A stretch of 64,000 bases of DNA from NCBI GenBank assembly GCA_043801155.1, contig JAZDMI010000021.1, positions 194,683 to 258,682 of the forward strand, in the 5' to 3' direction. Made by a program: the position numbers and the translations under genes. Positions 1-64,000 of the stretch are shown here, in pieces. The stretch is from Candidatus Gottesmanbacteria bacterium. Its GTDB lineage: Bacteria > Patescibacteriota > Microgenomatia > JAMCYU01. Each line of letters starts with the position of its first letter. Positions within the stretch are counted from its first letter, which is position 1. The notes under the pieces were generated by a model, which saw nothing but the letters and a program-made list of their open reading frames with translations, made no database searches and had not been told where the DNA came from.

Positions 1-327
1 ATTCCCGAAGGATTTACTGAAAATAATGAAGAACCATTAGATTCAGCTAAACGTGAGCTTATCGAGGAAACAGGTATTAAAGCACAAATATGGAAAGAGT
101 TAGGTTACGCCTATTTAGCAGTAGGCCATACTAATCAAAAATATTTTATTTTTATAGCGGAGAAATTAAATTTCCTTACTAAGATTAAGCCGGGGGACGA
201 GATAGAAGAAATTGCCAAATTTAATTTAAAACAGATTAGAGATATGATACTTAATAATATTATTACGGATGCAGTATCTCTTACATCTTTATATAAATAT
301 TTTCTAGTTTCAGGGAGGAGATTATGA
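1..327 (+). CDS. NUDIX hydrolase, C-terminal fragment (5' end outside window)
   Basis: Frame-1 ORF open from base 1; translation contains the Nudix box ...SAKRELIEETGI... (G-x5-E-x7-REUxEExGU pattern). It ends with TGA at 325-327, overlapping the next ATG (ATGA). Confidence 0.55.
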   Translation: MPEGFTENNEEPLDSAKRELIEETGIKAQIWKELGYAYLAVGHTNQKYFIFIAEKLNFLTKIKPGDEIEEIAKFNLKQIRDMILNNIITDAVSLTSLYKYFLVSGRRL

Positions 328-1337
328 AGCTACTTGTAACCGGTGGGGCGGGTTTTATTGGCGCTAATTTTATTCTTTTTTGGCTCAAAAGCCATCCACA
401 AGATCAAATTGTCAACCTTGATAATCTTACTTACGCCGGAAATTTAGATAATCTTAAAAGTATTGAGGACAAATCTAATTATCAATTTATCAAGGGTGAT
501 ATTTGTGATGGCAAGATCGTTAGCCAGGTAATGAAAGATATTGATATTGTTGTTCATTTTGCCGCGGAATCACATGTTGACCGTTCCATTTTGGGTCCGG
601 CTGTTTTTGTCCAAACTAATGTTGTCGGGACACAGGTTCTCTTAGAAAATGCGCTAAAACACAAGGTAAAACGGTTCCATCATATTTCTACTGATGAGGT
701 TTTCGGAAGCCTTGAACTTGACAATCCGAGTAAATTTAATGAACGAACAATTTATAATCCCAGAAGCCCATATTCAGCCAGCAAAGCAGGTTCAGATCAC
801 CTTGTTAGATCATATTATCATACATACGGACTACCAATAACTATCAGCAACTGTTCAAACAATTTTGGACCGTATCAATTCCCAGAAAAATTTATACCAT
901 TGGCAATAACAAATATTTTAGAGGATAAAAAGGTCCCTGTTTATGGCGATGGATTGTATGTACGGGATTGGTTATATGTCGAAGATCATTGCCGGGCCAT
1001 TGAAAAGATATTAATAAATGGGAAAATAGGGGAGACATATTGTGTTGGCGGTTTAACTGATGAGATTAATAATTTAACCATCATCAAGAAAATATTAAAA
1101 TTACTTAATAAAAATGAAGATTATATAGAATTTGTTAAAGACAGACCGGGTCATGACCGGCGTTATGCTGTTGATTGGACAAAAATTAACAATGAATTAA
1201 GTTGGCAGCCTCTCTATGACTTCGATACCTGGCTTGCTAAAACCGTGGATTGGTATAAAACTAACGAATCTTGGTGGTGCCGGGTTAGATCTGGGGAATA
1301 CCAAAAGTACTATAAAATCCAGTACGGGAGAAAATAA
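324..1337 (+). CDS. rfbB: dTDP-glucose 4,6-dehydratase (RmlB/RfbB)
   Basis: N-terminal Rossmann motif VTGGAGFIGANF, catalytic YSASKAGSDHLVRSY, conserved NLDNLTYAGNLDNL and DRPGHDRRYA segments typical of RmlB. GGAGG RBS 6 nt upstream. Confidence 0.85.
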   Translation: MKLLVTGGAGFIGANFILFWLKSHPQDQIVNLDNLTYAGNLDNLKSIEDKSNYQFIKGDICDGKIVSQVMKDIDIVVHFAAESHVDRSILGPAVFVQTNVVGTQVLLENALKHKVKRFHHISTDEVFGSLELDNPSKFNERTIYNPRSPYSASKAGSDHLVRSYYHTYGLPITISNCSNNFGPYQFPEKFIPLAITNILEDKKVPVYGDGLYVRDWLYVEDHCRAIEKILINGKIGETYCVGGLTDEINNLTIIKKILKLLNKNEDYIEFVKDRPGHDRRYAVDWTKINNELSWQPLYDFDTWLAKTVDWYKTNESWWCRVRSGEYQKYYKIQYGRK

Positions 1338-1346
1338 TCTTCAAAT

Positions 1347-2279
1347 ATGAAAATTAAAATACTAGGTACAGGTTTGACAGGATTAGTGGGATCGAGGATT
1401 GTCGAGTTACTAAGTGATCACTGCGAATTTGAGAATCTAAGTTTAGAGACGGGAGTTGATATTACCAATAGGGAACAGGTGAAAAAAAGAATAGTTGACT
1501 CCCCTGCCAGGGTAATACTGCATTTAGCTGCTAAAACAGATGTTGACGGGTGTGAAAATGATAGGGAAAAAGATATAAAAATATTAAAAAATAATGACTT
1601 TGACCAACAAAAAAATATTTGGCAAAAAGAAAAAACAGCCTGGTGGATTAATGTAGAAGGGACTAAAAATATTGTTGCAGCGGCTAAAAAATCTAACAAA
1701 AAAATGATCTATATTTCGACAGATTTTATTTTTGACGGAACGAAAGATTTTTATGATGAAAACGACATTCCTAATCCGGTAAATTGGTATGGTGTGACCA
1801 AATATGAAGGAGAAAAAATAATTCGAAAATCCGGACTATCATTTTTAATTTGCCGGATTGCATTTCCCTACCGAGCTAAATTTGCATTAAGAAAAGATTT
1901 TTTAAGAGGAATTTTAGAAAAATTACAGGCAGGTCAAAAGCTATCATTGGTAAAGGATGAAATTATTACACCAACCTTTATTGATGATATCGCCAACGCC
2001 TTGGATTTCTTGATAAACAAGAAGGCGACCGGTATTTATCATGTTGTTGGCAGTAGTTCACACACACCTTTAGAAATCGCTTATTCAATTACCAGACTGT
2101 TCTCTTTGGATAAAGAATTAATAAGCGAGACTACCCGAGATCTATATTTTTCCGGCCGCGCATCTCGCCCCTTTTCTTTAATATTAAAAAATGATAAACT
2201 AAAAAAATTAGGTATCACAATGTCCGTATTTACAGATGGACTTAATAAAATTAAATCCCAATTATTAATTTCAAATTAA
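1347..2279 (+). CDS. rfbD: dTDP-4-dehydrorhamnose reductase-like (RmlD family), with an internal insertion
   Basis: Short Rossmann start ILGTGLTGLVGSRIVELL, catalytic YGVTKYEGEK (YxxxK), about 310 aa, immediately downstream of rfbB. No rmlA or rmlC in the window. Confidence 0.6.
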   Translation: MKIKILGTGLTGLVGSRIVELLSDHCEFENLSLETGVDITNREQVKKRIVDSPARVILHLAAKTDVDGCENDREKDIKILKNNDFDQQKNIWQKEKTAWWINVEGTKNIVAAAKKSNKKMIYISTDFIFDGTKDFYDENDIPNPVNWYGVTKYEGEKIIRKSGLSFLICRIAFPYRAKFALRKDFLRGILEKLQAGQKLSLVKDEIITPTFIDDIANALDFLINKKATGIYHVVGSSSHTPLEIAYSITRLFSLDKELISETTRDLYFSGRASRPFSLILKNDKLKKLGITMSVFTDGLNKIKSQLLISN

Positions 2280-2280
2280 T

Positions 2281-3573
2281 ATGGTAATTTCAGTTATCGG
2301 TCATGGATATGTAGGTTTAGTAACAGCGGCAGTGTTTGCCGATTTAGGCAATACAATTTGGTGTGTTGGGAGAACAAAAGAGAAAATCGATTTGTTAAAA
2401 AAAGGAGCGATGCCTTTTTTTGAACCGGGTCTTACTGAATTAGTAGCTAAAAATATCGCTGCGGGGAGATTAAAATTTACCTTATCGTACAAGGACGCTA
2501 TCCCGTCATCTAACGTAATATTTATTTGCGTTGGTACGCCTTCCCTAGATAACGGAGAAGCTGATTTATCTCAAGTTTTTGCTGCGGCCAAAAGCATTGC
2601 CGAGAACTTAGTTGATGGAAAAACAATTGTTGTCAAAAGTACAGTCCCGGTAGGAACAACAAAAGAAGTAGCTAAAATTATTAATGACAATAAACCGAAA
2701 AAAGTTAATTTTGAAATAGCCTTTGTTCCGGAATTTTTAAGAGAAGGAAGTGCTCTTGACGATACTCTTCATCCTGACAGAATTGTTCTAGGTATGGAAT
2801 CGACTAATGCTCTCAAAGTTCTACTCAAGCTTCACAAACCAATCGACGGTCAATTCGTAATAACAAATATTCCATCAGCGGAAATTATAAAGTATGCGGC
2901 TAACTCACTTTTAGCCACTAAAATTTCTTTCAGTAATAATATTGCTTTTCTCTGTGAAAAAGTTGGCGCCGATGTTGAAAAAGTATTAGACGGGGTAGGT
3001 TTAGATAAACGATTGGGACGAAATTTCCTCTATCCGGGAGTTGGATATGGGGGAAGCTGTTTCCCCAAAGACGTTAAAGCATTAATTTCGACCTTGAACA
3101 AATATGAACTCCCAGCTAAGCTTTTTGAAGCCGTCGAAGAAGTTAATAAAATGGCGGCTGATAATTTTATTAATAAAATCACTGAGGTTTTAGGAAACAA
3201 TTTGACCGGTAAAACAATTGGAGTCTTAGGTCTTTCATTTAAACCAAATACTGACGATATGCGTGAAGCTCCCTCAATCAAAATTATTACTGCTTTGCAA
3301 CGAAAAGGAGCTAAAATCCGGGCTTTTGACCCGGTAGCGATGCCAAAAACCCAAGAAATTTTTAAAGATATTACTTATTGTAAAAATTCGGAAGATGTTT
3401 CCAGAGGCGCAGACGCATTATTAATTGTTACTGAATGGAATGATTTTAAACAACTCAATCTGGCAAAGATTAAAAAATTAATGAAAAGAGCGGTAATTAT
3501 TGATGGTCGAAATATATACAACCGCGCCGAGGTAGAAAAACTAGGATTTATATACCAAGGAGTTGGTAAATAA
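2281..3573 (+). CDS. ugd: UDP-glucose 6-dehydrogenase (nucleotide-sugar dehydrogenase family)
   Basis: N-terminal VIGHGYVGLVTAAVFADLGN dinucleotide fold, catalytic cysteine motif GGSCFPKDV, C-terminal UDP-binding domain, 430 aa. Confidence 0.8.
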   Translation: MVISVIGHGYVGLVTAAVFADLGNTIWCVGRTKEKIDLLKKGAMPFFEPGLTELVAKNIAAGRLKFTLSYKDAIPSSNVIFICVGTPSLDNGEADLSQVFAAAKSIAENLVDGKTIVVKSTVPVGTTKEVAKIINDNKPKKVNFEIAFVPEFLREGSALDDTLHPDRIVLGMESTNALKVLLKLHKPIDGQFVITNIPSAEIIKYAANSLLATKISFSNNIAFLCEKVGADVEKVLDGVGLDKRLGRNFLYPGVGYGGSCFPKDVKALISTLNKYELPAKLFEAVEEVNKMAADNFINKITEVLGNNLTGKTIGVLGLSFKPNTDDMREAPSIKIITALQRKGAKIRAFDPVAMPKTQEIFKDITYCKNSEDVSRGADALLIVTEWNDFKQLNLAKIKKLMKRAVIIDGRNIYNRAEVEKLGFIYQGVGK

Positions 3574-3579
3574 CATTTT

Positions 3580-3606
3580 CCCTAGCCTAAAAATCTAGGG
3601 TTTTTC
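3580..3606 (+). terminator. Putative intrinsic terminator after ugd
   Basis: CCCTAG-(9 nt loop)-CTAGGG hairpin immediately followed by TTTTT, 7 nt after the ugd stop codon. Confidence 0.5.
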
Positions 3607-3645
3607 AAACCTTTAAAGGAAAATGTTTAAACTGCTTCAATTCAT

Positions 3646-3665
3646 CCGCGCAATGAATTGCGCGG
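3646..3665. promoter_or_regulatory. Perfect 9-bp inverted repeat (CCGCGCAAT-GA-ATTGCGCGG), candidate operator upstream of the rmd-like gene
   Basis: GC-rich palindrome in an otherwise AT-rich 137-bp intergenic region. The flanks (CTTCAA ... TTGAAG) extend the symmetry. No following T-tract, so it is unlikely to be a terminator. TTGAAG and TATAAT-like hexamers and an AGGAGG RBS follow, before the ATG at 3711. Confidence 0.35.
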
Positions 3666-3710
3666 TATTCTTGAAGCATTATATAAAAATATTGATTATA
3701 ATCAGGAGGA

Positions 3711-4670
3711 ATGATGGTTAAGAAAGCACTGATAACGGGTATTACTGGTTTCGCCGGTAGTCATTTAGCCGAATTATTACTTAAAGAAGGTATTGAGGTC
3801 TATGGGACGACGAGACCACGAAGTAAAACAGACAATATCGATCTGATTAAAAATAAACTAAAACTTCAGGATGCCGATATAATGGATTCTCATAGTTTAT
3901 ATTCTGTATTTGTTGAGGTAAAACCTGATTATATTTTCCATTTAGCCGCTCAATCGTTTGTCCAGACCTCATGGGCTTCCCCAGCAACGACTATGGAGAT
4001 GAACGTTGTCGGTAGTGTTCATTTATTTGAAGCTATTAGAAGAGCCCAAATAAATCCGGTAATTCAAATTGCTTGTTCGTCAGAAGAATATGGATTAGTC
4101 TATCCTAACGAACTACCGATCAAAGAAGATAATCCTTTACGGCCTCAATCTCCATATGCTGTTTCTAAAGTAGCGATGGACTATTTGGGATATCAATATT
4201 GGCAAAGTTATAAAATGAGAATTATCAGAACGAGGGGTTTTAATCATACAGGACCGAGGAGAGGCGAAGTATTTGTTACCAGTAATTTTGCTAAACAAAT
4301 TGCCGAAATTGAAAAAAAGAAAAAAGAGCCGGTAATTGAAGTAGGAAATTTAGAAGCACAGAGAGACTGGACAGATGTTCGTGATATGGTGAGTGCATAT
4401 TTAATGGCAGTTGAAAAAGGGAAAGCCGGCGAAGTTTATAATATTTGCTCAGGTCAGACGATTAAAGTCAAAGATGTTCTTGATATGTTGTTAGCGATGA
4501 GTAAGGTTAAGGTTAAGATTAAACAAGATCCGGCCAGACTCCGGCCATCAGATGTGACGATTCTTTTAGGAGATAACAGTAAATTTCGGAAAGCAACGGG
4601 TTGGAAACCGAAGATTCCTTTTAAAAAGACCATGGAAGACCTTCTCAATTATTGGCGAGAAAGAGTCTAA
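3711..4670 (+). CDS. rmd: GDP-mannose 4,6-dehydratase-family short-chain dehydrogenase/reductase, most like GDP-4-dehydro-6-deoxy-D-mannose reductase (Rmd, makes GDP-D-rhamnose)
   Basis: ITGITGFAGSHLAE Rossmann motif, YAVSKVAMD (YxxxK), NHTGPRRGEVFVTSNFAKQIAEIE and GNLEAQRDWTDVRDMV blocks shared by GMD and Rmd. Length 319 aa without the GMD C-terminal extension favours Rmd. No gmd in the window. Confidence 0.55.
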   Translation: MMVKKALITGITGFAGSHLAELLLKEGIEVYGTTRPRSKTDNIDLIKNKLKLQDADIMDSHSLYSVFVEVKPDYIFHLAAQSFVQTSWASPATTMEMNVVGSVHLFEAIRRAQINPVIQIACSSEEYGLVYPNELPIKEDNPLRPQSPYAVSKVAMDYLGYQYWQSYKMRIIRTRGFNHTGPRRGEVFVTSNFAKQIAEIEKKKKEPVIEVGNLEAQRDWTDVRDMVSAYLMAVEKGKAGEVYNICSGQTIKVKDVLDMLLAMSKVKVKIKQDPARLRPSDVTILLGDNSKFRKATGWKPKIPFKKTMEDLLNYWRERV

Positions 4671-4688
4671 TTTCTTATCAAATGTCAA

Positions 4689-5648
4689 ATGTCAAACACG
4701 AAATATCTAATAGTTGGTGGAGCGGGATTTATCGGATCGCATCTTTGTGATGAACTTCTCAATAGGGGCGATGAGGTTTTTTGTATTGATAATTTTATTA
4801 CCGGAAATAAAAAAAACATCGAACACCTTATTAAAAACTCATCATTTCATCTTATCGAATGGGATATTACTAAAACATTAGATAAAAATCTTCAATCTCA
4901 AATATCTACTGTTCAGTTTATTTATCATTTAGCCTCGCCTGCCAGCCCGATACAGTATCAAAGATTCCCGATTGAAACTTTATTAGCCAACTCACTGGGA
5001 ACATACAATCTTTTAATGTTGGCTAAAGAAATTAATGCCAGATTTTTATATGCTTCCTCCAGCGAAATCTATGGTGATCCGTTACAACATCCTCAAAAAG
5101 AGCCATATTGGGGTAATGTCAATCCGATTGGTATTCGTTCTTGTTATGATGAAGGGAAAAGATTCGGTGAAGCGATTATAATGGCGTTTATTCGCAAGTT
5201 TGATCTTGATTGCCGGCTGGCAAGGATTTTTAATACTTATGGACCGAGAATGGAAAAAGAAGATGGTCGTGTTGTCTCTAATTTTATTGTCCAGGCATTG
5301 TTAGGCAAACCAATTACGGTGTATGGTGATGGTAGTCAAACAAGAAGCTTTTGTTTTGTATCTGATATGGTTGCGGGTTTAATGAAATTAATGGAAGAAG
5401 AAAAAGCTCGAGGAGAAGTTTTTAACTTGGGTAATCCTGAAGAATACACGATCCTAGAAATTGCGAGGAAAATTAAGGACCGAACCGCGTCTGTATCGGA
5501 AATAAAATTTAATGATTTACCAGAAGATGATCCTGTCCGGCGCCAACCGGATATTACTCGGGCTAAGCAGATTTTAGGATGGCAGCCGATCATTAGTATT
5601 GATCAGGGTCTTGGTCAAACGATTAAGTATTTTGAATCTATTTTATGA
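4689..5648 (+). CDS. uxs: UDP-glucuronate decarboxylase (UDP-xylose synthase, UXS/ArnA-decarboxylase family)
   Basis: VGGAGFIGSHLCDELL Rossmann motif and the UXS hallmark SCYDEGKRFGEA (catalytic YxxxK within YDEGKR), about 320 aa. Located downstream of ugd, which supplies UDP-GlcA. Confidence 0.75.
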   Translation: MSNTKYLIVGGAGFIGSHLCDELLNRGDEVFCIDNFITGNKKNIEHLIKNSSFHLIEWDITKTLDKNLQSQISTVQFIYHLASPASPIQYQRFPIETLLANSLGTYNLLMLAKEINARFLYASSSEIYGDPLQHPQKEPYWGNVNPIGIRSCYDEGKRFGEAIIMAFIRKFDLDCRLARIFNTYGPRMEKEDGRVVSNFIVQALLGKPITVYGDGSQTRSFCFVSDMVAGLMKLMEEEKARGEVFNLGNPEEYTILEIARKIKDRTASVSEIKFNDLPEDDPVRRQPDITRAKQILGWQPIISIDQGLGQTIKYFESIL

Positions 5649-6772
5649 AAGTTGTTATAATTTTACCTACTTATAATGAGAAAGGGAACATTAAACTTCT
5701 CATTGAGCAAATCGAAAAGATTTTTGATCGGATAAATAATTATTCATTTGATATTTTAGTTGTCGATGATTCATCTCCTGATGGGACAGCCTCGGAAGTT
5801 TCAATTGTTCAGAATACATATAAGAACGTTTATCTCTTGGTAAATAAAAAGAAAATCGGTTTAGGTAAAGCATTATTAGTTGGTATGGACTATGCTATCC
5901 AAAAATTGCACGCAGAAGTTCTTCTTGAAATGGATGCTGATTTATCTCATGATCCGAAAAAAATTCCGGAATTTCTTGAAAAAATTGACAAAGGTGCAGA
6001 TTTTGTTATCGGTAGTCGTTATATTAAAGGTGGTTCGATTCCGGAGCGGTGGGGAATTCACCGAAAACTTTTTAGCCGGATTGGTAATATACTGGTTAGG
6101 AGCATTTTGGGAATTTTCCGAATTCATGAATGGACCAGTGGTTTTAGAGCCGTAAGAAGTCGTTTTTTTGAAGACTCTAAAAATGATTTATCTGATTTTA
6201 GCGGCTATACTTTTCAAGTTGCCTTTCTTTATAAAAGTCTTATGAGAGGAGCTAAAATTGTCGAGGTCCCGATTAATTTTTCGGAACGATATTACGGCCG
6301 TTCTAAACTTGCCCCATTAGAATATATATCTAATTTACTTTTTTATCTTATAACTACCCGACTCAATGAATTATGGAAGAATGGATTTATAAAATTTTGT
6401 ATTGTCGGAACAATCGGTTTTTTGGTCAATCTAGTCGGTTTGGAATTCTTTTTCAATTTAGGTGTAAGACCAGGTCCGGCTGCTGCATTAGGAGCAGAAA
6501 TAGCCATTGTGTCGAATTTCTTGTTTAATAATTTTTGGACTTTTTCTGGCGAAAAAATAGTAACAATAACAAGATTAATTATGAAATTTATTCAATTTAA
6601 TGTAACCTCTGCAGGAGCGGTGCTTATACAAGGAATAGTCGTTGGATTAGGAACTCATATTTATGGGGATGAATCACGGCGAATTTTTTTAGTTCTGGCG
6701 ATTATTTTTTTCATTATTCCCTACAGCTGGTTTATCTATAACCGAATTATTTGGAAAACTCATGGAAAATGA
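5645..6772 (+). CDS. GT2 polyprenyl-phosphate glycosyltransferase (Dpm1/GtrB/ArnC-like) fused to a C-terminal GtrA-like 4-TM flippase domain
   Basis: N-terminal VVIILPTYNEKGNI...VVDDSSPDGT (GT2 DxD region), EMDADLSHDP, GSRY. The C-terminal 120 aa (FIKFCIVGTIGFLVNLVGLEFFF...) match GtrA-family topology. ATGA overlap with uxs. Confidence 0.7.
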   Translation: MKVVIILPTYNEKGNIKLLIEQIEKIFDRINNYSFDILVVDDSSPDGTASEVSIVQNTYKNVYLLVNKKKIGLGKALLVGMDYAIQKLHAEVLLEMDADLSHDPKKIPEFLEKIDKGADFVIGSRYIKGGSIPERWGIHRKLFSRIGNILVRSILGIFRIHEWTSGFRAVRSRFFEDSKNDLSDFSGYTFQVAFLYKSLMRGAKIVEVPINFSERYYGRSKLAPLEYISNLLFYLITTRLNELWKNGFIKFCIVGTIGFLVNLVGLEFFFNLGVRPGPAAALGAEIAIVSNFLFNNFWTFSGEKIVTITRLIMKFIQFNVTSAGAVLIQGIVVGLGTHIYGDESRRIFLVLAIIFFIIPYSWFIYNRIIWKTHGK

Positions 6773-8309
6773 AACGAATAATAATAAATTTAGAATTAAA
6801 AAGTTAATTCCTCTGATAGTCTTCTTAGGTATTTTTTTACTGGCTTCGGTTATTCGTTTATACAGGATTGCTGACTATATGACTTTTTTAGGTGATGAGG
6901 GCAGGGATGTTTTAGTTGTTAAACGGATGATTGTTGACCATAAACTTACTTTGTTAGGACCGACTGCGTCTGTCGGAGGATTTTTCTTAGGCCCGATATA
7001 TTACTATTTTATGCTGCCTTTTTTATGGCTTTTTCAACTGGATCCTGTTGGACCAGCAGTCATGGTGGCTCTTTTTGGGATTGCGACAGTTGTTTTAATT
7101 TATAAAGTCGGTAAAGATATGTTTAATACTAAAACCGGACTTACCGCTTCTATATTATACTCAATTTCACCACTGGTCATCGCCTATTCACGCTCGTCAT
7201 GGAATCCAAATCTGGTACCTTTTTTTTCGTTAGCTTTTATATATAGTTTATGGTTAACCGTGTGTGGCAAATGGCATTATTTATTTTTAACAGGCGTAAT
7301 TTTTGGTATTGGATTACAGCTTCACTACCTGTTTGCTTTTCTCCTGCCAATGGCTATAATTCTTTTTCTGATATATGGACGAAACCTGAAAAAGATTAAA
7401 TACTACCTATTGGGACTACTGGGATTTATTGTTGGATATTCACCTTTTTTAGCTTTTGAGTTTCGTCATGGATTCCCTAATACGCAAACCGTACTAAAAT
7501 TTATTTTTTCGGCAAAAGATACCGGATTCACCGGTGCAAAATTTACCTCAATTATTCAAGATGTGACATTCAGACTTTTTGGCAGACTGGTTGATAATTA
7601 TCCTGACCCGGGATGGTTAGCCAATATGCCAAAAAACGAACAGAGTTTTTATTGGATTCTTACGATTATTACCATAACTATTTCTCTAGGAACCTTATTA
7701 ATTAAATTGGTAAGAACCAAAGATAAATCTTATGTTCTTTTATTTTTATGGTTTTTAAGCGGAATTCTGCTCTTTGGTTTTTATAAGAAAGCAATTTATG
7801 ATTATTATTTAGGCTTTATGTTTACCCTACCATTTTTATTGGTTGGATCAGCTTTTTCCTTTTGGTTGCACAGAAAAAATACAATCATTAAATTGGCGAC
7901 CATTTCTATATTATGTTTAATTTTATGGGTTAATTGGGAAGGAAGGCCATTCAGATCTCCTCCTAATCGGCAGCTGGCACAAACTAAAGAAATCTCTCGT
8001 TTTGTATTAAATAAAACTGGCGGTAAGCCCTTCAATTTTGCCTTAGTGACCGGACAAAATTCTGATCATGCCTACCGATATTTTTTTGAAATCTGGGGGA
8101 ACAAGCCGACAACAATTGAGAATCCGGTAATAGATCCAAATAGAAAATCAGTTACACCACAGTTATTAGTTATTTGTGAAAACATAACGTGTCAACCCCT
8201 AGGAAATTCACTTTGGGAAATTGCTGGTTTCGGCCGAGCCGAAATCGAAGGTGAATGGGATGTCTCAGTAGTTAAAGTTTTCAAACTTGGACGTTATAAA
8301 GGGATTTGA
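6762..8309 (+). CDS. Polytopic membrane glycosyltransferase, GT-C superfamily ('family C' paralog 1)
   Basis: About 12 predicted TM helices. First-loop motif RLYRIADYMTFLGDEGRDVLVVKRMI, shared with ORFs 39842-41290(-), 51948-53426 and 55110-56672. It ends the ugd-uxs-GT2 module as ArnT does in Arn operons. Confidence 0.55.
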   Translation: MENETNNNKFRIKKLIPLIVFLGIFLLASVIRLYRIADYMTFLGDEGRDVLVVKRMIVDHKLTLLGPTASVGGFFLGPIYYYFMLPFLWLFQLDPVGPAVMVALFGIATVVLIYKVGKDMFNTKTGLTASILYSISPLVIAYSRSSWNPNLVPFFSLAFIYSLWLTVCGKWHYLFLTGVIFGIGLQLHYLFAFLLPMAIILFLIYGRNLKKIKYYLLGLLGFIVGYSPFLAFEFRHGFPNTQTVLKFIFSAKDTGFTGAKFTSIIQDVTFRLFGRLVDNYPDPGWLANMPKNEQSFYWILTIITITISLGTLLIKLVRTKDKSYVLLFLWFLSGILLFGFYKKAIYDYYLGFMFTLPFLLVGSAFSFWLHRKNTIIKLATISILCLILWVNWEGRPFRSPPNRQLAQTKEISRFVLNKTGGKPFNFALVTGQNSDHAYRYFFEIWGNKPTTIENPVIDPNRKSVTPQLLVICENITCQPLGNSLWEIAGFGRAEIEGEWDVSVVKVFKLGRYKGI

Positions 8310-8368
8310 AGTATATAATTATTATAAGATTCTATTATGTAATTGATATATCTTTAAAAAATTCTTCT

Positions 8369-8397
8369 TTGCAAAATAAATAGCTTTCCTTTACAAT
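8369..8397 (+). promoter_or_regulatory. Sigma70-like promoter TTGCAA-17-TACAAT upstream of the ABC transporter genes
   Basis: TTGCAA at 8369-8374, 17-bp spacer, TACAAT at 8392-8397. The ATG at 8405 is only 7 nt downstream, so the transcript has a very short leader or is leaderless. Confidence 0.45.
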
Positions 8398-8404
8398 TAA
8401 AATC

Positions 8405-9322
8405 ATGGATGTCCCCATTTTAGAGGTCAAAAACCTCACTAAAAAGTTTGCTGGTTTTACTGCAGTTGACGATATTTCCTTTGAGATTAAGGAAGGGGAG
8501 ATACTGGGTTTATTGGGGCCGAACGGTGCTGGTAAAACAACCACGATCGATATTCTTTTAAGCTTAACAAAACCGACAAGCGGAGAAATTCGGATATTTA
8601 ACCTTGATTTTGTAAAGTACAGAGAAACGATTCTCAAAATGATGAATTTTTCGGCTGCTTATATCAGTTTGCCGGCAAGATTAAAGGTGTTTGAAAATTT
8701 ATATACCTTTGCCAGACTTTATGAAGTACCGAATTATAGAAACAAGGTTGACCAACTACTTACAGAATTTCAGCTGATTGGTTTAAAAAATAAAATAACC
8801 ATGGATTTATCATCGGGCCAATTAGCCAGACTTTGTATTTGTAAGGCTTTTATAAATAATCCCAGATTACTTCTCCTTGATGAACCGACTGTTTACCTAG
8901 ATCCTGATATTGCTGATTTCACCAGGAAATATATTACTAAAAAAGTAAAAGAGGAACGGATGACAGTCCTTTTTACTTCTCATAATATGGCCGAAGTGAC
9001 AGAGCTATGCGACAGGGTTATATTTTTAAATAAAGGAAAAATAATCGCCCAAGATACCCCGGAAATGCTGGCAAAAAAAATTAAGTCTTGTCGGGTAAGG
9101 CTCCTATTTGACAATACCAAAGATAAAGCCTTGACACTTCTTAAAAATTATTTATATAACTTTTGGGAAGACGGAAAGGAAATAATTATTGAACTTAATG
9201 AAGAAAATATCGGTCAACTCTTGGGTAGGTTGTCTTTAGCCAAAATAAAATATTATCAAATTACTATCGAAAAACCAACGCTAGAGGACTTTTTCTTAAA
9301 GATCTCGAGAGAGTTTGTATGA
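8405..9322 (+). CDS. ABC transporter ATP-binding protein (ABC-2 / TagH-Wzt-like exporter ATPase)
   Basis: Walker A GPNGAGKTT, signature LSSGQ, Walker B LLLDEPT, H-loop TSHNM. Confidence 0.85.
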   Translation: MDVPILEVKNLTKKFAGFTAVDDISFEIKEGEILGLLGPNGAGKTTTIDILLSLTKPTSGEIRIFNLDFVKYRETILKMMNFSAAYISLPARLKVFENLYTFARLYEVPNYRNKVDQLLTEFQLIGLKNKITMDLSSGQLARLCICKAFINNPRLLLLDEPTVYLDPDIADFTRKYITKKVKEERMTVLFTSHNMAEVTELCDRVIFLNKGKIIAQDTPEMLAKKIKSCRVRLLFDNTKDKALTLLKNYLYNFWEDGKEIIIELNEENIGQLLGRLSLAKIKYYQITIEKPTLEDFFLKISREFV

Positions 9323-10110
9323 ATTTAACCAGGGTATTTGCTATTGTAATTAGACATTTATATCTATGGCCAAGAACTATCGAAAGGATGATGGGTGCCT
9401 TTGGGTGGCCAATTTTTGATCTTATCATTTGGGGATTAGTAACAACCTATATAATGAAAAGTTCAAATCTGTCATTTTCTTTAACCGGTTTTATTTTAGG
9501 CGGATTAATTCTTTGGACTATTGTTTGGCGGGTGCAAAATGATATTTCGGTAAACTTCCTCGATGAGGCCTGGAATAAAAATCTAATAAATATTTTTTCA
9601 ACACCATTAACCCCCAAAGAGTTCTTATCGGCAATGATAATATTAAGTTTAATTAAGATTTCTATGACAACTCTAAGTATTACCGTTGGCGCGTATATTT
9701 TATATCGTTTTAATTTTTTGGCAACATTTGGTTTATATATTCCCGTGTTGTTTATAAATTTATTATTGTTTGGGTGGATATATGGATTCTTAGTTAATGG
9801 TTTAATACTCCGCTACGGATATATGGTGGCTGAATTAGCCTGGGCGTTAATTGCTCTTGTCCAACCATTCGCTTGTGTTTTCTATCCATTAGCCTCGTTA
9901 CCTTTATGGGCTCAAAAAATCGGATTAATGATTCCAGTAACATATGTGTTTGAGGAAATGCGTAATATTTTATTTACCGGAAATATAAATTGGAATAACC
10001 TGTTAATTAGTTTTATTTTAAATATGATATATCTTGTATTATCCCTATGGTATTTCAGGTCAATGTTTGAGAAAGCCAGAGAATTCGGGCGTTTAGTAAA
10101 ACTAAATTAA
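9319..10110 (+). CDS. ABC-2 type transporter permease (TagG/Wzm-like)
   Basis: 263 aa, 6 predicted TM helices, ATGA-coupled to the ATPase gene; typical ABC-2 architecture. Confidence 0.7.
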   Translation: MNLTRVFAIVIRHLYLWPRTIERMMGAFGWPIFDLIIWGLVTTYIMKSSNLSFSLTGFILGGLILWTIVWRVQNDISVNFLDEAWNKNLINIFSTPLTPKEFLSAMIILSLIKISMTTLSITVGAYILYRFNFLATFGLYIPVLFINLLLFGWIYGFLVNGLILRYGYMVAELAWALIALVQPFACVFYPLASLPLWAQKIGLMIPVTYVFEEMRNILFTGNINWNNLLISFILNMIYLVLSLWYFRSMFEKAREFGRLVKLN

Positions 10111-10111
10111 T

Positions 10112-10876
10112 ATGAACAATAATAAAATCTACGTTTCTGTAATTATTCCTTGTTACAACGAGGAACAAAATATTAAAACAGGTATTCTTGATAAGGTCTA
10201 TGCTTATCTTGAGAAACAGAATTATTCCTGGGATGTAAATATTGTTGATGATGGTTCAAGTGATAATAGCGTTCGTCTGGTCGAAAAATTTATTAGTGGC
10301 CATCCCAATTTTTCATTAATCAGAAATCCTCATCAAGGAAAAGCAGCTACCGTTATTTCGGGCATGCTTCAAGCAAAGGGGAAATATGTCCTTTTTAGTG
10401 ATTTTGATCAAGCTACGCCAATTGAGGAAATCGAGAAAGTTTTACCATGGTTTGATCAAGGTTTTGATATAATAATTGGCTCTCGAAGTAGTCACCGGAA
10501 AGGAGCACCGTTATCTAGATTAATTATTGCCAGAGGATTTATGTTACTTAGGCATTTAGTATTAGGTCTTGAAGGAATTTCTGATACTCAATGCGGTTTT
10601 AAGGCTTTTAAAAATGATGTCGCCAATAAGCTATTTGGTTTTTTAAGATTATACGGAGAGAAAAAAAGTGTATCTGGCCCGCTTGTTACTGCCGGTTTTG
10701 ACATTGAACTTCTTTTTTTAGCTAAAAAATTAGGTTTTAAAATTAAAGAAGTGCCAGTTGAATGGCATTATGTTGAGACCAGAAGGGTAAATCCGGTAAA
10801 AGATTCATGGTATGGTTTTTGGGATTTAATTTTGATTCGGTTAAATGAGATCCGTGGTCTTTATGATAAAAAATAG
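10112..10876 (+). CDS. GT2 glycosyltransferase (polyprenyl-phosphate sugar synthase-like)
   Basis: VSVIIPCYNEEQNI...IVDDGSSDNS, DFDQATP, GSRS motifs of Dpm1/CsbB-type GT2. Confidence 0.7.
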   Translation: MNNNKIYVSVIIPCYNEEQNIKTGILDKVYAYLEKQNYSWDVNIVDDGSSDNSVRLVEKFISGHPNFSLIRNPHQGKAATVISGMLQAKGKYVLFSDFDQATPIEEIEKVLPWFDQGFDIIIGSRSSHRKGAPLSRLIIARGFMLLRHLVLGLEGISDTQCGFKAFKNDVANKLFGFLRLYGEKKSVSGPLVTAGFDIELLFLAKKLGFKIKEVPVEWHYVETRRVNPVKDSWYGFWDLILIRLNEIRGLYDKK

Positions 10877-12044
10877 ATTCTTATTATTTGTTATATTCTA
10901 TATATTTACCATTATTAGCCTTTTCTTTTACTCTTTTACGCAAGTAGACCTTAACTTAACCTTATCCAAATCTTCCAAAATTCAGGAACTTGAAAAAGCA
11001 TTTATCCAAATTGGATATTTTAATCGACCACTCTCAACAACTATTTTTATTATCTTAATTATTTTACTTTTTATGGCTTATTTTATTATTCTTTCGCTGG
11101 TATATAAGAAAATAATCCCACGCCGTCATATTTGGATATTGATTATAGTAACAACAATATTACTATTATTTTCGTATCCGGCATTTTCTCATGATATCTT
11201 TAATTATATGTTCTGGGCGAGGATTTTTACCCATTATGGTCTTTCTCCATATCAATTTCGCGCGCTTGATTTTCCGGCTGATACCTGGACCCGCTTTATG
11301 CATTGGACCCATACCACATATAATCACGGACCTTTATATCTTATTATTAGTTTTATTCCCTCCTTTTTGGGATTAAATAAATTTGTTTTGACACTGATGA
11401 ATTTTAAACTATTGAACATTGGTGCTTATTTGGGGAGTATCTTTTTTATTAATAAAATTACCAAAAAGATCGATAATCAACATAATTTATTAGCGGTTAG
11501 TTTTTTTGCCTTTAATCCGGTGGTGATAATTGAATCTTTAGTTAGCGCCCACAATGATATCTTAATGCTTTTCCTTGCCTTAATATCGATATATTTTTTA
11601 ATCAGCAAAAAATATATTGCCTCATTTGTATTTTTAATATTATCCGCCGGGATTAAGTTTGTGACAATTATATTTGTGCCGCTGTATATATATTTTTTAC
11701 TTAAGAAAAAGGAAGATTTTAATATGCTTTTAAAATTAACGATTGTTTTTTATTTAATCGGTTTAATCCCGTTGATTTATCAGCGGGAACCATATCCATG
11801 GTATTTTATTCCGCTAATCGGGTTTGCCAGTCTTTCTTTTAAGGATTATTTTATAAGATTAATTTTTATTGGTTTATCTTGCGGATTGTTATTAAGGTAT
11901 GCCCCATATCTATTTTTTGGTGACTATAAGCCACCAGTTCCTCTGATAACCCTTTGGCTTACCATCGCTGCCCTAGTTATCTCTATACTAGTTTGGATCA
12001 TTAGCCAACTTCATACTTTTAAGATTTTCAAAGAGGAAACATGA
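10845..12044 (+). CDS. Polytopic membrane protein, putative GT-C glycosyltransferase ('family E' paralog 1); start may be the internal ATG at 10863
   Basis: Multi-TM. Motifs FSHDIFNYMFWARIF and SAHNDILMLFLALISIYFLISKK are mirrored in ORF 58835-59959 (FSNDIFNYMATARV, SSHNDIVMMFFVLFSLLLIKK). Confidence 0.5.
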   Translation: MRSVVFMIKNRFLLFVIFYIFTIISLFFYSFTQVDLNLTLSKSSKIQELEKAFIQIGYFNRPLSTTIFIILIILLFMAYFIILSLVYKKIIPRRHIWILIIVTTILLLFSYPAFSHDIFNYMFWARIFTHYGLSPYQFRALDFPADTWTRFMHWTHTTYNHGPLYLIISFIPSFLGLNKFVLTLMNFKLLNIGAYLGSIFFINKITKKIDNQHNLLAVSFFAFNPVVIIESLVSAHNDILMLFLALISIYFLISKKYIASFVFLILSAGIKFVTIIFVPLYIYFLLKKKEDFNMLLKLTIVFYLIGLIPLIYQREPYPWYFIPLIGFASLSFKDYFIRLIFIGLSCGLLLRYAPYLFFGDYKPPVPLITLWLTIAALVISILVWIISQLHTFKIFKEET

Positions 12045-13123
12045 GGTTAAGACTCGAACTGATATTGTTGGTAATTATCCTGCTTATTAATCTTAGTTTC
12101 CGAATTTATAATTTTAGAATCGAATATCTAACAAAATTTGATCCTGTTTATTGGCAAAACCGTTATCTTCAATCACAATGGGTTGATCCTCAATCAAAGA
12201 ATTCAATCGGTGATGATGGTCTCTATGCGTACGCCGGATGGGCATATATTACTGGTCACGATCCGACGACTCTTAACGCGGAAATGCCCCCATTGGGGAA
12301 ATATATAATCGGACTTTCTATTTTAATCTTCCACAATCAGAATATATATGCTCTGACTATCGGTCTTTTATGCTTACTTTTCTTTTATAAATTAAATTTT
12401 CTTATACTAAAGAATAAACTGTGGTCTCTTATCCCGGTAGTAGTTTTTTCTTTTGAACCGTTGTTTTATCAACAATTGAGAGCGCCCTATCTTGATACTT
12501 TATATCTTCTTTTGCTGATGTTAACTTTCTTTAGTTTTTTAAAAAAGAAATTTTTCTTAACAGGTCTATTTATAGGACTAATGGCCTTGACTAAAAACTC
12601 TGCCTCTACATTTTTACTTTTGGGATTAACTTTAGTCGGGTATTTATTTATTACGGAACGTGAACAAATAATCAAATTTATTTTAAATCTGCCGGTGGCA
12701 ATAATAATATTCATTCTGGGGTACAGCCGATATTTTATATTGGGGCACAATTTAAGGGAATTTTTAGGTGTGCAAAAATGGATACTGAATTTCTATAGCA
12801 TCGGAGCAAAGGGTAGCCTGGGCATGGTTATGCCGATGTTTTTTAATCATTGGCAAACATGGTGGAATGGCGTGATTAAGATTTCTGAATGGCAAATTAC
12901 TTGGCCGGTAACGTTGGTATTCAGTATTTTGTATATAGTATTTAGTATTTTTCGACATAAGTTTGACGCAAGTTTGTTAATAGTTATTTGGCTTATTATT
13001 TTTATTTCCTTTTTAAGTTTTATTCCTGTTTGGCCGAGATATTTCTTGCTGATTTTACCATTTACTTATCTACTAACAATTAATTTGGTCAAAGAAACAG
13101 TTAGTAATATAATAAGTAGATAG
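12041..13123 (+). CDS. PMT/GT39-like membrane glycosyltransferase (short form)
   Basis: Loop motif DDGLYAYAGWAYITGHDPTTLNAEMPPLGKYIIG resembles the PMT-family D-E ... hPPLgK signature. 360 aa, multi-TM. Confidence 0.45.
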   Translation: MRLRLELILLVIILLINLSFRIYNFRIEYLTKFDPVYWQNRYLQSQWVDPQSKNSIGDDGLYAYAGWAYITGHDPTTLNAEMPPLGKYIIGLSILIFHNQNIYALTIGLLCLLFFYKLNFLILKNKLWSLIPVVVFSFEPLFYQQLRAPYLDTLYLLLLMLTFFSFLKKKFFLTGLFIGLMALTKNSASTFLLLGLTLVGYLFITEREQIIKFILNLPVAIIIFILGYSRYFILGHNLREFLGVQKWILNFYSIGAKGSLGMVMPMFFNHWQTWWNGVIKISEWQITWPVTLVFSILYIVFSIFRHKFDASLLIVIWLIIFISFLSFIPVWPRYFLLILPFTYLLTINLVKETVSNIISR

Positions 13124-13138
13124 GTACAAATAAAAGTT

Positions 13139-14620
13139 ATGCTAAAAAACCTTAAAAAAATCGAAATTATTTCCATTATTGGCATTCTAATAGTCTATTT
13201 TATCTCACGACTAATAAGTATAAATAATTTTCCCATTTTTACTGATGAGGCAATCTATCTTCGTTGGGCGCAAATTGCTAAAAACGACGCTAACTGGCGT
13301 TTTATATCTTTAACAGATGGAAAACAGCCTCTCTTTATATGGTTAACGATGATAAGTATGAGATTTATAACCGATCCAATTATTGCCGGAAGGTTTGTCT
13401 CGGTTATCGTCGGTGCATTTACTATTATTGGTTTAATTCTTTTGGGTAAGATTATTTTTGAAAAATGGGGAGTAGGTATTATAGCTGGATTAATTTATAC
13501 GATTCTTCCTTTTGCTCTGGTATATGATCGAATGGCTTTGATGGACGGACTACTTGGATGTGCAATTATTTGGGCGTTATTATTTGAGATAATCCTTGTT
13601 AAAACACTTAGATTAGATATTGCTTTAATTACTGGTGGTATTGTTGGTTTTGGTCTGTTGACAAAAACATCAGCTTTATTTGCCTTATATTTATTACCGT
13701 TTTCGTTATTATTATTTGATTGGCGAAAGCCGAGACGATTAAGAAGATTAACTATCTGGGTAGGACTTGCATTGGTAGTAATTATTATTTCGCAAATGAT
13801 GTATAGCATCTTAAGGCTTTCACCTTTTTTTCATATTATCGGCCAAAAGGATCAAACATTTATTTACAGCATTTCGCAATGGTTAACACATCCATTCAAA
13901 AATATTATTGGTAACCTAAATGGATTAATTAATTGGTTTACAATTTATCTAACTAAACCGATCGTGATTACTTTATTAGTCAGCTTGTTATGGGGTAAGA
14001 AATTTATTAAAGAAAAACTGTTACTTCTATTATGGTTTATTATTCCTTTTATGGCTTTAGCTCTTTTTGGCTTTGTCCTTTATCCCCGTTTTATTTTCTT
14101 TATGGTTATTCCATTATTAGTTCTCATCGGCTATGTAATCAATAGGCTTTTTGGCATAAGAAAATTATATGGCATATTATTACTAGTTATTTTATTTATT
14201 ATGCCTTTAATAATTGATTTAACTCTATTGGTTAAACCAACCGAAGCACAAGTTCCCCGATCTGATTCGAATCAATATTTTAATGATTGGCCTTCAGGAT
14301 GGGGAATTGAAGAAAGCATTGCTTTTTTCAAAGAAAAATCCAAAAATAATAAGATAGCCATTTATACCGAAGGAACTTTTGGGTTGCTACCTGCTGCCAT
14401 TGAGCTTTATTTAGCTGATAATCCAAATATTTATATACGGGGTATTTGGCCAGTACCGAATAAACTTCCTAATGAAATCGTCAAGATGGTTAGCAACCGA
14501 CCTACATATATTATTTTTTTCCAGAATCCACCGCCACCAGCATGGTCACTTGAAAAGGTATTAGAAATTCAAAAAGGGAAAAGTAAACGATTTAATACCG
14601 TTTATCAAATCAAACCTTAA
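13139..14620 (+). CDS. ArnT/PMT-like (GT83/GT39) lipid-carrier-dependent membrane glycosyltransferase
   Basis: First-loop FTDEAIYLRWAQIA (DExxY motif of ArnT/PMT_2) followed by GKQPLFIWL. About 12 TM helices and a C-terminal soluble domain. Confidence 0.6.
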   Translation: MLKNLKKIEIISIIGILIVYFISRLISINNFPIFTDEAIYLRWAQIAKNDANWRFISLTDGKQPLFIWLTMISMRFITDPIIAGRFVSVIVGAFTIIGLILLGKIIFEKWGVGIIAGLIYTILPFALVYDRMALMDGLLGCAIIWALLFEIILVKTLRLDIALITGGIVGFGLLTKTSALFALYLLPFSLLLFDWRKPRRLRRLTIWVGLALVVIIISQMMYSILRLSPFFHIIGQKDQTFIYSISQWLTHPFKNIIGNLNGLINWFTIYLTKPIVITLLVSLLWGKKFIKEKLLLLLWFIIPFMALALFGFVLYPRFIFFMVIPLLVLIGYVINRLFGIRKLYGILLLVILFIMPLIIDLTLLVKPTEAQVPRSDSNQYFNDWPSGWGIEESIAFFKEKSKNNKIAIYTEGTFGLLPAAIELYLADNPNIYIRGIWPVPNKLPNEIVKMVSNRPTYIIFFQNPPPPAWSLEKVLEIQKGKSKRFNTVYQIKP

Positions 14621-14622
14621 AG

Positions 14623-16980
14623 ATGATTTCCTCCTTAAAAAAAAGATGGCCAATATTATTTTTTCTCGTTTTCTTATTAATTTTCTTTCGTAAAACATTT
14701 TTTGCCGGGCTATTACCAATTCCATCTGACCTACTAGTCTCATGGTTTTTTCCTTATTCCTCAGGGGGGTTTATTGATTACAATTCCTGGACTACCCATA
14801 AAGGCTTAGTGGCCGACGATGCCGTGCGTCAACAATATCCATGGAAAACATTTAGTGCCAAGCAGTGGGAAAATGGCAATGCGCCGCTTTGGAATCCTTA
14901 TGCTTTTTCAGGTTACCCGCAGTTAGCGAATCTACAAACGGGAGCCTTTTATCCTCTAAATTTTTTATTTATTCTAATCGATCCAAAGATAGCCTGGACA
15001 ATACTAATTATGGCTCAACCACTATTGTCGTTTATTTTTATGTATCTTTTCTTGAAAACACTGCGTCTTTCTCAAATAAGTGCTGCCTTTGGCAGTCTTA
15101 TCTTTATAGGAATGACATTTGAAATGCTCTGGTTAGAACAAATGATAATTGGACATACGACTTTATGGTTACCTTTAGTTTTATTATGTATTCAAAAAGC
15201 ATCAGAGGGAAAAAAGAAATGGGCGGTTTTAGGAATCGTTGCCTTAACCATGTCTATTTTGGCTGGTTATGCCCAAACATCATTATATGTCGTTCTGATA
15301 GCCTTATCATATTTTATTTATAAATTATTTTACGTTAATAATAAAAAAGAATTTATTACTATTGGAATAGTGCTGTTTGTATTCCCACTTTTATTATCGG
15401 CAATACAATTATTACCGGTTTTTGAAATTTATAATTTTTCTGCCCGAGAGGGAGAAGCATCCCAAGCCTTATTTGGTAAATTTTTAGCTACCCCAAGACA
15501 ATTATTAACTCTATTTTCATCAGATATCTTTGGTAACGTTGCTACAAAAAATTTCTGGGGCGATCAATATACTGATTTTAACCTTTTTTTTGGCATAATA
15601 GCGTTATTAGTAATAGTGACCGGTATCAGAACAATGATAATTAGTAGATTCAATCTACGAGAATGCAAATTGTTTATTATTTTAGGATTGGTTGGTTTAG
15701 CCCTAGCGATTCCGCCGCTTGGTTTTCTTCCTCTTATTTTAAATATTCCGATACTTTCCACCGGAGTTCCGGCAAGATTTATCTTTATTTTTCAATTCTG
15801 TGCCTGTATTGTTGCAGCCTTTTGTTTTGATTGGATAATAAAGGAAAAATTAAATCGATTTTCGATTAAACCCGCGACTCTAATTTTTATTTTTATTATC
15901 TTATTATCCTTGAATTTCTTCTTTTTAGCTCGTGTTACTCCAAACATAGCCAATAAAACAAATTATCTTGTTAGTCTTCGTAATTTAGTTTTAACTATCG
16001 GTATTGCAGGTTCTGGTTTATTGGGATTATATAGTTTACGGTTTTCAAAGATAAGATATGCCGGAATGATATTTATCATCATATTGGCTGCACTAGAATA
16101 CCTCTATTTGGGAAATAAATACTTGCCATTTGCTAAAAAAGAATATTTATTTCCTGATCATGTACTTTTAACTTTTTTAAAAGAGCAACCGGGAATAGAC
16201 CGATTTTGGGGAGAAGGATCAGCAAAAATTGGCACAAATATACCTACCTACTATGGACTTTATTATCCCGAAGGTTACGATTCTCTATATATTAAGCGTT
16301 ATGGAGAGCTAGTAAATGCTGCATATGATGGTCAAATTACCAAAAAAATTCCCCGAAGTGATGTTAATATTAATGAAAAGTCTTTATATAAAGAAAGATT
16401 ACTTGACATACTAGGAGTAAAATTCATCTTAGACAAAAATGATATACCTAAATCGGAGTTTGAACCAGAAGACTGGAAGTTTACTCCGGATCGTTATAAA
16501 TTAATTTGGCAGCGTGAGAAATTTAAAGTTTATGAAAATCTTTATTCTTGGCCAAGGATCTATTTTGCCCAAGATATTATCGTTAAGGATAATGATCAGG
16601 AGATAATTAATGAAATTTATAAAAGTAAGGGAAAAAATATTGCCGTAATAGAAAAACCATTAGAGGAAAATTTTAAACCCGATAATCTGGGTAAAATAAA
16701 CCTACTCAAATATTCTCCAAATAAAATTATTATAAATAGCCAATCTCAGGAGCAAGGATTTTTAGTCATATCTGATAATTACTTTCCCGGGTGGGAAGCC
16801 TATATCGATAATCAAAAGACAACTATTTATCGGACAAATTATACTTTTCGTGGTATCAGTGTTCCTGCCGGAGATCATCAAATCATATTTTCTTATAATC
16901 CATTTTCTTTTCGTTTGGGATTTGTTATTTCATTAATTAGCTTATTTGGGATTATAGCAATTTACTTTATCGTCTTATGA
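14623..16980 (+). CDS. YfhO-family membrane glycosyltransferase (GT-C)
   Basis: 785 aa. N-terminal YfhO signature YPWKTF...NGNAPLWNPYAFSGYPQLANLQTGAFYPLNFLF. C-terminal YFPGWEAYIDNQKTTIY...AGDHQIIFSYNP module. Confidence 0.75.
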   Translation: MISSLKKRWPILFFLVFLLIFFRKTFFAGLLPIPSDLLVSWFFPYSSGGFIDYNSWTTHKGLVADDAVRQQYPWKTFSAKQWENGNAPLWNPYAFSGYPQLANLQTGAFYPLNFLFILIDPKIAWTILIMAQPLLSFIFMYLFLKTLRLSQISAAFGSLIFIGMTFEMLWLEQMIIGHTTLWLPLVLLCIQKASEGKKKWAVLGIVALTMSILAGYAQTSLYVVLIALSYFIYKLFYVNNKKEFITIGIVLFVFPLLLSAIQLLPVFEIYNFSAREGEASQALFGKFLATPRQLLTLFSSDIFGNVATKNFWGDQYTDFNLFFGIIALLVIVTGIRTMIISRFNLRECKLFIILGLVGLALAIPPLGFLPLILNIPILSTGVPARFIFIFQFCACIVAAFCFDWIIKEKLNRFSIKPATLIFIFIILLSLNFFFLARVTPNIANKTNYLVSLRNLVLTIGIAGSGLLGLYSLRFSKIRYAGMIFIIILAALEYLYLGNKYLPFAKKEYLFPDHVLLTFLKEQPGIDRFWGEGSAKIGTNIPTYYGLYYPEGYDSLYIKRYGELVNAAYDGQITKKIPRSDVNINEKSLYKERLLDILGVKFILDKNDIPKSEFEPEDWKFTPDRYKLIWQREKFKVYENLYSWPRIYFAQDIIVKDNDQEIINEIYKSKGKNIAVIEKPLEENFKPDNLGKINLLKYSPNKIIINSQSQEQGFLVISDNYFPGWEAYIDNQKTTIYRTNYTFRGISVPAGDHQIIFSYNPFSFRLGFVISLISLFGIIAIYFIVL

Positions 16981-18533
16981 AAAAAGAAATCCTATTTGTA
17001 CGTCTTCGTCAATTATTTTGGCCAATGTTATTCTTAATGTTATTTCTTATACCAATTATTTATCCCTTGTTTAAACAGGGAATGTTTATAAGCGACGATG
17101 GCGAATGGATGATTATCAGATTTTCTGCATTTCATCAGGCACTTCGTGAAGGTCAATTTCCGGTCCGCTGGTTAGGACGATTATGTTATGAATATGGTTA
17201 TCCGGTAGCTAATTTCCTATATCCTGGATTTATGTATCTAGCGGAAATACCAAAAATATTAGGTTTTAGTTTTATCAATTCAATTAAAATTATCTTAGGA
17301 TTTTCATTAATATCGTCTGCAGTATTTTCGTATTTATGGTTAAATAAATTCTTTACCCGAAAGACTGCCTTTCTTGGCGCCTTATTTTATCTTTATGCTC
17401 CTTACCATCTATGGGATGTCTATAAAAGAGGTTCGGTCGGAGAAGTTTTGGCCCTAGCAGTTGTTCCTTTTATTTTATGGGCCCTGGAGAAAAAAAGACT
17501 CTTTATATTTTCTTTAGGGATGGCTATACTTATTGTTTCCCATAACACACTAGCTCTATTATTTCTACCCCTAATTATAATTTATGCTTTTTTTAAAAAA
17601 ACCTTTTCTACCTACTTCTTGCTGTTTGCTACTGTTTTAGGCCTTGGTCTGGCGGCCTTTTTTTGGATTCCCGCGCTATATGATTTACAGTATACTCGTT
17701 TTAGCGATACTCAAGTATCAAATTTTAGCCATTTTTTTTCTAGTCTAGAATTATTAGGATGGCCGACAATAATTATTTTAGTAATAAGCGGATTAACTCT
17801 ACTTCCTTTCAAATATATTTATCATGATAATATCTTCTGGCTTTTCTGGTTAACCGGAATTAGTACCGCGTTCTTAGCTTTACCGCAAAGTTATATTATT
17901 TGGCAATACATACCAACCAATTTTATTCAGTTTCCTTTCCGGTTTTTGTCGATAACTATTATTTGTGGTGCATATTTAATCGGTTGGATAGTTGATCGAA
18001 TATTTATTAATAAACAAAGGCTTATGATTTCTCTTCTGGGAATAATATTATTAATCTATGCCTTTCCCTACTTAAGACCACCGGATTTTGTAAATAAAGG
18101 AGATATATTTTATACCACTAATGAAGATACGACGACAGTTCAAAGCGAGTATCTTCCTCTATGGGTAAAATCTAAGCCAAGTGAACGACCACAGACACTA
18201 TTTGAAATAAATAAAGGCCGAGGGAAAATTGACTATCAATACGCAAATTCACGTCAAATAAAACTTATTTATAATGCCCTGATTCCAATTCAGGTAAAAA
18301 TCAACCGTTTTTATTTTCCCGGATGGTACGCCACTATTGACGGTCAAAAGACAGCAATTTCTTTTGACAACCCGCAAGGTATAATGATAGTATCATCGCC
18401 AGCCGGCAAGCACTCAATGGAAATTGTCTGGAGAGAAACACCGATACGGAAATTAAGTAATTTAATCAGCCTATTAAGCGTGGGTATTTTGATAATTTGG
18501 TTTTTACAAAAGCACTTATCACCTAATGATTAA
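16977..18533 (+). CDS. 'Family B' polytopic membrane protein: distinct N-terminal domain plus YfhO-type C-terminal module (putative GT-C glycosyltransferase)
   Basis: N-terminal DDGEWMIIRFSAFHQALREGQFPVRWLGRLCYEYGYPVANFLYPGF. C-terminal FYFPGWYATIDGQKTAI...PAGKHSMEIVW. Shares FWIPA and FPFRF internal motifs with the other family B members. Confidence 0.55.
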   Translation: MKKEILFVRLRQLFWPMLFLMLFLIPIIYPLFKQGMFISDDGEWMIIRFSAFHQALREGQFPVRWLGRLCYEYGYPVANFLYPGFMYLAEIPKILGFSFINSIKIILGFSLISSAVFSYLWLNKFFTRKTAFLGALFYLYAPYHLWDVYKRGSVGEVLALAVVPFILWALEKKRLFIFSLGMAILIVSHNTLALLFLPLIIIYAFFKKTFSTYFLLFATVLGLGLAAFFWIPALYDLQYTRFSDTQVSNFSHFFSSLELLGWPTIIILVISGLTLLPFKYIYHDNIFWLFWLTGISTAFLALPQSYIIWQYIPTNFIQFPFRFLSITIICGAYLIGWIVDRIFINKQRLMISLLGIILLIYAFPYLRPPDFVNKGDIFYTTNEDTTTVQSEYLPLWVKSKPSERPQTLFEINKGRGKIDYQYANSRQIKLIYNALIPIQVKINRFYFPGWYATIDGQKTAISFDNPQGIMIVSSPAGKHSMEIVWRETPIRKLSNLISLLSVGILIIWFLQKHLSPND

Positions 18534-20232
18534 AAAGCTATTACCATTAATATTGATTATTATTTTAAGCTGGTGGGCAATAAATAGTCTTTTCCATACT
18601 GGTTTTTTCCCAATGCACGACGATGAGCAGATCGCCAGACTTTATGAGCTTCATCAGACGCTAATTAATGGTCAATTTCCTCCCCGGTGGATATCTAATT
18701 TGGGTTTTGGTTTTGGATATCCATTCTATAATTTTTATCCACCATTAGTTTATTATTTTGGCGAAGTTTTTCATCTGATCGGAATCAATCTTATCCTATC
18801 GACGAAACTAGTAATAATTTTAGGGACGTTATTATCAGGTATCTTTATTTATTTATTAGCTAAAGAATTTTTTGGTCGAATTGGAGGAATTATTGCGGCA
18901 ATATTTTATATTTATACCCCCTATCATGCTTTAGATTTATACGTTAGGGGAGCTTTGGCAGAATTTTTCTCTGGTGTCTTTATCCCGGCATGCCTTTGGT
19001 CAACGGTCAGGCTTATTCGTACCAAGGATATAAAATGGCTTATTATTAATAGTGTATTTTTATCATGTTTAGTATTAAGTCATAATTTAATCGCGATTGC
19101 GTTTATACCATTTTATTTATTATGGATAGTATTTTTTCTTTTTAAAGAACAAAAAAGAAAAAGATCAACTTATCTATTATTAGGGTCGATTATTTTAGCT
19201 TTTGGTTTAAGTGCCTATTTTGCGTTGCCAGCAATTATCGAGAAGAAATATACCTTGGTAGATACGATATTAACCGGAGAGCTAGCCTCATATAAACTTC
19301 ATTTTGTTTATCTTCGGCAATTTTGGAATTCGCCATGGGGTTATGGTGGCTCAATATACGGTCTTCATGACGGTATGTCTTTTGAGGTTGGCAAGATTCA
19401 TTTAATTTTAGCTATCCTAGGAGGGATACTGGGTTTTTACCATATCTTTAAAAAAGAAAAAACTGGTTTACAATTTACCTTTTTCTTTATATTATTTTTA
19501 CTTTCATTATTCATGGCTAGTTTTCACTCTGATTTTATCTGGAGCAAAATTCAACCATTATGGTATTTACAATTTCCCTGGCGTTTTTTAATATTTGCAT
19601 CCATTTTTGCCTCTTTATTGGCTGGTCGAATAATTGATTATTTTATGAGGATTACCAGAATTCATAGAGGAATCAAATGGAGCTTGGTAATTATAGTTAT
19701 TGTCACCGTCATTATCCTTAACAAAGATTATTTTCAGCCAGCCCGCTATTTAGAAGTCAGTGACAGAAATTACACCTCTAAAGAAGATTTGCAATGGCGG
19801 GTAAGCAAGATGTCATTTGAATACGTCCCCAAGGGAGTAAGGACTGTATATTCTGATATCGGGACAACCCAGATAGACATTACTAAGGCAGAATTACCGG
19901 AAAAATCCTTTAAATCTTCAGCTGTGGCAACGATTATTGAAATAGTAAACAAACCGCATTTTAAAAAATATCAAGTTTCCGGGAGTGGCACAATTCTAAC
20001 AATTAATACCTATAATTTCCCGGGTTGGGAAGTTACCCTTGACGATCAAAAAGTTGACATTAATGATAACAATAAATTTAAATTGATCACGATTAAGGTC
20101 CCCAAGGGCGAGCATATGGTTATTGCCCAATTTAACAATACCCCAATAAGAACGATAGGAAATTCTATAACATTATCTAGTATAATTTTATTGATATTAT
20201 TAATAATATGGAGAAAAAACAAAAAGTTTTAA
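18526..20232 (+). CDS. 'Family B' polytopic membrane protein (paralog 2)
   Basis: FPMHDDEQIARLYELHQTLINGQFPPRWISNLGFGFGYPFYNFYPPL; internal YFALPA and QFPWRF; C-terminal YNFPGWEVTLDDQKVDI...PKGEHMVIAQF. Confidence 0.55.
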   Translation: MIKKLLPLILIIILSWWAINSLFHTGFFPMHDDEQIARLYELHQTLINGQFPPRWISNLGFGFGYPFYNFYPPLVYYFGEVFHLIGINLILSTKLVIILGTLLSGIFIYLLAKEFFGRIGGIIAAIFYIYTPYHALDLYVRGALAEFFSGVFIPACLWSTVRLIRTKDIKWLIINSVFLSCLVLSHNLIAIAFIPFYLLWIVFFLFKEQKRKRSTYLLLGSIILAFGLSAYFALPAIIEKKYTLVDTILTGELASYKLHFVYLRQFWNSPWGYGGSIYGLHDGMSFEVGKIHLILAILGGILGFYHIFKKEKTGLQFTFFFILFLLSLFMASFHSDFIWSKIQPLWYLQFPWRFLIFASIFASLLAGRIIDYFMRITRIHRGIKWSLVIIVIVTVIILNKDYFQPARYLEVSDRNYTSKEDLQWRVSKMSFEYVPKGVRTVYSDIGTTQIDITKAELPEKSFKSSAVATIIEIVNKPHFKKYQVSGSGTILTINTYNFPGWEVTLDDQKVDINDNNKFKLITIKVPKGEHMVIAQFNNTPIRTIGNSITLSSIILLILLIIWRKNKKF

Positions 20233-20930
20233 TTGTTATTCCTGTATTTAATGAAGAGAAAGATCTTCTCGAGTGTATTCAACGTCTAAAAAAGGTATTA
20301 GAAATTATTGATACCGTAACCTGGCAAATTGTTATTGCTGATAATGCCTCCAATGACAATACCCCTGATATTGCAAGGTTAATATCCAAAGATGATACAA
20401 GACTAATTTATCTGCGCCTGGAACAAAAGGGACGTGGCCGGGCAATAAAAAAAGCCTGGACACAATTTCCTTCAGATATATATGTATATATGGATGTAGA
20501 TTTATCAACCGATCTTAAACATCTTCCAGCCCTTATTAAAGCGATCGATAAATATGATATTGCTATAGGTTCTAGGCTCCATCTTGGGTCAAAAGTTGTC
20601 GGTAGATCACTAAAGCGGGAGATTATATCCCGCACTTATAATATATTAATCGGGCTTATGTTCTTAACTCATTTTTCCGACGCTCAATGCGGCTTCAAAG
20701 CTGTCAATGATAATATTGTCAAGAATTTATTACCAAAAATCATCGATAACGATTGGTTTTTTGACAGTGAACTCCTGATCGTTGGCGAAAAAAGTGGTTA
20801 TAAAATTTATGAAGAACCGGTTTTTTGGGTTGATAATCCGGGCTCAACAGTACGGGTATTAAAGACAATCACCGGCGATCTACGAGGATTGCTACGACTC
20901 TTCATTTCTAGGCCTTGGAATAAGGAGTAA
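20208..20930 (+). CDS. GT2 glycosyltransferase (polyprenyl-phosphate sugar synthase-like)
   Basis: VLIVIPVFNEEKDL...IADNASNDNT, YMDVDLSTD, GSRL motifs; 240 aa. Confidence 0.7.
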   Translation: MEKKQKVLIVIPVFNEEKDLLECIQRLKKVLEIIDTVTWQIVIADNASNDNTPDIARLISKDDTRLIYLRLEQKGRGRAIKKAWTQFPSDIYVYMDVDLSTDLKHLPALIKAIDKYDIAIGSRLHLGSKVVGRSLKREIISRTYNILIGLMFLTHFSDAQCGFKAVNDNIVKNLLPKIIDNDWFFDSELLIVGEKSGYKIYEEPVFWVDNPGSTVRVLKTITGDLRGLLRLFISRPWNKE

Positions 20931-20942
20931 ATATATCTTTGT

Positions 20943-22430
20943 TTGGAGATAAAATCGCTACCTGTTATAATTTATGTTATGGACGAAATCGGGATTGAGG
21001 AAGTTAAAAAGCGTGCCGTTAAGGGAATTCTTGCTTTAACATCTCGGACTTTCATTCTGCAACTGATATCGTTTTTAACTACCTTCCTATTAACTATTTT
21101 TTTAGCACCATCTATTTTCGGTGTTTTCTTCGTGGTTTCAGCCGTCATATCTTTTTTAGGTTACTTTTCCGATATCGGACTAGCGGCAGCATTAGTTCAG
21201 AAGCAAGAACCAGTAAGCGATGATGATTTAAAGACTACCTTTACCATCCAGCAAATCCTTGTTGGTATAGTTGTTATTGTTGCCCTTGTATTATCTAGGC
21301 CTTTTAGTCTATTTTATAATTTAGATTCAACAGGCCTATGGTTATTTAGAGCTCTAGTTATATCTTTTTTCTTATCTTCATTAAAAACTATACCCTCCGT
21401 TTTGTTAGAGAGGCGATTAGACTTTAATCGTTTAGTCATTCCCCAGATAATAGAAACAGCTCTTTTTGGTTTTGTGGCTGTTGTATTAGCCATGAAGGGT
21501 TTTGGAATTATGTCCTTTACTTGGGCTGTATTAGTGAGGGGGACTAGCGGTTTAATTGCCATCTATATTTTATCACCTTGGTCTATTGGATTTGGTTTCT
21601 CTAGAGGCACTGCCAATAAGCTTCTTTCTTTTGGTATTCCGTTTCAGGTAAATTCATTATTGGCTTTAATTAAAGATGACTTGTTTACGATATTTTTAGG
21701 TAAGATCTTACCCTTTGCCCAGGTAGGTTACATTGGTTGGGCTAAAAAATGGGCGGAGTTTCCACTAAGACTGGTAATGGATAATGTCATCCGGGTAACA
21801 TTTCCAGCGTACGCACGATTGCAAAAATCTCCAACTGATCTTTCTAAAGCATTAGAGAAATCAATATTTTTCTTAGCCTTTTTGATTTTACCAATAAGTG
21901 TCGCCTTAATTTTTTTGATAAAACCATTAGTTTCTATAATCCCCAGGTATAGTAAATGGGATCCGGCGCTTTTTTCCTTTTATCTTTTTGTTATTACTGG
22001 CATTTTTGCCGGTCTATCGACACCATTAACTAATATCTTAAATGCAATCGGGAAAATTAAAATTACCCTTTGGTTAATGGTGATGTGGACGATACTGACA
22101 TGGATTATTTCACCTTTGTTAGTTTTTAAATTCGGATTTAATGGCGTAGCCATGGGAGGATTATTAATCGGAACAACTGTTTTTGTTCCAATAATAGCGA
22201 CCAAGAGATTTATAAGTTTTAATATCTTTAGCCAAATAATTTCTCCATTGATGGCATCATTGGTATTAGCCTTTTTCTTATATTTTGCAGGTTCTTCTGT
22301 TAAATCAATATTTTCTTTAATTACTATAGCTTTAATCGGTAGTCTGATCTACTTAATTTTTATTTATATCTTTACTAAGGGTAAAATATTGAAGGAGGTA
22401 AAAAAATTATGGCAAAACTCTCGGTCGTAA
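20943..22430 (+). CDS. Polysaccharide/oligosaccharide flippase (Wzx-like, MOP superfamily)
   Basis: About 495 aa with 12-14 TM helices; KKRAVKGILALTSRTF N-terminal pattern typical of 'polysaccharide biosynthesis protein' flippases. The true start may be the internal Met (MDEIG...). Confidence 0.65.
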   Translation: MEIKSLPVIIYVMDEIGIEEVKKRAVKGILALTSRTFILQLISFLTTFLLTIFLAPSIFGVFFVVSAVISFLGYFSDIGLAAALVQKQEPVSDDDLKTTFTIQQILVGIVVIVALVLSRPFSLFYNLDSTGLWLFRALVISFFLSSLKTIPSVLLERRLDFNRLVIPQIIETALFGFVAVVLAMKGFGIMSFTWAVLVRGTSGLIAIYILSPWSIGFGFSRGTANKLLSFGIPFQVNSLLALIKDDLFTIFLGKILPFAQVGYIGWAKKWAEFPLRLVMDNVIRVTFPAYARLQKSPTDLSKALEKSIFFLAFLILPISVALIFLIKPLVSIIPRYSKWDPALFSFYLFVITGIFAGLSTPLTNILNAIGKIKITLWLMVMWTILTWIISPLLVFKFGFNGVAMGGLLIGTTVFVPIIATKRFISFNIFSQIISPLMASLVLAFFLYFAGSSVKSIFSLITIALIGSLIYLIFIYIFTKGKILKEVKKLWQNSRS

Positions 22431-23314
22431 TATCAGCCTTTAATGAAGAAAGAAATATCATTGATTGTCTTGTGTCGGTCCACGGCTTAGCCGACGAAAT
22501 TATCTTAGTTGATAATACGTCAACTGATAAAACAGTAGAGATAGCCAAAGAGTTCCAGGCAAAAATCTACAGTCAACCCAATAAACCGATGCTTAATATT
22601 AATAAAAATTATGGTTTTTCCAAAGCAACCGGTGACTGGATATTGAATTTAGACGCTGATGAAAGAATTACTCCCCAATTAAGGGAAGAAATTCTGACGA
22701 TACTTCATTCACCGAGTTCCGATATTAACGGCTATTGGATTCCACGGAAAAATATTATTTTCGGAAAATGGATTCAGCATTCTCTTTGGTGGCCGGATGA
22801 ACAACTGCGACTCTTTAAGAACGGTAAAGGTAAATTTCCCGAGCAGCATGTTCATGAATATATTCAGGTTGATGGTAAGACCGGCCACTTAAAAAATCCA
22901 ATGGACCACCAAAACTATTCTTCGGTCTCACAGTGGCTATATAAGATGGATAATATTTATAGTAATAATGAGGTGGAGAATTTTCTGACATCTAAAAAAG
23001 AGCTGCATTGGACAGACGCACTAAAATGGCCGGTTAGTGATTTTTTAAAAACATATTTTTCTCAGCAAGGATACAAAGATGGATTACATGGTTTGGTTCT
23101 AAGTATGTTGCAGGCTTTTTATATGGAAATCGTTTTTGCCAAGATTTGGGAAAGACAAGGTTTCAAAAAGGAAGAACCAGATAAGAATATGATTGCCGGG
23201 GAGATCATCAGCTTACATAAAGATATGAATTATTGGTTAAGAACGATGGAATTAGAGAATTCAAAAGGTTTTAAGCGATTAATATTGCGAATTCTTCGTA
23301 AAATTAGAATTTAA
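22409..23314 (+). CDS. GT2 glycosyltransferase (WaaE/KdtX-like subfamily), paralog 1 of 3
   Basis: LSVVISAFNEERNIIDCL...ILVDNTSTDKT, NLDADER; conserved C-terminal GYKDGLHGL block shared with ORFs 26219 and 46318 (GFRDGTPGL, GFMDSWQG). Confidence 0.65.
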   Translation: MAKLSVVISAFNEERNIIDCLVSVHGLADEIILVDNTSTDKTVEIAKEFQAKIYSQPNKPMLNINKNYGFSKATGDWILNLDADERITPQLREEILTILHSPSSDINGYWIPRKNIIFGKWIQHSLWWPDEQLRLFKNGKGKFPEQHVHEYIQVDGKTGHLKNPMDHQNYSSVSQWLYKMDNIYSNNEVENFLTSKKELHWTDALKWPVSDFLKTYFSQQGYKDGLHGLVLSMLQAFYMEIVFAKIWERQGFKKEEPDKNMIAGEIISLHKDMNYWLRTMELENSKGFKRLILRILRKIRI

Positions 23315-23315
23315 T

Positions 23316-24233
23316 ATGCCCAAAGTATTTATTATTATTCTTAATTGGAATGGGAAGAAAGATACCATCGAGTGTCTAGAATCCATAAAAAACATGGAAC
23401 ATGAAACATGGAACATGAAACCTGTTGTGGTAGACAATGGCTCGGCAGATGGATCGGTAAACGAAATTGAGAAATTGAGAAATTTAGAATTGAAGGATTT
23501 AAAAATAATTGCCAATAAGACTAATTTAGGTTTTGCAGAAGGAAATAATGTTGGAATAAGATATGCATTGGAAAATGGAGCAGATTATATTTTATTTCTA
23601 AATAACGATACGATTGTAGATCAGAATTTGGTAAAACAGTTGCTAAAGGTAATGGAAGAAAATCCGAGCGTTGGCATAGCCGGACCTAAAATTTATTTTG
23701 CTTCTGGTTTTGAATTTCATCATGATCGTTATCGAGAAGAGGACAGGGGAAAAGTTATTTGGTACGCCGGAGGAATAATTGACTGGATGAATGTTTACGC
23801 CAGCCATCGGGGAGTCGACGAAGTTGATCACGGTCAATATAATCAGACGATGGAGACTGATTTTGTGAGTGGGTGTGCGATGATAGTTCGATGTGATGTA
23901 TTTAAAAGAATTGGGCTTTTTGATAAAAAGTATTTCCTTTATTGGGAGGATAATGATTTTTGTCAGCGAGCTAAAAAGAAAGGCTTTAAAATCTTTTATT
24001 ATCCACCAGCATTTTTATGGCACAAAAATGCTGCTTCGTCAAACAAACCAGGTTCTAATATCCATCTGTATTATCAAACACGCAATCGTCTTCTTTTTGG
24101 ATTAAAATATGCTCCGTGGAAAAGTAAGCTAGCTCTATTTCGAGAAAGTATAAAATTTCTTTTCGAACATAATATTTGTCAGCAAGCAATAAAAGATTTT
24201 TATCTAGCAAGATTCGGAGCTAAACATTCATAG
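23316..24233 (+). CDS. GT2 glycosyltransferase (rhamnosyl/hexosyl-transferase-like, WbbL-type fold)
   Basis: IIILNWNGKKDTIECLESI ... VVDNGSADGS ... GFAEGNN ... FLNNDT ... WEDNDFCQRAKKKGF: canonical GT2 family-2 motifs. Confidence 0.7.
   Translation: MPKVFIIILNWNGKKDTIECLESIKNMEHETWNMKPVVVDNGSADGSVNEIEKLRNLELKDLKIIANKTNLGFAEGNNVGIRYALENGADYILFLNNDTIVDQNLVKQLLKVMEENPSVGIAGPKIYFASGFEFHHDRYREEDRGKVIWYAGGIIDWMNVYASHRGVDEVDHGQYNQTMETDFVSGCAMIVRCDVFKRIGLFDKKYFLYWEDNDFCQRAKKKGFKIFYYPPAFLWHKNAASSNKPGSNIHLYYQTRNRLLFGLKYAPWKSKLALFRESIKFLFEHNICQQAIKDFYLARFGAKHS
23392..23419 (+). repeat. Tandem heptanucleotide repeat (ACATGGA/ACATGAA)x2, i.e. a 14-bp unit x2, inside the GT2 coding sequence
   Basis: Read directly: ACATGGAACATGAA ACATGGAACATGAA; encodes MEHETWNMK in the loop before the VVDNGS motif. 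Confidence 0.6.
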
Positions 24234-24257
24234 CCACTATAAGAAAGAGGCAATATC

Positions 24258-26222
24258 TTGATCTTTCTTGACAGTATCTTCATAAAATCTTTTCTTACCA
24301 ATACCTTATTTTTCTTCTGGTTTATAGCGGCATCAATTTTAGCTTTTTATATTCCGGCTGATATTGTTCTTGGAAAGAGACTTTCTAGCTTATCTTCGAT
24401 ATTAGAAAAAATATCGATTAGATTATCAATTGGTCTGGTACTTTGGGCTTACCAGACAATTATTTTTGGCTATCTTAAATTAAGATTTCTAAGTTATTTA
24501 TATATTATATTATTCTTAATTATATGGTTTCATAAAAAGTTTTATTTGTCGATTAATATTAAGGAATTTTTTAAATTAAAGACGAATTATCTACTTCTTT
24601 TAGTTTTTATTCTCGGAATATTCGGACAAGTATTGCAATTTTTACCCCTAGGTTTTAAGTTTACTGAAGGTATATACTCAACAGCCTCAGCTAATGATGA
24701 TGCTCTTTGGCATGCTGCTCTGACAACGCAAATTATTAACCGTTATCCACCCTTTGAACCTGGTTTAGCTGGAGTTGAGGTTCACAATTATCATTATTGG
24801 GCAAATATTGTTATGGGGGATTTCATCCGTGTGTTTAAACTACCAATAATGCCAACAATATTTATATATTTTTCACTATTTCTTTCTTTCTTACTAGGTG
24901 GAGTAAGTTATGTTTTGGGTAAGATCTTAAATTTTTCAAAAGTGGGTATCATTATTTTTGTCTATCTCCAGTATTTTTCTTCAGACATAATTTATCTTCT
25001 AATAATGTTTACACGCCATACTTTAGATTTTACAGTTCAGCCTCTTGAGGCCGGAACGATGTTCCTAGAAAATCCTCCACGGGCTTTTTCCATCATTGTT
25101 GCCTTATCAAGCATCGTTCTATTAGTTTCCTGGTTAAGGAAACAGGATAGACGAATTTTAATAGTCTTAATACTTCTATCATCATCAATCATTGGTTTTA
25201 AGGTGAATACAGGCATAATGGTTTTGGGGGGATTTTGTTGCTTGAGTCTATATTATCTTTTCAGAAAGAATTTTAATATTTTGATAATTACCATCAGCAT
25301 AATAATTTTAAGCCTTTTGATATATCTACCGGTTAATCGTAATTCTGGTACCCTTTTTTATGCTCCATTTGAAATGTCGAGAATGTTTGCTGTCCAGCCT
25401 AACATAAACTTAAGCAGATTGGAATTAGCACGCCGAATCTATGAAAGTAATTTTAATTATTTTCAGGCGCGACGGATGGATTTAATGATGTTAACTTTAT
25501 TTTTAATCAGCGAATTCGGCGTCAGAAATTTAGGTTGGTTACCGCTACGAGTTACTCTCATTAGTATAGGTTATCCATTGCTGATATTTCTCTATGGTGG
25601 GATATTCATGGCAATTTTTTTAGGAACATTTTTTTATCAAACGACTGGAGGAGCAAATATTTTTAATTTCTATTTAGCAGCTAGTTTATTTTTATCTATT
25701 TTATCTGTACCAATTCTAAGTCAATTAATTCAATCAAAAAAATCATTAATAAAGGCTATCATAATTATTTTATTACTTTTATCAACACAACCCAGATGGA
25801 TTAGTAGTGTTTCATCATATTATGAATCCTTTTTATATGTATATAGGGAAAAAAGAACTGTTCTTGATACCAGCGAATTGGAAGCATTAAATTTTATCAA
25901 TAAGAATACAGAGAAAAACTCAATAATTATGGTTGTCAGTCAGGGTTTACATCCGGCAGTTTTTACTCAAAGGAACCTTTTTCTTGCCGGCAAAGGGATA
26001 CTGGAGAGCCATGTAGTTCCTTTTAAATCCCGTGAAGAAGTCGTGGAGATAGTTTTATTTAGTCCAAGTGCTAAAATAGTTAAAGAGACATTAAAAAATA
26101 ACCAGATTGATTATTTATTATTTAATACTGGTCAACCATCGATACCGGCTGGATTTGAGAACGTTTCATTAAAAAAGGTATTCCAAAATAAACAGAATAC
26201 GGTTTTTAAATTTTCAAATTGA
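24258..26222 (+). CDS. Large polytopic membrane protein of unknown function (TTG start; RBS AAGAAAGAGG upstream)
   Basis: 654 aa, more than 12 hydrophobic segments and a C-terminal soluble domain; no motif I can assign. Confidence 0.45.
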   Translation: MIFLDSIFIKSFLTNTLFFFWFIAASILAFYIPADIVLGKRLSSLSSILEKISIRLSIGLVLWAYQTIIFGYLKLRFLSYLYIILFLIIWFHKKFYLSINIKEFFKLKTNYLLLLVFILGIFGQVLQFLPLGFKFTEGIYSTASANDDALWHAALTTQIINRYPPFEPGLAGVEVHNYHYWANIVMGDFIRVFKLPIMPTIFIYFSLFLSFLLGGVSYVLGKILNFSKVGIIIFVYLQYFSSDIIYLLIMFTRHTLDFTVQPLEAGTMFLENPPRAFSIIVALSSIVLLVSWLRKQDRRILIVLILLSSSIIGFKVNTGIMVLGGFCCLSLYYLFRKNFNILIITISIIILSLLIYLPVNRNSGTLFYAPFEMSRMFAVQPNINLSRLELARRIYESNFNYFQARRMDLMMLTLFLISEFGVRNLGWLPLRVTLISIGYPLLIFLYGGIFMAIFLGTFFYQTTGGANIFNFYLAASLFLSILSVPILSQLIQSKKSLIKAIIIILLLLSTQPRWISSVSSYYESFLYVYREKRTVLDTSELEALNFINKNTEKNSIIMVVSQGLHPAVFTQRNLFLAGKGILESHVVPFKSREEVVEIVLFSPSAKIVKETLKNNQIDYLLFNTGQPSIPAGFENVSLKKVFQNKQNTVFKFSN

Positions 26223-26989
26223 AAGATGATATGATTTCGGTAATTATTATCGCTAAAAACGAAGAAAATAATATTGCGCAATGTTTAAAATCAGTATCAT
26301 TTGCCGACGAAAAAATAGTTATTGATTCAGGATCGTCAGATAATACAGCTAATATTGCTGGACATTTCGGAGCAAAAGTTTTTGTTCATGATTTCAAAGA
26401 CTTTTCTAACCAGAGAAATTTTGCCCTTTCGAAGTCTTCGGGAGACTGGATATTGTATATTGATGCCGATGAGCGTGTGACCGATAATCTTCGTGACGAA
26501 ATGATGAAAATAATTTCTTCCGCGCAATCCGATAGTGCATATAATATTCCTAGACAAAATATTCGTCTTGGCGGTCATATAATGCATTTTGGTGGTTGGT
26601 GGCCTGATTATGTCACCCGCTTATTTAAAAGAAGTGAATTAAAGAATTGGTACGGTGAAGTTCATGAAAGTCCGAATATCAACGGATCAGTAGGTCGATT
26701 AGCTAACCCCTTACTGCATTACGGTCGTGATCTTAATCGAATCGTTGAAAAAACAATCGAGTGGTCCGCTGTAGAAGCAAGATTATTGTATAAGGCGAAT
26801 CACCCACCGGTTGCTTGGTGGCGATTATTAAAAATTAGCCTTGATGAATTTTTTCGTCGTTATATTATCCTTCAGGGATTTCGTGATGGTACACCCGGCT
26901 TGATAGAGGCAATCTACCAGTCGTTTAGCCGATTTATAACATATGCCAGATTATGGGAGCTTCAACAAAATAATGAGATTAAAACATGA
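26219..26989 (+). CDS. GT2 glycosyltransferase (WaaE/KdtX-like), paralog 2 of 3
   Basis: ISVIIIAKNEENNIAQCL...VIDSGSSDNT, YIDADER, GFRDGTPGLIEA. Confidence 0.65.
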   Translation: MKDDMISVIIIAKNEENNIAQCLKSVSFADEKIVIDSGSSDNTANIAGHFGAKVFVHDFKDFSNQRNFALSKSSGDWILYIDADERVTDNLRDEMMKIISSAQSDSAYNIPRQNIRLGGHIMHFGGWWPDYVTRLFKRSELKNWYGEVHESPNINGSVGRLANPLLHYGRDLNRIVEKTIEWSAVEARLLYKANHPPVAWWRLLKISLDEFFRRYIILQGFRDGTPGLIEAIYQSFSRFITYARLWELQQNNEIKT

Positions 26990-29301
26990 AAGGTTATTTA
27001 CAGAAGTTATGGCCGGTTTTATTTATACTACTTTTGTGGTTGATCTTCGCTTACCCATATTTTTTAGATAATAAAATTCCTTACCCCGCAACATATCAAG
27101 TTAACTTTTTTCCTCCCTGGAATGTTGAAGCGAAATTTTGGGGGCCGGTTAAAAATGGGGCTATGCCGGATTTGGTTACACAAATAATACCCTGGAAAAA
27201 ATTTACTATAGAGACACTTAAAAAAGGACAAATACCACTTTGGAATCCCTATAGCTTTGCTGGTAATCCGCACCTGGCAAATTTTCAATCGGCCGTACTT
27301 TCACCATTCAATATATTATTTTTTGTTTTACCGTTTGTCGATGCTTGGAGTCTTATAGTTATTGCGCAGCCTCTCTTAGCGGCTGTTTTTGTCTATCTAC
27401 TACTGCGAGAACTGGGAGTAAGCAAGATTGGGTCTTTAATTGCTTGTATATCCTTTATGTACTCCGGATTTATGGTTGTTTGGATGGCCTATGGTACATT
27501 ATCAATGGCTTTCTTATTCTTACCGTTAATGTTACTAGCCTTAGAAAAATTTTTAAAAAATCAAAATAGATCTTGGTTAATTATTTTTAGTTTATGTTTG
27601 CCGTTGTCTTTCTTTTCCGGACATTTCCAAACAAGTATGTACATGGTGATCTACTGTTTGATTTATCTTCTTCTGAAGTTAAATTATATTAAAAACTTTA
27701 AAAAATTATTCCCGATAGGTTTGGCGTTATTATTTGGACTTCTTCTGACATTACCTCAAGTATTACCCTCAATTGAACTTTATCAACAATCGATTAGAAA
27801 TGAACTTTTTGTAAAAAGTGGCGGGATACCGTTTTTTTATTTAATAAATATTTTCGCACCCGATTTTTTTGGGAATCCGGTAACCCGTAATGACTGGTTT
27901 GGTTATTACGCTGAATGGGCAAGTTTTATCGGTATTATTCCTTTAGTTCTTGGATTTTTTGCTATTGTTAAAAGGAAAAATAATACCCCGATGGTATTTT
28001 TTATTTCTGGAATTGTTGCCCTAATTTTAGCCATTGATTCACCCCTTCAATCATTTATAGGTAGTCTAAAAATCCCCGTGATATCGACTTCTGATCAAAA
28101 TAGAATTATTGTTCTTTTTAGTTTTTCGTTTAGTGTTCTGGCGGGTTTTGGTCTTGATAGGCTGGTTGAGTTAATTTCTCTTAAAGAAATAAAAAAAATC
28201 TTTATCAGACTAGGTTTAGTTAGTATTATCTTTGGGATTATTTGGATAATATTAATGTTTTCTCAACCAGTGCCTAATGTAAATCTGCAAATTGCTAGAA
28301 ATAATTTTATCCTACCGACATGTTTATTCATTTTCATGATAATACTTATATGTTTGTCTTTAAAAAATAAATCATTGTTATTACTAGTTTGTTTCTGTTT
28401 ATTGTTTGCAACATCATTTGACAGTTGGCGGTTCGCCAAAAAATGGATGCCGTTTGACTCTAGAGATTTGTTTTTTCCTGAAAGTCCAGTTGTAAATTTT
28501 ATCAAGAAAAATATTAATGGGAAAAGAATCTACGGTAATATTGAAGGCCAGGTCGGTAATTACTACAATATTAACTTAATCGAGGGATACGATCCTTTAT
28601 ATATTAAACGCTACGGAGAATTTATTAGAAGCGCTGTCAATGGTGAATTTTTAGAAAGTGAAAGATCAATTGTCCATCTTGACAGGCGAGGCTTATATAC
28701 TAAGCGGGTTCTTGATTTTCTTGCTGTGGACCTAGTTTTTCAACCCCTGGCTGATAAAGGCAAAAATTGGGCTTTTCCGGTATGGGCCGATAAAAATCAT
28801 TTTACGTCGATTTATAACGATGGAAAATTTGAACTTTATCGTAATAATTTAGCGTTACCAAAAGTAAAACTCTTTTATAATTATATAACCATTTCTGATG
28901 ATAAAAAAACACTTAAGTCATTTTATAATGAAAAATTTGATTTTAGAAATACGTTAATTTTTAAGCAAGATATCAATGAAAAAGTTACTAAAGGAGTAGG
29001 TAGCGCTACGATTGTCCAAGAATTACCAAACATGACTAGAATTAAGGTTAAATCTAATACTCCCGGCTTATTATTATTTACTGACAACAATTTCCCAGGA
29101 TGGAATGCAATAGTTGATAGTATTAATACTCCTATATATCCGGCTAATTTTAATTTTAAGGCAATTAAAATCGCTAAAGGAGACCATGATGTTTTATTTA
29201 TATACGAACCATTGAGCTTTCGAATAGGAATAATATTAGCACTCTTCGGAAGTTTAGGATTGGCGTTAACAGTTTTGTTAGCTAAAAAGACAAAAAATTG
29301 A
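26986..29301 (+). CDS. YfhO-family membrane glycosyltransferase (GT-C)
   Basis: LWNPYSFAGNPHLANFQSAVLSPFNILFF; C-terminal NFPGWNAIVDSINTPIY...KGDHDVLFIYEP; 771 aa. Confidence 0.75.
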   Translation: MKGYLQKLWPVLFILLLWLIFAYPYFLDNKIPYPATYQVNFFPPWNVEAKFWGPVKNGAMPDLVTQIIPWKKFTIETLKKGQIPLWNPYSFAGNPHLANFQSAVLSPFNILFFVLPFVDAWSLIVIAQPLLAAVFVYLLLRELGVSKIGSLIACISFMYSGFMVVWMAYGTLSMAFLFLPLMLLALEKFLKNQNRSWLIIFSLCLPLSFFSGHFQTSMYMVIYCLIYLLLKLNYIKNFKKLFPIGLALLFGLLLTLPQVLPSIELYQQSIRNELFVKSGGIPFFYLINIFAPDFFGNPVTRNDWFGYYAEWASFIGIIPLVLGFFAIVKRKNNTPMVFFISGIVALILAIDSPLQSFIGSLKIPVISTSDQNRIIVLFSFSFSVLAGFGLDRLVELISLKEIKKIFIRLGLVSIIFGIIWIILMFSQPVPNVNLQIARNNFILPTCLFIFMIILICLSLKNKSLLLLVCFCLLFATSFDSWRFAKKWMPFDSRDLFFPESPVVNFIKKNINGKRIYGNIEGQVGNYYNINLIEGYDPLYIKRYGEFIRSAVNGEFLESERSIVHLDRRGLYTKRVLDFLAVDLVFQPLADKGKNWAFPVWADKNHFTSIYNDGKFELYRNNLALPKVKLFYNYITISDDKKTLKSFYNEKFDFRNTLIFKQDINEKVTKGVGSATIVQELPNMTRIKVKSNTPGLLLFTDNNFPGWNAIVDSINTPIYPANFNFKAIKIAKGDHDVLFIYEPLSFRIGIILALFGSLGLALTVLLAKKTKN

Positions 29302-29310
29302 TAAAATATT

Positions 29311-30372
29311 ATGGTGAAGATTGGTTTTTACGATCCTTATCTTGATAGTCTCGGTGGGGGAGAGCGTTATATATTAACACTGGCTCAAGATTTAAGTCAG
29401 AATAATCTAGTTGATATTTTTTGGGGTAATCAGGATATAAAGGACGGCGTAAAAAAGATTTTAGGTCTAAACATAGACAAAACGAGATTAGTGGAAAATA
29501 TTTTTACTCGTAAAAAAAATTTACTCGAAAAATTGAGTATAACTAGTAAGTATGACCTGATTTTTTTCCTAAGCGACGGAAGCATTCCCAGCACCCTAGC
29601 TAAAAAGAACATTCTTCATTTCCAAATACCGTTTAATCATCTAAAAACAAATACGATTATTAATAAAATAAAACTTTTTCGATTTAATAAAATCATCTGT
29701 AATTCTCTTTTTACCAAAAAATTTATCGATATTACTTACGGAGTAGATAGTCTAGTCATATATCCTCCAGTTAATACAATAAATTACCCTGAACTTTCGA
29801 AAAAGAATCTAATATTAAACGTTGGTCGATTTACCAGCTATCATGAATGCAAAAAACAACAGGTTATGATTGATATTTTTAAAACAATGGTTGATCAGGG
29901 ATTAAAAAAATGGGATTTCTATTTGGCTGGAGGTCTGTTAGATGCCGATAAACCATATTTTCAAAAATTAAAAGAGCAGATTAACGGTTATCCGATTAAA
30001 CTGTTTCCAAATATTCCTTTAACTGATCTTAGAAGTCTATATAGTCAGGCAAGAATTTATTGGCACGCAAATGGTTTTGGCGAAGATGAGCAGGTGAATC
30101 CGGAACTTTTTGAACATTTTGGTATTTCTGCAGTTGAAGCTATGGCCGCCGGAGCGGTTCCCTTTCTTTATGATGGCGGCGGGCATAAAGAAATCATAAA
30201 TAAAGAATGTGGTTTTCTTTGGCGAAATAAAGAAGAGTTGATTGTTCAGACAAATTCAGTTTTATATGATGACAGTATCCTTCTCAAATATTCGATCGAG
30301 GCTAGAAAAAGAGCTCAAGACTTTTCTTGCGAAACCTTCTTAAGGAGAATGAATGAGACCATTTTTAACTAA
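29311..30372 (+). CDS. GT4 (GT-B fold) glycosyltransferase
   Basis: C-terminal EHFGISAVEAMAAGAVPF (E-x7-E motif of retaining GT4 enzymes); 353 aa, no TM. Confidence 0.65.
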   Translation: MVKIGFYDPYLDSLGGGERYILTLAQDLSQNNLVDIFWGNQDIKDGVKKILGLNIDKTRLVENIFTRKKNLLEKLSITSKYDLIFFLSDGSIPSTLAKKNILHFQIPFNHLKTNTIINKIKLFRFNKIICNSLFTKKFIDITYGVDSLVIYPPVNTINYPELSKKNLILNVGRFTSYHECKKQQVMIDIFKTMVDQGLKKWDFYLAGGLLDADKPYFQKLKEQINGYPIKLFPNIPLTDLRSLYSQARIYWHANGFGEDEQVNPELFEHFGISAVEAMAAGAVPFLYDGGGHKEIINKECGFLWRNKEELIVQTNSVLYDDSILLKYSIEARKRAQDFSCETFLRRMNETIFN

Positions 30373-32671
30373 ATACTGGCCCCTTATCTTTATCTTGCTG
30401 GTTAATATAATTTTTTTTAAATCCTGGTTACTTGATAAAAAACTTCCAATTCCAGCAGACACAATCGTTGGTATGTATCATCCCTGGAGAGATTTTTACC
30501 GCCAAGAATATCCCAATGGAATACCTTTTAAAAATTTTCTTATCACGGATCCGGTTCGGCAACAATATGTTTGGCGAAAACAAGTAATCGAGCTTTTGCA
30601 AGATCGACAATTGCCCTTATGGAATCCTTATAATTTTTCCGGGATGCCGCTTTTAGCCAATTTCCAATCAGCCTCTTTCTACCCATTAAATATATTATTT
30701 TTCTTACTTCCATTTAATTCCGCTTGGAGTTTTTTAGTTTTTCTTCAACCTTTGTTAGCCGGGATTTTCTTGTATCTATATCTTAAGAATTTACACCTTA
30801 ACCAATGGTCAAGTTTATTTGGTAGCATAATATTTTCTTTTGGTGGTTTTTCGATTGCTTGGCTTGAATGGAATACTATCCTGCATGTAGGATTATGGTT
30901 ACCTTTGATCATGCTTTCAATCGATAAAATCATAAATAATTCTAAAAAGATAGAAAAGGAAAAACCGCAATTGCTTTTAAAAAATAGGAATATGGCAAGA
31001 TGGTCTTTTATTTTTGTTTTAAGCTTATGTTCCTCATTTTTTGCCGGCCACCTTCAGGTCTTTTTTTATATCGCTAGCTTTTCTCTCATTTATTTATTAG
31101 CTAAATGGTGGTATTACGGCCACAATCGAAGAATACTATCAATCTTTGTTATCTGCTATTTACTATTTGTTGTCATTACTTCAATTCAGTGGTTACCTAC
31201 ATGGCAATTAATAAATTTTAGCGCTCGAGATTTTAACCAAATGAATTGGCAGCAGGTCGGATGGTTTGTTCCCTGGCAAAATCTTATTCAGTTTATTGCG
31301 CCTGATTTTTTTGGTAATCCGACTACCTTAAATTATTGGGGGGAATGGAATTATGGCGAGTTTATTGGTTATATTGGAATTATACCGCTTATCTTTACGT
31401 TACCAATTCTTATATGGAAAAGAAATAAAAATATTCTCTTTTTTGGTGGTATTTTGATCATTTCATTATCTTTAGTCCTGCCGACCCCTATTGCAAAAAT
31501 TCCCTATTTATTACAAATCCCTTTGTTGTCAACCAGCCAACCAACCCGGCTGTTATTCTTAATTGATTTCTTATTATCTATTTTAGCGGCGTTAGGACTG
31601 GAACAGTTAATTAATGAGATAGATAATCCGAATCAGATAAAGAAGCTCATAAAAACCTGTCTATTGCTGGGATTTTTCTTTGGAGGATTATGGTTATTAA
31701 TTTTATTTGGACAAAAATGGGTAAATATATCTTTAGAAAATATTATGATTGCTAAACGCAATCTGATTCTACCGACAATCTTATTTATCGGCAGCGCGAT
31801 TTTTTTTATATGCTTATTATTTGTTCGTGTTAAACAAAAATACACGACAATAATATGTATCGTGATTTTAATTATTACTGTTTTTGATTTATTCAGATTC
31901 GGATGGAAATTTACTCCATTTACTAAAGAGAATTGGCTTTTTCCGCAAACAAAAATAACACAATTTTTATTGAATCAGACTAAGCCGTACCGCATTATGG
32001 CAATTGATAGCCGTATTTTTCCACCTAATTTTGCATCTTTTTATCAGTTAGAAGACGTATCCGGCTATGATCCTTTATACCTTAAGGCCTATGGTCAATT
32101 AGTCTCATCTTGGAATAGTGGTAAGCCCGATTTTTCACCTGTTTCTTTTAATCGGATTTTAACACCGCAGAATTATGATTCTCGTATAACTGACCTTTTA
32201 AATATCAAGTATATATTAAGCCTTAAAAATGAATCATCAGTAAAATTGAAATTAGTTTACACTGAAGGTGAGACAAGAATATATGAGAATATTAATGCTT
32301 TTCCGCGTGCTTTTTTAACCTTTGACTATATAAACGCTGATAGCGATAATCAGGCGCTGCAAATGCTATTCAATAAGAATATTAATTTGAGAAAAACAGC
32401 CATTATCACTCATGCTCAAGGTATTAAGCTTGATGGCGAAGATAACCAAAGCAAAATACGGATAATTGAATATAAACCGCAAGAAATTACATTTGCTACA
32501 ACAACTGCAAAACCGGCGATATTAGTTTTGTCACAAATTTATTACCCGGGTTGGCAGGTAAAAATAGACGGTATAAAAGATAAATTAGGTCTTTTAAAGG
32601 TTAATTACGCGTTAAGTGGTATATTTATCCCCTCAGGAAACCACCAAATTAATATTTATTCATTGTTATGA
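30353..32671 (+). CDS. YfhO-family membrane glycosyltransferase (GT-C)
   Basis: LPLWNPYNFSGMPLLANFQSASFYPLNILFF; C-terminal YYPGWQVKIDGIKDKL...SGNHQINIY; 772 aa. Confidence 0.75.
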   Translation: MRPFLTKYWPLIFILLVNIIFFKSWLLDKKLPIPADTIVGMYHPWRDFYRQEYPNGIPFKNFLITDPVRQQYVWRKQVIELLQDRQLPLWNPYNFSGMPLLANFQSASFYPLNILFFLLPFNSAWSFLVFLQPLLAGIFLYLYLKNLHLNQWSSLFGSIIFSFGGFSIAWLEWNTILHVGLWLPLIMLSIDKIINNSKKIEKEKPQLLLKNRNMARWSFIFVLSLCSSFFAGHLQVFFYIASFSLIYLLAKWWYYGHNRRILSIFVICYLLFVVITSIQWLPTWQLINFSARDFNQMNWQQVGWFVPWQNLIQFIAPDFFGNPTTLNYWGEWNYGEFIGYIGIIPLIFTLPILIWKRNKNILFFGGILIISLSLVLPTPIAKIPYLLQIPLLSTSQPTRLLFLIDFLLSILAALGLEQLINEIDNPNQIKKLIKTCLLLGFFFGGLWLLILFGQKWVNISLENIMIAKRNLILPTILFIGSAIFFICLLFVRVKQKYTTIICIVILIITVFDLFRFGWKFTPFTKENWLFPQTKITQFLLNQTKPYRIMAIDSRIFPPNFASFYQLEDVSGYDPLYLKAYGQLVSSWNSGKPDFSPVSFNRILTPQNYDSRITDLLNIKYILSLKNESSVKLKLVYTEGETRIYENINAFPRAFLTFDYINADSDNQALQMLFNKNINLRKTAIITHAQGIKLDGEDNQSKIRIIEYKPQEITFATTTAKPAILVLSQIYYPGWQVKIDGIKDKLGLLKVNYALSGIFIPSGNHQINIYSLL

Positions 32672-35142
32672 AGCTCCAGCAAATTTTTGATCCCTTTAGA
32701 AAATTCTTAGTTCCGTCTGTCTTGTTGATAATTATATTTATCTATTTTTATCCTTATATCGTTAACAAACAGCCATTATTATCGGGTAACCTATTAATAT
32801 CTTTTTATAGCCCATGGAAGTATGAGCCTTTTATAGGCTGGGAGCATGGAATACCAAATAAACCTTTAGGGATTGATGGCCTGCGGTTTTTTTACCCGCT
32901 TAAGAAAGAAATCCTAAATCAGCTTAATGAAAATAAAATTCCGTTATGGAATCCTTACAATTTCAGTGGTAATGTTCTTTTGGGGAATTTACAGTCAGCG
33001 GTTCTTTACCCGATAAATCTATTATATTTCTTTACTTCTTTTAACAATGCCTGGTCTTTATCAATTATCTTGGTTCCTTTAATAAGTGGGATTTTTACAT
33101 ACCTACTGCTTAGGTCATATTTATTATCGAAAGCATCATCGTTTTTTGGAGCAATCAGCTTTGCTTTTTGCGGTTTTCTTATTAGCTGGGATCTGGAAAA
33201 CCCTGCCGTTACCCATTCGGCAATCTGGCTACCGGCGGTTATTTATGGTGTTAAAAAATTTGTTGAATCTAAGCGCCTGCTTTTTTGGTATTTAAGTATT
33301 TTTGGAATAATATTTTCGATATTAGCAGGCTTTTTACAATTCTCAATTTATTTATGGCTATACTCACTGTCATTTACAATAGCCGTTTTTCTTAAATTAA
33401 AAAAAACTGAGCAAAAAAGATTACTTACACCCTTATCATTAATTTTCTTATTATCATTAGTAATTACAGCGGTTCAGTTACTGCCCTCTTTAGAAGCATA
33501 TTTTAATTCTACAAGGGAGACGTCATCGGCTGAATATCTATTGCATCAATATCTTTTGCCTATTACCTCTTTAATGACATTGGTTATCCCGGATATTTTT
33601 GGCAACCCCGGCACATATAATTATTATAGCAGCGGTTTTTATTACGACAAGATTATTTATGTTGGTTTATTACCCTTATTATTTTCATTCTATCAATTTT
33701 ACAGTAATCGGAAAGTGGTTAGTTTTTTTCTGATTTGGGTATATATTTGTTTCCTGCTGGGTATAAATAATCCTTTGTCACAGCTTTTTTACCACCTTAA
33801 GATTCCTTTCCTATCAGCTGTATCACCAAGCCGGATTTTTTACCTGTCATCTTTTTCTATTGCGGTAATATCTGCTTTTGGTTTTGAAAGCTGGAAGAAC
33901 GAATTTAATATACGTAAACTGTTTAAAGCTATTGTATCGGTATCTGTTTTATTTGGCATAGGTGGTGTTTTTATTGTTCTTAAAACGTTAACGCAGTTAA
34001 CTGATATACCGATAAATCCAATATCAAAAGATATTTATCTATCGATTTTTCCTGGGGTTTCGTTAGAAAGCAAATATACAATAATTGCTTTAAGAAATTT
34101 CATATTTCCGTTGGCCATTTTTATTATTACCGTTATATCTCTTTTATTAATGAAGAAAATAAAATCTTTAAAGAATATATTTATTCTTTTATTAATTACT
34201 TTATTAATATGGCATCAATATTATTTATTCAAAAAACACTTCTTTTCTACTAATGAAAACTTTATTTTTCCCGAAACTAAAGCAATATCTTTTTTAAAAG
34301 AAAATTCAGGTATAGATCGTATCTTGGGAATTGGTTCAGCGCAGATTAGTCCTAATTTATTATCGGTATATCACCTATTCTCAACGGACGGAATGGATCC
34401 GCTATGTCCAAAAAGATACGGTGAATTAATCTATTATATAAATAACGGCTATTCTAATACCGACATCCCCAGAATTGAAGCAAAAATCGATATTCTGACT
34501 CCCGATGATATTCTCAACCAAAGAAAAATTAAAGCCATTTCTTTTATGGGTATTAAATATTTGCTTGTTCCAACTACCGGACAAGACCAAAAGGCGGAAA
34601 AATATACTTTACCCACAACTAATTTTATTAAAGTATGGGCTCAAGATAATCTGGAAATATGGCAAAATAAACAATATTTCCCCCGGTGCTGGATTGTAAA
34701 TAATATATCAGTCATAAATGACGACAATGCGATTCTTAAGCAGATGTTTGCCGACGATTTTGATTTACGAAATAAAGCTATCCTGGAAGAAGAACCACAA
34801 CTTAGTTTAGGTTATAATAATACTAGACCGAATAATGTCCGAATAATAAGTTACCAAGCCGACCGGATTAGTATCACAACGAAAACAGAAGAAAATGGAA
34901 TTCTTGTTTGTAGCGATAATTATTATCCCGGTTGGCAGGCAAGTATTGATGGGCAACAGACAAAAATCTATCGAGCTAATTATTCTTTCAGGGCGATAAT
35001 CATTCCGGCAGGAGAACATAGAATTTCTTTTATATATAAACCTTTCGTGTTAAAGATTGGATTGATAATATCAATAGCGGGTTTTATAGTATTAATTACA
35101 TATGGTGGGTATTCTAGAATAATTCAAAAAAGAAGAAAATAA
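32668..35142 (+). CDS. YfhO-family membrane glycosyltransferase (GT-C)
   Basis: IPLWNPYNFSGNVLLGNLQSAVLYPINLLYF; C-terminal YYPGWQASIDGQQTKIYRANYSFRAIIIPAGEHRISFIYKP; 824 aa. Confidence 0.75.
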   Translation: MKLQQIFDPFRKFLVPSVLLIIIFIYFYPYIVNKQPLLSGNLLISFYSPWKYEPFIGWEHGIPNKPLGIDGLRFFYPLKKEILNQLNENKIPLWNPYNFSGNVLLGNLQSAVLYPINLLYFFTSFNNAWSLSIILVPLISGIFTYLLLRSYLLSKASSFFGAISFAFCGFLISWDLENPAVTHSAIWLPAVIYGVKKFVESKRLLFWYLSIFGIIFSILAGFLQFSIYLWLYSLSFTIAVFLKLKKTEQKRLLTPLSLIFLLSLVITAVQLLPSLEAYFNSTRETSSAEYLLHQYLLPITSLMTLVIPDIFGNPGTYNYYSSGFYYDKIIYVGLLPLLFSFYQFYSNRKVVSFFLIWVYICFLLGINNPLSQLFYHLKIPFLSAVSPSRIFYLSSFSIAVISAFGFESWKNEFNIRKLFKAIVSVSVLFGIGGVFIVLKTLTQLTDIPINPISKDIYLSIFPGVSLESKYTIIALRNFIFPLAIFIITVISLLLMKKIKSLKNIFILLLITLLIWHQYYLFKKHFFSTNENFIFPETKAISFLKENSGIDRILGIGSAQISPNLLSVYHLFSTDGMDPLCPKRYGELIYYINNGYSNTDIPRIEAKIDILTPDDILNQRKIKAISFMGIKYLLVPTTGQDQKAEKYTLPTTNFIKVWAQDNLEIWQNKQYFPRCWIVNNISVINDDNAILKQMFADDFDLRNKAILEEEPQLSLGYNNTRPNNVRIISYQADRISITTKTEENGILVCSDNYYPGWQASIDGQQTKIYRANYSFRAIIIPAGEHRISFIYKPFVLKIGLIISIAGFIVLITYGGYSRIIQKRRK

Positions 35143-35144
35143 AT

Positions 35145-36062
35145 ATGTTAACCTCAATCATTATTCCCAATTTTAACGGCGGAGAACTGCTTGAAAAAAA
35201 CCTACCAGAGATTCTTAAAACAGGTGTCGATGAAGTAATTATAGTTGACGATGGCTCATCTGATAATAGCCTTGAAAGAATTAAAAAGATAAAACAGGAA
35301 TCCAGTGATAACATATGTAATCTGAAAATTATTGAGAATAATAAAAACTTAGGATTTGCTTCATCTGTTAACCGAGGGGTAGCAGCAGCGATTGGAGATA
35401 TTGTTATACTTCTAAATACTGATATCACTCCTGAAGCAAATTTTATCAAACCTCTGATTGATGATTTCCAGGATCAAAACATTTTCGCGGTTGGCTGTAT
35501 GGATAAAAGTATCGAAGACAATTACACTATTTTACGAGGCCGAGGTGTCGCCAAATGGGAAAGGGGTTTATTGGTTCATGATCGTGGTGAAATTGACAGC
35601 TCTGATACATTTTGGGTATCAGGAGGGAGTGGTGCCTTCCGTAGGCGTATGTGGATTGAACTTGGCGGTATGGATAATATTTATTTTCCCTTTTATTGGG
35701 AGGATATTGATCTTTCCTATAGGGCACTAAAAGCTGGCTATCAAATTTTATTTGATTCCAGAAGCGTTGTTGTCCACCAACATGAAGAGGGAATTATTAA
35801 GAAAAAATATAAACCTTTATATATAAAGACTGTTTCATATCGAAACCAATTCATATTCGTTTGGAAGAATATTACAGATTTTAAAATGCTTTCGTCTAAC
35901 GTTTTTTGGCTACCGTATTATCTAATCAAATCGTTATTAACTTGTGATTTTTCATTTTATATTGGTCTACTATGGTTTTTGCTTAAACTTCCCCAGGTTA
36001 TAACTACTCGCAGAAACGTTAGGAAATTCTTTGTTAAGCTGGATAAAGAAATAATTTTATGA
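35145..36062 (+). CDS. GT2 glycosyltransferase
   Basis: TSIIIPNFNGGELL...IIVDDGSSDNS...GFASSVNRG...LLNTD...WEDIDLSYR motifs. Confidence 0.7.
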   Translation: MLTSIIIPNFNGGELLEKNLPEILKTGVDEVIIVDDGSSDNSLERIKKIKQESSDNICNLKIIENNKNLGFASSVNRGVAAAIGDIVILLNTDITPEANFIKPLIDDFQDQNIFAVGCMDKSIEDNYTILRGRGVAKWERGLLVHDRGEIDSSDTFWVSGGSGAFRRRMWIELGGMDNIYFPFYWEDIDLSYRALKAGYQILFDSRSVVVHQHEEGIIKKKYKPLYIKTVSYRNQFIFVWKNITDFKMLSSNVFWLPYYLIKSLLTCDFSFYIGLLWFLLKLPQVITTRRNVRKFFVKLDKEIIL

Positions 36063-37588
36063 TCATGAGAACATTTTATTCCCTTAAGACATTATATGTT
36101 TTGATTATATTAATTTTTTTTGCTTTTAGCTGGAAATCTTTTCAGTCACACATCTTTAATATTCATTTTGTCGATGAGGATGAAAACATAGTAGCCGGAT
36201 ACTATATGGCTAGGGGTGAAAAATTATATTCTGACATTTTTTCCCACAAGCAGCCTTTACCGGCGATAACGAGTATGGCTCTTCAAAAAACGGTTGACCC
36301 GCCCAACCTGTTTATGTTAATGAAAAGACACCGCGAAATAGTTTTTTTTTATTCAATTATTTGGTCGTTAATATTTATCTGGGTATTTGGGATACCGGGG
36401 TTTATATATAGTATTAGTATCGAAATTATAAAACCATTTCTTCTTGGAAATCTCTTTTTAGGGGAGTCTCTGGCAATTTTCCCGGCAGTATATATCATGG
36501 GATTTTTTTGGAAGCTGTTGCGACGGGAAAAATATATTCATCGACTTGAAAAGACTATATTTATTGCCAGTCTCGGGCTGTTATTGTTTTTACTTTTTAC
36601 ACTGATTCCGTACCTCATTTTGTCCACCATAGTCATTCTCATTTTTTCTAAAAGTAGAAGAAAATATATATTGTCGATTATATCGTTTATCCTATTATTA
36701 TTTATTTGTACTATTCCTTTTGTGAATTACCTAAAATATTTTGCCAATACCGTCCTGGCACTACAGACGCTTTATCTTAAAGATACCGCCGGAGCCGGGC
36801 TATGGACAATTATTACCAATTCCTTTTTTCGACCGATTATTGCCCTGACAAGTGTTGACAACTCTGATTTTGCACGTCTAATTAAAATAATTTCCGCGAC
36901 ATATATCATTAGCTTCATTTATCTTTTTTTAGTGAAGAAACAAGTAAGAAAATTTTTAATAATTTCGTTGATACTTTTAGGAATTTCCAGTACCAGGTTA
37001 ATCGTTCCGACAACTGCTCTCTATGATGGCTTTCATGGCCTGCCCTGGCTTGCCTTGATATTATTTTTATCGATACTGTATTTATGGGAAATTTGGCAGA
37101 CGAAGTTGATTATGAAATTCTTGGTAATTATATTAATGGGATATATCGGATTATCCGGTAGATTCATGGTTACGGACTATTATCAAAAAGTGGATCGTGA
37201 AAGAGATTTTTATATAAATTTTTCTCCTTATCGGGATTTTGGGGAAATAATAAAACAACGGGCAAAACCAACAGATACTCTTATAGTTTTACCTATTAAT
37301 CAATTGATTTATTGGCAAAGCGGACTTCGACATGCCACTAGATTTTTATATGGTTATGAATGGTTGTTCGTTAATCCATCAATTAGACAGGAAATTAAGA
37401 ATAGTATTAATAAAGAATCTCCAGTATTTATTTATTATGATCGAGCGATCATGGGTAAAGATGCTTGGAGTATTTTTGATAAGTATGTAGATAGTTATAC
37501 CAGGTATAAACAAGGAGATACACAAACACCTCTTTTTATTCGTAAAGACAGATTTAACAATATAATATCCGACACCAAGAATGAGTAA
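36059..37588 (+). CDS. Polytopic membrane protein, unknown function
   Basis: 509 aa, about 10 hydrophobic helices plus a C-terminal soluble domain; ATGA-coupled to the GT2 upstream. Confidence 0.4.
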   Translation: MIMRTFYSLKTLYVLIILIFFAFSWKSFQSHIFNIHFVDEDENIVAGYYMARGEKLYSDIFSHKQPLPAITSMALQKTVDPPNLFMLMKRHREIVFFYSIIWSLIFIWVFGIPGFIYSISIEIIKPFLLGNLFLGESLAIFPAVYIMGFFWKLLRREKYIHRLEKTIFIASLGLLLFLLFTLIPYLILSTIVILIFSKSRRKYILSIISFILLLFICTIPFVNYLKYFANTVLALQTLYLKDTAGAGLWTIITNSFFRPIIALTSVDNSDFARLIKIISATYIISFIYLFLVKKQVRKFLIISLILLGISSTRLIVPTTALYDGFHGLPWLALILFLSILYLWEIWQTKLIMKFLVIILMGYIGLSGRFMVTDYYQKVDRERDFYINFSPYRDFGEIIKQRAKPTDTLIVLPINQLIYWQSGLRHATRFLYGYEWLFVNPSIRQEIKNSINKESPVFIYYDRAIMGKDAWSIFDKYVDSYTRYKQGDTQTPLFIRKDRFNNIISDTKNE

Positions 37589-38261
37589 TAGAAATAAGAT
37601 AATAATTTTTGTAATCTGCTTTTTAATTTTAACTTTAGCTATTATCGGGAATAATTCCTTAAAAAGAAAATTTCTCCTAACGGATAATCACGGTATAGTT
37701 TACTTTGATTCTGTAGTTAAAAAACCATTAGCAAAAATAAAACAAAATCAAATCGTTCCCGAAAATGATTTAAAAAGTTATATACAACTAACAAATAAAA
37801 GCTTCCCCTTTACATTTTATTATCCGAAAACATTGCTTCGAGAAGATTCTGATCTTAATGTCAATTTAAAAATTAGTGGTTTTGAAGAATATTTTACTTT
37901 ACCCCCGATATTAGCCGCCGAAGCTTATTCGTATCCTGGCAAATTAGGGAATCCGGAAAAAACTGAAAATAATTGGACAACATTGTTACGGGTGATTTCG
38001 TGTATAGGTGATTCAAAAAATATTGAATTATGGCTGGACGATTTTTACGATAAAGATTCAATTAAAAACATTATTACGGTTAACGGAAATCAGTTTATTC
38101 AATATGAAAAACTATTTGGTCAAAAATTAAACAAGATATTAATAGCAAACAGGAATGGTTATATAGCCATGATTATGCTTTCGTCCAACAATAGTAAAGA
38201 TTTCCTCGAGGGAGAGAAGATGTTAAATATAATAATTAATACTTTTAAATGGATAAAATGA
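37581..38261 (+). CDS. Small N-terminally anchored or secreted protein, unknown function
   Basis: 226 aa; single N-terminal hydrophobic segment (IIIFVICFLILTLAIIGNN), then a hydrophilic domain. Confidence 0.4.
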   Translation: MSNRNKIIIFVICFLILTLAIIGNNSLKRKFLLTDNHGIVYFDSVVKKPLAKIKQNQIVPENDLKSYIQLTNKSFPFTFYYPKTLLREDSDLNVNLKISGFEEYFTLPPILAAEAYSYPGKLGNPEKTENNWTTLLRVISCIGDSKNIELWLDDFYDKDSIKNIITVNGNQFIQYEKLFGQKLNKILIANRNGYIAMIMLSSNNSKDFLEGEKMLNIIINTFKWIK

Positions 38262-39892
38262 GAAATAAGCTATTTGATTTTTTCGGATTAATAATTGCTC
38301 TTTTTGTTTTGACTATTACTACTCGTCCCTTATTTCATCCGGGATTATTCCCAACTGCTGATAATATATCGGTTGTTCGTATTGAAGAAATGAAAAATGA
38401 GATCAATTCTGGTCAGTTTCCAGTACGATATGTTAAGAATTTAGGTAAGGGTCATGGATATATGTTATTTAATTATTATGCACCATTACCATTTTATGTT
38501 GGAGCTTTATTCAATAATATCGGGACAAACTTAGTTGGTTCGTTAAAAAGGACATACTTAATAGCTTTTGTTATTGGAACAGTCTCGACATATTTTTTAG
38601 TAAAAAGACTCTATGGAAGATGGTCTGGTATCATCGCCTCATGGTTTTTTAGTTTAAATCCGTTTCTAGGAGTTGATACATATTCTCGTGGAGGACTAGG
38701 AGAAGTATGGGCTATTTCTCTGATTCCCACTGTTATTTATTTTTTAATTAGCTACCTTAGTTATCCAAAGATCATTTACCTTATCTTTTCATCAATCTCG
38801 ATCGCTGCGTTAATTTTAAGCCATAATTTAACTTCATATCTAGGAATGGTATTTATATTAGCCTTTATCTTTTTGACACAAAGAACAAGGCGGATATTTG
38901 CTTTGTTATTGCCAATACTATTGGGGTTGGGTCTTGCTTCTTTTTTTTGGCTTCCGTCTTTTATTGAAAAGAATTATGTTTGGGTATGGTATATGGAAAA
39001 AAACATTTCTCAATATAATGAGAACTTTCTACCATTATCAATTCTGTATTCTCCAGACTCGATTTTCAGAATAAATTATTTAAATCCCCTCTACGGTTTA
39101 GCCTTTATTTGGGTAGGAGTAATTATCTATTGGTTTAAAAAGAAAATTGATCGAACATTTATTGTTAGTTTTTCGTTTGCCCTGATTACTTTATTGATGA
39201 CGATATCAATCTCAAAACCCGTTTGGGATAATTTTAGCGGGATTTTGTCGATAGTACAATTCCCCTGGAGATTTTTAACCATTAATATGATCTTTATTTC
39301 ATTAGTAATAGGCTTTCTGGTTAGTGGTAATAAGAAAGTAAATTATATCATCGGTACAATTATTCTTTTTTTGGCAGTAATTAACTCTTTTAATAGTTTT
39401 CGACCGAAAACATACGAGTTTGTTGATAAATATCGCGCCGAAGATCCCTGCGGTACCAGCTGGGGTTATGAATATCTTCCCATCTGGACCAAGGTTTGTC
39501 TTAAATTATATCCTGATGTAAAATTTGACTTTTTTGAGGGTGGCGGAGAAATAAAAAGTATTGTTGATAAAAGTGGGTACTATAAATTTACGGTGGCTAC
39601 TAATCAAGATTCGATTTTAAGAATAAATGAATATTATTATCCTGGCTGGCATGCTTATATTAACGGTCAAGCAACAACAATTAATTATCACAATCTTTAT
39701 GGAATAATATCGTTTCCTTTAAAAAAGGGGAATAGTATTATCGAGTTAAAACTTTTTGAAACACCATTGGCTGACTTAGCTAATAAAATATCACTGATTT
39801 CACTATTTTTACTAATATTATTGTTTTTTTGGCAAGTCTGTTTATGGCTGAAGTTTAAACCACCAACGGGTAACATCATTAAAAATTCCTAA
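38249..39892 (+). CDS. 'Family B' polytopic membrane protein (paralog 3); start may be the ATG at 38258 (ATGA overlap)
   Basis: FPTADNISVVRIEEMKNEINSGQFPVRYVKNLGKGHGYMLFNYYAPL; FFWLPS and QFPWRF; C-terminal YYYPGWHAYINGQATTI...KKGNSIIELK. Confidence 0.55.
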   Translation: MDKMRNKLFDFFGLIIALFVLTITTRPLFHPGLFPTADNISVVRIEEMKNEINSGQFPVRYVKNLGKGHGYMLFNYYAPLPFYVGALFNNIGTNLVGSLKRTYLIAFVIGTVSTYFLVKRLYGRWSGIIASWFFSLNPFLGVDTYSRGGLGEVWAISLIPTVIYFLISYLSYPKIIYLIFSSISIAALILSHNLTSYLGMVFILAFIFLTQRTRRIFALLLPILLGLGLASFFWLPSFIEKNYVWVWYMEKNISQYNENFLPLSILYSPDSIFRINYLNPLYGLAFIWVGVIIYWFKKKIDRTFIVSFSFALITLLMTISISKPVWDNFSGILSIVQFPWRFLTINMIFISLVIGFLVSGNKKVNYIIGTIILFLAVINSFNSFRPKTYEFVDKYRAEDPCGTSWGYEYLPIWTKVCLKLYPDVKFDFFEGGGEIKSIVDKSGYYKFTVATNQDSILRINEYYYPGWHAYINGQATTINYHNLYGIISFPLKKGNSIIELKLFETPLADLANKISLISLFLLILLFFWQVCLWLKFKPPTGNIIKNS

Positions 39893-41290
39893 TGGTGAAA
39901 GTAAATACCAGTTAGTTTCAGTTATGGCTGTAGGTGTTGCTTCATTAATATCTACCAGATCGCCAAATTTAGCATACGGTAATAGTGCAACATTTTTCGG
40001 TAACGAACACTTTAAACCAACGCCAATCTTTCGTCCTTCTTCGCTATAGCGATTATCCATATCAAGTAATAGTGTCATCGCCTGAGCCGGTTCACGATCT
40101 TGCTGACAGTAATATATTGAAAATTTGTCACCCGGATACTTTTGATAAAGCAGATTAACTCTTCGTTTGGCATCAGGATGGGCCCAGTCAGTAACCAAAA
40201 GCGGTTTGATATTGATAAGTGCTATTAAAAAATAAACACCGAGTAAAACTGCGCCGATGGCTTTTGACCTTTTTATAATTTGGTATAGAACATATCCGGT
40301 AAATAGAAAAATGTAGGGATGGAAAAACTGTAAATACCCAAATGATTTTTCACCACGCCAATAACGAAGATAAAATACCATAATCAAAAAGTGGATGAAA
40401 AAAATTATCCAGGGAGTTGCTAAATGCTTTTTTAGTATACTTTGGATAAATATGATTAAAAAAATTCCAATAATGAGTATGGAAAATATTGGATGTATAC
40501 CGGTGACATACGACCAAAAGCTTGGCCAAAAATTTCCCAAATATGTAAGCCAGCGGGTACTTGTCCATAAACGGTATTGATCGTATAAGAAAAATTGTAC
40601 TAAACCTCGCGTATTAAACCAATGGTTGGTAAATTCAAAAAAAAGTAGCGGCAGAAAGCTTAAAAAAAGCCCTAAAAAAACTAGAGGCAGAAATTTCCTT
40701 TTATCTTTATAAAATAATAAACACAACGGTAGAAGAAGGAAGAGAACCGCCTGATAATGCATATTGATCATCAGTCCCAAAGAGAAACCTAATAATATTC
40801 CCCACCAAAGAGGAACGCTTTTTTTAAAAATTTGCATAAATAAAATTAAACTAAGAACCCCAAAAGGAGAAACAAATGACGGTTGTAGTAATGACGTACT
40901 AGCAGAAATTTGAGCTGGAGAAAATGCGGTTAAGGCCGCAACAAGAAGGCCAAACATAGGACCAATAAGCAGATTCCCTATAATAAACATACCAAAAATA
41001 GTAAACAATGACAGAAAGCCATTGGTTATCCATGGCGCCCAGATAAACGGAAATATTCGTTGAAAGAAAATTAGTATATAGTAGTACCAAGGACCAAACG
41101 TAAACGGACCCAAAGACGAAAATGATCCGGTCAATGGTAACTGGAATTGTTGAGCACCCTCTCGGGCGACTATAGCATCCCGTCCGCTATCACCACCCAG
41201 TGACCAACGACCTGGTGTATTGTAAAATCGAAAATATAATCCAACGAGCAGAATTAAAATAAAAATGATAAAAAGGTATTTTTTTCTCAC
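39842..41290 (-). CDS. Polytopic membrane glycosyltransferase, GT-C ('family C' paralog 2), minus strand
   Basis: RFYNTPGRWSLGGDSGRDAIVAREGAQ...GPFTFGPWYY, parallel to LGDEGRDVLVVKRM...GPIYYY in ORF 6762. 482 aa. Its 3' end overlaps the 3' end of the convergent + strand gene by 51 bp. Confidence 0.5.
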   Translation of the reverse strand: MRKKYLFIIFILILLVGLYFRFYNTPGRWSLGGDSGRDAIVAREGAQQFQLPLTGSFSSLGPFTFGPWYYYILIFFQRIFPFIWAPWITNGFLSLFTIFGMFIIGNLLIGPMFGLLVAALTAFSPAQISASTSLLQPSFVSPFGVLSLILFMQIFKKSVPLWWGILLGFSLGLMINMHYQAVLFLLLPLCLLFYKDKRKFLPLVFLGLFLSFLPLLFFEFTNHWFNTRGLVQFFLYDQYRLWTSTRWLTYLGNFWPSFWSYVTGIHPIFSILIIGIFLIIFIQSILKKHLATPWIIFFIHFLIMVFYLRYWRGEKSFGYLQFFHPYIFLFTGYVLYQIIKRSKAIGAVLLGVYFLIALINIKPLLVTDWAHPDAKRRVNLLYQKYPGDKFSIYYCQQDREPAQAMTLLLDMDNRYSEEGRKIGVGLKCSLPKNVALLPYAKFGDLVDINEATPTAITETNWYLLSPLGIFNDVTRWWFKLQP

Positions 41291-41311
41291 AATATGTTTA
41301 TTTAAAAATAT

Positions 41312-43009
41312 TTAATCAACTGATATTTCTTCTTTATAATCTAATTGTTCATAAATCTTCGACGTACCTTCAGGAAAATCGACGACAATTAAAGATATAG
41401 CCCCATCTGAAAAAGCGATTTTTTTAATAATTCTTGAGGTTCGAGGAAGTTTACAGTTAACCTTGTAGACTACCAAAATATTCCCTTTCATTTGAGAATC
41501 GATAATAGGGCACTCTTCTCTTATTATTTTAATATTGTCGATATTATTCCAGGTATATTCTAAACCCTTTTCTTTAATTAATTTTTGATATATATTTGGA
41601 TTTGTTTGGTTATAAAACAAAAAATATACATAAGGTTCGGTAGAGTTAAATGTTAAATAAACACTCGTATATTTATTTTTAACTGAATTTACATAAGACA
41701 CCAGCTCTTTCATATCATAAAAACGATACCAAGGACGACGAAGGAAAGTGTGAACAGTATATTGATGAATAAAATATGAGCAGTTCCAAATAATAATCAT
41801 CGAAAGTACGGTAATAGTAACCATTTTTTTAAAATAACGTAGATTAATGAATAAATCTAATAACCCCAGGGCGACTACCCACTGTAAAGCTGGCAATATG
41901 AATAATGCTCTTTGAAGATTGGGTGTTTCTTCTATAGTTAAAGAGGATGAAAATAATCCCAATATGATCCATAGAAAGATTATAAAGGTATTTTCTATTC
42001 GATAGCGTTTCGAAAACAATACAATAAAACCCCATAGAAGAAAAGGCAGCTCCCAAAAATATAGAATTCCCATATTTGGGACATAATATCGGATAGGTAA
42101 ACCACCTTTAAATATTAAAAAATCAGCGGTAAAATAAGAAGAAAAATTCTCAACGGCTTTTAAAGAAAAATTTATAATCTTATTATGGAAAACCCTTGTT
42201 AAGAAAATAGGGAAACTGTTACCATCCTCCCTTATCTGTTCCTCAAGTATGAGCTTAGTTCCGTGTTCATTAATTATACTTACTTGGTTAAAACGGCCAG
42301 TTGAAGATGCCCAAAAAACCGTGAATGGGAAAATAAGATAAATTATGGTAACCCCTAAAAAGGCTAAACTTACCTGTTTTTTTGCCCTGACAGCCATAAG
42401 AAAGAAGATAAATAAGATTATCGGAATCATTATTCTGGTTGATAAATAGGAAAAAAAGGCTAAAACGAAAAAGAGATAAGAGAAGAAGACAGAGTATTTT
42501 GATTCCTTTTCATAAGCACGCCAAGAGAATAAGAACCCTAGAATATAAAAGAATAAAGCTATGACTGCGTCTGACGTTGCCCTGGATAGCATAACGTGCC
42601 ATGGTGAAATAGTGAATAAAAAAGATGACAGGAGAGATAATGCCTTATTCTTAAATAATGATTGTGTTAACAAAAACACCAGTAAAATAGAAATAGTTCC
42701 TATAACTGAAGTATCGATACGCGTTCCAAATTCTGATAGACCGAAAACTACAATACCAGGAATAGTTAAATATGTAGGAAGTAATGGTCTCTCGTAATTC
42801 CAAATCTTGATGTGAACAGGTAAAAAATTACCTAGTTCATCCCGGCCAGTCTTTAAAAGGGAAAAAGCATTGTATCCAAGTTGGGCCTCATCTATATGAA
42901 GACCGATAGGAATTTCAGATAACCTATAGTATCTAAGCAGAAAACCTAATAAAACAACAATGATAAGAATTATTGTCGAGTTTGAGACTAACTTCTTTAA
43001 AAAAATCAT
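41312..43009 (-). CDS. PMT/ArnT-like GT-C membrane glycosyltransferase ('family D' paralog 1), minus strand
   Basis: IGLHIDEAQLGYNAFSLLKTGRDELGNFLPVH first-loop motif; VFHNKIINFSL...FTADFLIF; 565 aa. It lies upstream of and co-directional with 39842-41290. Confidence 0.55.
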   Translation of the reverse strand: MIFLKKLVSNSTIILIIVVLLGFLLRYYRLSEIPIGLHIDEAQLGYNAFSLLKTGRDELGNFLPVHIKIWNYERPLLPTYLTIPGIVVFGLSEFGTRIDTSVIGTISILLVFLLTQSLFKNKALSLLSSFLFTISPWHVMLSRATSDAVIALFFYILGFLFSWRAYEKESKYSVFFSYLFFVLAFFSYLSTRIMIPIILFIFFLMAVRAKKQVSLAFLGVTIIYLIFPFTVFWASSTGRFNQVSIINEHGTKLILEEQIREDGNSFPIFLTRVFHNKIINFSLKAVENFSSYFTADFLIFKGGLPIRYYVPNMGILYFWELPFLLWGFIVLFSKRYRIENTFIIFLWIILGLFSSSLTIEETPNLQRALFILPALQWVVALGLLDLFINLRYFKKMVTITVLSMIIIWNCSYFIHQYTVHTFLRRPWYRFYDMKELVSYVNSVKNKYTSVYLTFNSTEPYVYFLFYNQTNPNIYQKLIKEKGLEYTWNNIDNIKIIREECPIIDSQMKGNILVVYKVNCKLPRTSRIIKKIAFSDGAISLIVVDFPEGTSKIYEQLDYKEEISVD

Positions 43010-43036
43010 CTAATTAAGGTATAATTACTAATAACA

Positions 43037-44680
43037 TTGAAAATGATTAAGAAATTCTTAACAAGTTGGTGCTTAATTCTTCTAATTTTTATATTAGCAT
43101 CCATTCTTAGGTTTAACAAGCTTGGGGAGATACCATTATCTCTTTCGTGGGATGAGGTAGCCCAAGGTTACAACGCGTATGCTTTAGCAACGACGGGTAA
43201 AGATGAATTTGGTAGAGCCTGGCCAATCGATTATTTAGAATCGTTTGGTGACTTCAAGCCGGTACTTTACACCTATATGACAATTATGCCGGTTAAAATC
43301 TGGGGTTTAAATGAATTTTCAACCAGATTTGCTTCAGCATTTTTCGGATCAGTCACAGTTTTAATCACCTATTTTTTGGTCTTACAGTTATTCTTCAAAA
43401 GTGAAAATAAAAAGACCTTGGCTCTTCTAACATCATTATTTTTAGCTATATCTCCATGGCATATCAACCTTTCAAGAGCGGCTTTCGAAGCAAACCTTGG
43501 CCTTTTTTGGATAGTATTGGCGATGTATTTACTCTTACGTGGTTTAAATGGACAACGGCTTAGTTTTATATTAAGTGCCTTTCCTTTTGCCGCAGTATTT
43601 TATACCTTTAATGCCACACGTACTTTTGTACCATTATTTTTAATAAGTATAGCTGTAATTCTTATAAAAGATTGGAAAATTTTGTGGAAAAAAGGAATAA
43701 TCTTCGGGGTAGTTCTTTTTATTTTGCTAATACCAATAATTCCTCATCTTTTTTCTCCACAAGCACAACTGCGATTTCGTGAAGTAAATATTTTTTCTGA
43801 TCTTAAACCGATTAAGATTAGTAATGCTCGAATAAAAACCGATAATGATATTTGGTGGGCAAAAATATTACATAATCGTCGCCTGATGTTTTCTTTAGAA
43901 TTTATTAAGCATTATAGTGATAATCTAAATTTAGATTTTCTTTTTATACATGGGGATGGCAATCCAAAATTTTCAATTCAGGATGTCGGACAACTTTACC
44001 TTTTTGATTTACCGTTATTTTTTATCGGAATAGTCTTCCTAATTAAAAAATATCCTCCAGCAGCCAAAATTATTTTTGTTTGGTTATTGATAGGTATAGT
44101 TCCTGCAGCCACAGCCAGAGAGACGCCGCATGCCTTAAGAATTCTTCACACATTACCAACCTGGCAGATAATATTAGCTGTCGGTTGGTATGAAGCGTGG
44201 TTGTGGTTAAAATTTAAAAAACGGGGTGTTATCATTATAATTGTCGCCATACTCGGGCTGACTGGGAATTTTTTCTGGTATATTCATAATTATTATGCTC
44301 ATTATCCAAAAGAGTATGCTGGCCAATGGGAATATGGATATAAACAAGCGATCAGTTATATAAATAGGGTTTATAAACAATACGATAGAATCGTTATTAC
44401 CAATAATATGGGTCGGCCTTATATATATTTTTTATATTATAATCAATATTCTCCTTATAAATTTCGCCAAACGGCCACGATAAAAAGAGATACCTTTGGT
44501 TTTGTTGATGTTTTAGGTTTTGATAAATATATATTTACTAATAATTTTGACTTACCTGCAAAACCTGGTCAGAAGACTTTATTTATTGTTTTTCCTCAAG
44601 ACGTACCCAAGACAAAAGCCGTGAAAGAAACAATTAACTTACCTAATGGGAGCACAATATTAAATTCATATGAACAGTAG
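43037..44680 (+). CDS. PMT/ArnT-like GT-C membrane glycosyltransferase ('family D' paralog 2)
   Basis: LSLSWDEVAQGYNAYALATTGKDEFGRAWPIDY; LHNRRLMFSLEFIKHYSDNLNLDFLF; PHALRILHTLP. Confidence 0.55.
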   Translation: MKMIKKFLTSWCLILLIFILASILRFNKLGEIPLSLSWDEVAQGYNAYALATTGKDEFGRAWPIDYLESFGDFKPVLYTYMTIMPVKIWGLNEFSTRFASAFFGSVTVLITYFLVLQLFFKSENKKTLALLTSLFLAISPWHINLSRAAFEANLGLFWIVLAMYLLLRGLNGQRLSFILSAFPFAAVFYTFNATRTFVPLFLISIAVILIKDWKILWKKGIIFGVVLFILLIPIIPHLFSPQAQLRFREVNIFSDLKPIKISNARIKTDNDIWWAKILHNRRLMFSLEFIKHYSDNLNLDFLFIHGDGNPKFSIQDVGQLYLFDLPLFFIGIVFLIKKYPPAAKIIFVWLLIGIVPAATARETPHALRILHTLPTWQIILAVGWYEAWLWLKFKKRGVIIIIVAILGLTGNFFWYIHNYYAHYPKEYAGQWEYGYKQAISYINRVYKQYDRIVITNNMGRPYIYFLYYNQYSPYKFRQTATIKRDTFGFVDVLGFDKYIFTNNFDLPAKPGQKTLFIVFPQDVPKTKAVKETINLPNGSTILNSYEQ

Positions 44681-46316
44681 AAAAGAACTAATTCTTGTTC
44701 TCTTTATTTTTCTTTTAGCTTTAGCATTAAGAATTTATCAGTTGGGGATCGTACCGCCAAGTCCGGACTGGGATGAAGCAGCTATCGGTTATAATGCCTA
44801 TTCTTTACTAAAAACAGGCCGTGATGAGTATGGCAAGTTTTTGCCTATTGTTTTTCGTTCATTTGACGACTATAAACCGCCGGTATATTTTTATCTGGCA
44901 ATTCCTTCGATAGCCATATTTGGTTTGAACGTTTTTGCCGTCAGACTTCCTTCGGCTATCCTAGGTTCTCTGACGGTCCTTATTACTTATTTCCTGGTTA
45001 AAAGATTATTTGCAGACCGAAAATCCTCTAATAAAACTTTGATAAACAGCAGTCTCTTGGCTTTTATAAGTGCTTTGTTGCTGGCGATTTCACCTTGGCA
45101 TCTACAGTTTTCCCGGGTCGCCTTTGAAACAAATATCGCCTTATTTTTTAATGTTACCGGTGTCTGGTTGTTTTTAGAAGGGCTTAAAAAACCAAAAATA
45201 TGGTTAATATCGGCTTTATTCTTTGCTTTGGCTCCATATAGTTATCATAGCGCCAGGGTATTTACACCATTACTGATTCTCGGTCTTTTTATAGTTTTTC
45301 GCGCTGATATTTTTAAACAAAGAAAATGGACAATTATTTCTGGATTGATCTTTAGCATATTGATGCTGCCTCTTATCTTGACCCTGCTTTCGCCTGAAGG
45401 ACGATTACGTTTGTCAGGAGTAAGCGCTCTGGCTGACCAAACAAATATCTTAACCAGAGATATCAAAAAAATTCAAGATGATAATAAAAATAATTTCCTC
45501 CCGGCTAAATTATTCCATAATCGGCGAATAACCTACGCCTTAATTGTTATTACCGGGTATTTACGACATTTTGATCTAAACTGGTTATTTTTAAATGGAG
45601 ATATTCCCCGGCACCATGCGCCAGGAGTCGGGATTCTTTACCTATGGGAATTGCCGTTTCTCTTTATTGGTATTTATCAGCTGATTTTTAATGAAAAAAA
45701 GGCGAGGAATATTCTTGTTTGGTGGATTTTAATTGCCCCAATCGCAGCCGCACCAACAGTTGAATTACCCCATGCAGTCAGGACTCTAACTTTTTTACCA
45801 ACATTCCAGATTATAACTGCCTATGGCTTAATATTTACAGCTAAATATATTTTAGCCAGGAACGTCTTATATAAAATTTCCATGATCCCTTATATTATTT
45901 TTATTGTTTTTAATATAATTTATTATTTCCATCAATACTATATTCACCTTTCAATTGAAACATCTCAGTATTGGCAATACGGTTATGAACAAGCCGTGGT
46001 TGGGGTAAAAAAAGTCTATAATCAATATAATAAAATTATTGTATCAACTAAACTGGAGCAATCACACATGTTTTTCCTTTTCTATTTAAGATATGATCCG
46101 CAAAAATATCTTCAAGAGGGAGGATCATCTAGTGGCGGCTTCAAAGAAAAAAGAAACGGATTTGCTAAATTTGAATTTCGGCCGCTCGATATCGACCATG
46201 ATCAATATCCAGCTAAAACTCTTTTAGTTGGTACGCCTGACGAATTAACTATTGGAAGTATCGAAACAATCTATAATTTAGATGGTTCAGAGGCCATTAA
46301 ATTAGTCGAAAGGTGA
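44670..46316 (+). CDS. PMT/ArnT-like GT-C membrane glycosyltransferase ('family D' paralog 3)
   Basis: PSPDWDEAAIGYNAYSLLKTGRDEYGKFLPIVF; FHNRRITYALIVITGYLRHFDLNWLF; PHAVRTLTFLP. Confidence 0.55.
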   Translation: MNSRKELILVLFIFLLALALRIYQLGIVPPSPDWDEAAIGYNAYSLLKTGRDEYGKFLPIVFRSFDDYKPPVYFYLAIPSIAIFGLNVFAVRLPSAILGSLTVLITYFLVKRLFADRKSSNKTLINSSLLAFISALLLAISPWHLQFSRVAFETNIALFFNVTGVWLFLEGLKKPKIWLISALFFALAPYSYHSARVFTPLLILGLFIVFRADIFKQRKWTIISGLIFSILMLPLILTLLSPEGRLRLSGVSALADQTNILTRDIKKIQDDNKNNFLPAKLFHNRRITYALIVITGYLRHFDLNWLFLNGDIPRHHAPGVGILYLWELPFLFIGIYQLIFNEKKARNILVWWILIAPIAAAPTVELPHAVRTLTFLPTFQIITAYGLIFTAKYILARNVLYKISMIPYIIFIVFNIIYYFHQYYIHLSIETSQYWQYGYEQAVVGVKKVYNQYNKIIVSTKLEQSHMFFLFYLRYDPQKYLQEGGSSSGGFKEKRNGFAKFEFRPLDIDHDQYPAKTLLVGTPDELTIGSIETIYNLDGSEAIKLVER

Positions 46317-46317
46317 A

Positions 46318-47112
46318 ATGAAATTATCAGTAGTTTTAGCAACCTATAACGAAGAAAATAATATCGGGCAATGTCTACAATCGGTTCGGGATTTGGCCGA
46401 TGAGATAATTATAGTTGATGGAAAATCAACAGATAGAACAGTTGAAATTGCTAAACAATATGATGCAAAGATAATTGTTACTGATAATCCGCCAATATTT
46501 CATATTAATAAACAAAAAGCAATTGATTTAGCTACCGGAGATTGGATTTTACAGCTCGATGCCGATGAAAGAGTAACGCTGGAGTTAAAAAAAGAAATTC
46601 TATCTGCTATCTGCTTACCACTATCTACTATCAACGGTTACTGGATTCCTAGAAAAAATTGGTTTTTGGGCAGATTTTTAATGAAGGGCGGTCAATATCC
46701 AGATTATACACTCCGGCTATACCGAAAAGGTAAAGGCAAACTTCCGTGTAAAAACGTTCATGAACAAGCCATCGTTGATGGTGAAGTGGGATATTTAAAA
46801 AATCCCTTGATTCATATGGCTGATATTAATATTAACCGTTATCTAAAGCGCTGGGACAGGTATACAAATTTATTAGCGGGTGAAATAAAAGATATACTAC
46901 AACAACAGAATATATTTATGAGGATAAGTACAGGAGGGATATATTTAATTATCAAGCCCTGGTATTGGTTTTTACTGACTTATTTTCGCCATAAAGGCTT
47001 TATGGATTCCTGGCAAGGATTTGTTTTTTCGCTATTTTCTGCTTGGCGTTTTCCGGTAGCCTATATTAAATATCTAATAAGGGGAGGTAAAATAACTTAT
47101 GAAAAATCCTAA
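46318..47112 (+). CDS. GT2 glycosyltransferase (WaaE/KdtX-like), paralog 3 of 3
   Basis: LSVVLATYNEENNIGQCL...IIVDGKSTDRT, QLDADER, GYWIPRKNWF. Confidence 0.65.
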   Translation: MKLSVVLATYNEENNIGQCLQSVRDLADEIIIVDGKSTDRTVEIAKQYDAKIIVTDNPPIFHINKQKAIDLATGDWILQLDADERVTLELKKEILSAICLPLSTINGYWIPRKNWFLGRFLMKGGQYPDYTLRLYRKGKGKLPCKNVHEQAIVDGEVGYLKNPLIHMADININRYLKRWDRYTNLLAGEIKDILQQQNIFMRISTGGIYLIIKPWYWFLLTYFRHKGFMDSWQGFVFSLFSAWRFPVAYIKYLIRGGKITYEKS

Positions 47113-47839
47113 TATTATTGTGGTCATGCCCGCTTTTAATGCCGAAAAAACCATTGAAAAAACTTATCAGGATCTTCCCCGTGACCTGATTAATGAAGTT
47201 ATTGTTGTCGACGATCAAAGTCGTGATAAAACTGTTGAAATAGCCAAAAAATTACACATTAAAACTTTTGTTCATCCGCAGAATCTTGGGTACGGAGGAA
47301 ACCAAAAAACCTGTTATTGGGAAGCATTAAAGAAAAATCCGGATGTCGTAGTCATGCTTCATCCCGATTATCAATATGATGCTACCAAAACCGCAGAATT
47401 AATTAAACCAATTCTGAATGGTGAATACGACTTGATGTTTGGTTCAAGAATTAGGACTAGAGAAGAGGCTTTAAAGGGAGGAATGCCATTAACAAAATAT
47501 CTTCTCAATCGAATTTTTTGTGTCATTGAAAATATTGTTTTAGGAGTTAACTTTACTGAGCATTTCAGTGGTTTCCGCGCTTACAGCCGTAAAGTATTAG
47601 AAACCGTTCCGTTCCAAAGATTTTCTAATGATTTCGTTTTTGATCAGGAAATGATGGCCTCCGCGATTGCGTTAGGTTTTAGGGTTGGCGAGACACCAAT
47701 TCCGGTTCGTTATTTTTCCGAAAGTTCTTCGATAAAGTATTTAGCCGGCTCAAAATTTCTTATGGAAACACTGCTTGTCCTTCTGCGATTTATACTAAAT
47801 AAAAATAACATTATCAAGGATAATATTTTTCGGGACTAA
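47099..47839 (+). CDS. GT2 glycosyltransferase (Dpm1/GtrB-like polyprenyl-phosphate sugar synthase)
   Basis: IIVVMPAFNAEKTI...VVDDQSRDKT, HPDYQYD, GSRI. Confidence 0.7.
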   Translation: MKNPNIIVVMPAFNAEKTIEKTYQDLPRDLINEVIVVDDQSRDKTVEIAKKLHIKTFVHPQNLGYGGNQKTCYWEALKKNPDVVVMLHPDYQYDATKTAELIKPILNGEYDLMFGSRIRTREEALKGGMPLTKYLLNRIFCVIENIVLGVNFTEHFSGFRAYSRKVLETVPFQRFSNDFVFDQEMMASAIALGFRVGETPIPVRYFSESSSIKYLAGSKFLMETLLVLLRFILNKNNIIKDNIFRD

Positions 47840-47860
47840 TTTTTTAATGCTTCTTTTTTA

Positions 47861-49498
47861 ATGAAACGAAAAACGCTAGTTATAATTTTAATAATATTTT
47901 TTGGGCTGATAGGGATAAAAGCTCTATTCCATCCTGGATTTTACACTAATCATGATGGTGAACATCAGGTCATCAGACTCTATCATTTTGATCAGAGCCT
48001 AAAGGATGGTCAGGTCTCGCCTAGATGGGCAGGAACAGCGGATAATGGTTATGGATATCCCTTATTTATTTTTTCCTACCAGTCTCCTTGGTTTATCGGA
48101 GTACCGCTTCTAAAATTAGGATTATCTTTAACCGACGCGGTAAAAGGAGTGTTTGTAATCGGATTTATTATTTCGGGCATTACCATGCTACTGTGGCTTT
48201 CACAAATGTTAGGAACCCTTCCCGGTTTAGTTGGTGCATTCCTCTATCTGTGGGCACCGTTTAGATTTTCTAATATTTTTGTCAGGGCTTCACTAGGAGA
48301 AGCAACGGCATATTTATTCATTCCTCTTGTTTTTTGGGGAATTTGGCGAAGTATTCATCATAAAAAAAGCATGATATTAATTAGTATAGGATTAGCCGGA
48401 ATTATACTTTCTCACATGATGGTTCTGATTGTATTTTCACTTCCGATCATCATCTGGTCATTGATACAGGTATGGGAATCAAAACAAAAAATAACAGTCG
48501 CTAGAAGAATATTTATTGGTGGTTTATTCGGAACTGGATTATCCGCCTATTATTTTCTCCCGGCAATTTTAGAGATGAATTATACGGTTGCTAGTCAAAC
48601 TCTTCAGTCGCATTTTTTAGACCATTTCGTTACTCTGGAACAACTTGTATATTCAAAATGGGGCTATGGATTTGATTTTCCAGGGTCCGTTAACGACGCC
48701 ATGTCTTTTCAAGTAGGTATTGGCCAATGGCTTGCAGTAGGATTACTTTGTATTTTTATAATAATAGATTGGTGGCGAAGAAAAAAAATCGATATAGTTG
48801 CATCATTTTCAGTTGGTATTTTCCTTTTTTCTATTTTAATGATGATTCCAATTTCTAAACCAATTTGGGAATTTATGGTGAAGTATGCTTATTTTGATTT
48901 TCCCTGGAGATATTTAGGATTAGCAGTGTTCTCCGGTAGTTTGGCAGCCGCAATTCTTATAAGCAAACTCGGTAAACTTGGATGGATATTCACTTTCGTA
49001 TTTTTTATTATCGCATTTTATACTAATAGGAATCATCTTAATGTTAATCAATATATTTATAATAATGATTCTTATTATTCGGCTAATCTGCAGACGACGA
49101 ATATGTATGATGAATACCGTCCAAAAACAATTAATAGCGAATACTTAAAACAAAAGAGAAACCGGTTTGAATACGATAAAAAAGAAATTATAGTTAATCA
49201 ACTTATTTCTAAATCAAATTATCTTAAGGTTGAAGGACAGGCAAACCAACAGACGAAGTCAATAATAAACATTAGTTATTACCCCGGGTGGAATATTTGG
49301 CTTAACAAAGTTAAACAACCAAAATCAGTTAATGGAGATGGGGTTATGGAAGTAATTTTACCAAAAGGCAAGTTTGATTTGCAGGTGATATTTCAGAATA
49401 CCTTACTGCGAACAATTTCTAATATTATTTCATTGATTTCAGTAAGCCTTATTGTAATTTGGTTAATACCTAAAAATAAAACCTTTTCTAAAAACTGA
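47861..49498 (+). CDS. 'Family B' polytopic membrane protein (paralog 4)
   Basis: FYTNHDGEHQVIRLYHFDQSLKDGQVSPRWAGTADNGYGYPLFIFSYQSPWF; YYFLPA and DFPWRY; C-terminal SYYPGWNIWLN...ILPKGKFDLQVIF. Confidence 0.55.
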   Translation: MKRKTLVIILIIFFGLIGIKALFHPGFYTNHDGEHQVIRLYHFDQSLKDGQVSPRWAGTADNGYGYPLFIFSYQSPWFIGVPLLKLGLSLTDAVKGVFVIGFIISGITMLLWLSQMLGTLPGLVGAFLYLWAPFRFSNIFVRASLGEATAYLFIPLVFWGIWRSIHHKKSMILISIGLAGIILSHMMVLIVFSLPIIIWSLIQVWESKQKITVARRIFIGGLFGTGLSAYYFLPAILEMNYTVASQTLQSHFLDHFVTLEQLVYSKWGYGFDFPGSVNDAMSFQVGIGQWLAVGLLCIFIIIDWWRRKKIDIVASFSVGIFLFSILMMIPISKPIWEFMVKYAYFDFPWRYLGLAVFSGSLAAAILISKLGKLGWIFTFVFFIIAFYTNRNHLNVNQYIYNNDSYYSANLQTTNMYDEYRPKTINSEYLKQKRNRFEYDKKEIIVNQLISKSNYLKVEGQANQQTKSIINISYYPGWNIWLNKVKQPKSVNGDGVMEVILPKGKFDLQVIFQNTLLRTISNIISLISVSLIVIWLIPKNKTFSKN

Positions 49499-49507
49499 AT
49501 AATTAAA

Positions 49508-50602
49508 ATGAGATTTGTAATAATAAGTTTTATAATCTGGCGGTTGTTACTTACATTAATTACTCTGATCAGTATAAATATTTTACCATTAAGAACTGGC
49601 TTTTTAGGCGGTGGGCTAGAAAAGTATGCACCGAATCCGCTACTTTGGGGATGGGCTAATATGGATGGTGTACATTATCTTTCAATTGCTCAAAACGGAT
49701 ATTTCCAATTCGAACAAGCCTTCTTTCCGTTATATCCTTTACTGATAAGGTTAATTTCCAAAATCAGCAGTTTGGATAACATTATTTCTGGTTTAATGAT
49801 TTCACATATTAGCACCCTTTTAGGAATTATTATTTTTTATAAATTTATTGAGAAACAATTCTCTGCAAACTTAGCTAAACAAGCAATTGTTATATTTCTT
49901 ATTTTTCCTGGGTCATTTTTTTTGGTTAGTGTTTATACCGAAGGATTATTTTTTTTCTTAATTATTGCTTCAATTTATTTTACCAACCAAAAAAAGTGGT
50001 TTTTGGCTTCAATATTTGCCGGTTTAGCCAGTGCAACCAGATTGGCGGGGATCTTTTTACTCCCGGTCATGCTTTATATATGGTTAAAAGATAATAAGAA
50101 ATCATGGCAGCAGATACCGATTATTTTATTAAGCTCATCGGGTTTATTATTTTATTTATATTATCTATGGAAAATATATAATGATCCGTTACTTTTTTTC
50201 CACGTTCAGCCGGCATTTGGAGCTAATAGGTCTGGAGAATCTATTATTATTTTACCGCAAGTTTTGTTTCGTTACATAAAGATATTTGTAACCGCAAGTT
50301 TTTCATATGATTATTTAATTGCCGGTCTTGAGTTTGGCTTTTTTTTGTCAGCAATAATTTTGCTGATTAGATGTATTCATAAAATCCCTATTAGTTATCA
50401 GATTTTTGCCTGGTTGAGTCTGCTTGTTCCGACTTTAACCGGAAGTTTATCATCAATGCCCAGATATCTATTAACTATTTTTCCTCTATTTATTTGTCTA
50501 GCCTTAGAAAAAAAACCGGTGAAAATCTCTTACATAGCTATATCGGCAATCATTCTAGTATTTACAATGATGTTCTTTTTCCGAGGTTATTTTATATCTT
50601 AA
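49508..50602 (+). CDS. PIG-V/Gpi18-like (GT76-type) membrane mannosyltransferase homologue
   Basis: WANMDGVHYLSIAQNGYFQFEQAFFPLYPLL resembles the PIG-V family WDxxHFxxIAxxGYxxExxxAFFP signature; 364 aa, multi-TM. Confidence 0.45.
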   Translation: MRFVIISFIIWRLLLTLITLISINILPLRTGFLGGGLEKYAPNPLLWGWANMDGVHYLSIAQNGYFQFEQAFFPLYPLLIRLISKISSLDNIISGLMISHISTLLGIIIFYKFIEKQFSANLAKQAIVIFLIFPGSFFLVSVYTEGLFFFLIIASIYFTNQKKWFLASIFAGLASATRLAGIFLLPVMLYIWLKDNKKSWQQIPIILLSSSGLLFYLYYLWKIYNDPLLFFHVQPAFGANRSGESIIILPQVLFRYIKIFVTASFSYDYLIAGLEFGFFLSAIILLIRCIHKIPISYQIFAWLSLLVPTLTGSLSSMPRYLLTIFPLFICLALEKKPVKISYIAISAIILVFTMMFFFRGYFIS

Positions 50603-50621
50603 TCATTTTTATACAATATAA

Positions 50622-51335
50622 ATGTTATTATCAATAATTATTCCCGTTTATAACGAAGAAAAAACGATTGGCCAGCTTTTAAAGCTATTAAACTCAGTAA
50701 ATATTCCTTCAGTGCAAAAAGAGATTATCCTTATTGATGATGGTTCAAAAGACCGGACATCAATAGAGATTGACAAGATTAAATCCTCAATCGCCGGACT
50801 TAAAATAATTCATCACCAACAGAACTCTGGTAAAGGATCCGCGATAAGAAGCGGATGCGAGTTAGCCACAGGTAACTATATTATTGTTCAAGACGCCGAT
50901 CTTGAGTATCAACCATCAGATATCGTTCGCTTACTGGATCCGATCATCAATCACAAAGCGGAAGTAGTTTATGGTACTAGACTTAATCGTCTTCCTCATA
51001 TATTTAAAGAAGAAAGGAGTACCCTTTTTTTTCTTCATTATCTCGGTAATAGAATTTTAAGTTTATTAACAAGTATACTTTATGGTCAGTGGCTTACTGA
51101 CATGGAGACAGGTTATAAGGTATTTCCCCGGTCAGCTTTAAAGAAGATTACTCTTAAAGCAAACGGTTTTGATATTGAACCTGAGCTTACAAGTAAACTT
51201 ATAAAGGCTGGTTATCACATTCTTGAAATTCCAATTTCGGCTAATCCGCGGAATTATAAACAAGGTAAAAAATTTAATACCATAAAAGATGGATTTATGG
51301 CTTTTTGGAAGATTCTGTTATATCGGTTTACTTAA
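50622..51335 (+). CDS. GT2 glycosyltransferase (Dpm1-like polyprenyl-phosphate sugar synthase)
   Basis: LLSIIIPVYNEEKTI...LIDDGSKDRT, VQDADLEYQP, GTRL. Confidence 0.7.
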   Translation: MLLSIIIPVYNEEKTIGQLLKLLNSVNIPSVQKEIILIDDGSKDRTSIEIDKIKSSIAGLKIIHHQQNSGKGSAIRSGCELATGNYIIVQDADLEYQPSDIVRLLDPIINHKAEVVYGTRLNRLPHIFKEERSTLFFLHYLGNRILSLLTSILYGQWLTDMETGYKVFPRSALKKITLKANGFDIEPELTSKLIKAGYHILEIPISANPRNYKQGKKFNTIKDGFMAFWKILLYRFT

Positions 51336-51339
51336 GAAT

Positions 51340-51951
51340 ATGAATCTCAATTTTAAAATTCCCGATAATCTCACCCGCGGATATGGACTTTTTGAGAATT
51401 TTCTGGCAAAAAAAAGAGCGCAAAAAGCAGATAAACTTATCGATAACAACTTAAGAAGTGGTCGAATTCTTGATATCGGTTGCGGTTCATATCCATATTT
51501 TTTATCGTTAACCAGATTTCAGGAAAAATATGGGTTGGACAATACTTATAATCACGAAATTATTAATAACCAAAAAATAAATATTTTAAAACTGGATATC
51601 GAGCAGACACTCCTTCCCTTTCCTGATCAATATTTTGATGTAGTCACGATGTTGGCCTTTATTGAACACGTAAATCCGGATAGATTACCAATACTCTTAC
51701 AAGAGATTAAGCGAGTTTTGAAAAAAAACGGACAATTAATAATAACGACTCCGCCTTCATGGGTAAAACGATTATTATTTGTGTTGTCAATTATCAATTT
51801 TGTAAGTAAAGTTGAAATTAAAGACCACAAAAACTCATTTACCGAAAAAAGCTTAGTCGGAATTGTCGAGAAGGCTAATTTCCCATCAGAAAAAATACGA
51901 TGTGGTTTATTTCTTTATCACTTAAATAGATGGCTTACTGCTAGAAAATGA
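51340..51951 (+). CDS. Class I SAM-dependent methyltransferase
   Basis: Motif I ILDIGCGSYPYF, post-I acidic DIEQ, VVTMLAFIEHV, KKNGQLIITTP. The track ORF starts at 51289, but the internal ATG at 51340 avoids a 47-bp overlap. Confidence 0.6.
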   Translation: MNLNFKIPDNLTRGYGLFENFLAKKRAQKADKLIDNNLRSGRILDIGCGSYPYFLSLTRFQEKYGLDNTYNHEIINNQKINILKLDIEQTLLPFPDQYFDVVTMLAFIEHVNPDRLPILLQEIKRVLKKNGQLIITTPPSWVKRLLFVLSIINFVSKVEIKDHKNSFTEKSLVGIVEKANFPSEKIRCGLFLYHLNRWLTARK

Positions 51952-53426
51952 TTAAAAATTTATTAAGCAAATATTACCAACAAGTTGTATTCTTAATTTT
52001 ACTTTTAAGTTTTATCTTAAGGTTTTTCAATTATGAAAATCGTTGGGGATTAGCATATGATCAAGCCCATGATGCCCTTGTTGCTAGATACGCTGTCGAG
52101 AATCTAAAATTACCATTGGTTGGGCCGTTTTCTTCTGGTGCTCAATTTCAGACATCAGGTATTTGGTATTGGTTGTTAATGTTAGCTACCTTATTATATC
52201 GGAATTCAATAATTACTCCCTGGATTATTATTACGATAATTTCCCTTATATTTATTTGGTTAATGATCATTGTGGGTAATGAACTTGTTGATAAAGAATT
52301 TGGATTATTAGCTGGGTTATTATCGTCTGTGTCTACGGCCCAGATAGCTCAATCAACAAATTTAACACTGACGGCTCCAATGGCGGTAATATCACTTTTA
52401 ATAATTTTTTCAATGATAAAATACATAAAAACAAAAAATTATCGATATATTTTTTTATTGGGATTTTTTACTGCGTTAGCCCCGACGATACATCTTCAGG
52501 GAGTGGTTTTGATAATATTCTCCATAATTACTTTTATATACCTAAGACATCTTGATATCAAAGCTTATATTTTATTTTTTATCGGCTTATTCTTACCACT
52601 TACGCCACTTATAATATTTGATCTACAAAATAATTTTGTTAATATATCAGGTCTTGTTAATTACATACTTTTCGTCCAATACAGGATTTCTTACGAAGAG
52701 CTTGGGCGACGATGGTTGACATATCTAGGTGTTTTTTGGCCTGCTTCGTGGGCGAGAATTATCGGTGGGGAGGTGATATTAGGTTATGCTACTATATTAA
52801 GTTTAATAACTTTTTCTTTCTACCGTATGGTTAAAAAACAGCTAACGAAAGAATGGTTAATTATTATGTCATCTTTTGCGATATTTATATTGGGTTTAAG
52901 ATACGTACGGACTCCATTATTTGATAGTTATCTTGTTTTTTTACACCCCTTTATTTTGTTTTTAACCACATGGTTATTATTACAATTCAAAAGGAAAAAT
53001 TTGATTATATTTATTTTTGTATTACTAATAGTTATTTTTGCATCCCTTAGAATTGATATTTTAGAAATTAAAAACAGTGGAAATTCTACTGCAAAACTAA
53101 GCCAAGATTGGCGGGAACTTATCCTTAATAAGTTTCCAGGTAAGAAATTTGCCGTCTATGATCATGATTATAAATCAGCTGGCTTAAGTTTACCGATAGT
53201 ACTATACTTATATGAACAAGATAAAATTGCCAACGATGGCATTAAGATTGGTTTTTCTAATATCATCGAAGCGTCAAGCAGTGGTTTGGTAAAAGTATTG
53301 AATGGCCCCGGTGGTCTTAATCTCTATCAGCTAAACAAATCAACCTCTAATTTAGTAAAAGATCGATGGGTGTCTGTAAATCCAAGTAGTATTTATCAAT
53401 CAACCGAAGAATGGAATTTTTACTAA
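51948..53426 (+). CDS. Polytopic membrane glycosyltransferase, GT-C ('family C' paralog 3)
   Basis: RFFNYENRWGLAYDQAHDALVARYAVENLKLPLVGPFSSGAQFQTSGIWYW; C-terminal soluble domain. Confidence 0.5.
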   Translation: MIKNLLSKYYQQVVFLILLLSFILRFFNYENRWGLAYDQAHDALVARYAVENLKLPLVGPFSSGAQFQTSGIWYWLLMLATLLYRNSIITPWIIITIISLIFIWLMIIVGNELVDKEFGLLAGLLSSVSTAQIAQSTNLTLTAPMAVISLLIIFSMIKYIKTKNYRYIFLLGFFTALAPTIHLQGVVLIIFSIITFIYLRHLDIKAYILFFIGLFLPLTPLIIFDLQNNFVNISGLVNYILFVQYRISYEELGRRWLTYLGVFWPASWARIIGGEVILGYATILSLITFSFYRMVKKQLTKEWLIIMSSFAIFILGLRYVRTPLFDSYLVFLHPFILFLTTWLLLQFKRKNLIIFIFVLLIVIFASLRIDILEIKNSGNSTAKLSQDWRELILNKFPGKKFAVYDHDYKSAGLSLPIVLYLYEQDKIANDGIKIGFSNIIEASSSGLVKVLNGPGGLNLYQLNKSTSNLVKDRWVSVNPSSIYQSTEEWNFY

Positions 53427-53465
53427 ATAAGTATTTTTTATCAGGAACGATTATAGGAGAAAACC

Positions 53466-53494
53466 TTGGACTTTAGTCTAGGGAAGCTTATAAT
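53466..53494 (+). promoter_or_regulatory. Sigma70-like promoter TTGGAC-17-TATAAT directly abutting the ATG at 53501
   Basis: TTGGAC at 53466-53471, 17-bp spacer, TATAAT at 53489-53494; only 6 nt before the start codon, which suggests a leaderless mRNA. Confidence 0.45.
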
Positions 53495-53500
53495 ATATCT

Positions 53501-55174
53501 ATGCCTAGATATATAAGAAATAACCTTTTTCTTATTTTAATTTTAGTCTTATCTTTTTGCCTGCGGTTTTGGCAGTTAGGCAGTATTCCGTCCGGGATTC
53601 ATGCAGATGAAGCTGTTACTGGTTATACTGCTTATAGTTTAGGTAAAATAGGAGTTGATCTTGGGGGTACCTTTAATCTATTTGGAATAACTGATGTTAA
53701 TATTGGCGGGACTGCACCGCCAATATATACTTTTATATTAGTTCCCTTAGTTAAGATCTTTGGACTTAGTATTGGGATTATTAGATTACCATCAGCTATA
53801 TTTGGAGTTCTCTCGGTCATTTTAGTATATTTAATTAGTAAGAATTTGTTTAAATCTCAGCAACTTTCTCTTCTAATTACTTTCCTTTTTGCCGTTAATC
53901 CTTGGGCAATCCATATTTCCCGGCAAGGGATGCTAGAATCAATATCCTTACTTTTTGTTCTAGCCGGAATATTTTTTTTCCTTTATAGTGATAATAAAAA
54001 ATATTTATTTATTATTTCTGCTTTATTTTTAGGTTTATCTTTTTTTGTTTACGATGCCCCAAAAATCTTCTTGCCTCTGTTTGTGTTAGCCCTGTTTTTT
54101 TATAAAAAAGATATGATTTTTAGGAATAAAAAATACTTTTTAATATTTATTATCGTATTTTCAATTTTTCTTTTAGTATTATTTCAACAGACTTTTTTAG
54201 TCGGAGAATATAAGGAATTTACCAAATCTAGCATAATTAATATTAACAAGATTGCTGAAATGGTTGATGTTGAGAGAAATCTTTCACTGGCACCCCTTTG
54301 GTTAACAAAAATTTTTCATAACAAGTTGACAGTAGGTTTTAAAACTTTTTTAAACAGCTATTCTACAGTTTTTTCCTTAAACTGGTTTTTCTTTAATGGT
54401 TCAAATAATCTTCAGCAATCGGTCGGACGTCATGGGCAATTCTATTTTTTTGAATTGCCTTTTTTCTTCTATGGATTATATTTATTGTTCAAGACCAATA
54501 AAAAATTGTTCCTCTTTTTATTATCTTGGATTTTCATCGGAGCCTTACCCGGTGGATTAACTAGTGGTAATTATGCCTATCGTTCAGTGCATATTTTACC
54601 AGCGCCGATATTCTTTTCCGGTTTAGGATTATATAGTTTTTGGCACATGTTAAAAAAATCATCGGTTGTTAAGCAATTGATTTTAAAATTAATTCTAATT
54701 ATTATTTGTTTTTCATTTATAACTAGTTATTTTCTAACATATTACTTTGACTACCCTGTCTATGCATCAGAATGGTGGGCTAAGCAGCAAAACCAAGCAT
54801 TAGAATATGCTCAATCACGGGAACATTCTTATCAAAAGATATTTATTGATGGTGAAGGATCTTGGGTTGTTATGTACGCCTTCCAAAATAAAATTGATCC
54901 CAGTATGTATAGACAGGCATATCAAAACCAAGTTTTAGTCAATAACACAAAAACTATCCAATTGGGTAAATTTTACTTTGGACAACTAATCCCTTCGGAA
55001 GAAAGTGATACTTTTAAATGCTCATACGTTAAAAATTGTACTCCGTCCATCTATTTTCCTAAAAATTCATTGGTTATTACTAATGCATTGAATTTTCCAA
55101 AAGAAAAATATGTTAAAGCTTTTTATGACCCCGGTGCGGTACGTATTATCTTTAAAGCATTCGCCGTCAAATAA
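53501..55174 (+). CDS. PMT/ArnT-like GT-C membrane glycosyltransferase ('family D' paralog 4)
   Basis: SGIHADEAVTGYTAYSLGKIGVDLGG; IFHNKLTVGFKTFLNSYSTVFSLNWFFF; 557 aa. Confidence 0.5.
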   Translation: MPRYIRNNLFLILILVLSFCLRFWQLGSIPSGIHADEAVTGYTAYSLGKIGVDLGGTFNLFGITDVNIGGTAPPIYTFILVPLVKIFGLSIGIIRLPSAIFGVLSVILVYLISKNLFKSQQLSLLITFLFAVNPWAIHISRQGMLESISLLFVLAGIFFFLYSDNKKYLFIISALFLGLSFFVYDAPKIFLPLFVLALFFYKKDMIFRNKKYFLIFIIVFSIFLLVLFQQTFLVGEYKEFTKSSIININKIAEMVDVERNLSLAPLWLTKIFHNKLTVGFKTFLNSYSTVFSLNWFFFNGSNNLQQSVGRHGQFYFFELPFFFYGLYLLFKTNKKLFLFLLSWIFIGALPGGLTSGNYAYRSVHILPAPIFFSGLGLYSFWHMLKKSSVVKQLILKLILIIICFSFITSYFLTYYFDYPVYASEWWAKQQNQALEYAQSREHSYQKIFIDGEGSWVVMYAFQNKIDPSMYRQAYQNQVLVNNTKTIQLGKFYFGQLIPSEESDTFKCSYVKNCTPSIYFPKNSLVITNALNFPKEKYVKAFYDPGAVRIIFKAFAVK

Positions 55175-56672
55175 GAATTTTATTATATCGTACCAATTCC
55201 TTATTCTATCTATAATTATTCTTCTAATTGGTAGTATTCCTCGGGTGATCGAACTGCTAACTGGTAACTATCTATTTGAATATGACCAGGGAGTTATTTT
55301 TCAATCAATTAAAAAAATTGTCGTTGATTATAAATTAACCCTAATTGGAACAGAAGTGGGAGGTATTGGTGGTTTTTTCCAAGGACCTGGTTGGTATTAT
55401 CTCCTATCCATTCCGTTTATAATAAGCGGTGGTAACCCTTATGGTGCGATGATTTTAATGTATATATTAGGATTTATAACAATATCTTTATCAATAATTA
55501 CCGTTACTCATATATATGGCAAAAATACTGCCTTAATTGTTGGATTTTTTATTGCTATTTCGCCGGCAATTATTTCCCAATCTCGTTTTATTTGGGCTCC
55601 ATTTCCAATTTCGCTTTTAACTGTTTTATTTCTTTATTATCTTTACCGGGTTTTTAATAACCAAAAAGAATTTCTTCCACAATCAACACTAATGCTAGGA
55701 TTAATGACTCATTTTGAAACAGCAGTAGCGGTTACTCTTTTAGTTACGGTACTTATTCTTATTCCTATTTTTATATTCAAAAAATTAACAACTTGGAAAA
55801 TGCTTTTTTTATCTGGGATTATATTAGTAGTATCTCAATTACCGCTAATCCTTTTTGACTTACGACATAATTTTTTGAATCTAAAAGGAATATTACGATT
55901 AATATTAACTACTGGGGGATCAAATCATAATTTAATGACGCTATTATATAATCGATTAGATATTTTTAAAGGCGTTTTATTAGACTCATTCCCCATGACC
56001 TACTACTGGTGGCCGTTTCTTCTTATTATATTAATTGGGATATTGATGTTTTTAAGTGATAATAAAAAATCTCCAAGTCAAAAAATGATGATTTTTTATT
56101 TAGTCTTTTGTCCATTTCTAATTTTTTTATTATTTTTAGGATATAATAAAGCAATTTGGACGTGGTGGATAATCGAGTTACATATTTTTTATTGCTATCT
56201 TATTGGAATAATATTGGCTTATTTTTGGGAGAAAAATTATTTAAGAATTCTCGTCAAAATAACTTTAGTATTTTTCTTTTTATTGAGTGTATATCAAACT
56301 TATAATTTATATAATAATGATTATAATGATTTTGGTGGTGTCCACAAAATTAAAGGTAAAATTCAGGCCTTAGATTATATTTATCACGATGCTAATAATA
56401 AGCCTTTCAACATAATGATTTTTTCGCCGCCAATTTATACCGACCCTTATGATTATTTACTTTGGTGGTATGGTAAAAGTAAATATAGATATGTCCCGGA
56501 AAAGAAAATTGCCGGAACCCTTTATCTATTAATCGAGCCAGATTCATATAAACCATGGTCGTATAATGGGTGGTTAGAGACGGTAATTAAAAAAGGAACG
56601 GTCATCAATAGAAAAAATCTTCCGAGTGGTTTTATAATTGAGAAAAGGTTGATAGGAGATAATAAGATATGA
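55110..56672 (+). CDS. Polytopic membrane glycosyltransferase, GT-C ('family C' paralog 4); start uncertain
   Basis: ELLTGNYLFEYDQGVIFQSIKKIVVDYKLTLIGTEVGGIGGFFQGPGWYY. The ATG at 55110 gives a 65-bp same-strand overlap with the upstream gene. No in-frame ATG exists after the upstream stop until far downstream, so either the overlap is real or a non-ATG start is used. Confidence 0.45.
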   Translation: MLKLFMTPVRYVLSLKHSPSNKNFIISYQFLILSIIILLIGSIPRVIELLTGNYLFEYDQGVIFQSIKKIVVDYKLTLIGTEVGGIGGFFQGPGWYYLLSIPFIISGGNPYGAMILMYILGFITISLSIITVTHIYGKNTALIVGFFIAISPAIISQSRFIWAPFPISLLTVLFLYYLYRVFNNQKEFLPQSTLMLGLMTHFETAVAVTLLVTVLILIPIFIFKKLTTWKMLFLSGIILVVSQLPLILFDLRHNFLNLKGILRLILTTGGSNHNLMTLLYNRLDIFKGVLLDSFPMTYYWWPFLLIILIGILMFLSDNKKSPSQKMMIFYLVFCPFLIFLLFLGYNKAIWTWWIIELHIFYCYLIGIILAYFWEKNYLRILVKITLVFFFLLSVYQTYNLYNNDYNDFGGVHKIKGKIQALDYIYHDANNKPFNIMIFSPPIYTDPYDYLLWWYGKSKYRYVPEKKIAGTLYLLIEPDSYKPWSYNGWLETVIKKGTVINRKNLPSGFIIEKRLIGDNKI

Positions 56673-58306
56673 AAAAGCATCTCCCTCTTTTTATTCTTCT
56701 TATACTAGCGTTTATACCAATGCTTGATTTCTTTTATCCGGGATTACCTTTAACTCATGATGGTCAAGATCACGTTGCCCGGATAGCCAGTTTTTATCAA
56801 TCGTTGGTTGAAGGAAACCTCATTCCTAGATGGGCAGGTAATCTAAATTGGGGCTATGGACATCCAATCCTAATGTTTCTTTATCCCTTGTCATCCTACA
56901 CTGCGTCTTTTTTCCATATTCTTGGCCTAGACTTAGTTAATAGTATCAAAGTAGTTTTTGTTATAAGTTTTGTTTTTTCCGGATTATCGATGTATTTGTG
57001 GATAAGTAGTCTATGGGGACGGAAAGCAGGATTAGTATCAGGATTACTTTATATGTTTGCTCCTTACCATTTTGTAGATATATACGTTAGAGGTGCTATT
57101 GGGGAGAATTTGGCTTTTGTTTGGCCACCGCTAATATGTTATTTTGCCTATACATTATCAAAAAAAGTTAAATATCGTCATTTGCTGGGCTTAGCATTAT
57201 CATTTGCCGCTTTGATTTTATCCCACAATGCTTTAAGTATAATGTTTTTTCTTCCGATAATAGGTTATATGGTATTTTTAGTAATCGAGTCAAATAATAA
57301 AAAGCTGACCGCTTTCTGCTTTCTGCTTTCTTCGATTATCGGTTTAGGATTAAGCGCATTTTTTTGGATTCCTGCTTATTTTGAAGGCAAATACACTCTT
57401 CGAGATATTGTGACCAAAAATAATATTACTGGTTTTGTTGAGAATATCCAGCGTTTAATCTGGTTTCCTTGGAGTTATGATGGAGCCGATAATATTCCAG
57501 TCCAGCTTGGTATCATGCAATGGATAATAATTTTAATTAGCCCGCTCGTAATTTGGTTTTTTAGGCGAAAGAAGATGAGTTTTTGGAAATTTTTAGTATT
57601 TCTTCTATTTATATTTTGGGTGTCAATATTTATGATCCTGCCGGTATCCCGTCCGCTCTATAACGTTTTCCCGGCATTACAAAAGCTTCAGTTTAGCTGG
57701 CGTTTTTTATCATTGGCAATATTTACTCCGGCGATATTCGTCGGTGCATTAATATATTTATTTCCAGACAGGATCGGGACACTTTTTACATCAATAATAG
57801 TTATCGGAATATTGTTATTAAATAAAAATTATTGGCATGCTCAAAGTTATCTATATCAAAATGAATCATTTTACCAAGGAATTTATAATGGAACTACGGA
57901 TACTGGTGAAAGTGCACCCCGTTGGTCGGTTCGATTTATGGAAAAACGTCCAAAATCACATATAGAAGTTATTGATGGTCAGGCGAACATTAAAGAAATT
58001 AAGAGAAATACAAATGAACATCAATATGAGATCAATACCACCACAAAAACAAGAATCCGTGAAAATACTCTCTATTTCCCAGGCTGGCAGGTACTTATAG
58101 ATAATCAACCATCAGCAATTGAATTTCAAGACGAACACAACCGGGGATTAATAACATTTTTCGTCAAACCCGGTAAACATGTAGTTACCGTAAAATTTGG
58201 AGAAACAAAATTACGTTTGGTATCTGATATTATCAGTTTCATGAGTCTACTATTTTTAATAGGGACATTTTTCTTTAAAAAAAGAATATTAAATATTTCA
58301 AAATAA
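56669..58306 (+). CDS. 'Family B' polytopic membrane protein (paralog 5)
   Basis: LTHDGQDHVARIASFYQSLVEGNLIPRWAGNLNWGYGHPILMFLYPL; FFWIPA and QFSWRF; C-terminal LYFPGWQVLIDNQPSAI...KPGKHVVTVKF. Confidence 0.55.
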   Translation: MKKHLPLFILLILAFIPMLDFFYPGLPLTHDGQDHVARIASFYQSLVEGNLIPRWAGNLNWGYGHPILMFLYPLSSYTASFFHILGLDLVNSIKVVFVISFVFSGLSMYLWISSLWGRKAGLVSGLLYMFAPYHFVDIYVRGAIGENLAFVWPPLICYFAYTLSKKVKYRHLLGLALSFAALILSHNALSIMFFLPIIGYMVFLVIESNNKKLTAFCFLLSSIIGLGLSAFFWIPAYFEGKYTLRDIVTKNNITGFVENIQRLIWFPWSYDGADNIPVQLGIMQWIIILISPLVIWFFRRKKMSFWKFLVFLLFIFWVSIFMILPVSRPLYNVFPALQKLQFSWRFLSLAIFTPAIFVGALIYLFPDRIGTLFTSIIVIGILLLNKNYWHAQSYLYQNESFYQGIYNGTTDTGESAPRWSVRFMEKRPKSHIEVIDGQANIKEIKRNTNEHQYEINTTTKTRIRENTLYFPGWQVLIDNQPSAIEFQDEHNRGLITFFVKPGKHVVTVKFGETKLRLVSDIISFMSLLFLIGTFFFKKRILNISK

Positions 58307-58310
58307 TATA

Positions 58311-58838
58311 ATGAAAAAGATTCTTATTATATTTATTTATATTTTCGTAATTTATTTATTTTCCACTACGATATATGCTCAATCGTCGTACGTTTTGCCT
58401 TATCCATCTTATATGCCAGGAAGTATTTTATATAAACCTCATCTTCTATGGGAAGAAATCTCAAGTTATTGGTATTTCGGGACCTTATCTCAATTTAAAT
58501 ATAATTTAAAACTAGCAGATAAATACTTAGTTGAAGCAAAAATCCTATTTGAGTACCAACAGTACCCATTGGCAATAAATGCACTTGAAAAGTCTGATAA
58601 ATATTTTCAAGAAGCGACCGTTAGTTTAAAATTTGCCAAACAACAAGGGAAAAATATTAATCTTAAACAAGATATATATAATCAGGCTGCACTTAAACAT
58701 ACAGAAACACTCGATGATTTGGAATCATTTTTACCGAGCAAATTTACCTGGTTACCGGAAAAAGCAGCCGCCACAATATTGAATATAAAACCAATCATTG
58801 ATAATTCTATAAAAATACGTAGAAAATCATATTTATGA
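58311..58838 (+). CDS. Small secreted protein with cleavable signal peptide, unknown function
   Basis: MKKILIIFIYIFVIYLFSTTIYAQS, then a hydrophilic 150-aa domain rich in predicted helices (LKLADKYLVEAKILFEYQQYPLAINALEKSDKYFQEA). Confidence 0.45.
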   Translation: MKKILIIFIYIFVIYLFSTTIYAQSSYVLPYPSYMPGSILYKPHLLWEEISSYWYFGTLSQFKYNLKLADKYLVEAKILFEYQQYPLAINALEKSDKYFQEATVSLKFAKQQGKNINLKQDIYNQAALKHTETLDDLESFLPSKFTWLPEKAAATILNIKPIIDNSIKIRRKSYL

Positions 58839-59959
58839 TAATAAGTTTATATTTAATAATATTATCCTTTTTAACTGTTTTTTCCTATAGATTCATCGAT
58901 GATAATTTCCCCCTAACACTTCCTCCTTATATTCATGATTTTACACATCTCGAAAGATCAATAACGACAATAATTTTTATCGTAATTTTATTCTTTATGT
59001 TCACGGGATTTACCATTTTGTGGCGTCAAGTAGTACAAAAAAGAATCTCTACGATTAAACTTAAATATTTAATTACCTTTACTGTAATAATACTGATTTT
59101 TGCATATCCAGCGTTTTCAAATGATATTTTTAATTACATGGCCACGGCCCGGGTCAGTTATTTTTATCAAGAAAATCCATATATTATGATGCCGATTGAA
59201 TTTATTGGTGAACCGATGCTTAAATTCATGCACGCGGCTAATAAGATCGCTCTTTATGGTCCAATCTGGATTGGTTTAACCTTTTTACCGTTTTTAACTG
59301 GATTGGGAAATATTATTTTAACGCTTATCTCTTTTAAGATTTTTATTACATTATTTTATGTTGGGATTATTTGCCTAATATGGAAGTTATCAAATCATAA
59401 TCTTTCCAGTTTAGTTTTTTTCAGTCTTAACCCGTTAGTATTAATCGAAACGCTAATTTCATCACACAATGATATCGTGATGATGTTTTTTGTTTTATTT
59501 AGCCTGCTGCTTATTAAAAAATATAAAGTTTTTGCTTTATTTATGTTTTTATTTTCAATACTAATAAAATATTCGACGATAACACTTATACCAATATATT
59601 TATATATTTTATGGAAAAATATAAAAAAACAAAAAATTGATTGGGAAAATATATATTTATACGCTGCTATTTTAATGTTCCTAACAATGCTAATAGTAGC
59701 TCCACTACGAGAGGAAATTTATCCCTGGTATGGGATTTGGTTTTTGACATTTCTATCATTAGTTCCAAAAATAGAACTACAATTTTTATCACTAGTATTT
59801 TCCCTTGGATTATTATTACGATATGTACCCTTTATGCTCTGGGGAACTTATTTCGGACCAACACCAGTAGCAAAAACCATCTTAATGATTACCCCAATTG
59901 GTTTAATGTTATTTCTCCATATATTTCGAAAGTTATGGTTAAAAAAATTTCTCCGCTAG
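58835..59959 (+). CDS. Polytopic membrane protein, putative GT-C glycosyltransferase ('family E' paralog 2)
   Basis: FSNDIFNYMATARVSYFYQENPY; SSHNDIVMMFFVLFSLLLIKK; YGPIWIGL. Collinear with ORF 10845-12044. Confidence 0.5.
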   Translation: MIISLYLIILSFLTVFSYRFIDDNFPLTLPPYIHDFTHLERSITTIIFIVILFFMFTGFTILWRQVVQKRISTIKLKYLITFTVIILIFAYPAFSNDIFNYMATARVSYFYQENPYIMMPIEFIGEPMLKFMHAANKIALYGPIWIGLTFLPFLTGLGNIILTLISFKIFITLFYVGIICLIWKLSNHNLSSLVFFSLNPLVLIETLISSHNDIVMMFFVLFSLLLIKKYKVFALFMFLFSILIKYSTITLIPIYLYILWKNIKKQKIDWENIYLYAAILMFLTMLIVAPLREEIYPWYGIWFLTFLSLVPKIELQFLSLVFSLGLLLRYVPFMLWGTYFGPTPVAKTILMITPIGLMLFLHIFRKLWLKKFLR

Positions 59960-61611
59960 CCATAGTAATATTTTTTACTGTGTTGGCAGGTTTAGGGTTA
60001 TTGCACTCTGGATTAATACCTACCCACGATGGTGAATATCATATTGTAAGGTTTTATGAATTTAACCAGTCATTGCAGGATGGAAATTGGTATCCTCGTT
60101 GGGCTCCAGATTTAAATTATGGTTTTGGAGTACCATTATTTAATTATGTTTACCCTTTCCCAAATTATATTGCTTCATGTATCCATACTCTTGGTTTTAG
60201 TTTTATTGATGCATTTAAGCTTAATTTATTTATGGCTACCATTGTTGGAGGAATATTTTTCTATTTATGGGCGAAAATGTTTTGGGGGGAAATCGGAGGA
60301 ATAGTTTCTTCAACTTTCTATTCATTTTCACCTTATCGCCTTGTTGATATTTATATTCGTGGTTCGGTGGGCGAAGTGTGGGCATTATCTTTTTTCCCAG
60401 CATTTTTGTGGTCAGCTACTTCTTTTTTCCAGAAAAGAAACGAATACTATCTTCTCTTATCAAGTATATTTCTTGCTTTAACAATTCTTTCTCATAATAT
60501 TTTAGCTTTAATGTTTTTCTTTTTTGATTGTTCGTATATTGTTTTCCTAATTTTTACAGTAAAAAAGAGAAGTGACTATGTATATCAATCAATTTTTTTA
60601 ATTCTGTTGGGTCTTGGTTTATCATCGATATTTTGGATTCCGGCATTAATAGAAAAGAATTTTGTTACCGGACTGGAAATTTTTGATTACCAGGCTCATT
60701 TTCCAGAAGTTTATCAATTATTAATTCCTTCATGGGGTTCTGGATTTTCCGGAGGAAATTTGGGTGAACAAATGTCATTTCAAATCGGTTTAGCCAACCT
60801 CTTTGCCGTTACTTTAGGTATCTTATGCATCATTCTATATTTTTCGCGTAAGCAGGTTTTTTTAGCTAAAACTATTATTTTTTCGTTATTATTTTTTTCA
60901 TTTATATTTTTTATGATGACCAGATTATCTATACCTATTTGGGAAAAGATATCGCTTTTGAGGTATTTTCAATTTCCTTGGCGTTTTTTAAGTATAACGA
61001 TATTGTTAACATCCTTTTTAGCTGGCGGAATTTTTCCATTATTAAGAAAAAATCAAAAACTTTTTATGGGTAGTTTTATGATTTTAGTAACATTTCTATT
61101 AGGCTACGGCTATGCTAAACCTGCTTACTATCAAAACCGAAATGATGATTATTATCTCAATAAATCAATCTTTATCGATGGAACAAATAGCCCCGGTAAT
61201 TATTTTAATACAATTTGGATTAATACCAGACCAAAAAGAGAACCTGAGAAATTAAAAATTAATAAAGGAAAAGGTTCAATTAAAATTAATTTTATTAAAT
61301 CGACTCATTATAATTTTTCTACCCATGCCGAAACCCAGATAGAAATTCTGGTTAATACAGCATTTTTTCCTGGTTGGGCAGCTTATATTGATAATAAACA
61401 ACAAGAATTATCAAAAAGTACTGCCGGTTTATTTATGTTTAATATCCCTTCAGGTGATCATCAGGTCGAAGTTAAATTTGAAAATACTTTGACTAGAAAT
61501 ATTAGCCAAATATTATCCGGCATGGCTCTTATTTATATTAGTTATCAGTTGTTATTCAATCTAAAAAGGCAAAAAAAATATGGAAACGACAAATCAACTC
61601 ATCTGATATAA
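59935..61611 (+). CDS. 'Family B' polytopic membrane protein (paralog 6)
   Basis: Start chosen at the internal ATG (MVKKISPLAIVIFF...) instead of the track ORF start 59641, which would overlap the upstream gene by more than 300 bp. IPTHDGEYHIVRFYEFNQSLQDGNWYPRWAPDLNYGFGVPLFNYVYPF; FWIPA and QFPWRF; C-terminal AFFPGWAAYIDNKQQEL...PSGDHQVEVKF. Confidence 0.55.
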   Translation: MVKKISPLAIVIFFTVLAGLGLLHSGLIPTHDGEYHIVRFYEFNQSLQDGNWYPRWAPDLNYGFGVPLFNYVYPFPNYIASCIHTLGFSFIDAFKLNLFMATIVGGIFFYLWAKMFWGEIGGIVSSTFYSFSPYRLVDIYIRGSVGEVWALSFFPAFLWSATSFFQKRNEYYLLLSSIFLALTILSHNILALMFFFFDCSYIVFLIFTVKKRSDYVYQSIFLILLGLGLSSIFWIPALIEKNFVTGLEIFDYQAHFPEVYQLLIPSWGSGFSGGNLGEQMSFQIGLANLFAVTLGILCIILYFSRKQVFLAKTIIFSLLFFSFIFFMMTRLSIPIWEKISLLRYFQFPWRFLSITILLTSFLAGGIFPLLRKNQKLFMGSFMILVTFLLGYGYAKPAYYQNRNDDYYLNKSIFIDGTNSPGNYFNTIWINTRPKREPEKLKINKGKGSIKINFIKSTHYNFSTHAETQIEILVNTAFFPGWAAYIDNKQQELSKSTAGLFMFNIPSGDHQVEVKFENTLTRNISQILSGMALIYISYQLLFNLKRQKKYGNDKSTHLI

Positions 61612-61627
61612 TCTATATATACATAGA

Positions 61628-62683
61628 ATGAATATAGCTATCGATACTACACCATTGCGAAAGGATCATTTCCTTCAGCACAGAGTACGTGGTACTGGTT
61701 TTTATATTGAGAATCTAAAAAGAGCTTTATTAAAATATTTTCCCCAAGATAAGTACATTTTTATTACTCGAGGAGAAAAAGTACCCAAAGATATTAATCT
61801 GATTCATTATCCTTATTTTGAACCGTTTTTCTTAACGTTACCATTTAAAAAGCAAACAAAAACTGTCGTCACAGTGCATGATTTGATACCATTAGTTTTT
61901 CCCGATTATTTTCCATCGGGTATTAAAGGTAAAATTAAATGGTTAATCCAAAAATACTCACTCCGACAAACAAATGAAATTATTACAGATTCGCAGTCCT
62001 CTAAAAGGGATATTATTAAATACACTGATATTAATTCTGAAAAGGTTCACGTTGTCTATCTGGCAGCTGGAGAAAACTTCCGCTCAACCAATGATAATGA
62101 AATAAAAACTGATATTATACGGAAACTTAATTTACCCAAAGATTATATTCTTTATGTGGGCGATGCGACCTGGAATAAAAATTTACCCAGGTTGGCAAAA
62201 GCGATCAAGAAAATTAACTTACCTTTAGTAATGGTTGGCCAAGCATTGGTTAATACCGACATTGATGCCAATAATCCCTGGAATCGAGACCTAATTGAGG
62301 TTAAAAATCTAATTAAGAACGAACCGCAAATTATATTAACCGGATTTGTCTCGGAAAATGATCTTATCTGCCTATATCAATCTGCTAAGGTTTTTATTAT
62401 GCCTTCGCTATATGAGGGTTTTGGTTTACCCGTGCTGGAGGCGTTAAGCTGTGGTTGTCCTGTAATAACCGCGGAAAAAGGTTCCTTAGAGGAAATTGCC
62501 GGAGATGCGCCATTCTATATAAATCCCTATAGTGAAGACGATATTGCCAATGGTATAAGTACTGTTTATTATAACGATGCACTAAGATCTGAGATGATTA
62601 ATAAGGGAATTATTCAATCGAAGAAATTTACATGGCAAAAAACTGCCGCTGCGACAATGGCTGTCTATGAAAAAACAATTTAA
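61628..62683 (+). CDS. GT4 (GT-B fold) glycosyltransferase
   Basis: MPSLYEGFGLPVLEALSCGCPVI (E-x7-E region); TVHDLIP; no TM; 351 aa. Confidence 0.7.
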   Translation: MNIAIDTTPLRKDHFLQHRVRGTGFYIENLKRALLKYFPQDKYIFITRGEKVPKDINLIHYPYFEPFFLTLPFKKQTKTVVTVHDLIPLVFPDYFPSGIKGKIKWLIQKYSLRQTNEIITDSQSSKRDIIKYTDINSEKVHVVYLAAGENFRSTNDNEIKTDIIRKLNLPKDYILYVGDATWNKNLPRLAKAIKKINLPLVMVGQALVNTDIDANNPWNRDLIEVKNLIKNEPQIILTGFVSENDLICLYQSAKVFIMPSLYEGFGLPVLEALSCGCPVITAEKGSLEEIAGDAPFYINPYSEDDIANGISTVYYNDALRSEMINKGIIQSKKFTWQKTAAATMAVYEKTI

Positions 62684-63935
62684 AGACATATTATCCCACC
62701 CCTTAATATCTGGAAGTTTGATATTTTCTGCTGGTTCGTTTTTCTTCAGCATTTTAAATTACCTATTTAATTTATTAATGGGCCGCGTTCTATCTGTTGC
62801 CGACTATGGAGTCCTTATTGCTTTAACGACGACGATTAATATTTTATCTATTTTTGCTCAATCAGTTATAACTGTTTTTACAAAATTTTCTGCTTCATTA
62901 ATTGGTCAAAATAAGGGCGGAGCGATCAGGGAGTTATTTAAAAAAGGGACTTTTTGGATCGCGATTTTTGGTTTTATTATCTCTGTTATTATTTTTATTT
63001 TACGTAGTACTATATGTCAATTCTTTCATATACAGGAAACGATATATATTGATTTTGTTATTCTGATAATATTTTTATCGTTTATGCAATCAGTCGGTTT
63101 TGGTATTCTTCAGGGACTCCTCCGCTTTGGTACTTATTCAATTATTAATATATTTATAACAATAATTAAGTTATCACTTGGGCTATTATTTGTATATTTA
63201 GGAGGTAGGACATTGGGAGCTTTAAGCGCCTATTTAATATCAGCCTTTATTGGATATATTTTGATTTTTATACCATTAAAAAAATATTTAAACCAAAAAG
63301 ATCAATTTCATTTACCATATGAGAATTTACCGAATAAACTAATTATCTATGGTATCCCTGTTTTTCTATCAAGTATTGGCGTGTCTGGCTTTATGTCGGT
63401 AGATGTTATACTGGTCAAACATTTCTATTCGGCAAACGATGCTGGATTGTATTCGGCTTTATCGTTGATGGGACGCTCAATTTTTTATTTACTTGCCCCA
63501 ATCAATTATGTACTTTTTCCGTTAGTTGCGCAAAAGAAGGAAAAAGGCGAAAATCTATCGAAAATACTGATAATGACACTGATATTGACTGGTTTACCAA
63601 CAATCTGTTTAACTATAATCTATTTTATTTTCCCTAAGCTTATTCTGACAATATTTTTTCCTGCCCCGGCATATAGTGGTCTGATTACATACTTAGGTCC
63701 CTTTTCCGTATTCATATTATTTTTTACGCTGGCTTCAATCTTGAATAATTTTTACTTATCAATTGGTAAAACCCGGGTTTTTATTTTAACAACAATTGGT
63801 TTAATAACGGAAATTATCTATATACTTTATTTCCATAACAGTTTCACTCAATTAATCACCGGATTGATTGTGACAAGTTTTTTACTTCTTTTTGGGCTTT
63901 TGTTATACTACCCATATGCAACCAGAAAAAACTAG
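62667..63935 (+). CDS. Oligosaccharide flippase (Wzx/MOP-family 'polysaccharide biosynthesis protein')
   Basis: 422 aa, about 12 TM helices; N-terminal LISGSLIFSAGSFFFSILNYLFNLLMGRVLSVADYGVLIALTT pattern typical of this family. Confidence 0.6.
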   Translation: MKKQFKDILSHPLISGSLIFSAGSFFFSILNYLFNLLMGRVLSVADYGVLIALTTTINILSIFAQSVITVFTKFSASLIGQNKGGAIRELFKKGTFWIAIFGFIISVIIFILRSTICQFFHIQETIYIDFVILIIFLSFMQSVGFGILQGLLRFGTYSIINIFITIIKLSLGLLFVYLGGRTLGALSAYLISAFIGYILIFIPLKKYLNQKDQFHLPYENLPNKLIIYGIPVFLSSIGVSGFMSVDVILVKHFYSANDAGLYSALSLMGRSIFYLLAPINYVLFPLVAQKKEKGENLSKILIMTLILTGLPTICLTIIYFIFPKLILTIFFPAPAYSGLITYLGPFSVFILFFTLASILNNFYLSIGKTRVFILTTIGLITEIIYILYFHNSFTQLITGLIVTSFLLLFGLLLYYPYATRKN

Positions 63936-64000
63936 ATTGCTTTCGATTATTATCCCCGTTTATAAAGAAGAAAAAACAATTCTCAATAACTTAAAATCTA
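63916..64000 (+). CDS. GT2 glycosyltransferase, 5' fragment (continues beyond the window)
   Basis: ATG at 63916; translation MQPEKTRLLSIIIPVYKEEKTILNNLKS shows the GT2 N-terminal strand-loop motif. Confidence 0.5.
   Translation, partial: MQPEKTRLLSIIIPVYKEEKTILNNLKS

Follow-up and report, generated by a model that had tools for sequence, protein, structure and literature searches.

The front of the window (the whole 64-kb stretch of DNA that was analysed, from a Candidatus Gottesmanbacteria (CPR) genome) contains genes for making UDP-xylose directly upstream of a polyprenyl-phosphate glycosyltransferase gene (GT2) and a polytopic GT-C gene, which raises the question of which sugar this pair would carry across the membrane. 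The original prediction was an Arn-like pathway delivering lipid-linked xylose.

Organization of the locus

The interval is the front part of a cell-envelope glycosylation locus that is conserved in Microgenomates-type CPR bacteria, and the locus heads a 64-kb island carrying ~20 GT-C enzymes. An ORF check of the window recovers all four originally noted genes on the forward strand, exactly where they had been placed. The order ugd-uxs-GT2-GT-C thus stands as to the genes named, but an Rmd-like gene between ugd and uxs (3711–4670) had been missed. The features are as follows.

324–1337, + strand: rmlB, dTDP-glucose 4,6-dehydratase (TIGR01181, 480 bits, cutoff 365)
1347–2279, + strand: RmlD-like reductase (Pfam RmlD_sub_bind, E 8e-54)
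2281–3573, + strand: Ugd, UDP-glucose 6-dehydrogenase (TIGR03026, 466 bits, cutoff 190)
3646–3665, + strand: terminator-like GC-rich hairpin (pattern match; 8-pair stem, 6 G-C)
3711–4670, + strand: Rmd-like extended SDR, predicted GDP-6-deoxy-4-hexulose reductase, 319 aa (PDB 2pk3)
4689–5648, + strand: Uxs, UDP-glucuronate decarboxylase (UDP-xylose synthase; human UXS1, E 7.5e-108)
5645–6772, + strand: GT2, type-III-DPMS-like polyprenyl-phosphate glycosyltransferase, 375 aa (Glycos_transf_2 and GtrA_DPMS_TM)
6762–8309, + strand: GT-C glycosyltransferase of ArnT/PMT (GT39/GT83-like) type, 515 aa (Pfam PMT_2, 55.7 bits)
8405–10110, + strand: ABC-2 type exporter pair, ATPase 8405–9322 and permease 9319–10110 (Pfam ABC_tran, ABC2_membrane)
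10112–10876, + strand: GT2b, a GT2 without membrane anchor (Pren-P-GT-like motifs QGK, DFDQ, GSR)
10845–14620, + strand: tail of the conserved block, with a polytopic protein (10845–12044), an unknown protein (12041–13123) and a second PMT_2 GT-C (13139–14620)

The sugar-nucleotide genes have a fixed order across related loci (rmlB, rmlD, ugd, gmd, rmd, uxs). The block opens with rmlB, whose orthologs (64–74% identical) occupy the same position elsewhere, and the position of the RmlD-like reductase (TIGR01214, 172 bits, below the cutoff of 224) is also kept. The Ugd ORF contains all three UDP-glucose/GDP-mannose dehydrogenase domains. It is separated from the Rmd-like gene by a 137-nt gap containing the hairpin, which lies in a region of 35% G+C and, from its sequence, may mark a transcript boundary. 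The Rmd-like protein matches Rmd (PDB 2pk3, GDP-6-deoxy-D-lyxo-4-hexulose reductase; E 1.3e-94, 320 bits) better than GMD structures (144–169 bits). The match of Uxs to human UXS1 spans the protein from end to end (364 bits, residues 5–317) and includes the motifs SSSE, YDEGKR, RIFNTxGPRM, DGRVVSNF and QTRxF, which bears out the UDP-glucuronate decarboxylase assignment. As predicted, domain searches find no aminotransferase or formyltransferase anywhere in the window.

To the right of GT-C, the ABC-2 pair, which recurs in the close relative L161, probably exports a glycopolymer as part of the locus. GT2b is conserved just past GT-C, with orthologs in 39 related loci both with and without uxs, and the gene order of the tail is kept in L002, L003, L116, L124, L129 and others. 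The first tail protein (10845–12044) has a faint likeness to GT87/MptA_B (GT87 match E 0.0012, below the cutoff), and for its L161 ortholog a match to PF26314 MptA_B_family is on record.

GT2 is DPMS-like and paired with an ArnT-like GT-C

GT2 is the sole membrane-domain DPMS-type GT2 in the window. Its GT-A catalytic domain is combined with interface helices and a GtrA-like membrane domain of four helices in one polypeptide, as in the Pyrococcus furiosus type-III DPMS (PfDPMS; 5mlz/5mm0/5mm1; PMC5526996, PMC12992685). The predicted fusion of a GT2 with a GtrA-like domain is therefore present, but its reading as an added flippase was rejected, this domain being an integral part of type-III DPMS (PMC12992685).

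Sequence and fold searches rank the known enzymes alike (PfDPMS, ArnC, GtrB). GT2 matches PfDPMS 5mlz with E 2.5e-42 and 148 bits (residues 1–339 aligned), and the two are 37.8% identical across the catalytic domain and 30% across the full fold match, whereas ArnC (56 bits) and GtrB (39 bits) are weaker; the GT2 AlphaFold model (pLDDT 86.6) has PfDPMS as its top Foldseek match (E 3e-22, TM 0.66–0.70). GT2 reaches 66 bits on the ArnC equivalog model, whose cutoff is 529. The catalytic domain is also ~40% identical to actinobacterial GT2 homologs.

By alignment, the donor- and acceptor-site residues of PfDPMS are mostly conserved in GT2, whose motifs are G72-L73-G74, D97-A-D-L-S-H102, R125, R140, S144, R215 and K221. 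The equivalent positions are D42/G72/L73 for the guanine contacts D39/G68/L69, R125/R140/S144 for the acceptor-phosphate residues R117/R131/S135, R215/K221 for the A-loop residues R202/K208, and N262/N291 for the polar N248/N277 of membrane helices 1 and 2. The motif DADLQH becomes DADLSH (Gln93 to Ser) and keeps the sugar-binding His, which is Asp in GtrB and Asn in ArnC. Differences include the replacement of Lys178, which contacts mannose O4/O6, by Thr189, and no GT2 equivalents are established for the helix-4 pocket residues Phe338 and Arg341. GT2 is also from a bacterial (CPR) non-hyperthermophile, and the lipid it acts on is presumably a polyprenyl phosphate of the bacterial kind, not dolichyl phosphate; a 2026 survey with a strict motif definition found type-III DPMS in archaea alone.

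An 11-nt overlap joins the GT2 and GT-C genes. GT-C is annotated by NCBI as GT39 and contains the loop-1 Asp-Glu motif within an invariant first-loop sequence (LGDEGRD, residues 43–49). Its AlphaFold model has a GT-C fold (pLDDT 87.4, pTM 0.88), and the structural comparison proposed at the outset returns ArnT as the best match (5f15, E 9.5e-8, TM 0.63), followed by AglB/STT3/PglB, ALG12 and Pmt4. Domain, model and structure matches uphold the identities of Ugd, Uxs, GT2 with its GtrA-like domain, and GT-C. The Arn-like logic of a lipid-linked single sugar passed to a GT-C enzyme is supported as well.

Distribution of uxs and the case for xylose

The stable core across 84 related loci, which are metagenome-derived and not phylogenetically independent, is the GT2 and GT-C pair. 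Where enough flanking sequence is available, uxs is the gene immediately before the orthologous GT2 in 29 of 68 loci, and a GT-C ortholog comes immediately after GT2 in 39 of 64, so the neighbourhood is not a chance juxtaposition.

In the xylose reading, Ugd and Uxs would make UDP-xylose, GT2 would load xylose onto polyprenyl phosphate and GT-C would transfer it outside, as in the Arn pathway without the amino and formyl steps. The robust Uxs assignment and the ArnT-like fold of GT-C are consistent with this, as are the 4-nt overlap of the uxs stop with the GT2 start, the short spacing between the two genes (0–25 nt for most of the 28 loci with a measurable gap), and the finding of uxs at no other position within the 10-kb flanks. 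Among the 48 loci whose upstream sequence extends for 4 kb or more, uxs is present in 24 and is accompanied by ugd in all 24. GT-C follows GT2 in 21 of 26 uxs-bearing loci compared with 12 of 29 uxs-less loci with sufficient downstream sequence, although retention in those 12 also argues against xylose. Moreover, uxs is facultative: scored where at least 1.1 kb upstream of GT2 was read (11 of the 84 loci are too short), and with absence judged at the locus rather than genome-wide, it is present in 34 and absent from 39 of 73 loci, with GT2 intact in all 39. The latter include the sister clades of the window, which have the Rmd-like gene directly upstream.

Uxs-bearing and uxs-less loci interleave in the GT2 tree; the GT2 proteins of L126 (with uxs) and L134 (without) are 90.2% identical, and further pairs at 77% and 73% identity are also discordant. 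Across the related loci no donor-site or active-site residue tracks uxs, and neither does any of the neighbouring gene families. Since uxs is the last gene of a fixed-order block, its adjacency to GT2 adds little information, and other GT2s of the island could take UDP-xylose. With a GT2 that is DPMS-like and not ArnC-like, xylose is an unlikely cargo, and this part of the original prediction is not sustained. Its claim that a lipid-linked xylose donor for a GT-C enzyme would be new also needs qualifying: Citrobacter youngae O2 has a GT-C that draws on undecaprenyl-phosphate xylofuranose (reported in 2024), but this donor is derived from PRPP via ribofuranose and a C3 epimerase and not from UDP-xylose (PMC11127046).

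Other candidate sugars

Orthologs of the Rmd-like gene (67–77% identical) are the immediate upstream neighbours of GT2 in 16 uxs-less loci, including the nearest clades of the window, and in the window itself the gene is in a tight run with uxs, GT2 and GT-C (3711–8309) after the hairpin. GT2 might thus load a GDP-6-deoxyhexose of the D-rhamnose or 6-deoxy-talose type, the polyprenyl-phosphate 6-deoxyhexose feeding GT-C; the nucleotide pocket is of the GDP type, and D-rhamnose is identical to mannose except at C6. The Rmd-like gene is nevertheless missing from 21 of the 48 loci, no GDP-mannose 4,6-dehydratase is found within the 64-kb window, and we know of no precedent for a polyprenyl-phosphate 6-deoxyhexose donor, making this sugar very unlikely.

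The most constant sugar-nucleotide partner is ugd, found in 37 of 48 loci. In one clade (L099, L101–L103, L107, L133 and L137), where rmd and uxs are absent, the ugd stop codon overlaps the GT2 start; Saccharibacteria-type loci retain the trio of GT2, GT2b and ugd. This would suit a GT2 that loads glucuronate, or another sugar direct from the UDP-glucuronate/UDP-glucose pool, much as Rhizobium RgtE makes a galacturonate carrier. A variant clade has changes in the sugar site (H102W) and phosphate site (S144H), such that specificity may differ within the family, but GT2 of the window has the canonical DPMS residues and resembles a GDP-sugar enzyme, and 11 loci lack ugd. A sugar from this pool is accordingly rated as highly improbable.

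Mannose as the probable carried sugar

The balance of probability tips modestly towards mannose from GDP-mannose, the pair being a polyprenyl-phosphate-mannose synthase and a mannosyltransferase. The closest characterised enzyme to GT2 in both sequence and fold is the GDP-mannose-dependent PfDPMS, itself 39% identical to human DPM1 (PMC5526996), about the level seen between GT2 and PfDPMS. GT2 occurs without nearby ugd, rmd or uxs in 11 of 48 loci, implying a housekeeping donor, and genuine GDP-mannose 4,6-dehydratase in related loci (384 bits to 2z1m) together with the Rmd-like enzyme of the window suggests that GDP-mannose is available in the lineage. The island GT-Cs fall in PMT, PMT_2, PIG-V and MptA_B-like families, which where characterised use dolichyl- or polyprenyl-phosphate mannose.

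Several points weigh against mannose. The sequence of a GT2 Pren-P transferase is an unreliable guide to its sugar, and the mannose-contacting Lys178 is Thr189 in GT2. The close coupling of uxs to GT2 looks like that of a dedicated supply gene, and ugd beside GT2, with its stop/start overlap in one clade, hints at a UDP-glucuronate-derived sugar. No GDP-mannose pyrophosphorylase gene is seen in any locus examined.

Comparison with known systems

Actinobacterial Ppm1 and Pmt, a polyprenyl-phosphate-mannose synthase and a GT39 protein O-mannosyltransferase, share the plan of a DPM1-like GT2 making a lipid-linked single sugar, the donor for a PMT-family GT-C that acts outside the membrane; in the window the genes for the two enzymes are direct neighbours with translational coupling, and the synthase has its own four-helix membrane domain. 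The Ppm1 identity of a Streptomyces homolog (L075) was not confirmed from its gene neighbours.

The Arn pathway (Ugd, ArnA, ArnB, ArnC, ArnD, ArnE/F, ArnT) likewise starts from Ugd-made UDP-glucuronate and a decarboxylating SDR and proceeds through a Pren-P GT2 to a GT-C. However, the window lacks the aminotransferase, formyltransferase, deformylase and separate ArnE/F, its decarboxylase is UXS-type (364 bits) and not ArnA-type (~88 bits), and its GT-C is only 9–10% identical to ArnT. We know of no lipid A synthesis in CPR bacteria.

Three-component systems (GtrA/GtrB/Gtr*, CsbB/GtcA/YfhO and the Citrobacter youngae pentofuranose system) also make a lipid-phosphate single-sugar donor that is flipped and used by a GT-C to decorate an exported glycan, and an ABC-2 exporter is present in the window along with several YfhO-family proteins; the flippase-like domain of the window differs in being fused to the synthase. 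The C. youngae system relies on a MATE flippase together with a GT136 enzyme in place of UDP-xylose and GT2 (PMC11127046).

A proposed two-step lipid-carrier module

From the established GT2 architecture and GT2/GT-C pairing, we infer a direction of flow, an acceptor and a sugar. Cytoplasmic enzymes would supply the dTDP-rhamnose branch (RmlB, RmlD-like), UDP-glucuronate (Ugd), GDP-6-deoxyhexose (Rmd-like) and UDP-xylose (Uxs); if mannose is the carried sugar, UDP-xylose, where the locus makes it, would be used by other transferases of the island. GT2 and GT-C would form a translationally coupled module in which the 375-aa GT2, working at the inner membrane face, charges polyprenyl phosphate with one sugar drawn from a nucleotide sugar. 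The GtrA-like four-helix domain of GT2 would anchor it and may aid movement of the product across the membrane, and the 515-aa GT-C would then pass the sugar to a protein or glycopolymer acceptor outside. Because the comparison of ~85 loci favours mannose over xylose as the carried sugar, the module is probably an ordinary representative of an already known type of system.

Gene organization

The interval 2281–8309 contains five forward-strand open reading frames, where the original prediction had named four:

2281–3573, + strand: Ugd, UDP-glucose 6-dehydrogenase, with three family domains (TIGR03026, 466 bits)
3646–3665, intergenic, after ugd: terminator-like GC-rich hairpin (CCGCGCAATGAATTGCGCGG)
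3711–4670, + strand: extended SDR, Rmd-like (top solved relative 2pk3, E 1.3e-94)
4689–5648, + strand: Uxs, predicted UDP-glucuronate decarboxylase (human UXS1 matched over its whole length, E 7.5e-108)
5645–6772, + strand: GT2, with a GT2 domain and a GtrA_DPMS_TM domain
6762–8309, + strand: GT-C, with a PMT_2 domain

All four genes of the order proposed originally (ugd–uxs–GT2–GT-C) are real, but the Rmd-like gene at 3711–4670 had been left out. From uxs onward the genes run into each other, with 4 nt shared between the uxs stop and the GT2 start and 11 nt between GT2 and GT-C. The sole sizeable intergenic gap is the 137 nt that separate ugd from the Rmd-like gene; the hairpin in this gap may be a terminator parting ugd from the rmd, uxs, GT2 and GT-C run. 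Upstream of 2281 are rmlB and an rmlD-like gene, and downstream of 8309 are an ABC-2 exporter, another GT2 and further GT-Cs. An incomplete ORF at the edge of the window (1–323) codes for part of a NUDIX hydrolase (Pfam E 9e-9), in the place before rmlB that rmlA takes in relatives. A Candidatus Gottesmanbacteria metagenome-assembled genome encodes proteins with 100% identity to GT2 and to GT-C.

The whole 64-kb window is a single, unusually dense glycosylation island, and nearly all of 10845–63935 is on the + strand. It encodes ~20 polytopic GT-C-type proteins (PMT_2, PMT, YfhO, PTPS_related and PIG-V-like), ~10 short GT2s and two GT4s, together with the following:

20943–22430 and 62667–63935: two Wzx-like flippases
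39842–41290, − strand: 482-aa protein with no family match
41312–43009, − strand: PMT/PMT_2 GT-C
51289–51951: methyltransferase
58311–58838: DUF5667 protein, within 58311–61611

The two − strand genes (39842–43009) run against the otherwise single direction of the island. The ORFs after the DUF5667 protein (58835–59959 and 59641–61611) overlap by 319 nt, and the TTG start of the second has probably been called too far upstream. A conserved polytopic protein (10845–12044) encoded after a second GT2, GT2b (10112–10876), has only a faint GT87 match (E 0.0012), and its ortholog in the closely related locus L161 (16490–17668) has a recorded MptA_B_family match; it may be a polyprenyl-phosphate-mannose-dependent mannosyltransferase.

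Sugar-nucleotide enzymes

The product of 4689–5648 is a predicted UDP-glucuronate decarboxylase/UDP-xylose synthase (EC 4.1.1.35), in agreement with its original assignment. It aligns with human UXS1 over residues 5–317 (364 bits), with GalE-like proteins as the next family (142 bits) and ArnA at ~88 bits. The motifs GGAGFIGSH, ASSSEIYG and CYDEGKR align with GGAGFVGSH, ASTSEVYG and CYDEGKR of human UXS1, the NAD-binding GxxGxxG and the Ser/Thr-x-Glu and YxxxK catalytic motifs are all present, and the segments SSSE, YDEGKR, RIFNTxGPRM, DGRVVSNF and QTRxF are kept. The alternative raised with the original prediction, that this protein is a dTDP/GDP 4,6-dehydratase, is ruled out by the whole-length UXS1 alignment and the conserved segments.

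The SDR encoded by 3711–4670 matches Rmd (2pk3, a GDP-6-deoxy-D-lyxo-4-hexulose reductase) far ahead of GDP-mannose dehydratases. There is no GDP-mannose 4,6-dehydratase in the 64 kb of the window although this Rmd-like reductase is present; in Levybacteria-type loci (L001 8071–9009) a second SDR is a true GDP-mannose 4,6-dehydratase (384 bits to 2z1m), beside the Rmd-like gene. The window enzyme retains an S-S-E-E motif and may therefore be bifunctional, or gmd may be elsewhere in the genome.

GT2 resembles type III dolichyl-phosphate mannose synthases

The best solved relative of the 375-aa GT2 is the Pyrococcus furiosus type-III dolichyl-phosphate mannose synthase (PfDPMS; PDB 5mlz), with a match (148 bits, E 2.5e-42) that spans residues 1–339 and includes the first three membrane helices; the scores against ArnC and GtrB are 56 and 39 bits respectively. 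The catalytic domains of GT2 and PfDPMS are 37.8% identical, similar to the 39% identity of PfDPMS and human DPM1 (PMC5526996). In the AlphaFold model (pLDDT 86.6) a GT-A domain precedes four long helices, which lie within residues 248–369, and the GtrA_DPMS_TM domain is assigned to residues 250–370 (51.9 bits; Pfam cutoff 26.1). The top PDB match of the model is also PfDPMS (E 3e-22, whole-chain TM 0.66–0.70, 30% identity), with ArnC (19–21% identity) and GtrB (16–20% identity) ranked lower. As modelled, GT2 has a DPMS type III architecture and is a putative polyprenyl-phosphate glycosyltransferase. GT2 had been read as a glycosyltransferase with an added GtrA-like flippase domain, and we have dropped this reading: the match to PfDPMS in both sequence and fold extends into the membrane domain, which is integral to the DPMS type-III fold. 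Flipping of the product by the PfDPMS membrane domain has been suggested by the authors of the structure (PMC12992685).

The donor- and acceptor-site residues with roles described for PfDPMS (PMC5526996) are largely matched. GT2 D97-A98-D99-L-S-H102 aligns with PfDPMS 89-DADLQH-94 (metal and sugar), with no variation at D97, A98, D99 or H102 across 17 homologs; the last residue of this DXD hexapeptide is His in GT2 and DPMS, Asp in GtrB and Asn in ArnC. The guanine contacts Asp39, Gly68 and Leu69 are conserved as D42, G72 and L73, with an equivalent Asp present also in the UDP-using ArnC. Residues that contact the acceptor phosphate (R125, R140 and S144; PfDPMS Arg117, Arg131 and Ser135) and those of the A-loop (R215 and K221; PfDPMS Arg202 and Lys208) are invariant in alignment A1. 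Y188 corresponds to the gate residue Phe177, and T189 is at the position of Lys178 (mannose O4/O6), which is not conserved. For the polar pocket of the PfDPMS membrane domain, N262 and N291 align with Asn248 and Asn277 and are conserved in 63 and 82 of 84 homologs, a comparison confined to these two residues, with helix 4 (gate Phe338 and Arg/Asn341) outside the HMMER alignment.

One clade of GT2 orthologs (L099, L101–L103, L107, L111, L115, L124, L129 and others) has correlated catalytic-site changes (H102W, S144H, Y126H, W163H, G166N and G123A, in window numbering). Upstream of GT2 its loci variously have uxs, ugd alone or rmd alone, and the substitutions hint at a different sugar or mechanism.

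No second DPMS-type GT2 with a membrane domain is encoded in the window. Three GT2s without a membrane anchor (at 10112, 20208 and 50622) have Pren-P-GT-like motifs and would be equally plausible users of UDP-xylose.

GT-C has an ArnT/PMT-like fold

The 515-aa GT-C has no match to any solved GT-C at the sequence level in the PDB. Its model, from a 28-sequence alignment (pLDDT 87.4, pTM 0.88), is placed by Foldseek in the ArnT/oligosaccharyltransferase/ALG (ALG12)/PMT (Pmt4) group, with ArnT 5f15 as the top match (E 9.5e-8, TM 0.63, 9–10% identity). Pfam PMT_2 is matched at 55.7 bits (cutoff 26.1), and source databases label the family as GT39 or "ArnT family". An invariant LGDEGRD is in the first extracytoplasmic loop, with D45-E46-G47-R48-D49 the same in 28 homologs. 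The modelled fold is that of an ArnT/PMT-like (GT83/GT39) GT-C membrane protein; the comparison with ArnT proposed originally confirms the fold class and is silent on the sugar.

Conservation of the GT2/GT-C pair and its neighbors

Window proteins were mapped onto related loci from two scans. The first (a genome collection, with a full-length GT2 alignment) returned mostly catalytic-domain-only homologs and ~12 full-length ones, and the second (with a membrane-domain alignment) gave 80 usable metagenome loci; 84 loci, including the window, have a full-length GT2 with its membrane domain. The common gene order is (rmlA, rmlC) rmlB, rmlD-like, ugd, (gmd), rmd-like, (uxs), GT2, GT-C, in which the presence of the bracketed genes varies by locus, followed by GT2b, an MptA_B/GT87-like protein, an unknown protein and a PMT_2 GT-C. 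Where at least 4 kb upstream is available (48 loci), ugd is present in 37, the Rmd-like gene in 27, uxs in 24, and none of the three in 11. In the 68 loci that extend 1.1 kb or more upstream, the gene just before GT2 is uxs in 29, Rmd-like in 16, ugd in six and another gene in 17. Of the 64 loci that extend 1.8 kb or more downstream, 39 have the GT-C ortholog next after GT2.

The original prediction had joined uxs, GT2 and GT-C in a dedicated xylose module. In local flanks of at least 1.1 kb uxs is present at 34 loci and absent from 39 (11 further loci are too short to score), and of the loci that have the GT-C ortholog, 26 contain uxs and 18 do not. The uxs-bearing and uxs-less loci are interleaved in a neighbor-joining tree of GT2 proteins, and close GT2 pairs are discordant for it (L126/L134, 90.2% identity; L140/L132, 76.9%; L152/L149, 72.8%). 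No donor-site residue of GT2 separates the two sets of loci, the best discriminators being peripheral or following phylogeny, and a search of the genes within 10 kb for a candidate xylosyltransferase, as a family confined to loci with uxs, gave nothing beyond three-locus clusters. Because of the interleaved tree, the discordant pairs and the lack of a tracking residue or gene family, we conclude that uxs closes the sugar-nucleotide block as an optional gene and is not co-inherited with the GT2/GT-C pair. In the sister clades of the window (L002, L003, L158; L081, L089, L090, L116, L135) uxs is absent and the Rmd-like gene adjoins GT2 upstream.

The carried sugar

The general logic proposed originally, a sugar loaded onto a lipid carrier and then used by a GT-C, is retained on the basis of the DPMS-type architecture of GT2 and its conserved pairing with GT-C. 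At the cytoplasmic face GT2 would attach one sugar to polyprenyl phosphate, the lipid-linked product would cross the membrane, possibly aided by the membrane domain of GT2 itself, and GT-C would then move the sugar to an external acceptor. From the architecture and pairing that we observe, we infer that the two genes form a lipid-carrier module, with this topology, an external acceptor and the sugar considered below.

We favor mannose, from GDP-mannose, by a little over even chances. The nearest characterized enzyme and the conserved donor-site residues indicate a GDP-mannose enzyme, and many loci hold GT2 without a dedicated sugar-nucleotide gene and thus point to a housekeeping donor. GDP-mannose must exist in the lineage since gmd and rmd are present, the island is rich in GT-C families that where characterized use dolichyl- or polyprenyl-phosphate mannose, and a single membrane-domain DPMS-type GT2 is present in the window. 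By motif reading there is no GDP-mannose pyrophosphorylase among the conserved extra neighbors of GT2 in the related loci; those neighbors, read by eye, look like RmlA-like and RmlC-like proteins, TrmD and more GT-Cs.

Xylose, the sugar of the original prediction, is unlikely, given that uxs comes and goes among GT2/GT-C loci and that GT2 is closest to the GDP-mannose-type PfDPMS; in its favor are the tight uxs–GT2 coupling and the locus-level nature of uxs absence, such that uxs may be elsewhere in those genomes. A narrower version has a similarly small chance: in uxs-bearing CPR lineages GT2 would take UDP-xylose, alone or beside GDP-mannose, to form a polyprenyl-phosphate xylopyranose that an ArnT-like GT-C transfers to an envelope acceptor, and the surface sugar would change as uxs is acquired or lost. 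A GDP-6-deoxyhexose is quite improbable, although it would fit the GDP-type pocket of GT2 and the Rmd-like gene as nearest neighbor in the window's own clade. Glucuronate or another UDP-sugar has an equally low probability; ugd is near-constant, with its stop overlapping the GT2 start in one clade, and the variant clade has altered sugar-site and phosphate-site residues (H102W, S144H). Mannose remains our preferred reading.

Relationship to known systems

Among the window's ORFs of 120 aa or more none encodes an aminotransferase (ArnB), formyltransferase (ArnA) or deformylase (ArnD) domain, nor is there a separate ArnE/F, and the Arn pathway as such is therefore absent. The comparison with Arn made originally was right about the missing aminotransferase and formyltransferase and about the carrier logic, but GT2 fails the ArnC equivalog model NF007986 (65.8 bits; cutoff 529); with neither an ArnC nor the Arn pathway present, only the general logic is in common. 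In its working the GT2/GT-C pair resembles three-component extracytoplasmic glycosylation systems, and likewise the actinobacterial Ppm1/Pmt system. A Streptomyces homolog (L075) was considered as a Ppm1 by way of an adjacent lnt and was dropped; its neighbors are an amidohydrolase and FxsA.

A lipid-linked xylose donor for a GT-C, originally described as not established, has a precedent in the furanose form. In Citrobacter youngae O2 a C3 epimerase alone sets a xylofuranose versus ribofuranose side chain, by genetic evidence; Kelly et al. (2024) deduce that PRPP is the source of an undecaprenyl-phosphate xylofuranose donor, and their GT136 GT-C takes synthetic farnesyl-phosphate xylofuranose in vitro (PMC11127046). 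The donor of the mycobacterial methylthioxylose cap is decaprenyl-phosphate-linked (PMC11127046). GT2-catalyzed conversion of UDP-xylose to polyprenyl-phosphate xylopyranose was not found in the searchable literature, and nothing was found there on CPR together with GT-C.

Type-III-DPMS-like enzymes, which join a DPMS catalytic domain to a GtrA-like domain of four helices, are very common among CPR bacteria and occur also in some other bacteria (6815 scored homologs), and the polar Asn of membrane helices 1 and 2 is conserved in the CPR proteins. A 2026 survey places strictly defined type-III DPMS only in hyperthermophilic archaea. A contig labelled uncultured Methanosarcinales archaeon (L008) encodes a full-length GT2 homolog (40% identity) after two Rmd/GMD-like SDRs, reflecting either lateral transfer or a binning error.

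If xylose were carried, this would be a new lipid-linked pentose donor for bacterial glycobiology, made by a GT2/UDP-sugar route distinct from the PRPP-derived xylofuranose route of 2024, and the presence or absence of uxs would be a simple genetic switch for surface variation. If mannose is carried, the pair is a routine mannose-carrier and GT-C system of value mainly for annotation: thousands of CPR "family 2 glycosyltransferase" proteins would be type-III-DPMS-like enzymes, and these would head large GT-C gene islands, whose products probably assemble the still little-known surface of CPR cells.

Follow-up and report, generated by a model that had tools for sequence, protein, structure and literature searches.

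A cluster of about 60 kb with 25 putative GT-C glycosyltransferase genes in Candidatus Gottesmanbacteria

Candidatus Gottesmanbacteria belongs to the CPR/Microgenomates, and is uncultivated and ultra-small. A stretch of its DNA was originally predicted to be filled with genes for lipid-carrier-dependent glycosylation, some 25 of them for GT-C membrane transferases. This raised the question of whether these are indeed GT-C enzymes, whether the array is genuine, and what it might build. We analysed the whole stretch of 64,000 nucleotides (the window), in which 49 ORFs (g01-g49; minimum length 100 aa) were all scanned against Pfam. The uncultivated lineage that had been suspected agreed with g21, g28 and g12, which are 100% identical to proteins of a Candidatus Gottesmanbacteria MAG.

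Extent and gene content of the locus

We observed a single cluster of about 60 kb. ORF calling and the Pfam scan gave 44 genes between 5645 and 64000: 25 GT-C, 10 GT2 (including the GtrA fusion g06), two GT4 (g24, g48), two Wzx (g18, g49), an ABC ATPase with an ABC-2 permease (g08, g09), a methyltransferase (g40), and two small proteins without an assigned role (g29, and the DUF5667 protein g45). The GT-C genes occupy 41.5 of these 58.4 kb (71% of the DNA). The content predicted for this region was borne out, with the two GT4, the two Wzx, the GtrA fusion and the ABC-2 exporter all found by Pfam, but its borders had to be moved. Five sugar-nucleotide genes (g01-g05) open the locus at 324, immediately 3' of a Nudix gene fragment, and its other end lies past 64000, since a GT2-like ORF opens at 63915.

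1..321, +, 3' end of a Nudix-hydrolase-like gene (Nudix box AKRELIEETGI in the translation); left border, outside the locus
324..1337, +, g01, dTDP-glucose 4,6-dehydratase (RmlB); TIGR01181 479.7 bits (above the cut-off of 365), Pfam match
1347..2279, +, g02, RmlD-like dTDP-4-dehydrorhamnose reductase whose N-terminus is atypical; PF04321 8e-54; TIGR01214 171.7 bits (below the cut-off of 224), residues 94-300 only
2281..3573, +, g03, UDP-glucose 6-dehydrogenase; all three UDPG_MGDP_dh domains, TIGR03026 466 bits (above cut-off)
3646..3665, +, terminator-like GC-rich hairpin in the g03-g04 gap; stem of 8 bp, 6 of them GC; supported by a consensus match only
3711..4670, +, g04, NDP-sugar 4,6-dehydratase or epimerase, nearest GDP-mannose dehydratase; PF16363 1.5e-88; TIGR01472 203 bits (under cut-off)
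4689..5648, +, g05, sugar-nucleotide enzyme of the SDR type, resembling UDP-glucuronate decarboxylase or the C-terminal domain of ArnA (Pfam scan); under cut-offs, NF008872 1.7e-34 and ArnA C-terminal region 1.4e-33
63915..64000, +, beginning of another GT2-like gene; N-terminus MQPEKTRLLSIIIPVYKEEKT, typical of GT2

Gene packing is operon-like. As anticipated from the ATGA overlaps, coupling is tight: neighbouring genes overlap at 28 of the 48 junctions, the shared stretch being exactly 4 nt (ATGA or TTGA) in 12 cases, and the largest intergenic gap in the locus is 137 nt (g03 to g04). The expected lack of regulators and mobile elements also held, as neither these nor any tRNA or Rfam RNA were found in the 64-kb window. 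However, the genes are not all co-directional as had been claimed, since g31 and g32 (39842-43009), and only these, lie on the minus strand.

The genes other than those for GT-C enzymes are as follows.

5645..6772, +, g06, GT2 fused to a GtrA/DPMS TM domain; PF00535 and PF04138; similar to ArnC, DPhHxTase and AglJ over full length
8405..10110, +, g08 and g09, ABC ATPase and ABC-2 permease (exporter); PF00005 and PF01061, above cut-offs
10112..10876, +, g10, GT2, polyprenyl-phosphate-sugar synthase-like; PF00535; PgfS, ArnC 4e-16
20208..20930, +, g17, GT2, polyprenyl-phosphate-sugar synthase-like; Pfam scan; ArnC and DPhHxTase matches
20943..22430, +, g18, Wzx-type flippase; PF13440 1e-47
22409..23314, +, g19, GT2 of the g19/g22/g35 subgroup; PF00535; TIGR04283 and SunS similarity, N-terminal only
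23316..24233, +, g20, GT2 of the rhamnosyltransferase/EpsD type; TIGR01556 5.7e-24
26219..26989, +, g22, GT2 of the g19/g22/g35 subgroup
29311..30372, +, g24, GT4; PF00534 6e-17
35145..36062, +, g27, GT2 of the EpsD/PgaC type
37581..38261, +, g29, 226 aa with an N-terminal membrane anchor, kept adjacent to g28; no family match in Pfam or NCBIfam
46318..47112, +, g35, GT2 of the g19/g22/g35 subgroup; GmaR and SunS in the PDB, N-terminal part only
47099..47839, +, g36, GT2, polyprenyl-phosphate-sugar synthase-like; AglJ and PpgS at about 1e-19 over full length, Pyrococcus DPMS 5mlz 7.5e-6
50622..51335, +, g39, GT2, polyprenyl-phosphate-sugar synthase-like (AglJ-like); TIGR04182 1.4e-39, below the equivalog cut-off
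51289..51951, +, g40, SAM-dependent methyltransferase; PF13489, PF08241
58311..58838, +, g45, DUF5667 protein whose N-terminus forms an anchor or signal sequence; PF18915
61628..62683, +, g48, GT4; PF00534 5e-30
62667..63935, +, g49, Wzx-type flippase; PF01943, PF13440

About 11 GT2 polyprenyl-phosphate-sugar synthases had been counted, which proved too many: only five of the ten GT2 (g06, g10, g17, g36, g39) are similar from end to end to ArnC, AglJ, PpgS or DPMS-type synthases, and none of the ten reached an NCBIfam equivalog cut-off. In g19, g22 and g35, the likeness to GmaR, SunS and TIGR04283 is confined to the N-terminal part. The last two, g20 and g27, resemble ordinary GT2 enzymes of the rhamnosyltransferase or EpsD type. 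A lipid-carrier-dependent glycosylation locus is the natural reading of these gene families.

The GT-C-type enzymes

The 25 putative GT-C proteins are polytopic, with 360-824 aa and 6-13 TM segments as predicted by a crude hydropathy scan.

6762..8309, +, g07, group D (PMT_2); PF13231 8.9e-15; GDEGRD motif after TM1
10845..12044, +, g11, group E (MptA/GT87-like); NCBIfam MptA TIGR03459 5e-19; orthologues match PF26314 MptA_B_family
12041..13123, +, g12, short GT-C candidate (PMT_2-related); 32 bits with the window's combined group C+D profile
13139..14620, +, g13, PMT_2; PF13231 4.4e-11
14623..16980, +, g14, group A (YfhO, 785 aa); PF09586 1.8e-30
16977..18533, +, g15, group B (PTPS_related / short YfhO); BLAST 8e-70 to g44, weak PF10131
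18526..20232, +, g16, group B; PF10131 and PF13231 above cut-offs
24258..26222, +, g21, unnamed family (GenBank MFH0864207.1, V1858_03910); predicted fold
26986..29301, +, g23, group A (YfhO); PF09586 3e-13
30353..35142, +, g25 and g26, group A (YfhO; 772 and 824 aa); PF09586 4e-21 and 1.6e-22
36059..37588, +, g28, second unnamed family (MFH0864214.1, V1858_03945); predicted fold
38249..39892, +, g30, group B; PF10131 2e-21
39842..41290, -, g31, group D; BLAST 6e-54 to g41, 1e-15 to g07
41312..43009, -, g32, group C (PMT/PMT_2); PF13231 and PF02366
43037..46316, +, g33 and g34, group C (PMT/PMT_2); PF02366 and PF13231 above cut-offs; invariant DE after TM1
47861..49498, +, g37, group B; PF09586 29.4 bits (above the cut-off of 28.5), BLAST 2e-78 to g44
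49508..50602, +, g38, PIG-V / GT76-like; PF04188 45.5 bits (above the cut-off of 22.4); tied to group E by an HMM match of 9e-9
51948..53426, +, g41, group D; BLAST 7e-50 to g31, weak PF13231
53501..55174, +, g42, group C; PF13231 and PF02366 above cut-offs
55110..56672, +, g43, group D; BLAST 4e-20 to g07, Agl23 TIGR03663 6e-6
56669..58306, +, g44, group B; PF10131 4e-13
58835..59959, +, g46, group E (MptA-like); 36% identity to g11, TIGR03459 2.8e-8
59935..61611, +, g47, group B; PF10131 and PF09586

The ORF of g47 opens at 59641; its first 98 residues align with none of the paralogues and are probably untranslated, which places the start at about 59935 (ATG).

Sixteen of the 25 exceeded a Pfam gathering score for PMT/PMT_2, YfhO, PTPS_related or PIG-V (g07, g13, g14, g16, g23, g25, g26, g30, g32, g33, g34, g37, g38, g42, g44 and g47). 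Seven more (g11, g12, g15, g31, g41, g43, g46) were linked via paralogy, profile comparison or NCBIfam; BLAST paralogy was in the range of 1e-50 to 1e-70 for g15, g31 and g41, and 4e-20 (to g07) for g43, in each case together with profile comparison. The least secure assignment is g12, which matched group D in hhalign with a probability of 63% and carries a GDDG motif; among the matches listed, 2 of 120 g12 homologues had PF13231.

The remaining two, g21 and g28, are orphans that were placed by predicted fold. No Pfam, NCBIfam or PDB sequence match was found for g21, and no Pfam match for g28. The AF2 model of g21 (pLDDT 94) was compared with the PDB using Foldseek, and the best 25 matches were all GT-C (DPY19 at 5.6e-8, then STT3, PglB, AglB and ArnT). 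The g28 model (pLDDT 91.8) matched STT3 at 2.5e-5, followed by PglB, AftA, ALG9, ArnT and Pmt4. In hhalign, g21 was related to group B (probability 71%) and g28 to group C (92%), a group whose profile matches ArnT 5ezm at 8e-5.

A DxD or modified DxD motif in an extracellular loop is a hallmark of GT-C enzymes (PMC8035078). We observed a conserved acidic motif immediately after TM1 in groups A-D, g12, g13 and g28; the last has an invariant D39 within FVDEDEN. In g21, D148 opens the stretch that hhalign aligned with group B, near the invariant D31 of that group. Together, Pfam, NCBIfam, paralogy, profile-profile comparison and the two confident models confirmed, at the level of sequence and predicted structure, the assignment of all 25 polytopic proteins (25 of the 44 genes) as GT-C-type glycosyltransferases. 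They fall into seven paralogue groups, where at least six had been predicted.

The enzyme families also bear on the acceptor. Group C passes the model for PMT, a protein O-mannosyltransferase, and the predicted folds of g21 and g28 lie nearest OST and DPY19; these observations would also suit protein acceptors, and surface proteins are the main alternative. The acceptor that we consider most likely is a secondary cell-wall glycopolymer.

Conservation of the array in relatives

The paralogue array is genuine and not an assembly artefact, as the window has no DNA repeats longer than 55 nt, the paralogues share only 22-39% identity, and independent assemblies carry colinear 1:1 orthologues with 44-88% identity. 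In one relative, the locus spans at least 42.6 kb and includes 15 GT-C genes. Even details are kept: the orthologue of g32 in L015 is likewise on the minus strand, the g29 orthologue in the same locus (43% identity) adjoins that of g28, and the g45-g46 pair is retained in L003. The g03 orthologues in the relatives' loci L097 and L098 have 69-78% identity, and the g36 orthologue in L016 has 82%. Across Microgenomates, a g35-type GT2 recurs 3' of PMT-like GT-C arrays (L005, L007, L012, L015, L016, L024, L027), and in relatives a g48-type GT4 recurs after the g35-like GT2. Loci of high-GC organisms with a g36 orthologue have 0-2 GT-C genes per 10-20 kb, and the GT-C gene density is, from these sequence comparisons, lineage-specific.

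The system had been proposed to be combinatorial. This found no support: each paralogue has a 1:1 orthologue, in the same order, in other genomes. These orthologues are closer to each other than paralogues are, which shows that each paralogue is kept in its own right, as a pathway with a separate step for each would require. The locus therefore looks like a fixed multi-step pathway, with modules apparently gained or lost between species and no mix-and-match within the cell.

A possible assembly line at the cell envelope

To our knowledge, 25 GT-C genes in one cluster are far above any characterised surface-sugar locus, and no description of such a locus was found in the literature searched. 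The kind of locus is already known; its scale is exceptional. This count suggests an unusually elaborate cell-surface sugar coat.

On balance, the window probably covers the greater part of a single large envelope-glycan locus that has been inherited vertically, encoding a lipid-carrier-dependent line for extracytoplasmic assembly or decoration. Judging from their families, g01-g05 would supply a dTDP-6-deoxyhexose (rhamnose pathway), UDP-glucuronate, and derived pentose or keto-sugars. At the cytoplasmic face, the GT4 enzymes g24 and g48 and the GT2 enzymes g20 and g27 would make a lipid-linked primer or oligosaccharide, possibly joined by g19, g22 and g35, while the DPMS/ArnC/AglJ-like g06, g10, g17, g36 and g39 would charge polyprenyl phosphate with single sugars; the substrates are putative throughout. 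The lipid-linked species may then cross the membrane via the two Wzx, the ABC-2 exporter and the GtrA domain of g06. At the outer face, each of the 25 GT-C enzymes would use a polyprenyl-phosphate-sugar as donor and attach its sugar at one particular site on the growing acceptor, as suggested by the families they belong to, by the acidic motifs conserved in loop 1 and by the number of donor synthases relative to that of GT-C enzymes. The Pfam scan found no priming phosphoglycosyltransferase, Wzy-type polymerase, chain-length regulator or LCP ligase in the window, so the polymer backbone and its anchoring are not accounted for by the window genes.

In this scheme, few donors would feed many linkage-specific transferases, and we liken it to the synthesis of mycobacterial arabinogalactan and lipoarabinomannan, and to the multi-component teichoic-acid and rhamnan glycosylation systems of Firmicutes. 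The same logic is known on a small scale from three-part systems made of a GT-A C55-P-sugar synthase, a GtrA or Wzx flippase and a GT-C enzyme, whose acceptors are teichoic acids, or rhamnose polysaccharides exported by ABC transporters (PMC8035078).

Gene content and layout of the locus

ORF calling with a minimum length of 100 aa gave 49 ORFs for the window, all of which were scanned against Pfam, and selected ones also against NCBIfam. The GC content was uniformly low (about 0.29-0.36). We observed that 44 genes lie in 5645-64000, and that 25 of these encode polytopic membrane proteins of 360-824 aa, which alone cover 41.5 of the 58.4 kb (71%). As these 25 are polytopic membrane glycosyltransferases (GT-C; see below), the glycosylation-gene supercluster of about 58 kb put forward in the original prediction was confirmed. 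The absence of regulators and mobile elements was also borne out, since the Pfam scan of ORFs of at least 100 aa found none in the window. The only minus-strand genes are g31 and g32, both of which encode GT-C proteins. The remaining genes are as follows.

Genes of the window other than those for the 25 polytopic membrane proteins
1-321, end of a gene for a Nudix-like protein
324-5648, five sugar-nucleotide enzymes, g01-g05 (Pfam and NCBIfam)
g01, RmlB (above the TIGR01181 cut-off)
1347-2279, g02, RmlD-like (RmlD models match from residue 94 on only; below the TIGR01214 cut-off)
g03, UDP-glucose 6-dehydrogenase
g04 and g05, SDR proteins, dehydratase/epimerase/decarboxylase-like
5645-64000, ten GT2 glycosyltransferases, including g06, which is fused to a GtrA/DPMS transmembrane domain
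g24 and g48, GT4 glycosyltransferases
g18 and g49, Wzx flippases (PF13440, PF01943)
g08 and g09, ABC ATPase and ABC-2 permease
g40, SAM methyltransferase
g29 and g45, two small anchored proteins without assigned function (g45 is DUF5667)

The genes are tightly packed. Neighbours overlap at 28 of the 48 junctions, with an exact 4-nt overlap (ATGA or TTGA) in 12, and the widest intergenic gap is 137 nt, with a terminator-like hairpin inside it. We found no tRNA genes or Rfam RNAs in the window, and promoter-like sites there did not exceed the shuffled expectation. A GT2-like ORF opens at 63915, which indicates that the locus is truncated by the window end.

Some details of the layout were also noted. 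The genes g32 (minus) and g33 (plus) diverge and are only 27 nt apart (43009-43037), while g30 and g31 converge with a 51-nt overlap, so that the promoters of g32/g31 and of g33 onward must lie within coding sequence. The g47 ORF opens with a TTG at 59641, 98 codons ahead of the start of its paralogues, and overlaps g46 by 319 nt. The true start of g47 is likely the ATG at 59935, which leaves an overlap of 25 nt. The DUF5667 gene g45 lies directly upstream of the MptA-like gene g46 with a 4-nt overlap, and this arrangement is kept in L003, a related locus (2911-4588); DUF5667 is thus a possible functional partner of the MptA-like GT-C. Similarly, g28 is followed by g29, a 226-aa anchored protein with no family match, both in the window (36059-38261) and in the related locus L015 (10001-12162), and the two may form an enzyme/accessory-subunit pair.

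When we looked for complete export pathways, the ABC-dependent wall-polymer route was represented in the window by the permease, the ATPase, GT2 and GT4 enzymes, RmlB and the RmlD-like protein, and the Wzx/Wzy-dependent route by Wzx only. A priming phosphoglycosyltransferase was not found in the window, nor were Wzy, a chain-length regulator, an LCP ligase, RmlA or RmlC (the search with PF00953, PF02397, Wzy_C and Wzz, over ORFs of at least 100 aa at E <= 0.01, gave no match). The genes for the initiating phosphoglycosyltransferase, Wzy and chain-length control could be elsewhere on the 272.5-kb contig. Since RmlA and RmlC are missing from the window, either the dTDP-rhamnose pathway is incomplete here, or its product is another 6-deoxyhexose.

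Identity of the membrane proteins and GT2 enzymes

We grouped the 25 membrane proteins by all-against-all BLAST and with HMMs built from the window.

Groups of the 25 polytopic membrane proteins
Group A, YfhO, about 780 aa: g14, g23, g25, g26
Group B, PTPS_related or short YfhO: g15, g16, g30, g37, g44, g47
Group C, PMT or PMT_2: g32, g33, g34, g42
Group D, divergent PMT_2: g07, g31, g41, g43, plus g13 and g12
Group E, MptA/GT87-like: g11, g46, plus the PIG-V-like g38
Orphans, no family: g21, g28

Each of the 25 showed 6-13 hydrophobic segments in a (crude) Kyte-Doolittle scan. Sixteen scored above the Pfam gathering scores (for PMT or PMT_2, YfhO, PTPS_related or PIG-V), three had sub-threshold matches only, and six had no Pfam match. 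The groups themselves are linked by profile-profile comparison (hhalign probabilities of 99% for A-B, 98% for C-D and 93% for B-C), and g15, g31, g41, g43 and g12 are tied to GT-C by paralogy and profiles. The weakest of the 25 is g12, which scored 32 bits against a combined C+D profile and 63% by hhalign; it also has a 'GDDG' motif, two homologues with PF13231, and JGI names that bear on it. In group E, g11 and g46 matched the NCBIfam MptA model, and g11 orthologues matched PF26314 (MptA_B_family). The TIGR03459 scores (68.5 bits for g11 and 33.1 bits for g46) lie well short of the equivalog cut-off of 439, and on these models the membership of g11 and g46 with MptA/MptB holds at the family level only. 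Sequence searches of the PDB returned nothing useful for groups A, B and D or for the two orphans.

We further examined the sequences for catalytic-type motifs. An acidic motif right after TM1 is conserved in groups A-D, g12, g13 and g28, with the invariant residues D66 in group A, D31 (in 'HDGE') in B, D39-E40 in C and D45 in D. The corresponding loop-1 motifs are D39 in 'VDEDE'/'FVDEDEN' in the g28 family, 'GDDG' in g12 and 'TDE' in g13. The invariant residue of g21 is D148, which hhalign places close to D31 of group B, at the beginning of the stretch aligned with that group. The three group E proteins have no acidic residue that is invariant across all of them. A DxD or modified DxD in an extracellular loop is usual for GT-C enzymes (PMC8035078). 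From their family membership, we infer that the donor of the 25 would be a polyprenyl-phosphate-linked sugar.

About 11 polyprenyl-P-sugar synthases had been predicted. Five GT2 enzymes (g06, g10, g17, g36 and g39) gave full-length alignments with ArnC, AglJ, PpgS, DPhHxTase and Pyrococcus DPMS, although all five are far below the equivalog cut-offs. These five are candidate synthases, and the prediction was an overcount for the rest: g20 and g27 look like GT2 enzymes of the ordinary rhamnosyltransferase or EpsD type, and g19, g22 and g35 form a separate GT2 subgroup, whose likeness to TIGR04283, SunS and GmaR is restricted to the N-terminal part. The members of this subgroup have no TM segments, and their closest PDB relatives over that N-terminal part are GmaR and SunS, which are protein/peptide glycosyltransferases. 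In seven related loci (L005, L007, L012, L015, L016, L024 and L027), the g35-like gene always sits 3' of the PMT-like GT-C array and ahead of a g48-like GT4. The candidate roles of the g35 type are those of a donor synthase, or of a protein or primer glycosyltransferase.

The orphans g21 and g28 were identical (100% each) to the hypothetical proteins V1858_03910 (MFH0864207.1) and V1858_03945 (MFH0864214.1), as g12 was to V1858_03865, all three from a Candidatus Gottesmanbacteria MAG, and the spacing of the locus tags was consistent with our gene calls. Neither g21 nor g28 had a Pfam match, STT3 (PF02516) included, even at E <= 5, and no Pfam domain was present in any of the 89 homologues collected for g21 or the 33 for g28. 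Their AlphaFold models (AF2; pLDDT of 94 for g21 and 91.8 for g28) both consist of a helical bundle followed by a small C-terminal region of mixed helix and strand. The leading Foldseek matches in the PDB were all GT-C enzymes, namely DPY19 (5.6e-8), STT3, PglB, AglB and ArnT for g21, and STT3 (2.5e-5), PglB, AftA, ALG9, DPY19, ArnT and Pmt4 for g28. By hhalign, g28 was linked to group C (92%) and g21 to group B (71%). The TM-scores of g21 and g28 to STT3/PglB/AglB were 0.37-0.54 (query-normalised), and the C-terminal domain of g21 resembled the globular domain of AglB-S2 with a TM-score of 0.57 (target-normalised). Membership in the OST family (STT3/PglB/AglB) was rejected for both proteins, since neither has a WWDYG (WWD-type) motif or matches the Pfam STT3 model; the likeness is at the level of the fold only.

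The g21 family is a large one. Its profile retrieved 1,010 cluster representatives (50% identity clusters, all about 640-680 aa) at E <= 1e-30 among 1.84 billion. In Levybacteria, the g21 homologue (L001, 10001-12004) sits among housekeeping genes (SecA, SerRS) and not in a GT cluster; the g21 family may therefore be a core Microgenomates enzyme.

Together, the Pfam, paralogy, profile, fold and acidic-motif evidence indicated that the predicted number of about 25 GT-C enzymes is correct, with g12 as the one weak member. The opposite reading, that the membrane proteins are transporters or inactive relics, or that the array is an artefact of assembly, could draw on the nine proteins with no Pfam match (six) or a sub-threshold one (three), and on groups A, B and D, which have no solved-structure relative detectable by sequence. 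However, all nine are tied to GT-C by paralogy, profiles, NCBIfam or predicted fold. Transporters matched g21 and g28 with a Foldseek probability of 0.11 at most, against 1.00 for GT-C enzymes, and on this result the two orphans were rejected as transporters. With the acidic motifs conserved, repeated DNA segments absent and the gene order recurring in independent assemblies, this reading has largely been refuted already and is hardly credible.

A more serious rival is that the locus serves mainly in protein glycosylation, with group C, g21/g28 and perhaps the YfhO-like enzymes building O- or N-glycans on surface proteins of the S-layer or pilus type. It has to be taken seriously because all four group C proteins pass the PMT model (PF02366 scores of 23.3 bits for g32, 41.3 for g33, 30.4 for g34 and 36.2 for g42, with a cut-off of 22.7) and have the loop-1 'DE' motif, and because g21 and g28 are the most OST/DPY19-like of the set, their closest structures being the protein-modifying DPY19, STT3, PglB and AglB (with AglB-S2 for the C-terminal domain of g21). 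The relation of g19/g22/g35 to GmaR and SunS points the same way. However, the acceptor is not revealed by fold similarity within the GT-C superfamily, and the PMT_2 scores of group C equal or exceed its PMT scores. The sole PDB sequence match of this group is the lipid-modifying ArnT, not a Pmt. The missing WWDYG motif and STT3 match, the restriction of the GmaR/SunS likeness to the N-terminal nucleotide-binding part and the Levybacteria g21 homologue outside any GT cluster also count against it. In addition, several features of the locus are those typically seen in wall-polymer loci, namely its ABC-2 exporter, its genes for the rhamnose pathway and UDP-GlcA, and its YfhO proteins. We consider protein glycosylation as the main function to be unlikely.

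Conservation of the array among relatives

The same gene order was present in two independent assemblies (GCA_040960625.1 and GCA_023473585.1), which answers the concern of the original prediction that the array might be an assembly artefact; the array is real. Several metagenome contigs also have this order. Moreover, no DNA repeat in the window exceeds 55 nt, and the paralogues within it are only 22-39% identical and thus old. Mis-assembly and recent amplification were excluded on these grounds.

In GCA_040960625.1, the loci L097 and L015 abut on contig 21 (462,319-504,905). Together they are colinear with g03-g20, g22, g24-g30, g32-g35 and g48 at 43-88% identity, and form a locus of at least 42.6 kb with 15 GT-C genes, in which g21, g23 and the g36-g47 block are missing from the corresponding place. 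L098 (GCA_023473585.1) is colinear with g03-g19. In L016, from a second contig of GCA_040960625.1, the order departs from that of the window in that g48 precedes g36, and L003 keeps the distal module (g44, g45, g46, g47, g48, g38). A smaller module, with 2-6 PMT-like GT-C genes, a g35-like GT2 and a g48-like GT4, was found in Shapirobacteria, Woesebacteria and other low-GC contigs. L024 and L027 also have a DPMS-like GT2 of the g36 type, placed next to the array or inside it. High-GC organisms with a g36 orthologue have only 0-2 GT-C genes nearby. One metagenome scan, with g49, found no relative. Compared with the colinear relatives and the smaller recurring module, the window is the largest version observed of an architecture that is found across the lineage, in which the paralogues are conserved one by one and whole modules are gained or lost between species.

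These comparisons also bear on whether the GT-C paralogues are alternative modules of a combinatorial or variable surface glycan, used for phage evasion or host recognition in the manner of O-antigen serotype conversion. The module content does vary (15 GT-C enzymes in L015/L097 as against 25 in the window), the order differs in L016, and the tandem PMT-like genes number from 2 to 6 among Microgenomates loci. However, every gene of the locus is intact and tightly coupled, and the window showed neither invertases or recombinases nor long inverted repeats, and no DNA repeats exceeding 55 nt. The old paralogues each have a conserved orthologue, and the inversion of g32 is fixed across species. 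These observations argue for variation between lineages rather than switching within one cell, and we regard a combinatorial glycan as improbable. The combinatorial system suggested in the original prediction thus found no support, each paralogue having a conserved 1:1 orthologue. An invertible switch at g31/g32 was likewise rejected, since flanking inverted repeats are absent and the orientation of g32 is kept in L015.

The relatives differ from the window in some small genes. Genes of the Trp_repressor family (PF01371) lie inside the locus at two places, one flanked by the orthologues of g07 and g08 and the other by those of g17 and g18, in L097 at 5728-6174 (minus) and 19028-19459 (plus) and in L098 at 5702-6148 (minus), and L097 also has a gene for an Rce1-like protease there. 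Using tblastn, we found no Trp_repressor-like or Rce1-like gene in the window, where a gap of 95 nt is left at the g07/g08 position, and a hidden TrpR-like regulator was rejected on this result.

Two points on the source assemblies were also noted. The contigs of L003, L004, L006 and L012 are labelled 'uncultured Gammaproteobacteria bacterium'. They have a GC content of 0.29-0.42, PMT-like arrays of the Microgenomates type, and g35-like and g48-like genes 44-58% identical to those of the window, and the label looks wrong. In GCA_040960625.1, two contigs, JBFOMW010000021.1 (602 kb, with L015/L097) and JBFOMW010000009.1 (788 kb, with L016), each contain a diverged copy of the locus, and their g28 orthologues are 55% and 44% identical to the window protein. 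The 1.39 Mb of the two contigs together is large for a CPR genome. The bin may be a mix of two related organisms.

A putative extracytoplasmic assembly line and its likeness to known systems

The proteins were assigned to families, their catalytic-type motifs are conserved, and the genes are packed as in an operon and syntenic with those of relatives. On this basis, we infer the following steps. Sugar nucleotides made by g01-g05 would be used by the cytoplasmic GT4 and GT2 enzymes for a lipid-linked primer or oligosaccharide, and the same pool would supply the five DPMS/ArnC-like GT2 enzymes, which would place single sugars on polyprenyl phosphate. The two Wzx copies, the ABC-2 exporter and the GtrA domain would translocate the lipid-linked species. 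The 25 GT-C enzymes would then act on the outer face, each adding a sugar in a defined linkage. What leads us to favour a secondary cell-wall glycopolymer as the acceptor is the presence of an ABC-2 exporter and YfhO enzymes alongside genes for rhamnose and UDP-GlcA.

Tentatively, Gottesmanbacteria and related Microgenomates may build a complex, branched envelope glycan mostly outside the membrane, from a few polyprenyl-P monosaccharides and with about 25 linkage-specific GT-C enzymes encoded in series by an operon. Such a strategy would resemble that of mycobacteria but have an independent origin in ultra-small CPR bacteria, and would include at least two GT-C families without a model (the g21 and g28 types). 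On this reading, the locus would take up at least 5% of the genome (assuming a genome size of about 1 Mb), and the g21 type, which numbers at least 1,000 clusters (50% identity), may be an OST/DPY19-like enzyme present throughout the lineage.

The class of mechanism, lipid-carrier-dependent extracytoplasmic glycosylation by GT-C enzymes, is already known. Three things appear to be new: a single locus with at least 25 GT-C enzymes, where characterised wall-polymer loci have 1-4; their operon-like clustering in a CPR genome that is expected to be reduced; and two or three GT-C families without any model. A literature search combining GT-C terms with CPR, Microgenomates, Gottesmanbacteria and Patescibacteria returned no description of such arrays; as subscription journals were mostly outside its scope, this absence is no proof.

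The CPR/Patescibacteria account for a large part of bacterial diversity. Most have not been cultivated, and their way of life is believed to be one of attachment to other cells. That a reduced genome gives over about 60 kb mostly to 25 GT-C enzymes, each conserved from one species to another, implies a central place for a very elaborate surface glycan in the biology of these bacteria, with attachment, host recognition and protection from phage or predators as candidate roles. The locus is also a compact natural catalogue of divergent GT-C enzymes, families without a model included, for structural and enzymological work, and its genes can serve as a marker set for tracing surface-glycan diversity in Microgenomates metagenomes.

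When we compared the locus with known systems, the GT-C enzymes that act on proteins (PMT/GT39, STT3/PglB/AglB and DPY19) shared the PMT model and the 'DE' motif with group C, and it was on these enzymes that the g21 and g28 models superposed best. However, the TM-scores were only about 0.4-0.55, and the WWDYG motif and a Pfam STT3 match are absent from g21 and g28.

The three-component systems (GtrA/GtrB/GtrC, CsbB-GtcA-YfhO, GtlA-GtcA-GtlB, and CsdAB/CD/EF with CflA of L. lactis) have the same parts list, that is, a GT2 polyprenyl-P-sugar synthase (a candidate one here), a GtrA or Wzx flippase, and a YfhO/PMT_2-type GT-C with an acidic loop motif (PMC8035078, PMC5836110). In those systems, one GT2 and one GT-C add a single side-chain sugar, whereas the window has 5 (at most 8) candidate synthases for 25 GT-C enzymes. 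This ratio indicates that the locus, though it would work alike, is not a simple member of this class. A free-standing GtrA gene is absent from the window, where GtrA occurs only as the fused domain of g06 (PF04138). The window also differs in its two or three GT-C families without a Pfam model.

The rhamnose wall-polysaccharide loci of Firmicutes (S. pyogenes gacA-L, S. mutans rgp, L. lactis cwps and E. faecalis epa) have the same co-directional layout, and share with the window the dTDP-rhamnose genes, GT2 and GT4 enzymes, an ABC-2 exporter, Wzx and extracytoplasmic decoration by GT-C enzymes. These loci are about 15-30 kb long and have 1-4 GT-C enzymes, as against 25 in the window, which in turn has no recognisable priming enzyme of the GacO/TarO type, RmlA, RmlC or LCP ligase.

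The assembly of arabinogalactan, LAM and PIM in mycobacteria and corynebacteria (EmbA/B/C, AftA-D, MptA/B/C and PimE) uses decaprenyl-P-arabinose and polyprenyl-P-mannose as donors. Many linkage-specific GT-C enzymes there work with very few lipid-monophosphate donors, on a glycan outside the membrane, as would be the case here. The likeness extends to g11 and g46, which are MptA-like, and to the g28 model, which matched AftA, AftB and AftD. The window differs in having no Emb-type C-terminal carbohydrate-binding domains and no genes for decaprenyl-P-arabinose synthesis, and the mycobacterial GT-C genes are scattered over the chromosome rather than gathered in one operon-like array. By analogy, the ratio of few donors to many GT-C enzymes resembles mycobacterial arabinogalactan/LAM assembly more closely than it does the 1:1 systems of Firmicutes.

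Follow-up and report, generated by a model that had tools for sequence, protein, structure and literature searches.

The window, a 64,000-nucleotide (64 kb) stretch of a Candidatus Gottesmanbacteria genome (Patescibacteria, CPR), holds ten YfhO-like, approximately nine PMT_2-like and ten GT2 genes. The ten YfhO-like paralogs, designated here by the position of their first nucleotide, are packed into 47 kb on the + strand, and all ten ORFs were present at the coordinates given in an earlier note on this DNA (Table 1). They form two length classes, namely four long forms of 771-824 aa, which are classical YfhO proteins, and six short forms of 518-568 aa, annotated as PTPS_related or GT39-like. 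Both classes follow the same order of transmembrane (TM) core, outer loop, module and last helix. Between the two final TM helices lies a loop of about 120 aa in the short forms and of some 240-260 aa in the long forms, which carry roughly 250 aa of additional outer-loop sequence (hydropathy, with the AlphaFold2 model in agreement).

Protein 14623 has a counterpart of 100% identity in P0271, which is encoded on a 272,544-bp Ca. Gottesmanbacteria contig, and 56669, the protein modelled below, is 100% identical to P0001. Short form 16977 matches the other short forms with BLASTP E values of 1e-27 to 1e-52. The ORF list places the start of the tenth gene at TTG 59641, whereas the earlier note used ATG 59935; the latter start is preferable, since the N-terminus it gives lines up with those of the other short forms. 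Four GT2 genes (26219, 47099, 20208 and 35145) directly adjoin module-bearing genes. Several GT2 proteins score best against NCBIfam models of polyprenyl-phosphate sugar synthases, ArnC, AglJ, PgfS and PpgS among them, all far below the cutoffs. A GtrA domain occurs solely as a fusion to a GT2 (5645), and a Wzx-type gene lies at 20943.

Table 1. Module-bearing genes and their module copies, with window positions and profile matches.
Gene	Feature	Position	Strand	Matches
14623	Long-form YfhO-like GT-C, 785 aa, NCBI 'YfhO family protein'	14623..16980	+	Pfam YfhO 106.5 bits
14623	Module, aa 676-763	16648..16911	+	YfhO profile 755-825/835, E 7.4e-13; PgfM2 end
16977	Short-form YfhO-like GT-C, 518 aa	16977..18533	+	PTPS_related 20.2 bits, below cutoff
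16977	Module, aa 402-489, then TM helix	18180..18443	+	Long-form profile E 1e-6
18526	Short-form YfhO-like GT-C, 568 aa	18526..20232	+	PTPS_related 38.0, PMT_2 34, DUF6541 26.6 bits
18526	Module, aa 453-540, then TM helix	19882..20145	+	YfhO profile 766-821, E 9.3e-5; long-form profile E 2.8e-10
26986	Long-form YfhO-like GT-C, 771 aa	26986..29301	+	Pfam YfhO 49.4 bits
26986	Module, aa 658-745, then TM helix	28957..29220	+	YfhO profile 763-825, E 4.1e-5; short-form profile E 6e-7
30353	Long-form YfhO-like GT-C, 772 aa, truncated, without terminal TM helix	30353..32671	+	Pfam YfhO 75.6 bits
30353	Module, aa 686-772, last strand shortened	32408..32668	+	YfhO profile 752-822, E 5.5e-7; short-form profile E 6e-12
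32668	Long-form YfhO-like GT-C, 824 aa	32668..35142	+	Pfam YfhO 80.2 bits
32668	Module, aa 708-795, then TM helix	34789..35052	+	YfhO profile 753-825, E 8.7e-13
38249	Short-form YfhO-like GT-C, 547 aa	38249..39892	+	PTPS_related 76.5 bits
38249	Module, aa 419-506, GNS for GxH, then TM helix	39503..39766	+	YfhO profile 763-822, E 2.4e-6
47861	Short-form YfhO-like GT-C, 545 aa	47861..49498	+	Pfam YfhO 29.4 bits; PTPS_related 20.0 bits
47861	Module, aa 429-516, then TM helix	49145..49408	+	YfhO profile 761-824, E 1.4e-3; long-form profile E 7.4e-4
56669	Short-form YfhO-like GT-C, 545 aa, NCBI '6-pyruvoyl-tetrahydropterin synthase-related protein'	56669..58306	+	PTPS_related 49.1 bits
56669	Module, aa 425-512, then TM helix 514-535	57941..58204	+	YfhO profile 755-823, E 7.3e-4
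59935	Short-form YfhO-like GT-C, 558 aa	59935..61611	+	PTPS_related 53.1, YfhO 42.9 bits on core
59935	Module	61231..61494	+	YfhO profile 755-823, E 4.6e-6; long-form profile E 1.5e-11

Sequence conservation of the C-terminal module

Each of the ten ORFs contains one copy of a (Y/F)(Y/F)PGW...(D/N)G...GxH module, with a single PGW per protein located 64-83 aa before the C-terminus (41 aa in 30353-32671). The conserved unit comprises approximately 80-88 aa and eight strands, and the segment of about 45 aa described in the earlier note corresponds to its second half. In the ten-way alignment PGW and the glycine of GxH never vary. The previously described (A/S)G(D/E/K)H ending holds for its Gly, with the His kept in 8/10 copies; 47861, the most divergent copy, has GKF at this position and LNK for IDG. 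Similarly, the final TM helix that had been ascribed to every protein follows the module in nine of ten, including 14623 (aa ~760-785 by hydropathy); the corresponding segment of 59935 is moderately hydrophobic. The exception, 30353-32671, ends in ...GNHQINIYSLL and stops inside the last strand, its stop codon overlapping the ATG of the next paralog (32668).

The shared module, with its conserved spacing, was borne out by profile comparison across the two groups. The long-form module profile (n=4) retrieved all six short-form modules at E 1.5e-11 to 7.4e-4, with the next six-frame segment at E 0.24, and the short-form profile retrieved all four long forms at E 8.5e-13 to 6e-7, with the next segment at E 1.2; neither matched anything beyond the ten in the six-frame translation of the window. 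All-against-all BLASTP at 1e-5 joined exactly these ten proteins in a single cluster through C-terminal HSPs; one of these pairs the 16977 module with the tail of 14623 at 42% identity across 71 aa (E 4e-6). Real short-form modules scored 14.5-39.1 bits, compared with 11.7 bits for the best of 1,200 shuffled ones.

The weakest member, 47861, barely exceeds that best shuffle at 14.5 bits, and the genes are tandem neighbours, two points in favour of a merely compositional similarity of hydrophobic or low-complexity tails or of recent gene conversion between neighbouring paralogs. This explanation, whose probability is close to nil, was refuted by the four invariant residues at fixed spacing, by cross-profile E values that go down to 1e-13 and stand well clear of the noise, and by a database-search profile built without the TM helix. 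Module identity ranges from 11 to 44% and is no higher than core identity, so recent homogenisation has not taken place.

Distribution of the module

A search with the module-only profile yielded 40,776 protein clusters at E<=1e-3, and the module ended 20-39 aa before the C-terminus in 130 of approximately 150 representatives. The motif YYPGWxAxIDG was found in at least 120 genomes of many bacterial phyla; 108 of 113 ORFs have it 60-99 aa ahead of their stop codon, and in 107 of 111 a hydrophobic tail comes after it. Over 181 copies, conservation was 100% for W, 100% and 95% for the two G, 94% for P, 92% for H, and 89% for D with N in the remaining 11%. Far from being new, the module represents the usual tail of a widespread YfhO-like enzyme family.

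A separate domain model for the module does not exist, and no account treating it as a distinct domain was found in the portions of the literature covered.

Structural model of the module and core

The full-length AlphaFold2 model of 56669 reached a pLDDT of 91.6 and a pTM of 0.92, with a module pLDDT of approximately 95, and the module folded alone gave the same fold (pLDDT 88.2). Its strands comprise residues 432-436, 439-446, 450-457, 461-468, 473-477, 480-482, 494-499 and 502-510, with PGW at 471-473. The module is accordingly modelled as a discrete extracytoplasmic all-beta domain between the TM core and the last TM helix, in line with the periplasmic beta domain proposed earlier. A solved structure containing it was not found.

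Foldseek comparison of the full model with the PDB returned STT3, AglB, PglB, AftD, Pmt4, AftA and ArnT at probability 1.00, with E values down to 1.7e-5 and TM-scores of 0.37-0.47; the TM core of the short-form model is thus of the GT-C fold, as had been proposed for the proteins carrying the module. STT3, PglB, AglB, EmbC and AftD, enzymes that the modelled core matches, also have a soluble outer-face domain after a GT-C core; however, their C-terminal domains are absent among the listed Foldseek matches of the module, and these domains end the protein without a return to the membrane. A further resemblance concerns PEGA-like, transthyretin-type beta-sandwiches, with PG-x-x-V-x-(V/L)DG...G-x-(H/Y)-x-(V/L) in an 89-aa Ser/Thr-kinase fragment (PDB 9k1u_D); this match is not significant (E 0.097) and serves as a lead only, and the Pfam scan of the modules gave no match to PEGA at E<=1.

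Within the first outer loop, D66 does not vary among 63 long-form sequences, nor D31 among 66 short-form ones, and in both groups an invariant Trp follows exactly 24 residues past the Asp. This conserved acidic residue, a feature of the GT-C superfamily, is putatively catalytic.

Relationship to known families

Pfam YfhO (PF09586; gathering cutoff 28.5 bits) includes B. subtilis YfhO and streptococcal PgfM1, PgfM2 and PgtC2, and its last ~80 profile positions correspond to the module. Nine of the ten isolated modules match only this C-terminal end (~752-825 of 835; E 7.4e-13 to 1.4e-3), whereas the 16977 module alone gave no match in the Pfam scan. Long-form modules also have matches at the ends of two NCBIfam models, PgfM1 and PgfM2, and the C-terminal end of 32668 matches both. 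At the whole-protein level, the YfhO cutoff is passed by the four long forms together with 47861 and 59935, and the other four short forms have no YfhO match at E<=0.01. Two short forms match the N-terminal part of the YfhO profile directly, the match of 47861 covering its N-terminal core (profile 84-379).

YfhO proteins belong to the GT-C membrane glycosyltransferases, and a large outer loop separates their last two TM helices, as described for B. subtilis YfhO (PMC5836110). The present genes resemble them in having a putative partner GT2 gene nearby, but differ in the six short forms without the ~250 aa of outer loop, four of which fall below the YfhO cutoff, and in their Patescibacteria host with ten paralogs in 47 kb. 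Membership in PTPS_related (PF10131; cutoff 26.4 bits), a family of GT-C clan CL0111 (PMC7801869), is indicated for 18526, 38249, 56669 and 59935, which NCBI names after it, while 16977 and 47861 fail the cutoff. These matches cover just the first ~330 (1-333) of 621 profile positions; the module gives no match to this model, and the family name is silent on the YfhO-like tail. In the passages of Durairaj et al. 2023 (PMC10584680) that treat YfhO, the YfhO-like 'Component 27' comprises bacterial GT-Cs whose place in sequence space is intermediate between classical YfhO and STT3/PglB, and a description of the C-terminal module was not found there. Its median length is 665 aa, compared with ~545 aa for the present short forms; a likeness to the GT39-annotated linker proteins of that study may be seen in the short-form homolog P0083, named 'glycosyltransferase family 39 protein'.

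Origin of the module

The differing N-terminal regions of the two groups had been taken as a sign of domain shuffling, in which different GT-C cores would each have acquired a mobile periplasmic beta domain by separate fusions. After removal of module and tail, hhalign comparison of long-form and short-form cores gave Prob 96.2% from the window paralogs alone and 98.5% (E 1.7e-15, 309 collinear columns) from richer profiles of 63-66 sequences each, ahead of the comparison of short-form and PMT_2-like cores, which covered 129 columns only. With window-only profiles, on the other hand, the short-form core was closer in its N-terminal half to the module-less PMT_2-like enzymes (E 5e-12) than to the long forms (E 2e-7), a ranking reversed only with the richer profiles, and in no pairing of groups did the second half of the TM core align significantly (highest Prob 58%).

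Module identity follows core identity, averaging 28.7% within and 20.5% between groups against 30.3% and 15.9% for the cores. The higher between-group value of the module would suit shuffling, as would the Bacteroidota proteins and unit 1 of P0122, in which the module sits on cores that Pfam YfhO misses and no Pfam model recognises. However, no between-group module pair exceeds the within-group mean similarity, the Asp-to-Trp spacing is identical in both groups, the module constantly lies directly before the last TM helix, and PMT_2-like neighbour paralogs never carry it: it is absent from the 16 other window membrane proteins tested, seven of them PMT_2-like GT-Cs. Independent fusion is therefore quite unlikely, and the sequence comparisons indicate that the module most likely descended together with the core instead of being added to it; similarity scores are not a phylogeny, and an ancient transfer or loss may have occurred. 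Overall, the ten proteins are best regarded as YfhO-like GT-C paralogs of one lineage, membrane glycosyltransferases dependent on lipid-linked sugars, with the module as their inherited, conserved C-terminal eight-strand beta-sandwich, a reading held with a probability of about 0.72.

Possible role of the module

Among solved shapes, those nearest to the module are sandwich domains accessory to glycoside hydrolases (GH30, GH146, GH95 and GH31; TM-score 0.57-0.59, rmsd 3.3-3.8 A). Together with the precedent of a lectin-like C-terminal domain on the mycobacterial GT-C enzyme EmbC (PMC3044687), this beta-sandwich likeness would suit a lectin-like carbohydrate-binding domain holding the acceptor polymer, each paralog recognising a different glycan, and ten paralogs would suit ten specificities. 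Against it, Foldseek with the module gave no match at E 1e-3 (best 0.025), EmbC, AftD and other binding modules are absent among its top matches, and no known carbohydrate-binding module was matched significantly in fold or in sequence. Moreover, PGW, D/N-G and GxH are the same across the 40,776 clusters and unrelated acceptors, which is unexpected for a specificity determinant, and the lectin-like role is considered rather unlikely.

The high pTM suggests that the module holds a fixed position relative to the core in the model. A fixed lid on the core is the best guess and appears more likely than a free, acceptor-recognising arm, because the acceptors known for the YfhO family are chemically unrelated (teichoic acids and Ser/Thr-rich protein tails; PMC5836110, PMC12041528) and yet the polar residues of the module are near-universal. 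In the proposed pathway, the small GT2 enzymes of the island would load sugar onto polyprenyl phosphate, the lipid-linked sugar would be flipped across the membrane, and the YfhO-like enzymes would transfer it to an acceptor outside the membrane, as in Firmicutes, where sugar transfer involving YfhO, PgfM1 and PgtC2 was shown experimentally (PMC5836110, PMC12041528). Resting against the core's outward side, such a lid would contribute to the substrate cavity and bear the near-universal polar D/N...H pair. A tentative and somewhat doubtful extension is that the YYPGW sandwich, more than a passive tail, would be the functional signature of the whole YfhO-like superfamily, as the best-conserved segment of over 40,000 protein clusters and, for some members, the sole region that Pfam picks up; its near-universal D/N and His and the PGW loop would complete the donor or catalytic site.

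Significance

The module is an ordinary family feature and not a new system. The shared tail and core homology group the short forms with YfhO-type cell-envelope and protein glycosyltransferases, and the public name '6-pyruvoyl-tetrahydropterin synthase-related' is misleading for six of the ten genes. Being extremely widespread and strongly conserved, the module is a reasonable target for structural work; should the functional signature hold, defining it would explain the working of YfhO-type enzymes and would permit reliable annotation of short forms misnamed 'PTPS-related'. For the organism, the presence of a very large surface-glycosylation island in a small-genome member of the Patescibacteria points to an elaborate glycosylated envelope.

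A C-terminal module common to ten GT-C proteins

The ten ORFs that an earlier note had listed as carriers of one C-terminal module are all present in the window, where GC content is about 0.33 and the tightly packed genes lie nearly all on the plus strand. They encode four long (771-824 aa) and six short (518-568 aa) YfhO-like GT-C proteins, each named by its window start. Each protein contains exactly one PGW tripeptide, located 64-83 residues from the C-terminus, or 41 residues in the 30353-32671 protein. When 88 residues around PGW are aligned across the ten proteins, four columns do not vary, namely all three PGW residues and the Gly of GxH; they lie within the pattern (Y/F)(Y/F)PGW-x-(A/V)-x-(I/V/L)-(D/N)-(G/N/D/S/K) ... 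G-x-H-x-(V/I), with the His of GxH present in 8 of the 10.

A profile of the four long-form modules, searched against the six-frame translation of the window, recovers all six short-form modules (E 1.5e-11 to 7.4e-4; next segment E 0.24), and the short-form profile recovers all four long forms (E 8.5e-13 to 6e-7; next best E 1.2). The best of 1,200 shuffle trials with short-form modules reached 11.7 bits, against 14.5-39.1 bits for the real modules. All-against-all BLASTP at 1e-5 places exactly these ten proteins in one cluster, with C-terminal HSPs bridging the two groups. Neither the six-frame window translation nor 16 other membrane proteins yielded a further module copy. Cross-profile searches, shuffle control, BLASTP cluster, and fixed spacing show with solid statistics that the ten proteins really have a module in common. 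All of these except the BLASTP cluster also rule out a similarity of mere composition.

Features of the window, by position
Window position	Feature	Observation
10845-13123	Predicted protein	No Pfam match; paralog of 58835-59959
13139	PMT_2-like GT-C gene	Assigned by Pfam
14623	Long form	
16977	Short form	Second motif SEYLPLW
18526	Short form	
20943	Wzx-type flippase	
24258-26222	Predicted protein	No Pfam match
26986	Long form	
30353-32671	Long form	Stop overlaps ATG of next paralog (ATGA)
32408-32671	Module of the 30353-32671 protein	Protein ends inside the last module strand
32668	Long form	
36059-37588	Predicted protein	No Pfam match
37581-38261	Predicted protein	No Pfam or NCBIfam match
38249	Short form	
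39842-43009	Minus-strand genes	Two, both PMT_2-like
41312-46316	PMT_2-like paralogs	Own common C-terminal soluble region
47861	Short form	Weakest of the ten module carriers
49508	PIG-V-like gene	
53501-55174	PMT_2-like paralog region	Same soluble region
56669-58306	Short form	Modelled with AlphaFold2
57893-57925	Second short-form motif	Residues 409-419 of the 56669 protein
58079-58204	Second half of a module	
58835-59959	Predicted protein	No Pfam match; paralog of 10845-13123
59641	TTG, mechanical ORF start	Overlaps gene 58835-59959 by about 320 nt
59935	Short form, ATG	N-terminus aligns with other short forms

For the last short form, the ATG at 59935 is, by this alignment, the likely true start.

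Predicted structure of the module

For the 56669-58306 protein, AlphaFold2 produced a confident model (pLDDT 91.6, pTM 0.92) from 50 input sequences. Helices make up the model as far as residue 384; then come a loop (385-430), eight beta strands (432-510), the fifth of which starts with PGW (471-473), and a helix (514-535) that is the predicted last membrane span. Block pLDDT across the module is 93-97, with one block at 90. The isolated 88-residue module, modelled from the ten window sequences only, adopts the same fold at pLDDT 88.2. The module is thus predicted to be an extracytoplasmic all-beta domain of about 80 aa, placed after the core and before the helix that anchors the C-terminus. 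The earlier structural guess, a periplasmic domain that is probably a beta-sandwich, was correct. The conserved segment of about 45 aa described at that time is real, but it forms only the second half of the domain, since the models show eight strands over 432-510. The terminal TM helix said to follow the module is found in nine of the ten proteins and is absent from 30353-32671, whose end looks like a junction left by tandem duplication.

Foldseek relates the whole 56669 model to the solved GT-C enzymes STT3, AglB, PglB, AftD, Pmt4, AftA, and ArnT with probability 1.00 and E down to 1.7e-5. Sequence searches started from a long form, a short form, the family profile of the short forms, or the profile of the module revealed no relatives of solved structure. 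The second half of the module weakly resembles PEGA-like small sandwiches; PDB 9k1u_D, an 89-aa Ser/Thr-kinase fragment, aligns as PG-x-Q-V-x-LDG...G-x-Y-Q-L-E-I at a non-significant E of 0.097.

Immediately before the module, the outer loop of the short forms contains a second motif that hardly varies, reading TTDTGE-xx-P-x-W in the 56669 family and EEYEPIW in the database protein P0124. It is a candidate functional loop and presumably sits where STT3 and PglB carry WWDYG.

Family assignment

The four long forms score well above the Pfam cutoff for YfhO (PF09586), and for two of them the highest-scoring part is the module (YfhO profile positions 753-835 of 835). When the modules are scanned in isolation, nine of the ten match only the C-terminal end of the YfhO profile. 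In NCBIfam, the long-form tails match the ends of the streptococcal protein glycosyltransferases PgfM1 and PgfM2. The short forms match PTPS_related (PF10131), a GT-C clan member of unknown function (PMC7801869), over the first ~330 profile positions only, and two of the six also match the N-terminal part of the YfhO profile. B. subtilis YfhO is laid out like the proteins described here: its TM helices are numerous, and the last two are separated by a large outer loop (PMC5836110). The module is the already known C-terminal end of the YfhO family. No literature was found linking CPR bacteria with YfhO, or mentioning YfhO with a beta-sandwich, carbohydrate-binding, or C-terminal domain.

Origin of the two length classes

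The earlier note read the differing catalytic regions of the two groups as domain shuffling, in which the module was fused independently to different GT-C cores. Small profiles built from window paralogs only place the N-terminal half of the short-form core nearer the module-less PMT_2-like enzymes, other GT-C paralogs of the window, than the long forms, which taken alone would leave room for shuffling. Even at this depth, with module and tail removed, hhalign aligns the short and long cores with Prob 96.2% and E 2.3e-9. Richer profiles (63-67 sequences per group) reverse the order. Short and long cores then align collinearly with Prob 98.5% and E 1.7e-15, and the 309 columns take in almost all of the TM core. 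Short versus PMT_2-like reaches Prob 97.2% over 129 columns, and long versus PMT_2-like 69.8%. The closeness of the short forms to the PMT_2-like enzymes is therefore not upheld. The second half of the TM core gives marginal hhalign scores for every pair, none significantly alignable, and decides neither inheritance nor shuffling.

The first outer loop of both groups carries an invariant Asp, an invariant Trp in P-x-W 24 residues on, and then G-x-P, an equal spacing that also stands against independent fusion. Within groups, identity is 28.7% for the module and 30.3% for the core; between groups it falls to 20.5% and 15.9%, and no between-group module pair exceeds the within-group mean. Recent gene conversion among the paralogs is ruled out, since they are no more identical in the module than in the core. 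Shuffling is not supported. Because the cores are homologous, the loop spacing is equal, module and core identities run parallel, and the module position is constant across proteins, one lineage in two length classes is favoured over independent fusion, with an ancient transfer as a less likely alternative, as judged from similarity scores rather than phylogeny.

Distribution beyond the window

A profile of the module only, with the TM helix left out, was searched against 1.84 billion representatives and retrieved 40,776 clusters at E<=1e-3, of which 6,526 remain at E<=1e-10. In about 130 of the best 150 representatives, 20-39 residues separate the module from the C-terminus, and full-length hosts measure ~520-560 aa or 730-840 aa. 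Short matches (84-370 aa, mostly module) look like gene fragments from short contigs. A degenerate DNA pattern, which samples the YYPGWxAxIDG variant only and so gives a lower bound, occurs in at least 120 species genomes. The matches listed include Bacteroidota, Patescibacteria, Chloroflexota, Acidobacteriota, Planctomycetota, Proteobacteria, Cyanobacteria, Armatimonadota, and Nitrospirota; among them, 108 of 113 ORFs have the motif 60-99 residues before the stop, and 107 of 111 continue into a hydrophobic tail, which about 4% lack. Across 181 module copies, conservation is 100% for W and for the Gly of GxH, 95% for the Gly of PGW, 94% for P, 92% for H, and 89% for D (the rest N).

Two Bacteroidota proteins of ~820-840 aa (loci L001, Prevotella, and L005, Roseivirgaceae) and a third ORF from a Pseudorhodoplanes genome reach Pfam YfhO through the module only. 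Since some scanned proteins do so, the module is, judged by sequence, the best-conserved part of the YfhO-like superfamily. Proteins assigned in this way at loci L001, L005, and L060 span ~530-840 aa; their N-terminal 700 aa have no Pfam match at E<=1e-3, and an R-W-T-N-x-x-F-G-G-M-P-like loop is visible by eye.

Giant predicted proteins of 1,093-3,329 aa (P0121, P0122, P0123, P0125, and P0141) are chains of two to five complete GT-C units, arranged head to tail, in which every YfhO-like unit closes with module and TM helix; those of 1,300-3,300 aa hold two to four module copies. In P0122, a third core type accounts for two units, the short form for two more, and PMT_2 for one. These head-to-tail fusions of whole enzyme units, known as predicted proteins, may be real fusions or merged gene calls.

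The glycosylation island and a proposed role for the module

The whole window (1-64000) is one glycosylation island of Ca. Gottesmanbacteria (Patescibacteria). Besides the ten YfhO-like genes, it holds about nine PMT_2-like GT-C genes (eight BLAST-linked PMT_2/GT39-like plus 13139), ten genes for small GT2 glycosyltransferases, two GT4, three NAD-dependent epimerase/dehydratase paralogs, nucleotide-sugar enzymes, a GT2 fused to a GtrA-type membrane domain, the flippase, and the PIG-V-like gene. Several GT2 genes directly adjoin module-bearing genes, and their best matches, all sub-threshold, are polyprenyl-phosphate sugar synthases such as ArnC, AglJ, PgfS, and PpgS. Most of the Pfam-unmatched proteins look by eye like further membrane proteins. 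Apart from the two minus-strand genes, the array is uniformly plus-strand. The soluble region of the PMT_2-like paralogs, which lacks a terminal TM helix, is a second family-specific tail in the island; a Y-x-(Y/F)-F-L-(F/Y)-Y ... P motif is seen by eye in 41312(-), 43037, and 44670.

By analogy with the experimentally studied YfhO, PgfM1, and PgtC2 systems (PMC5836110, PMC12041528), each YfhO-like enzyme should take a lipid-linked sugar and pass it to an acceptor on the outer side of the membrane. The module would then serve as a fixed lid completing the outer-face cavity, a role favoured over the live rival of lectin-like acceptor binding because its polar residues are near-universal while the known acceptors of the family are chemically unrelated, and because the high pTM of the model suggests a defined position.

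The island takes up a very large share of a small genome. Public records name proteins of both classes, found on one 272,544-bp Candidatus Gottesmanbacteria contig, 'YfhO family protein' and '6-pyruvoyl-tetrahydropterin synthase-related protein'; the YfhO-family tail is extended here to the short forms, which are at present misnamed in those records.
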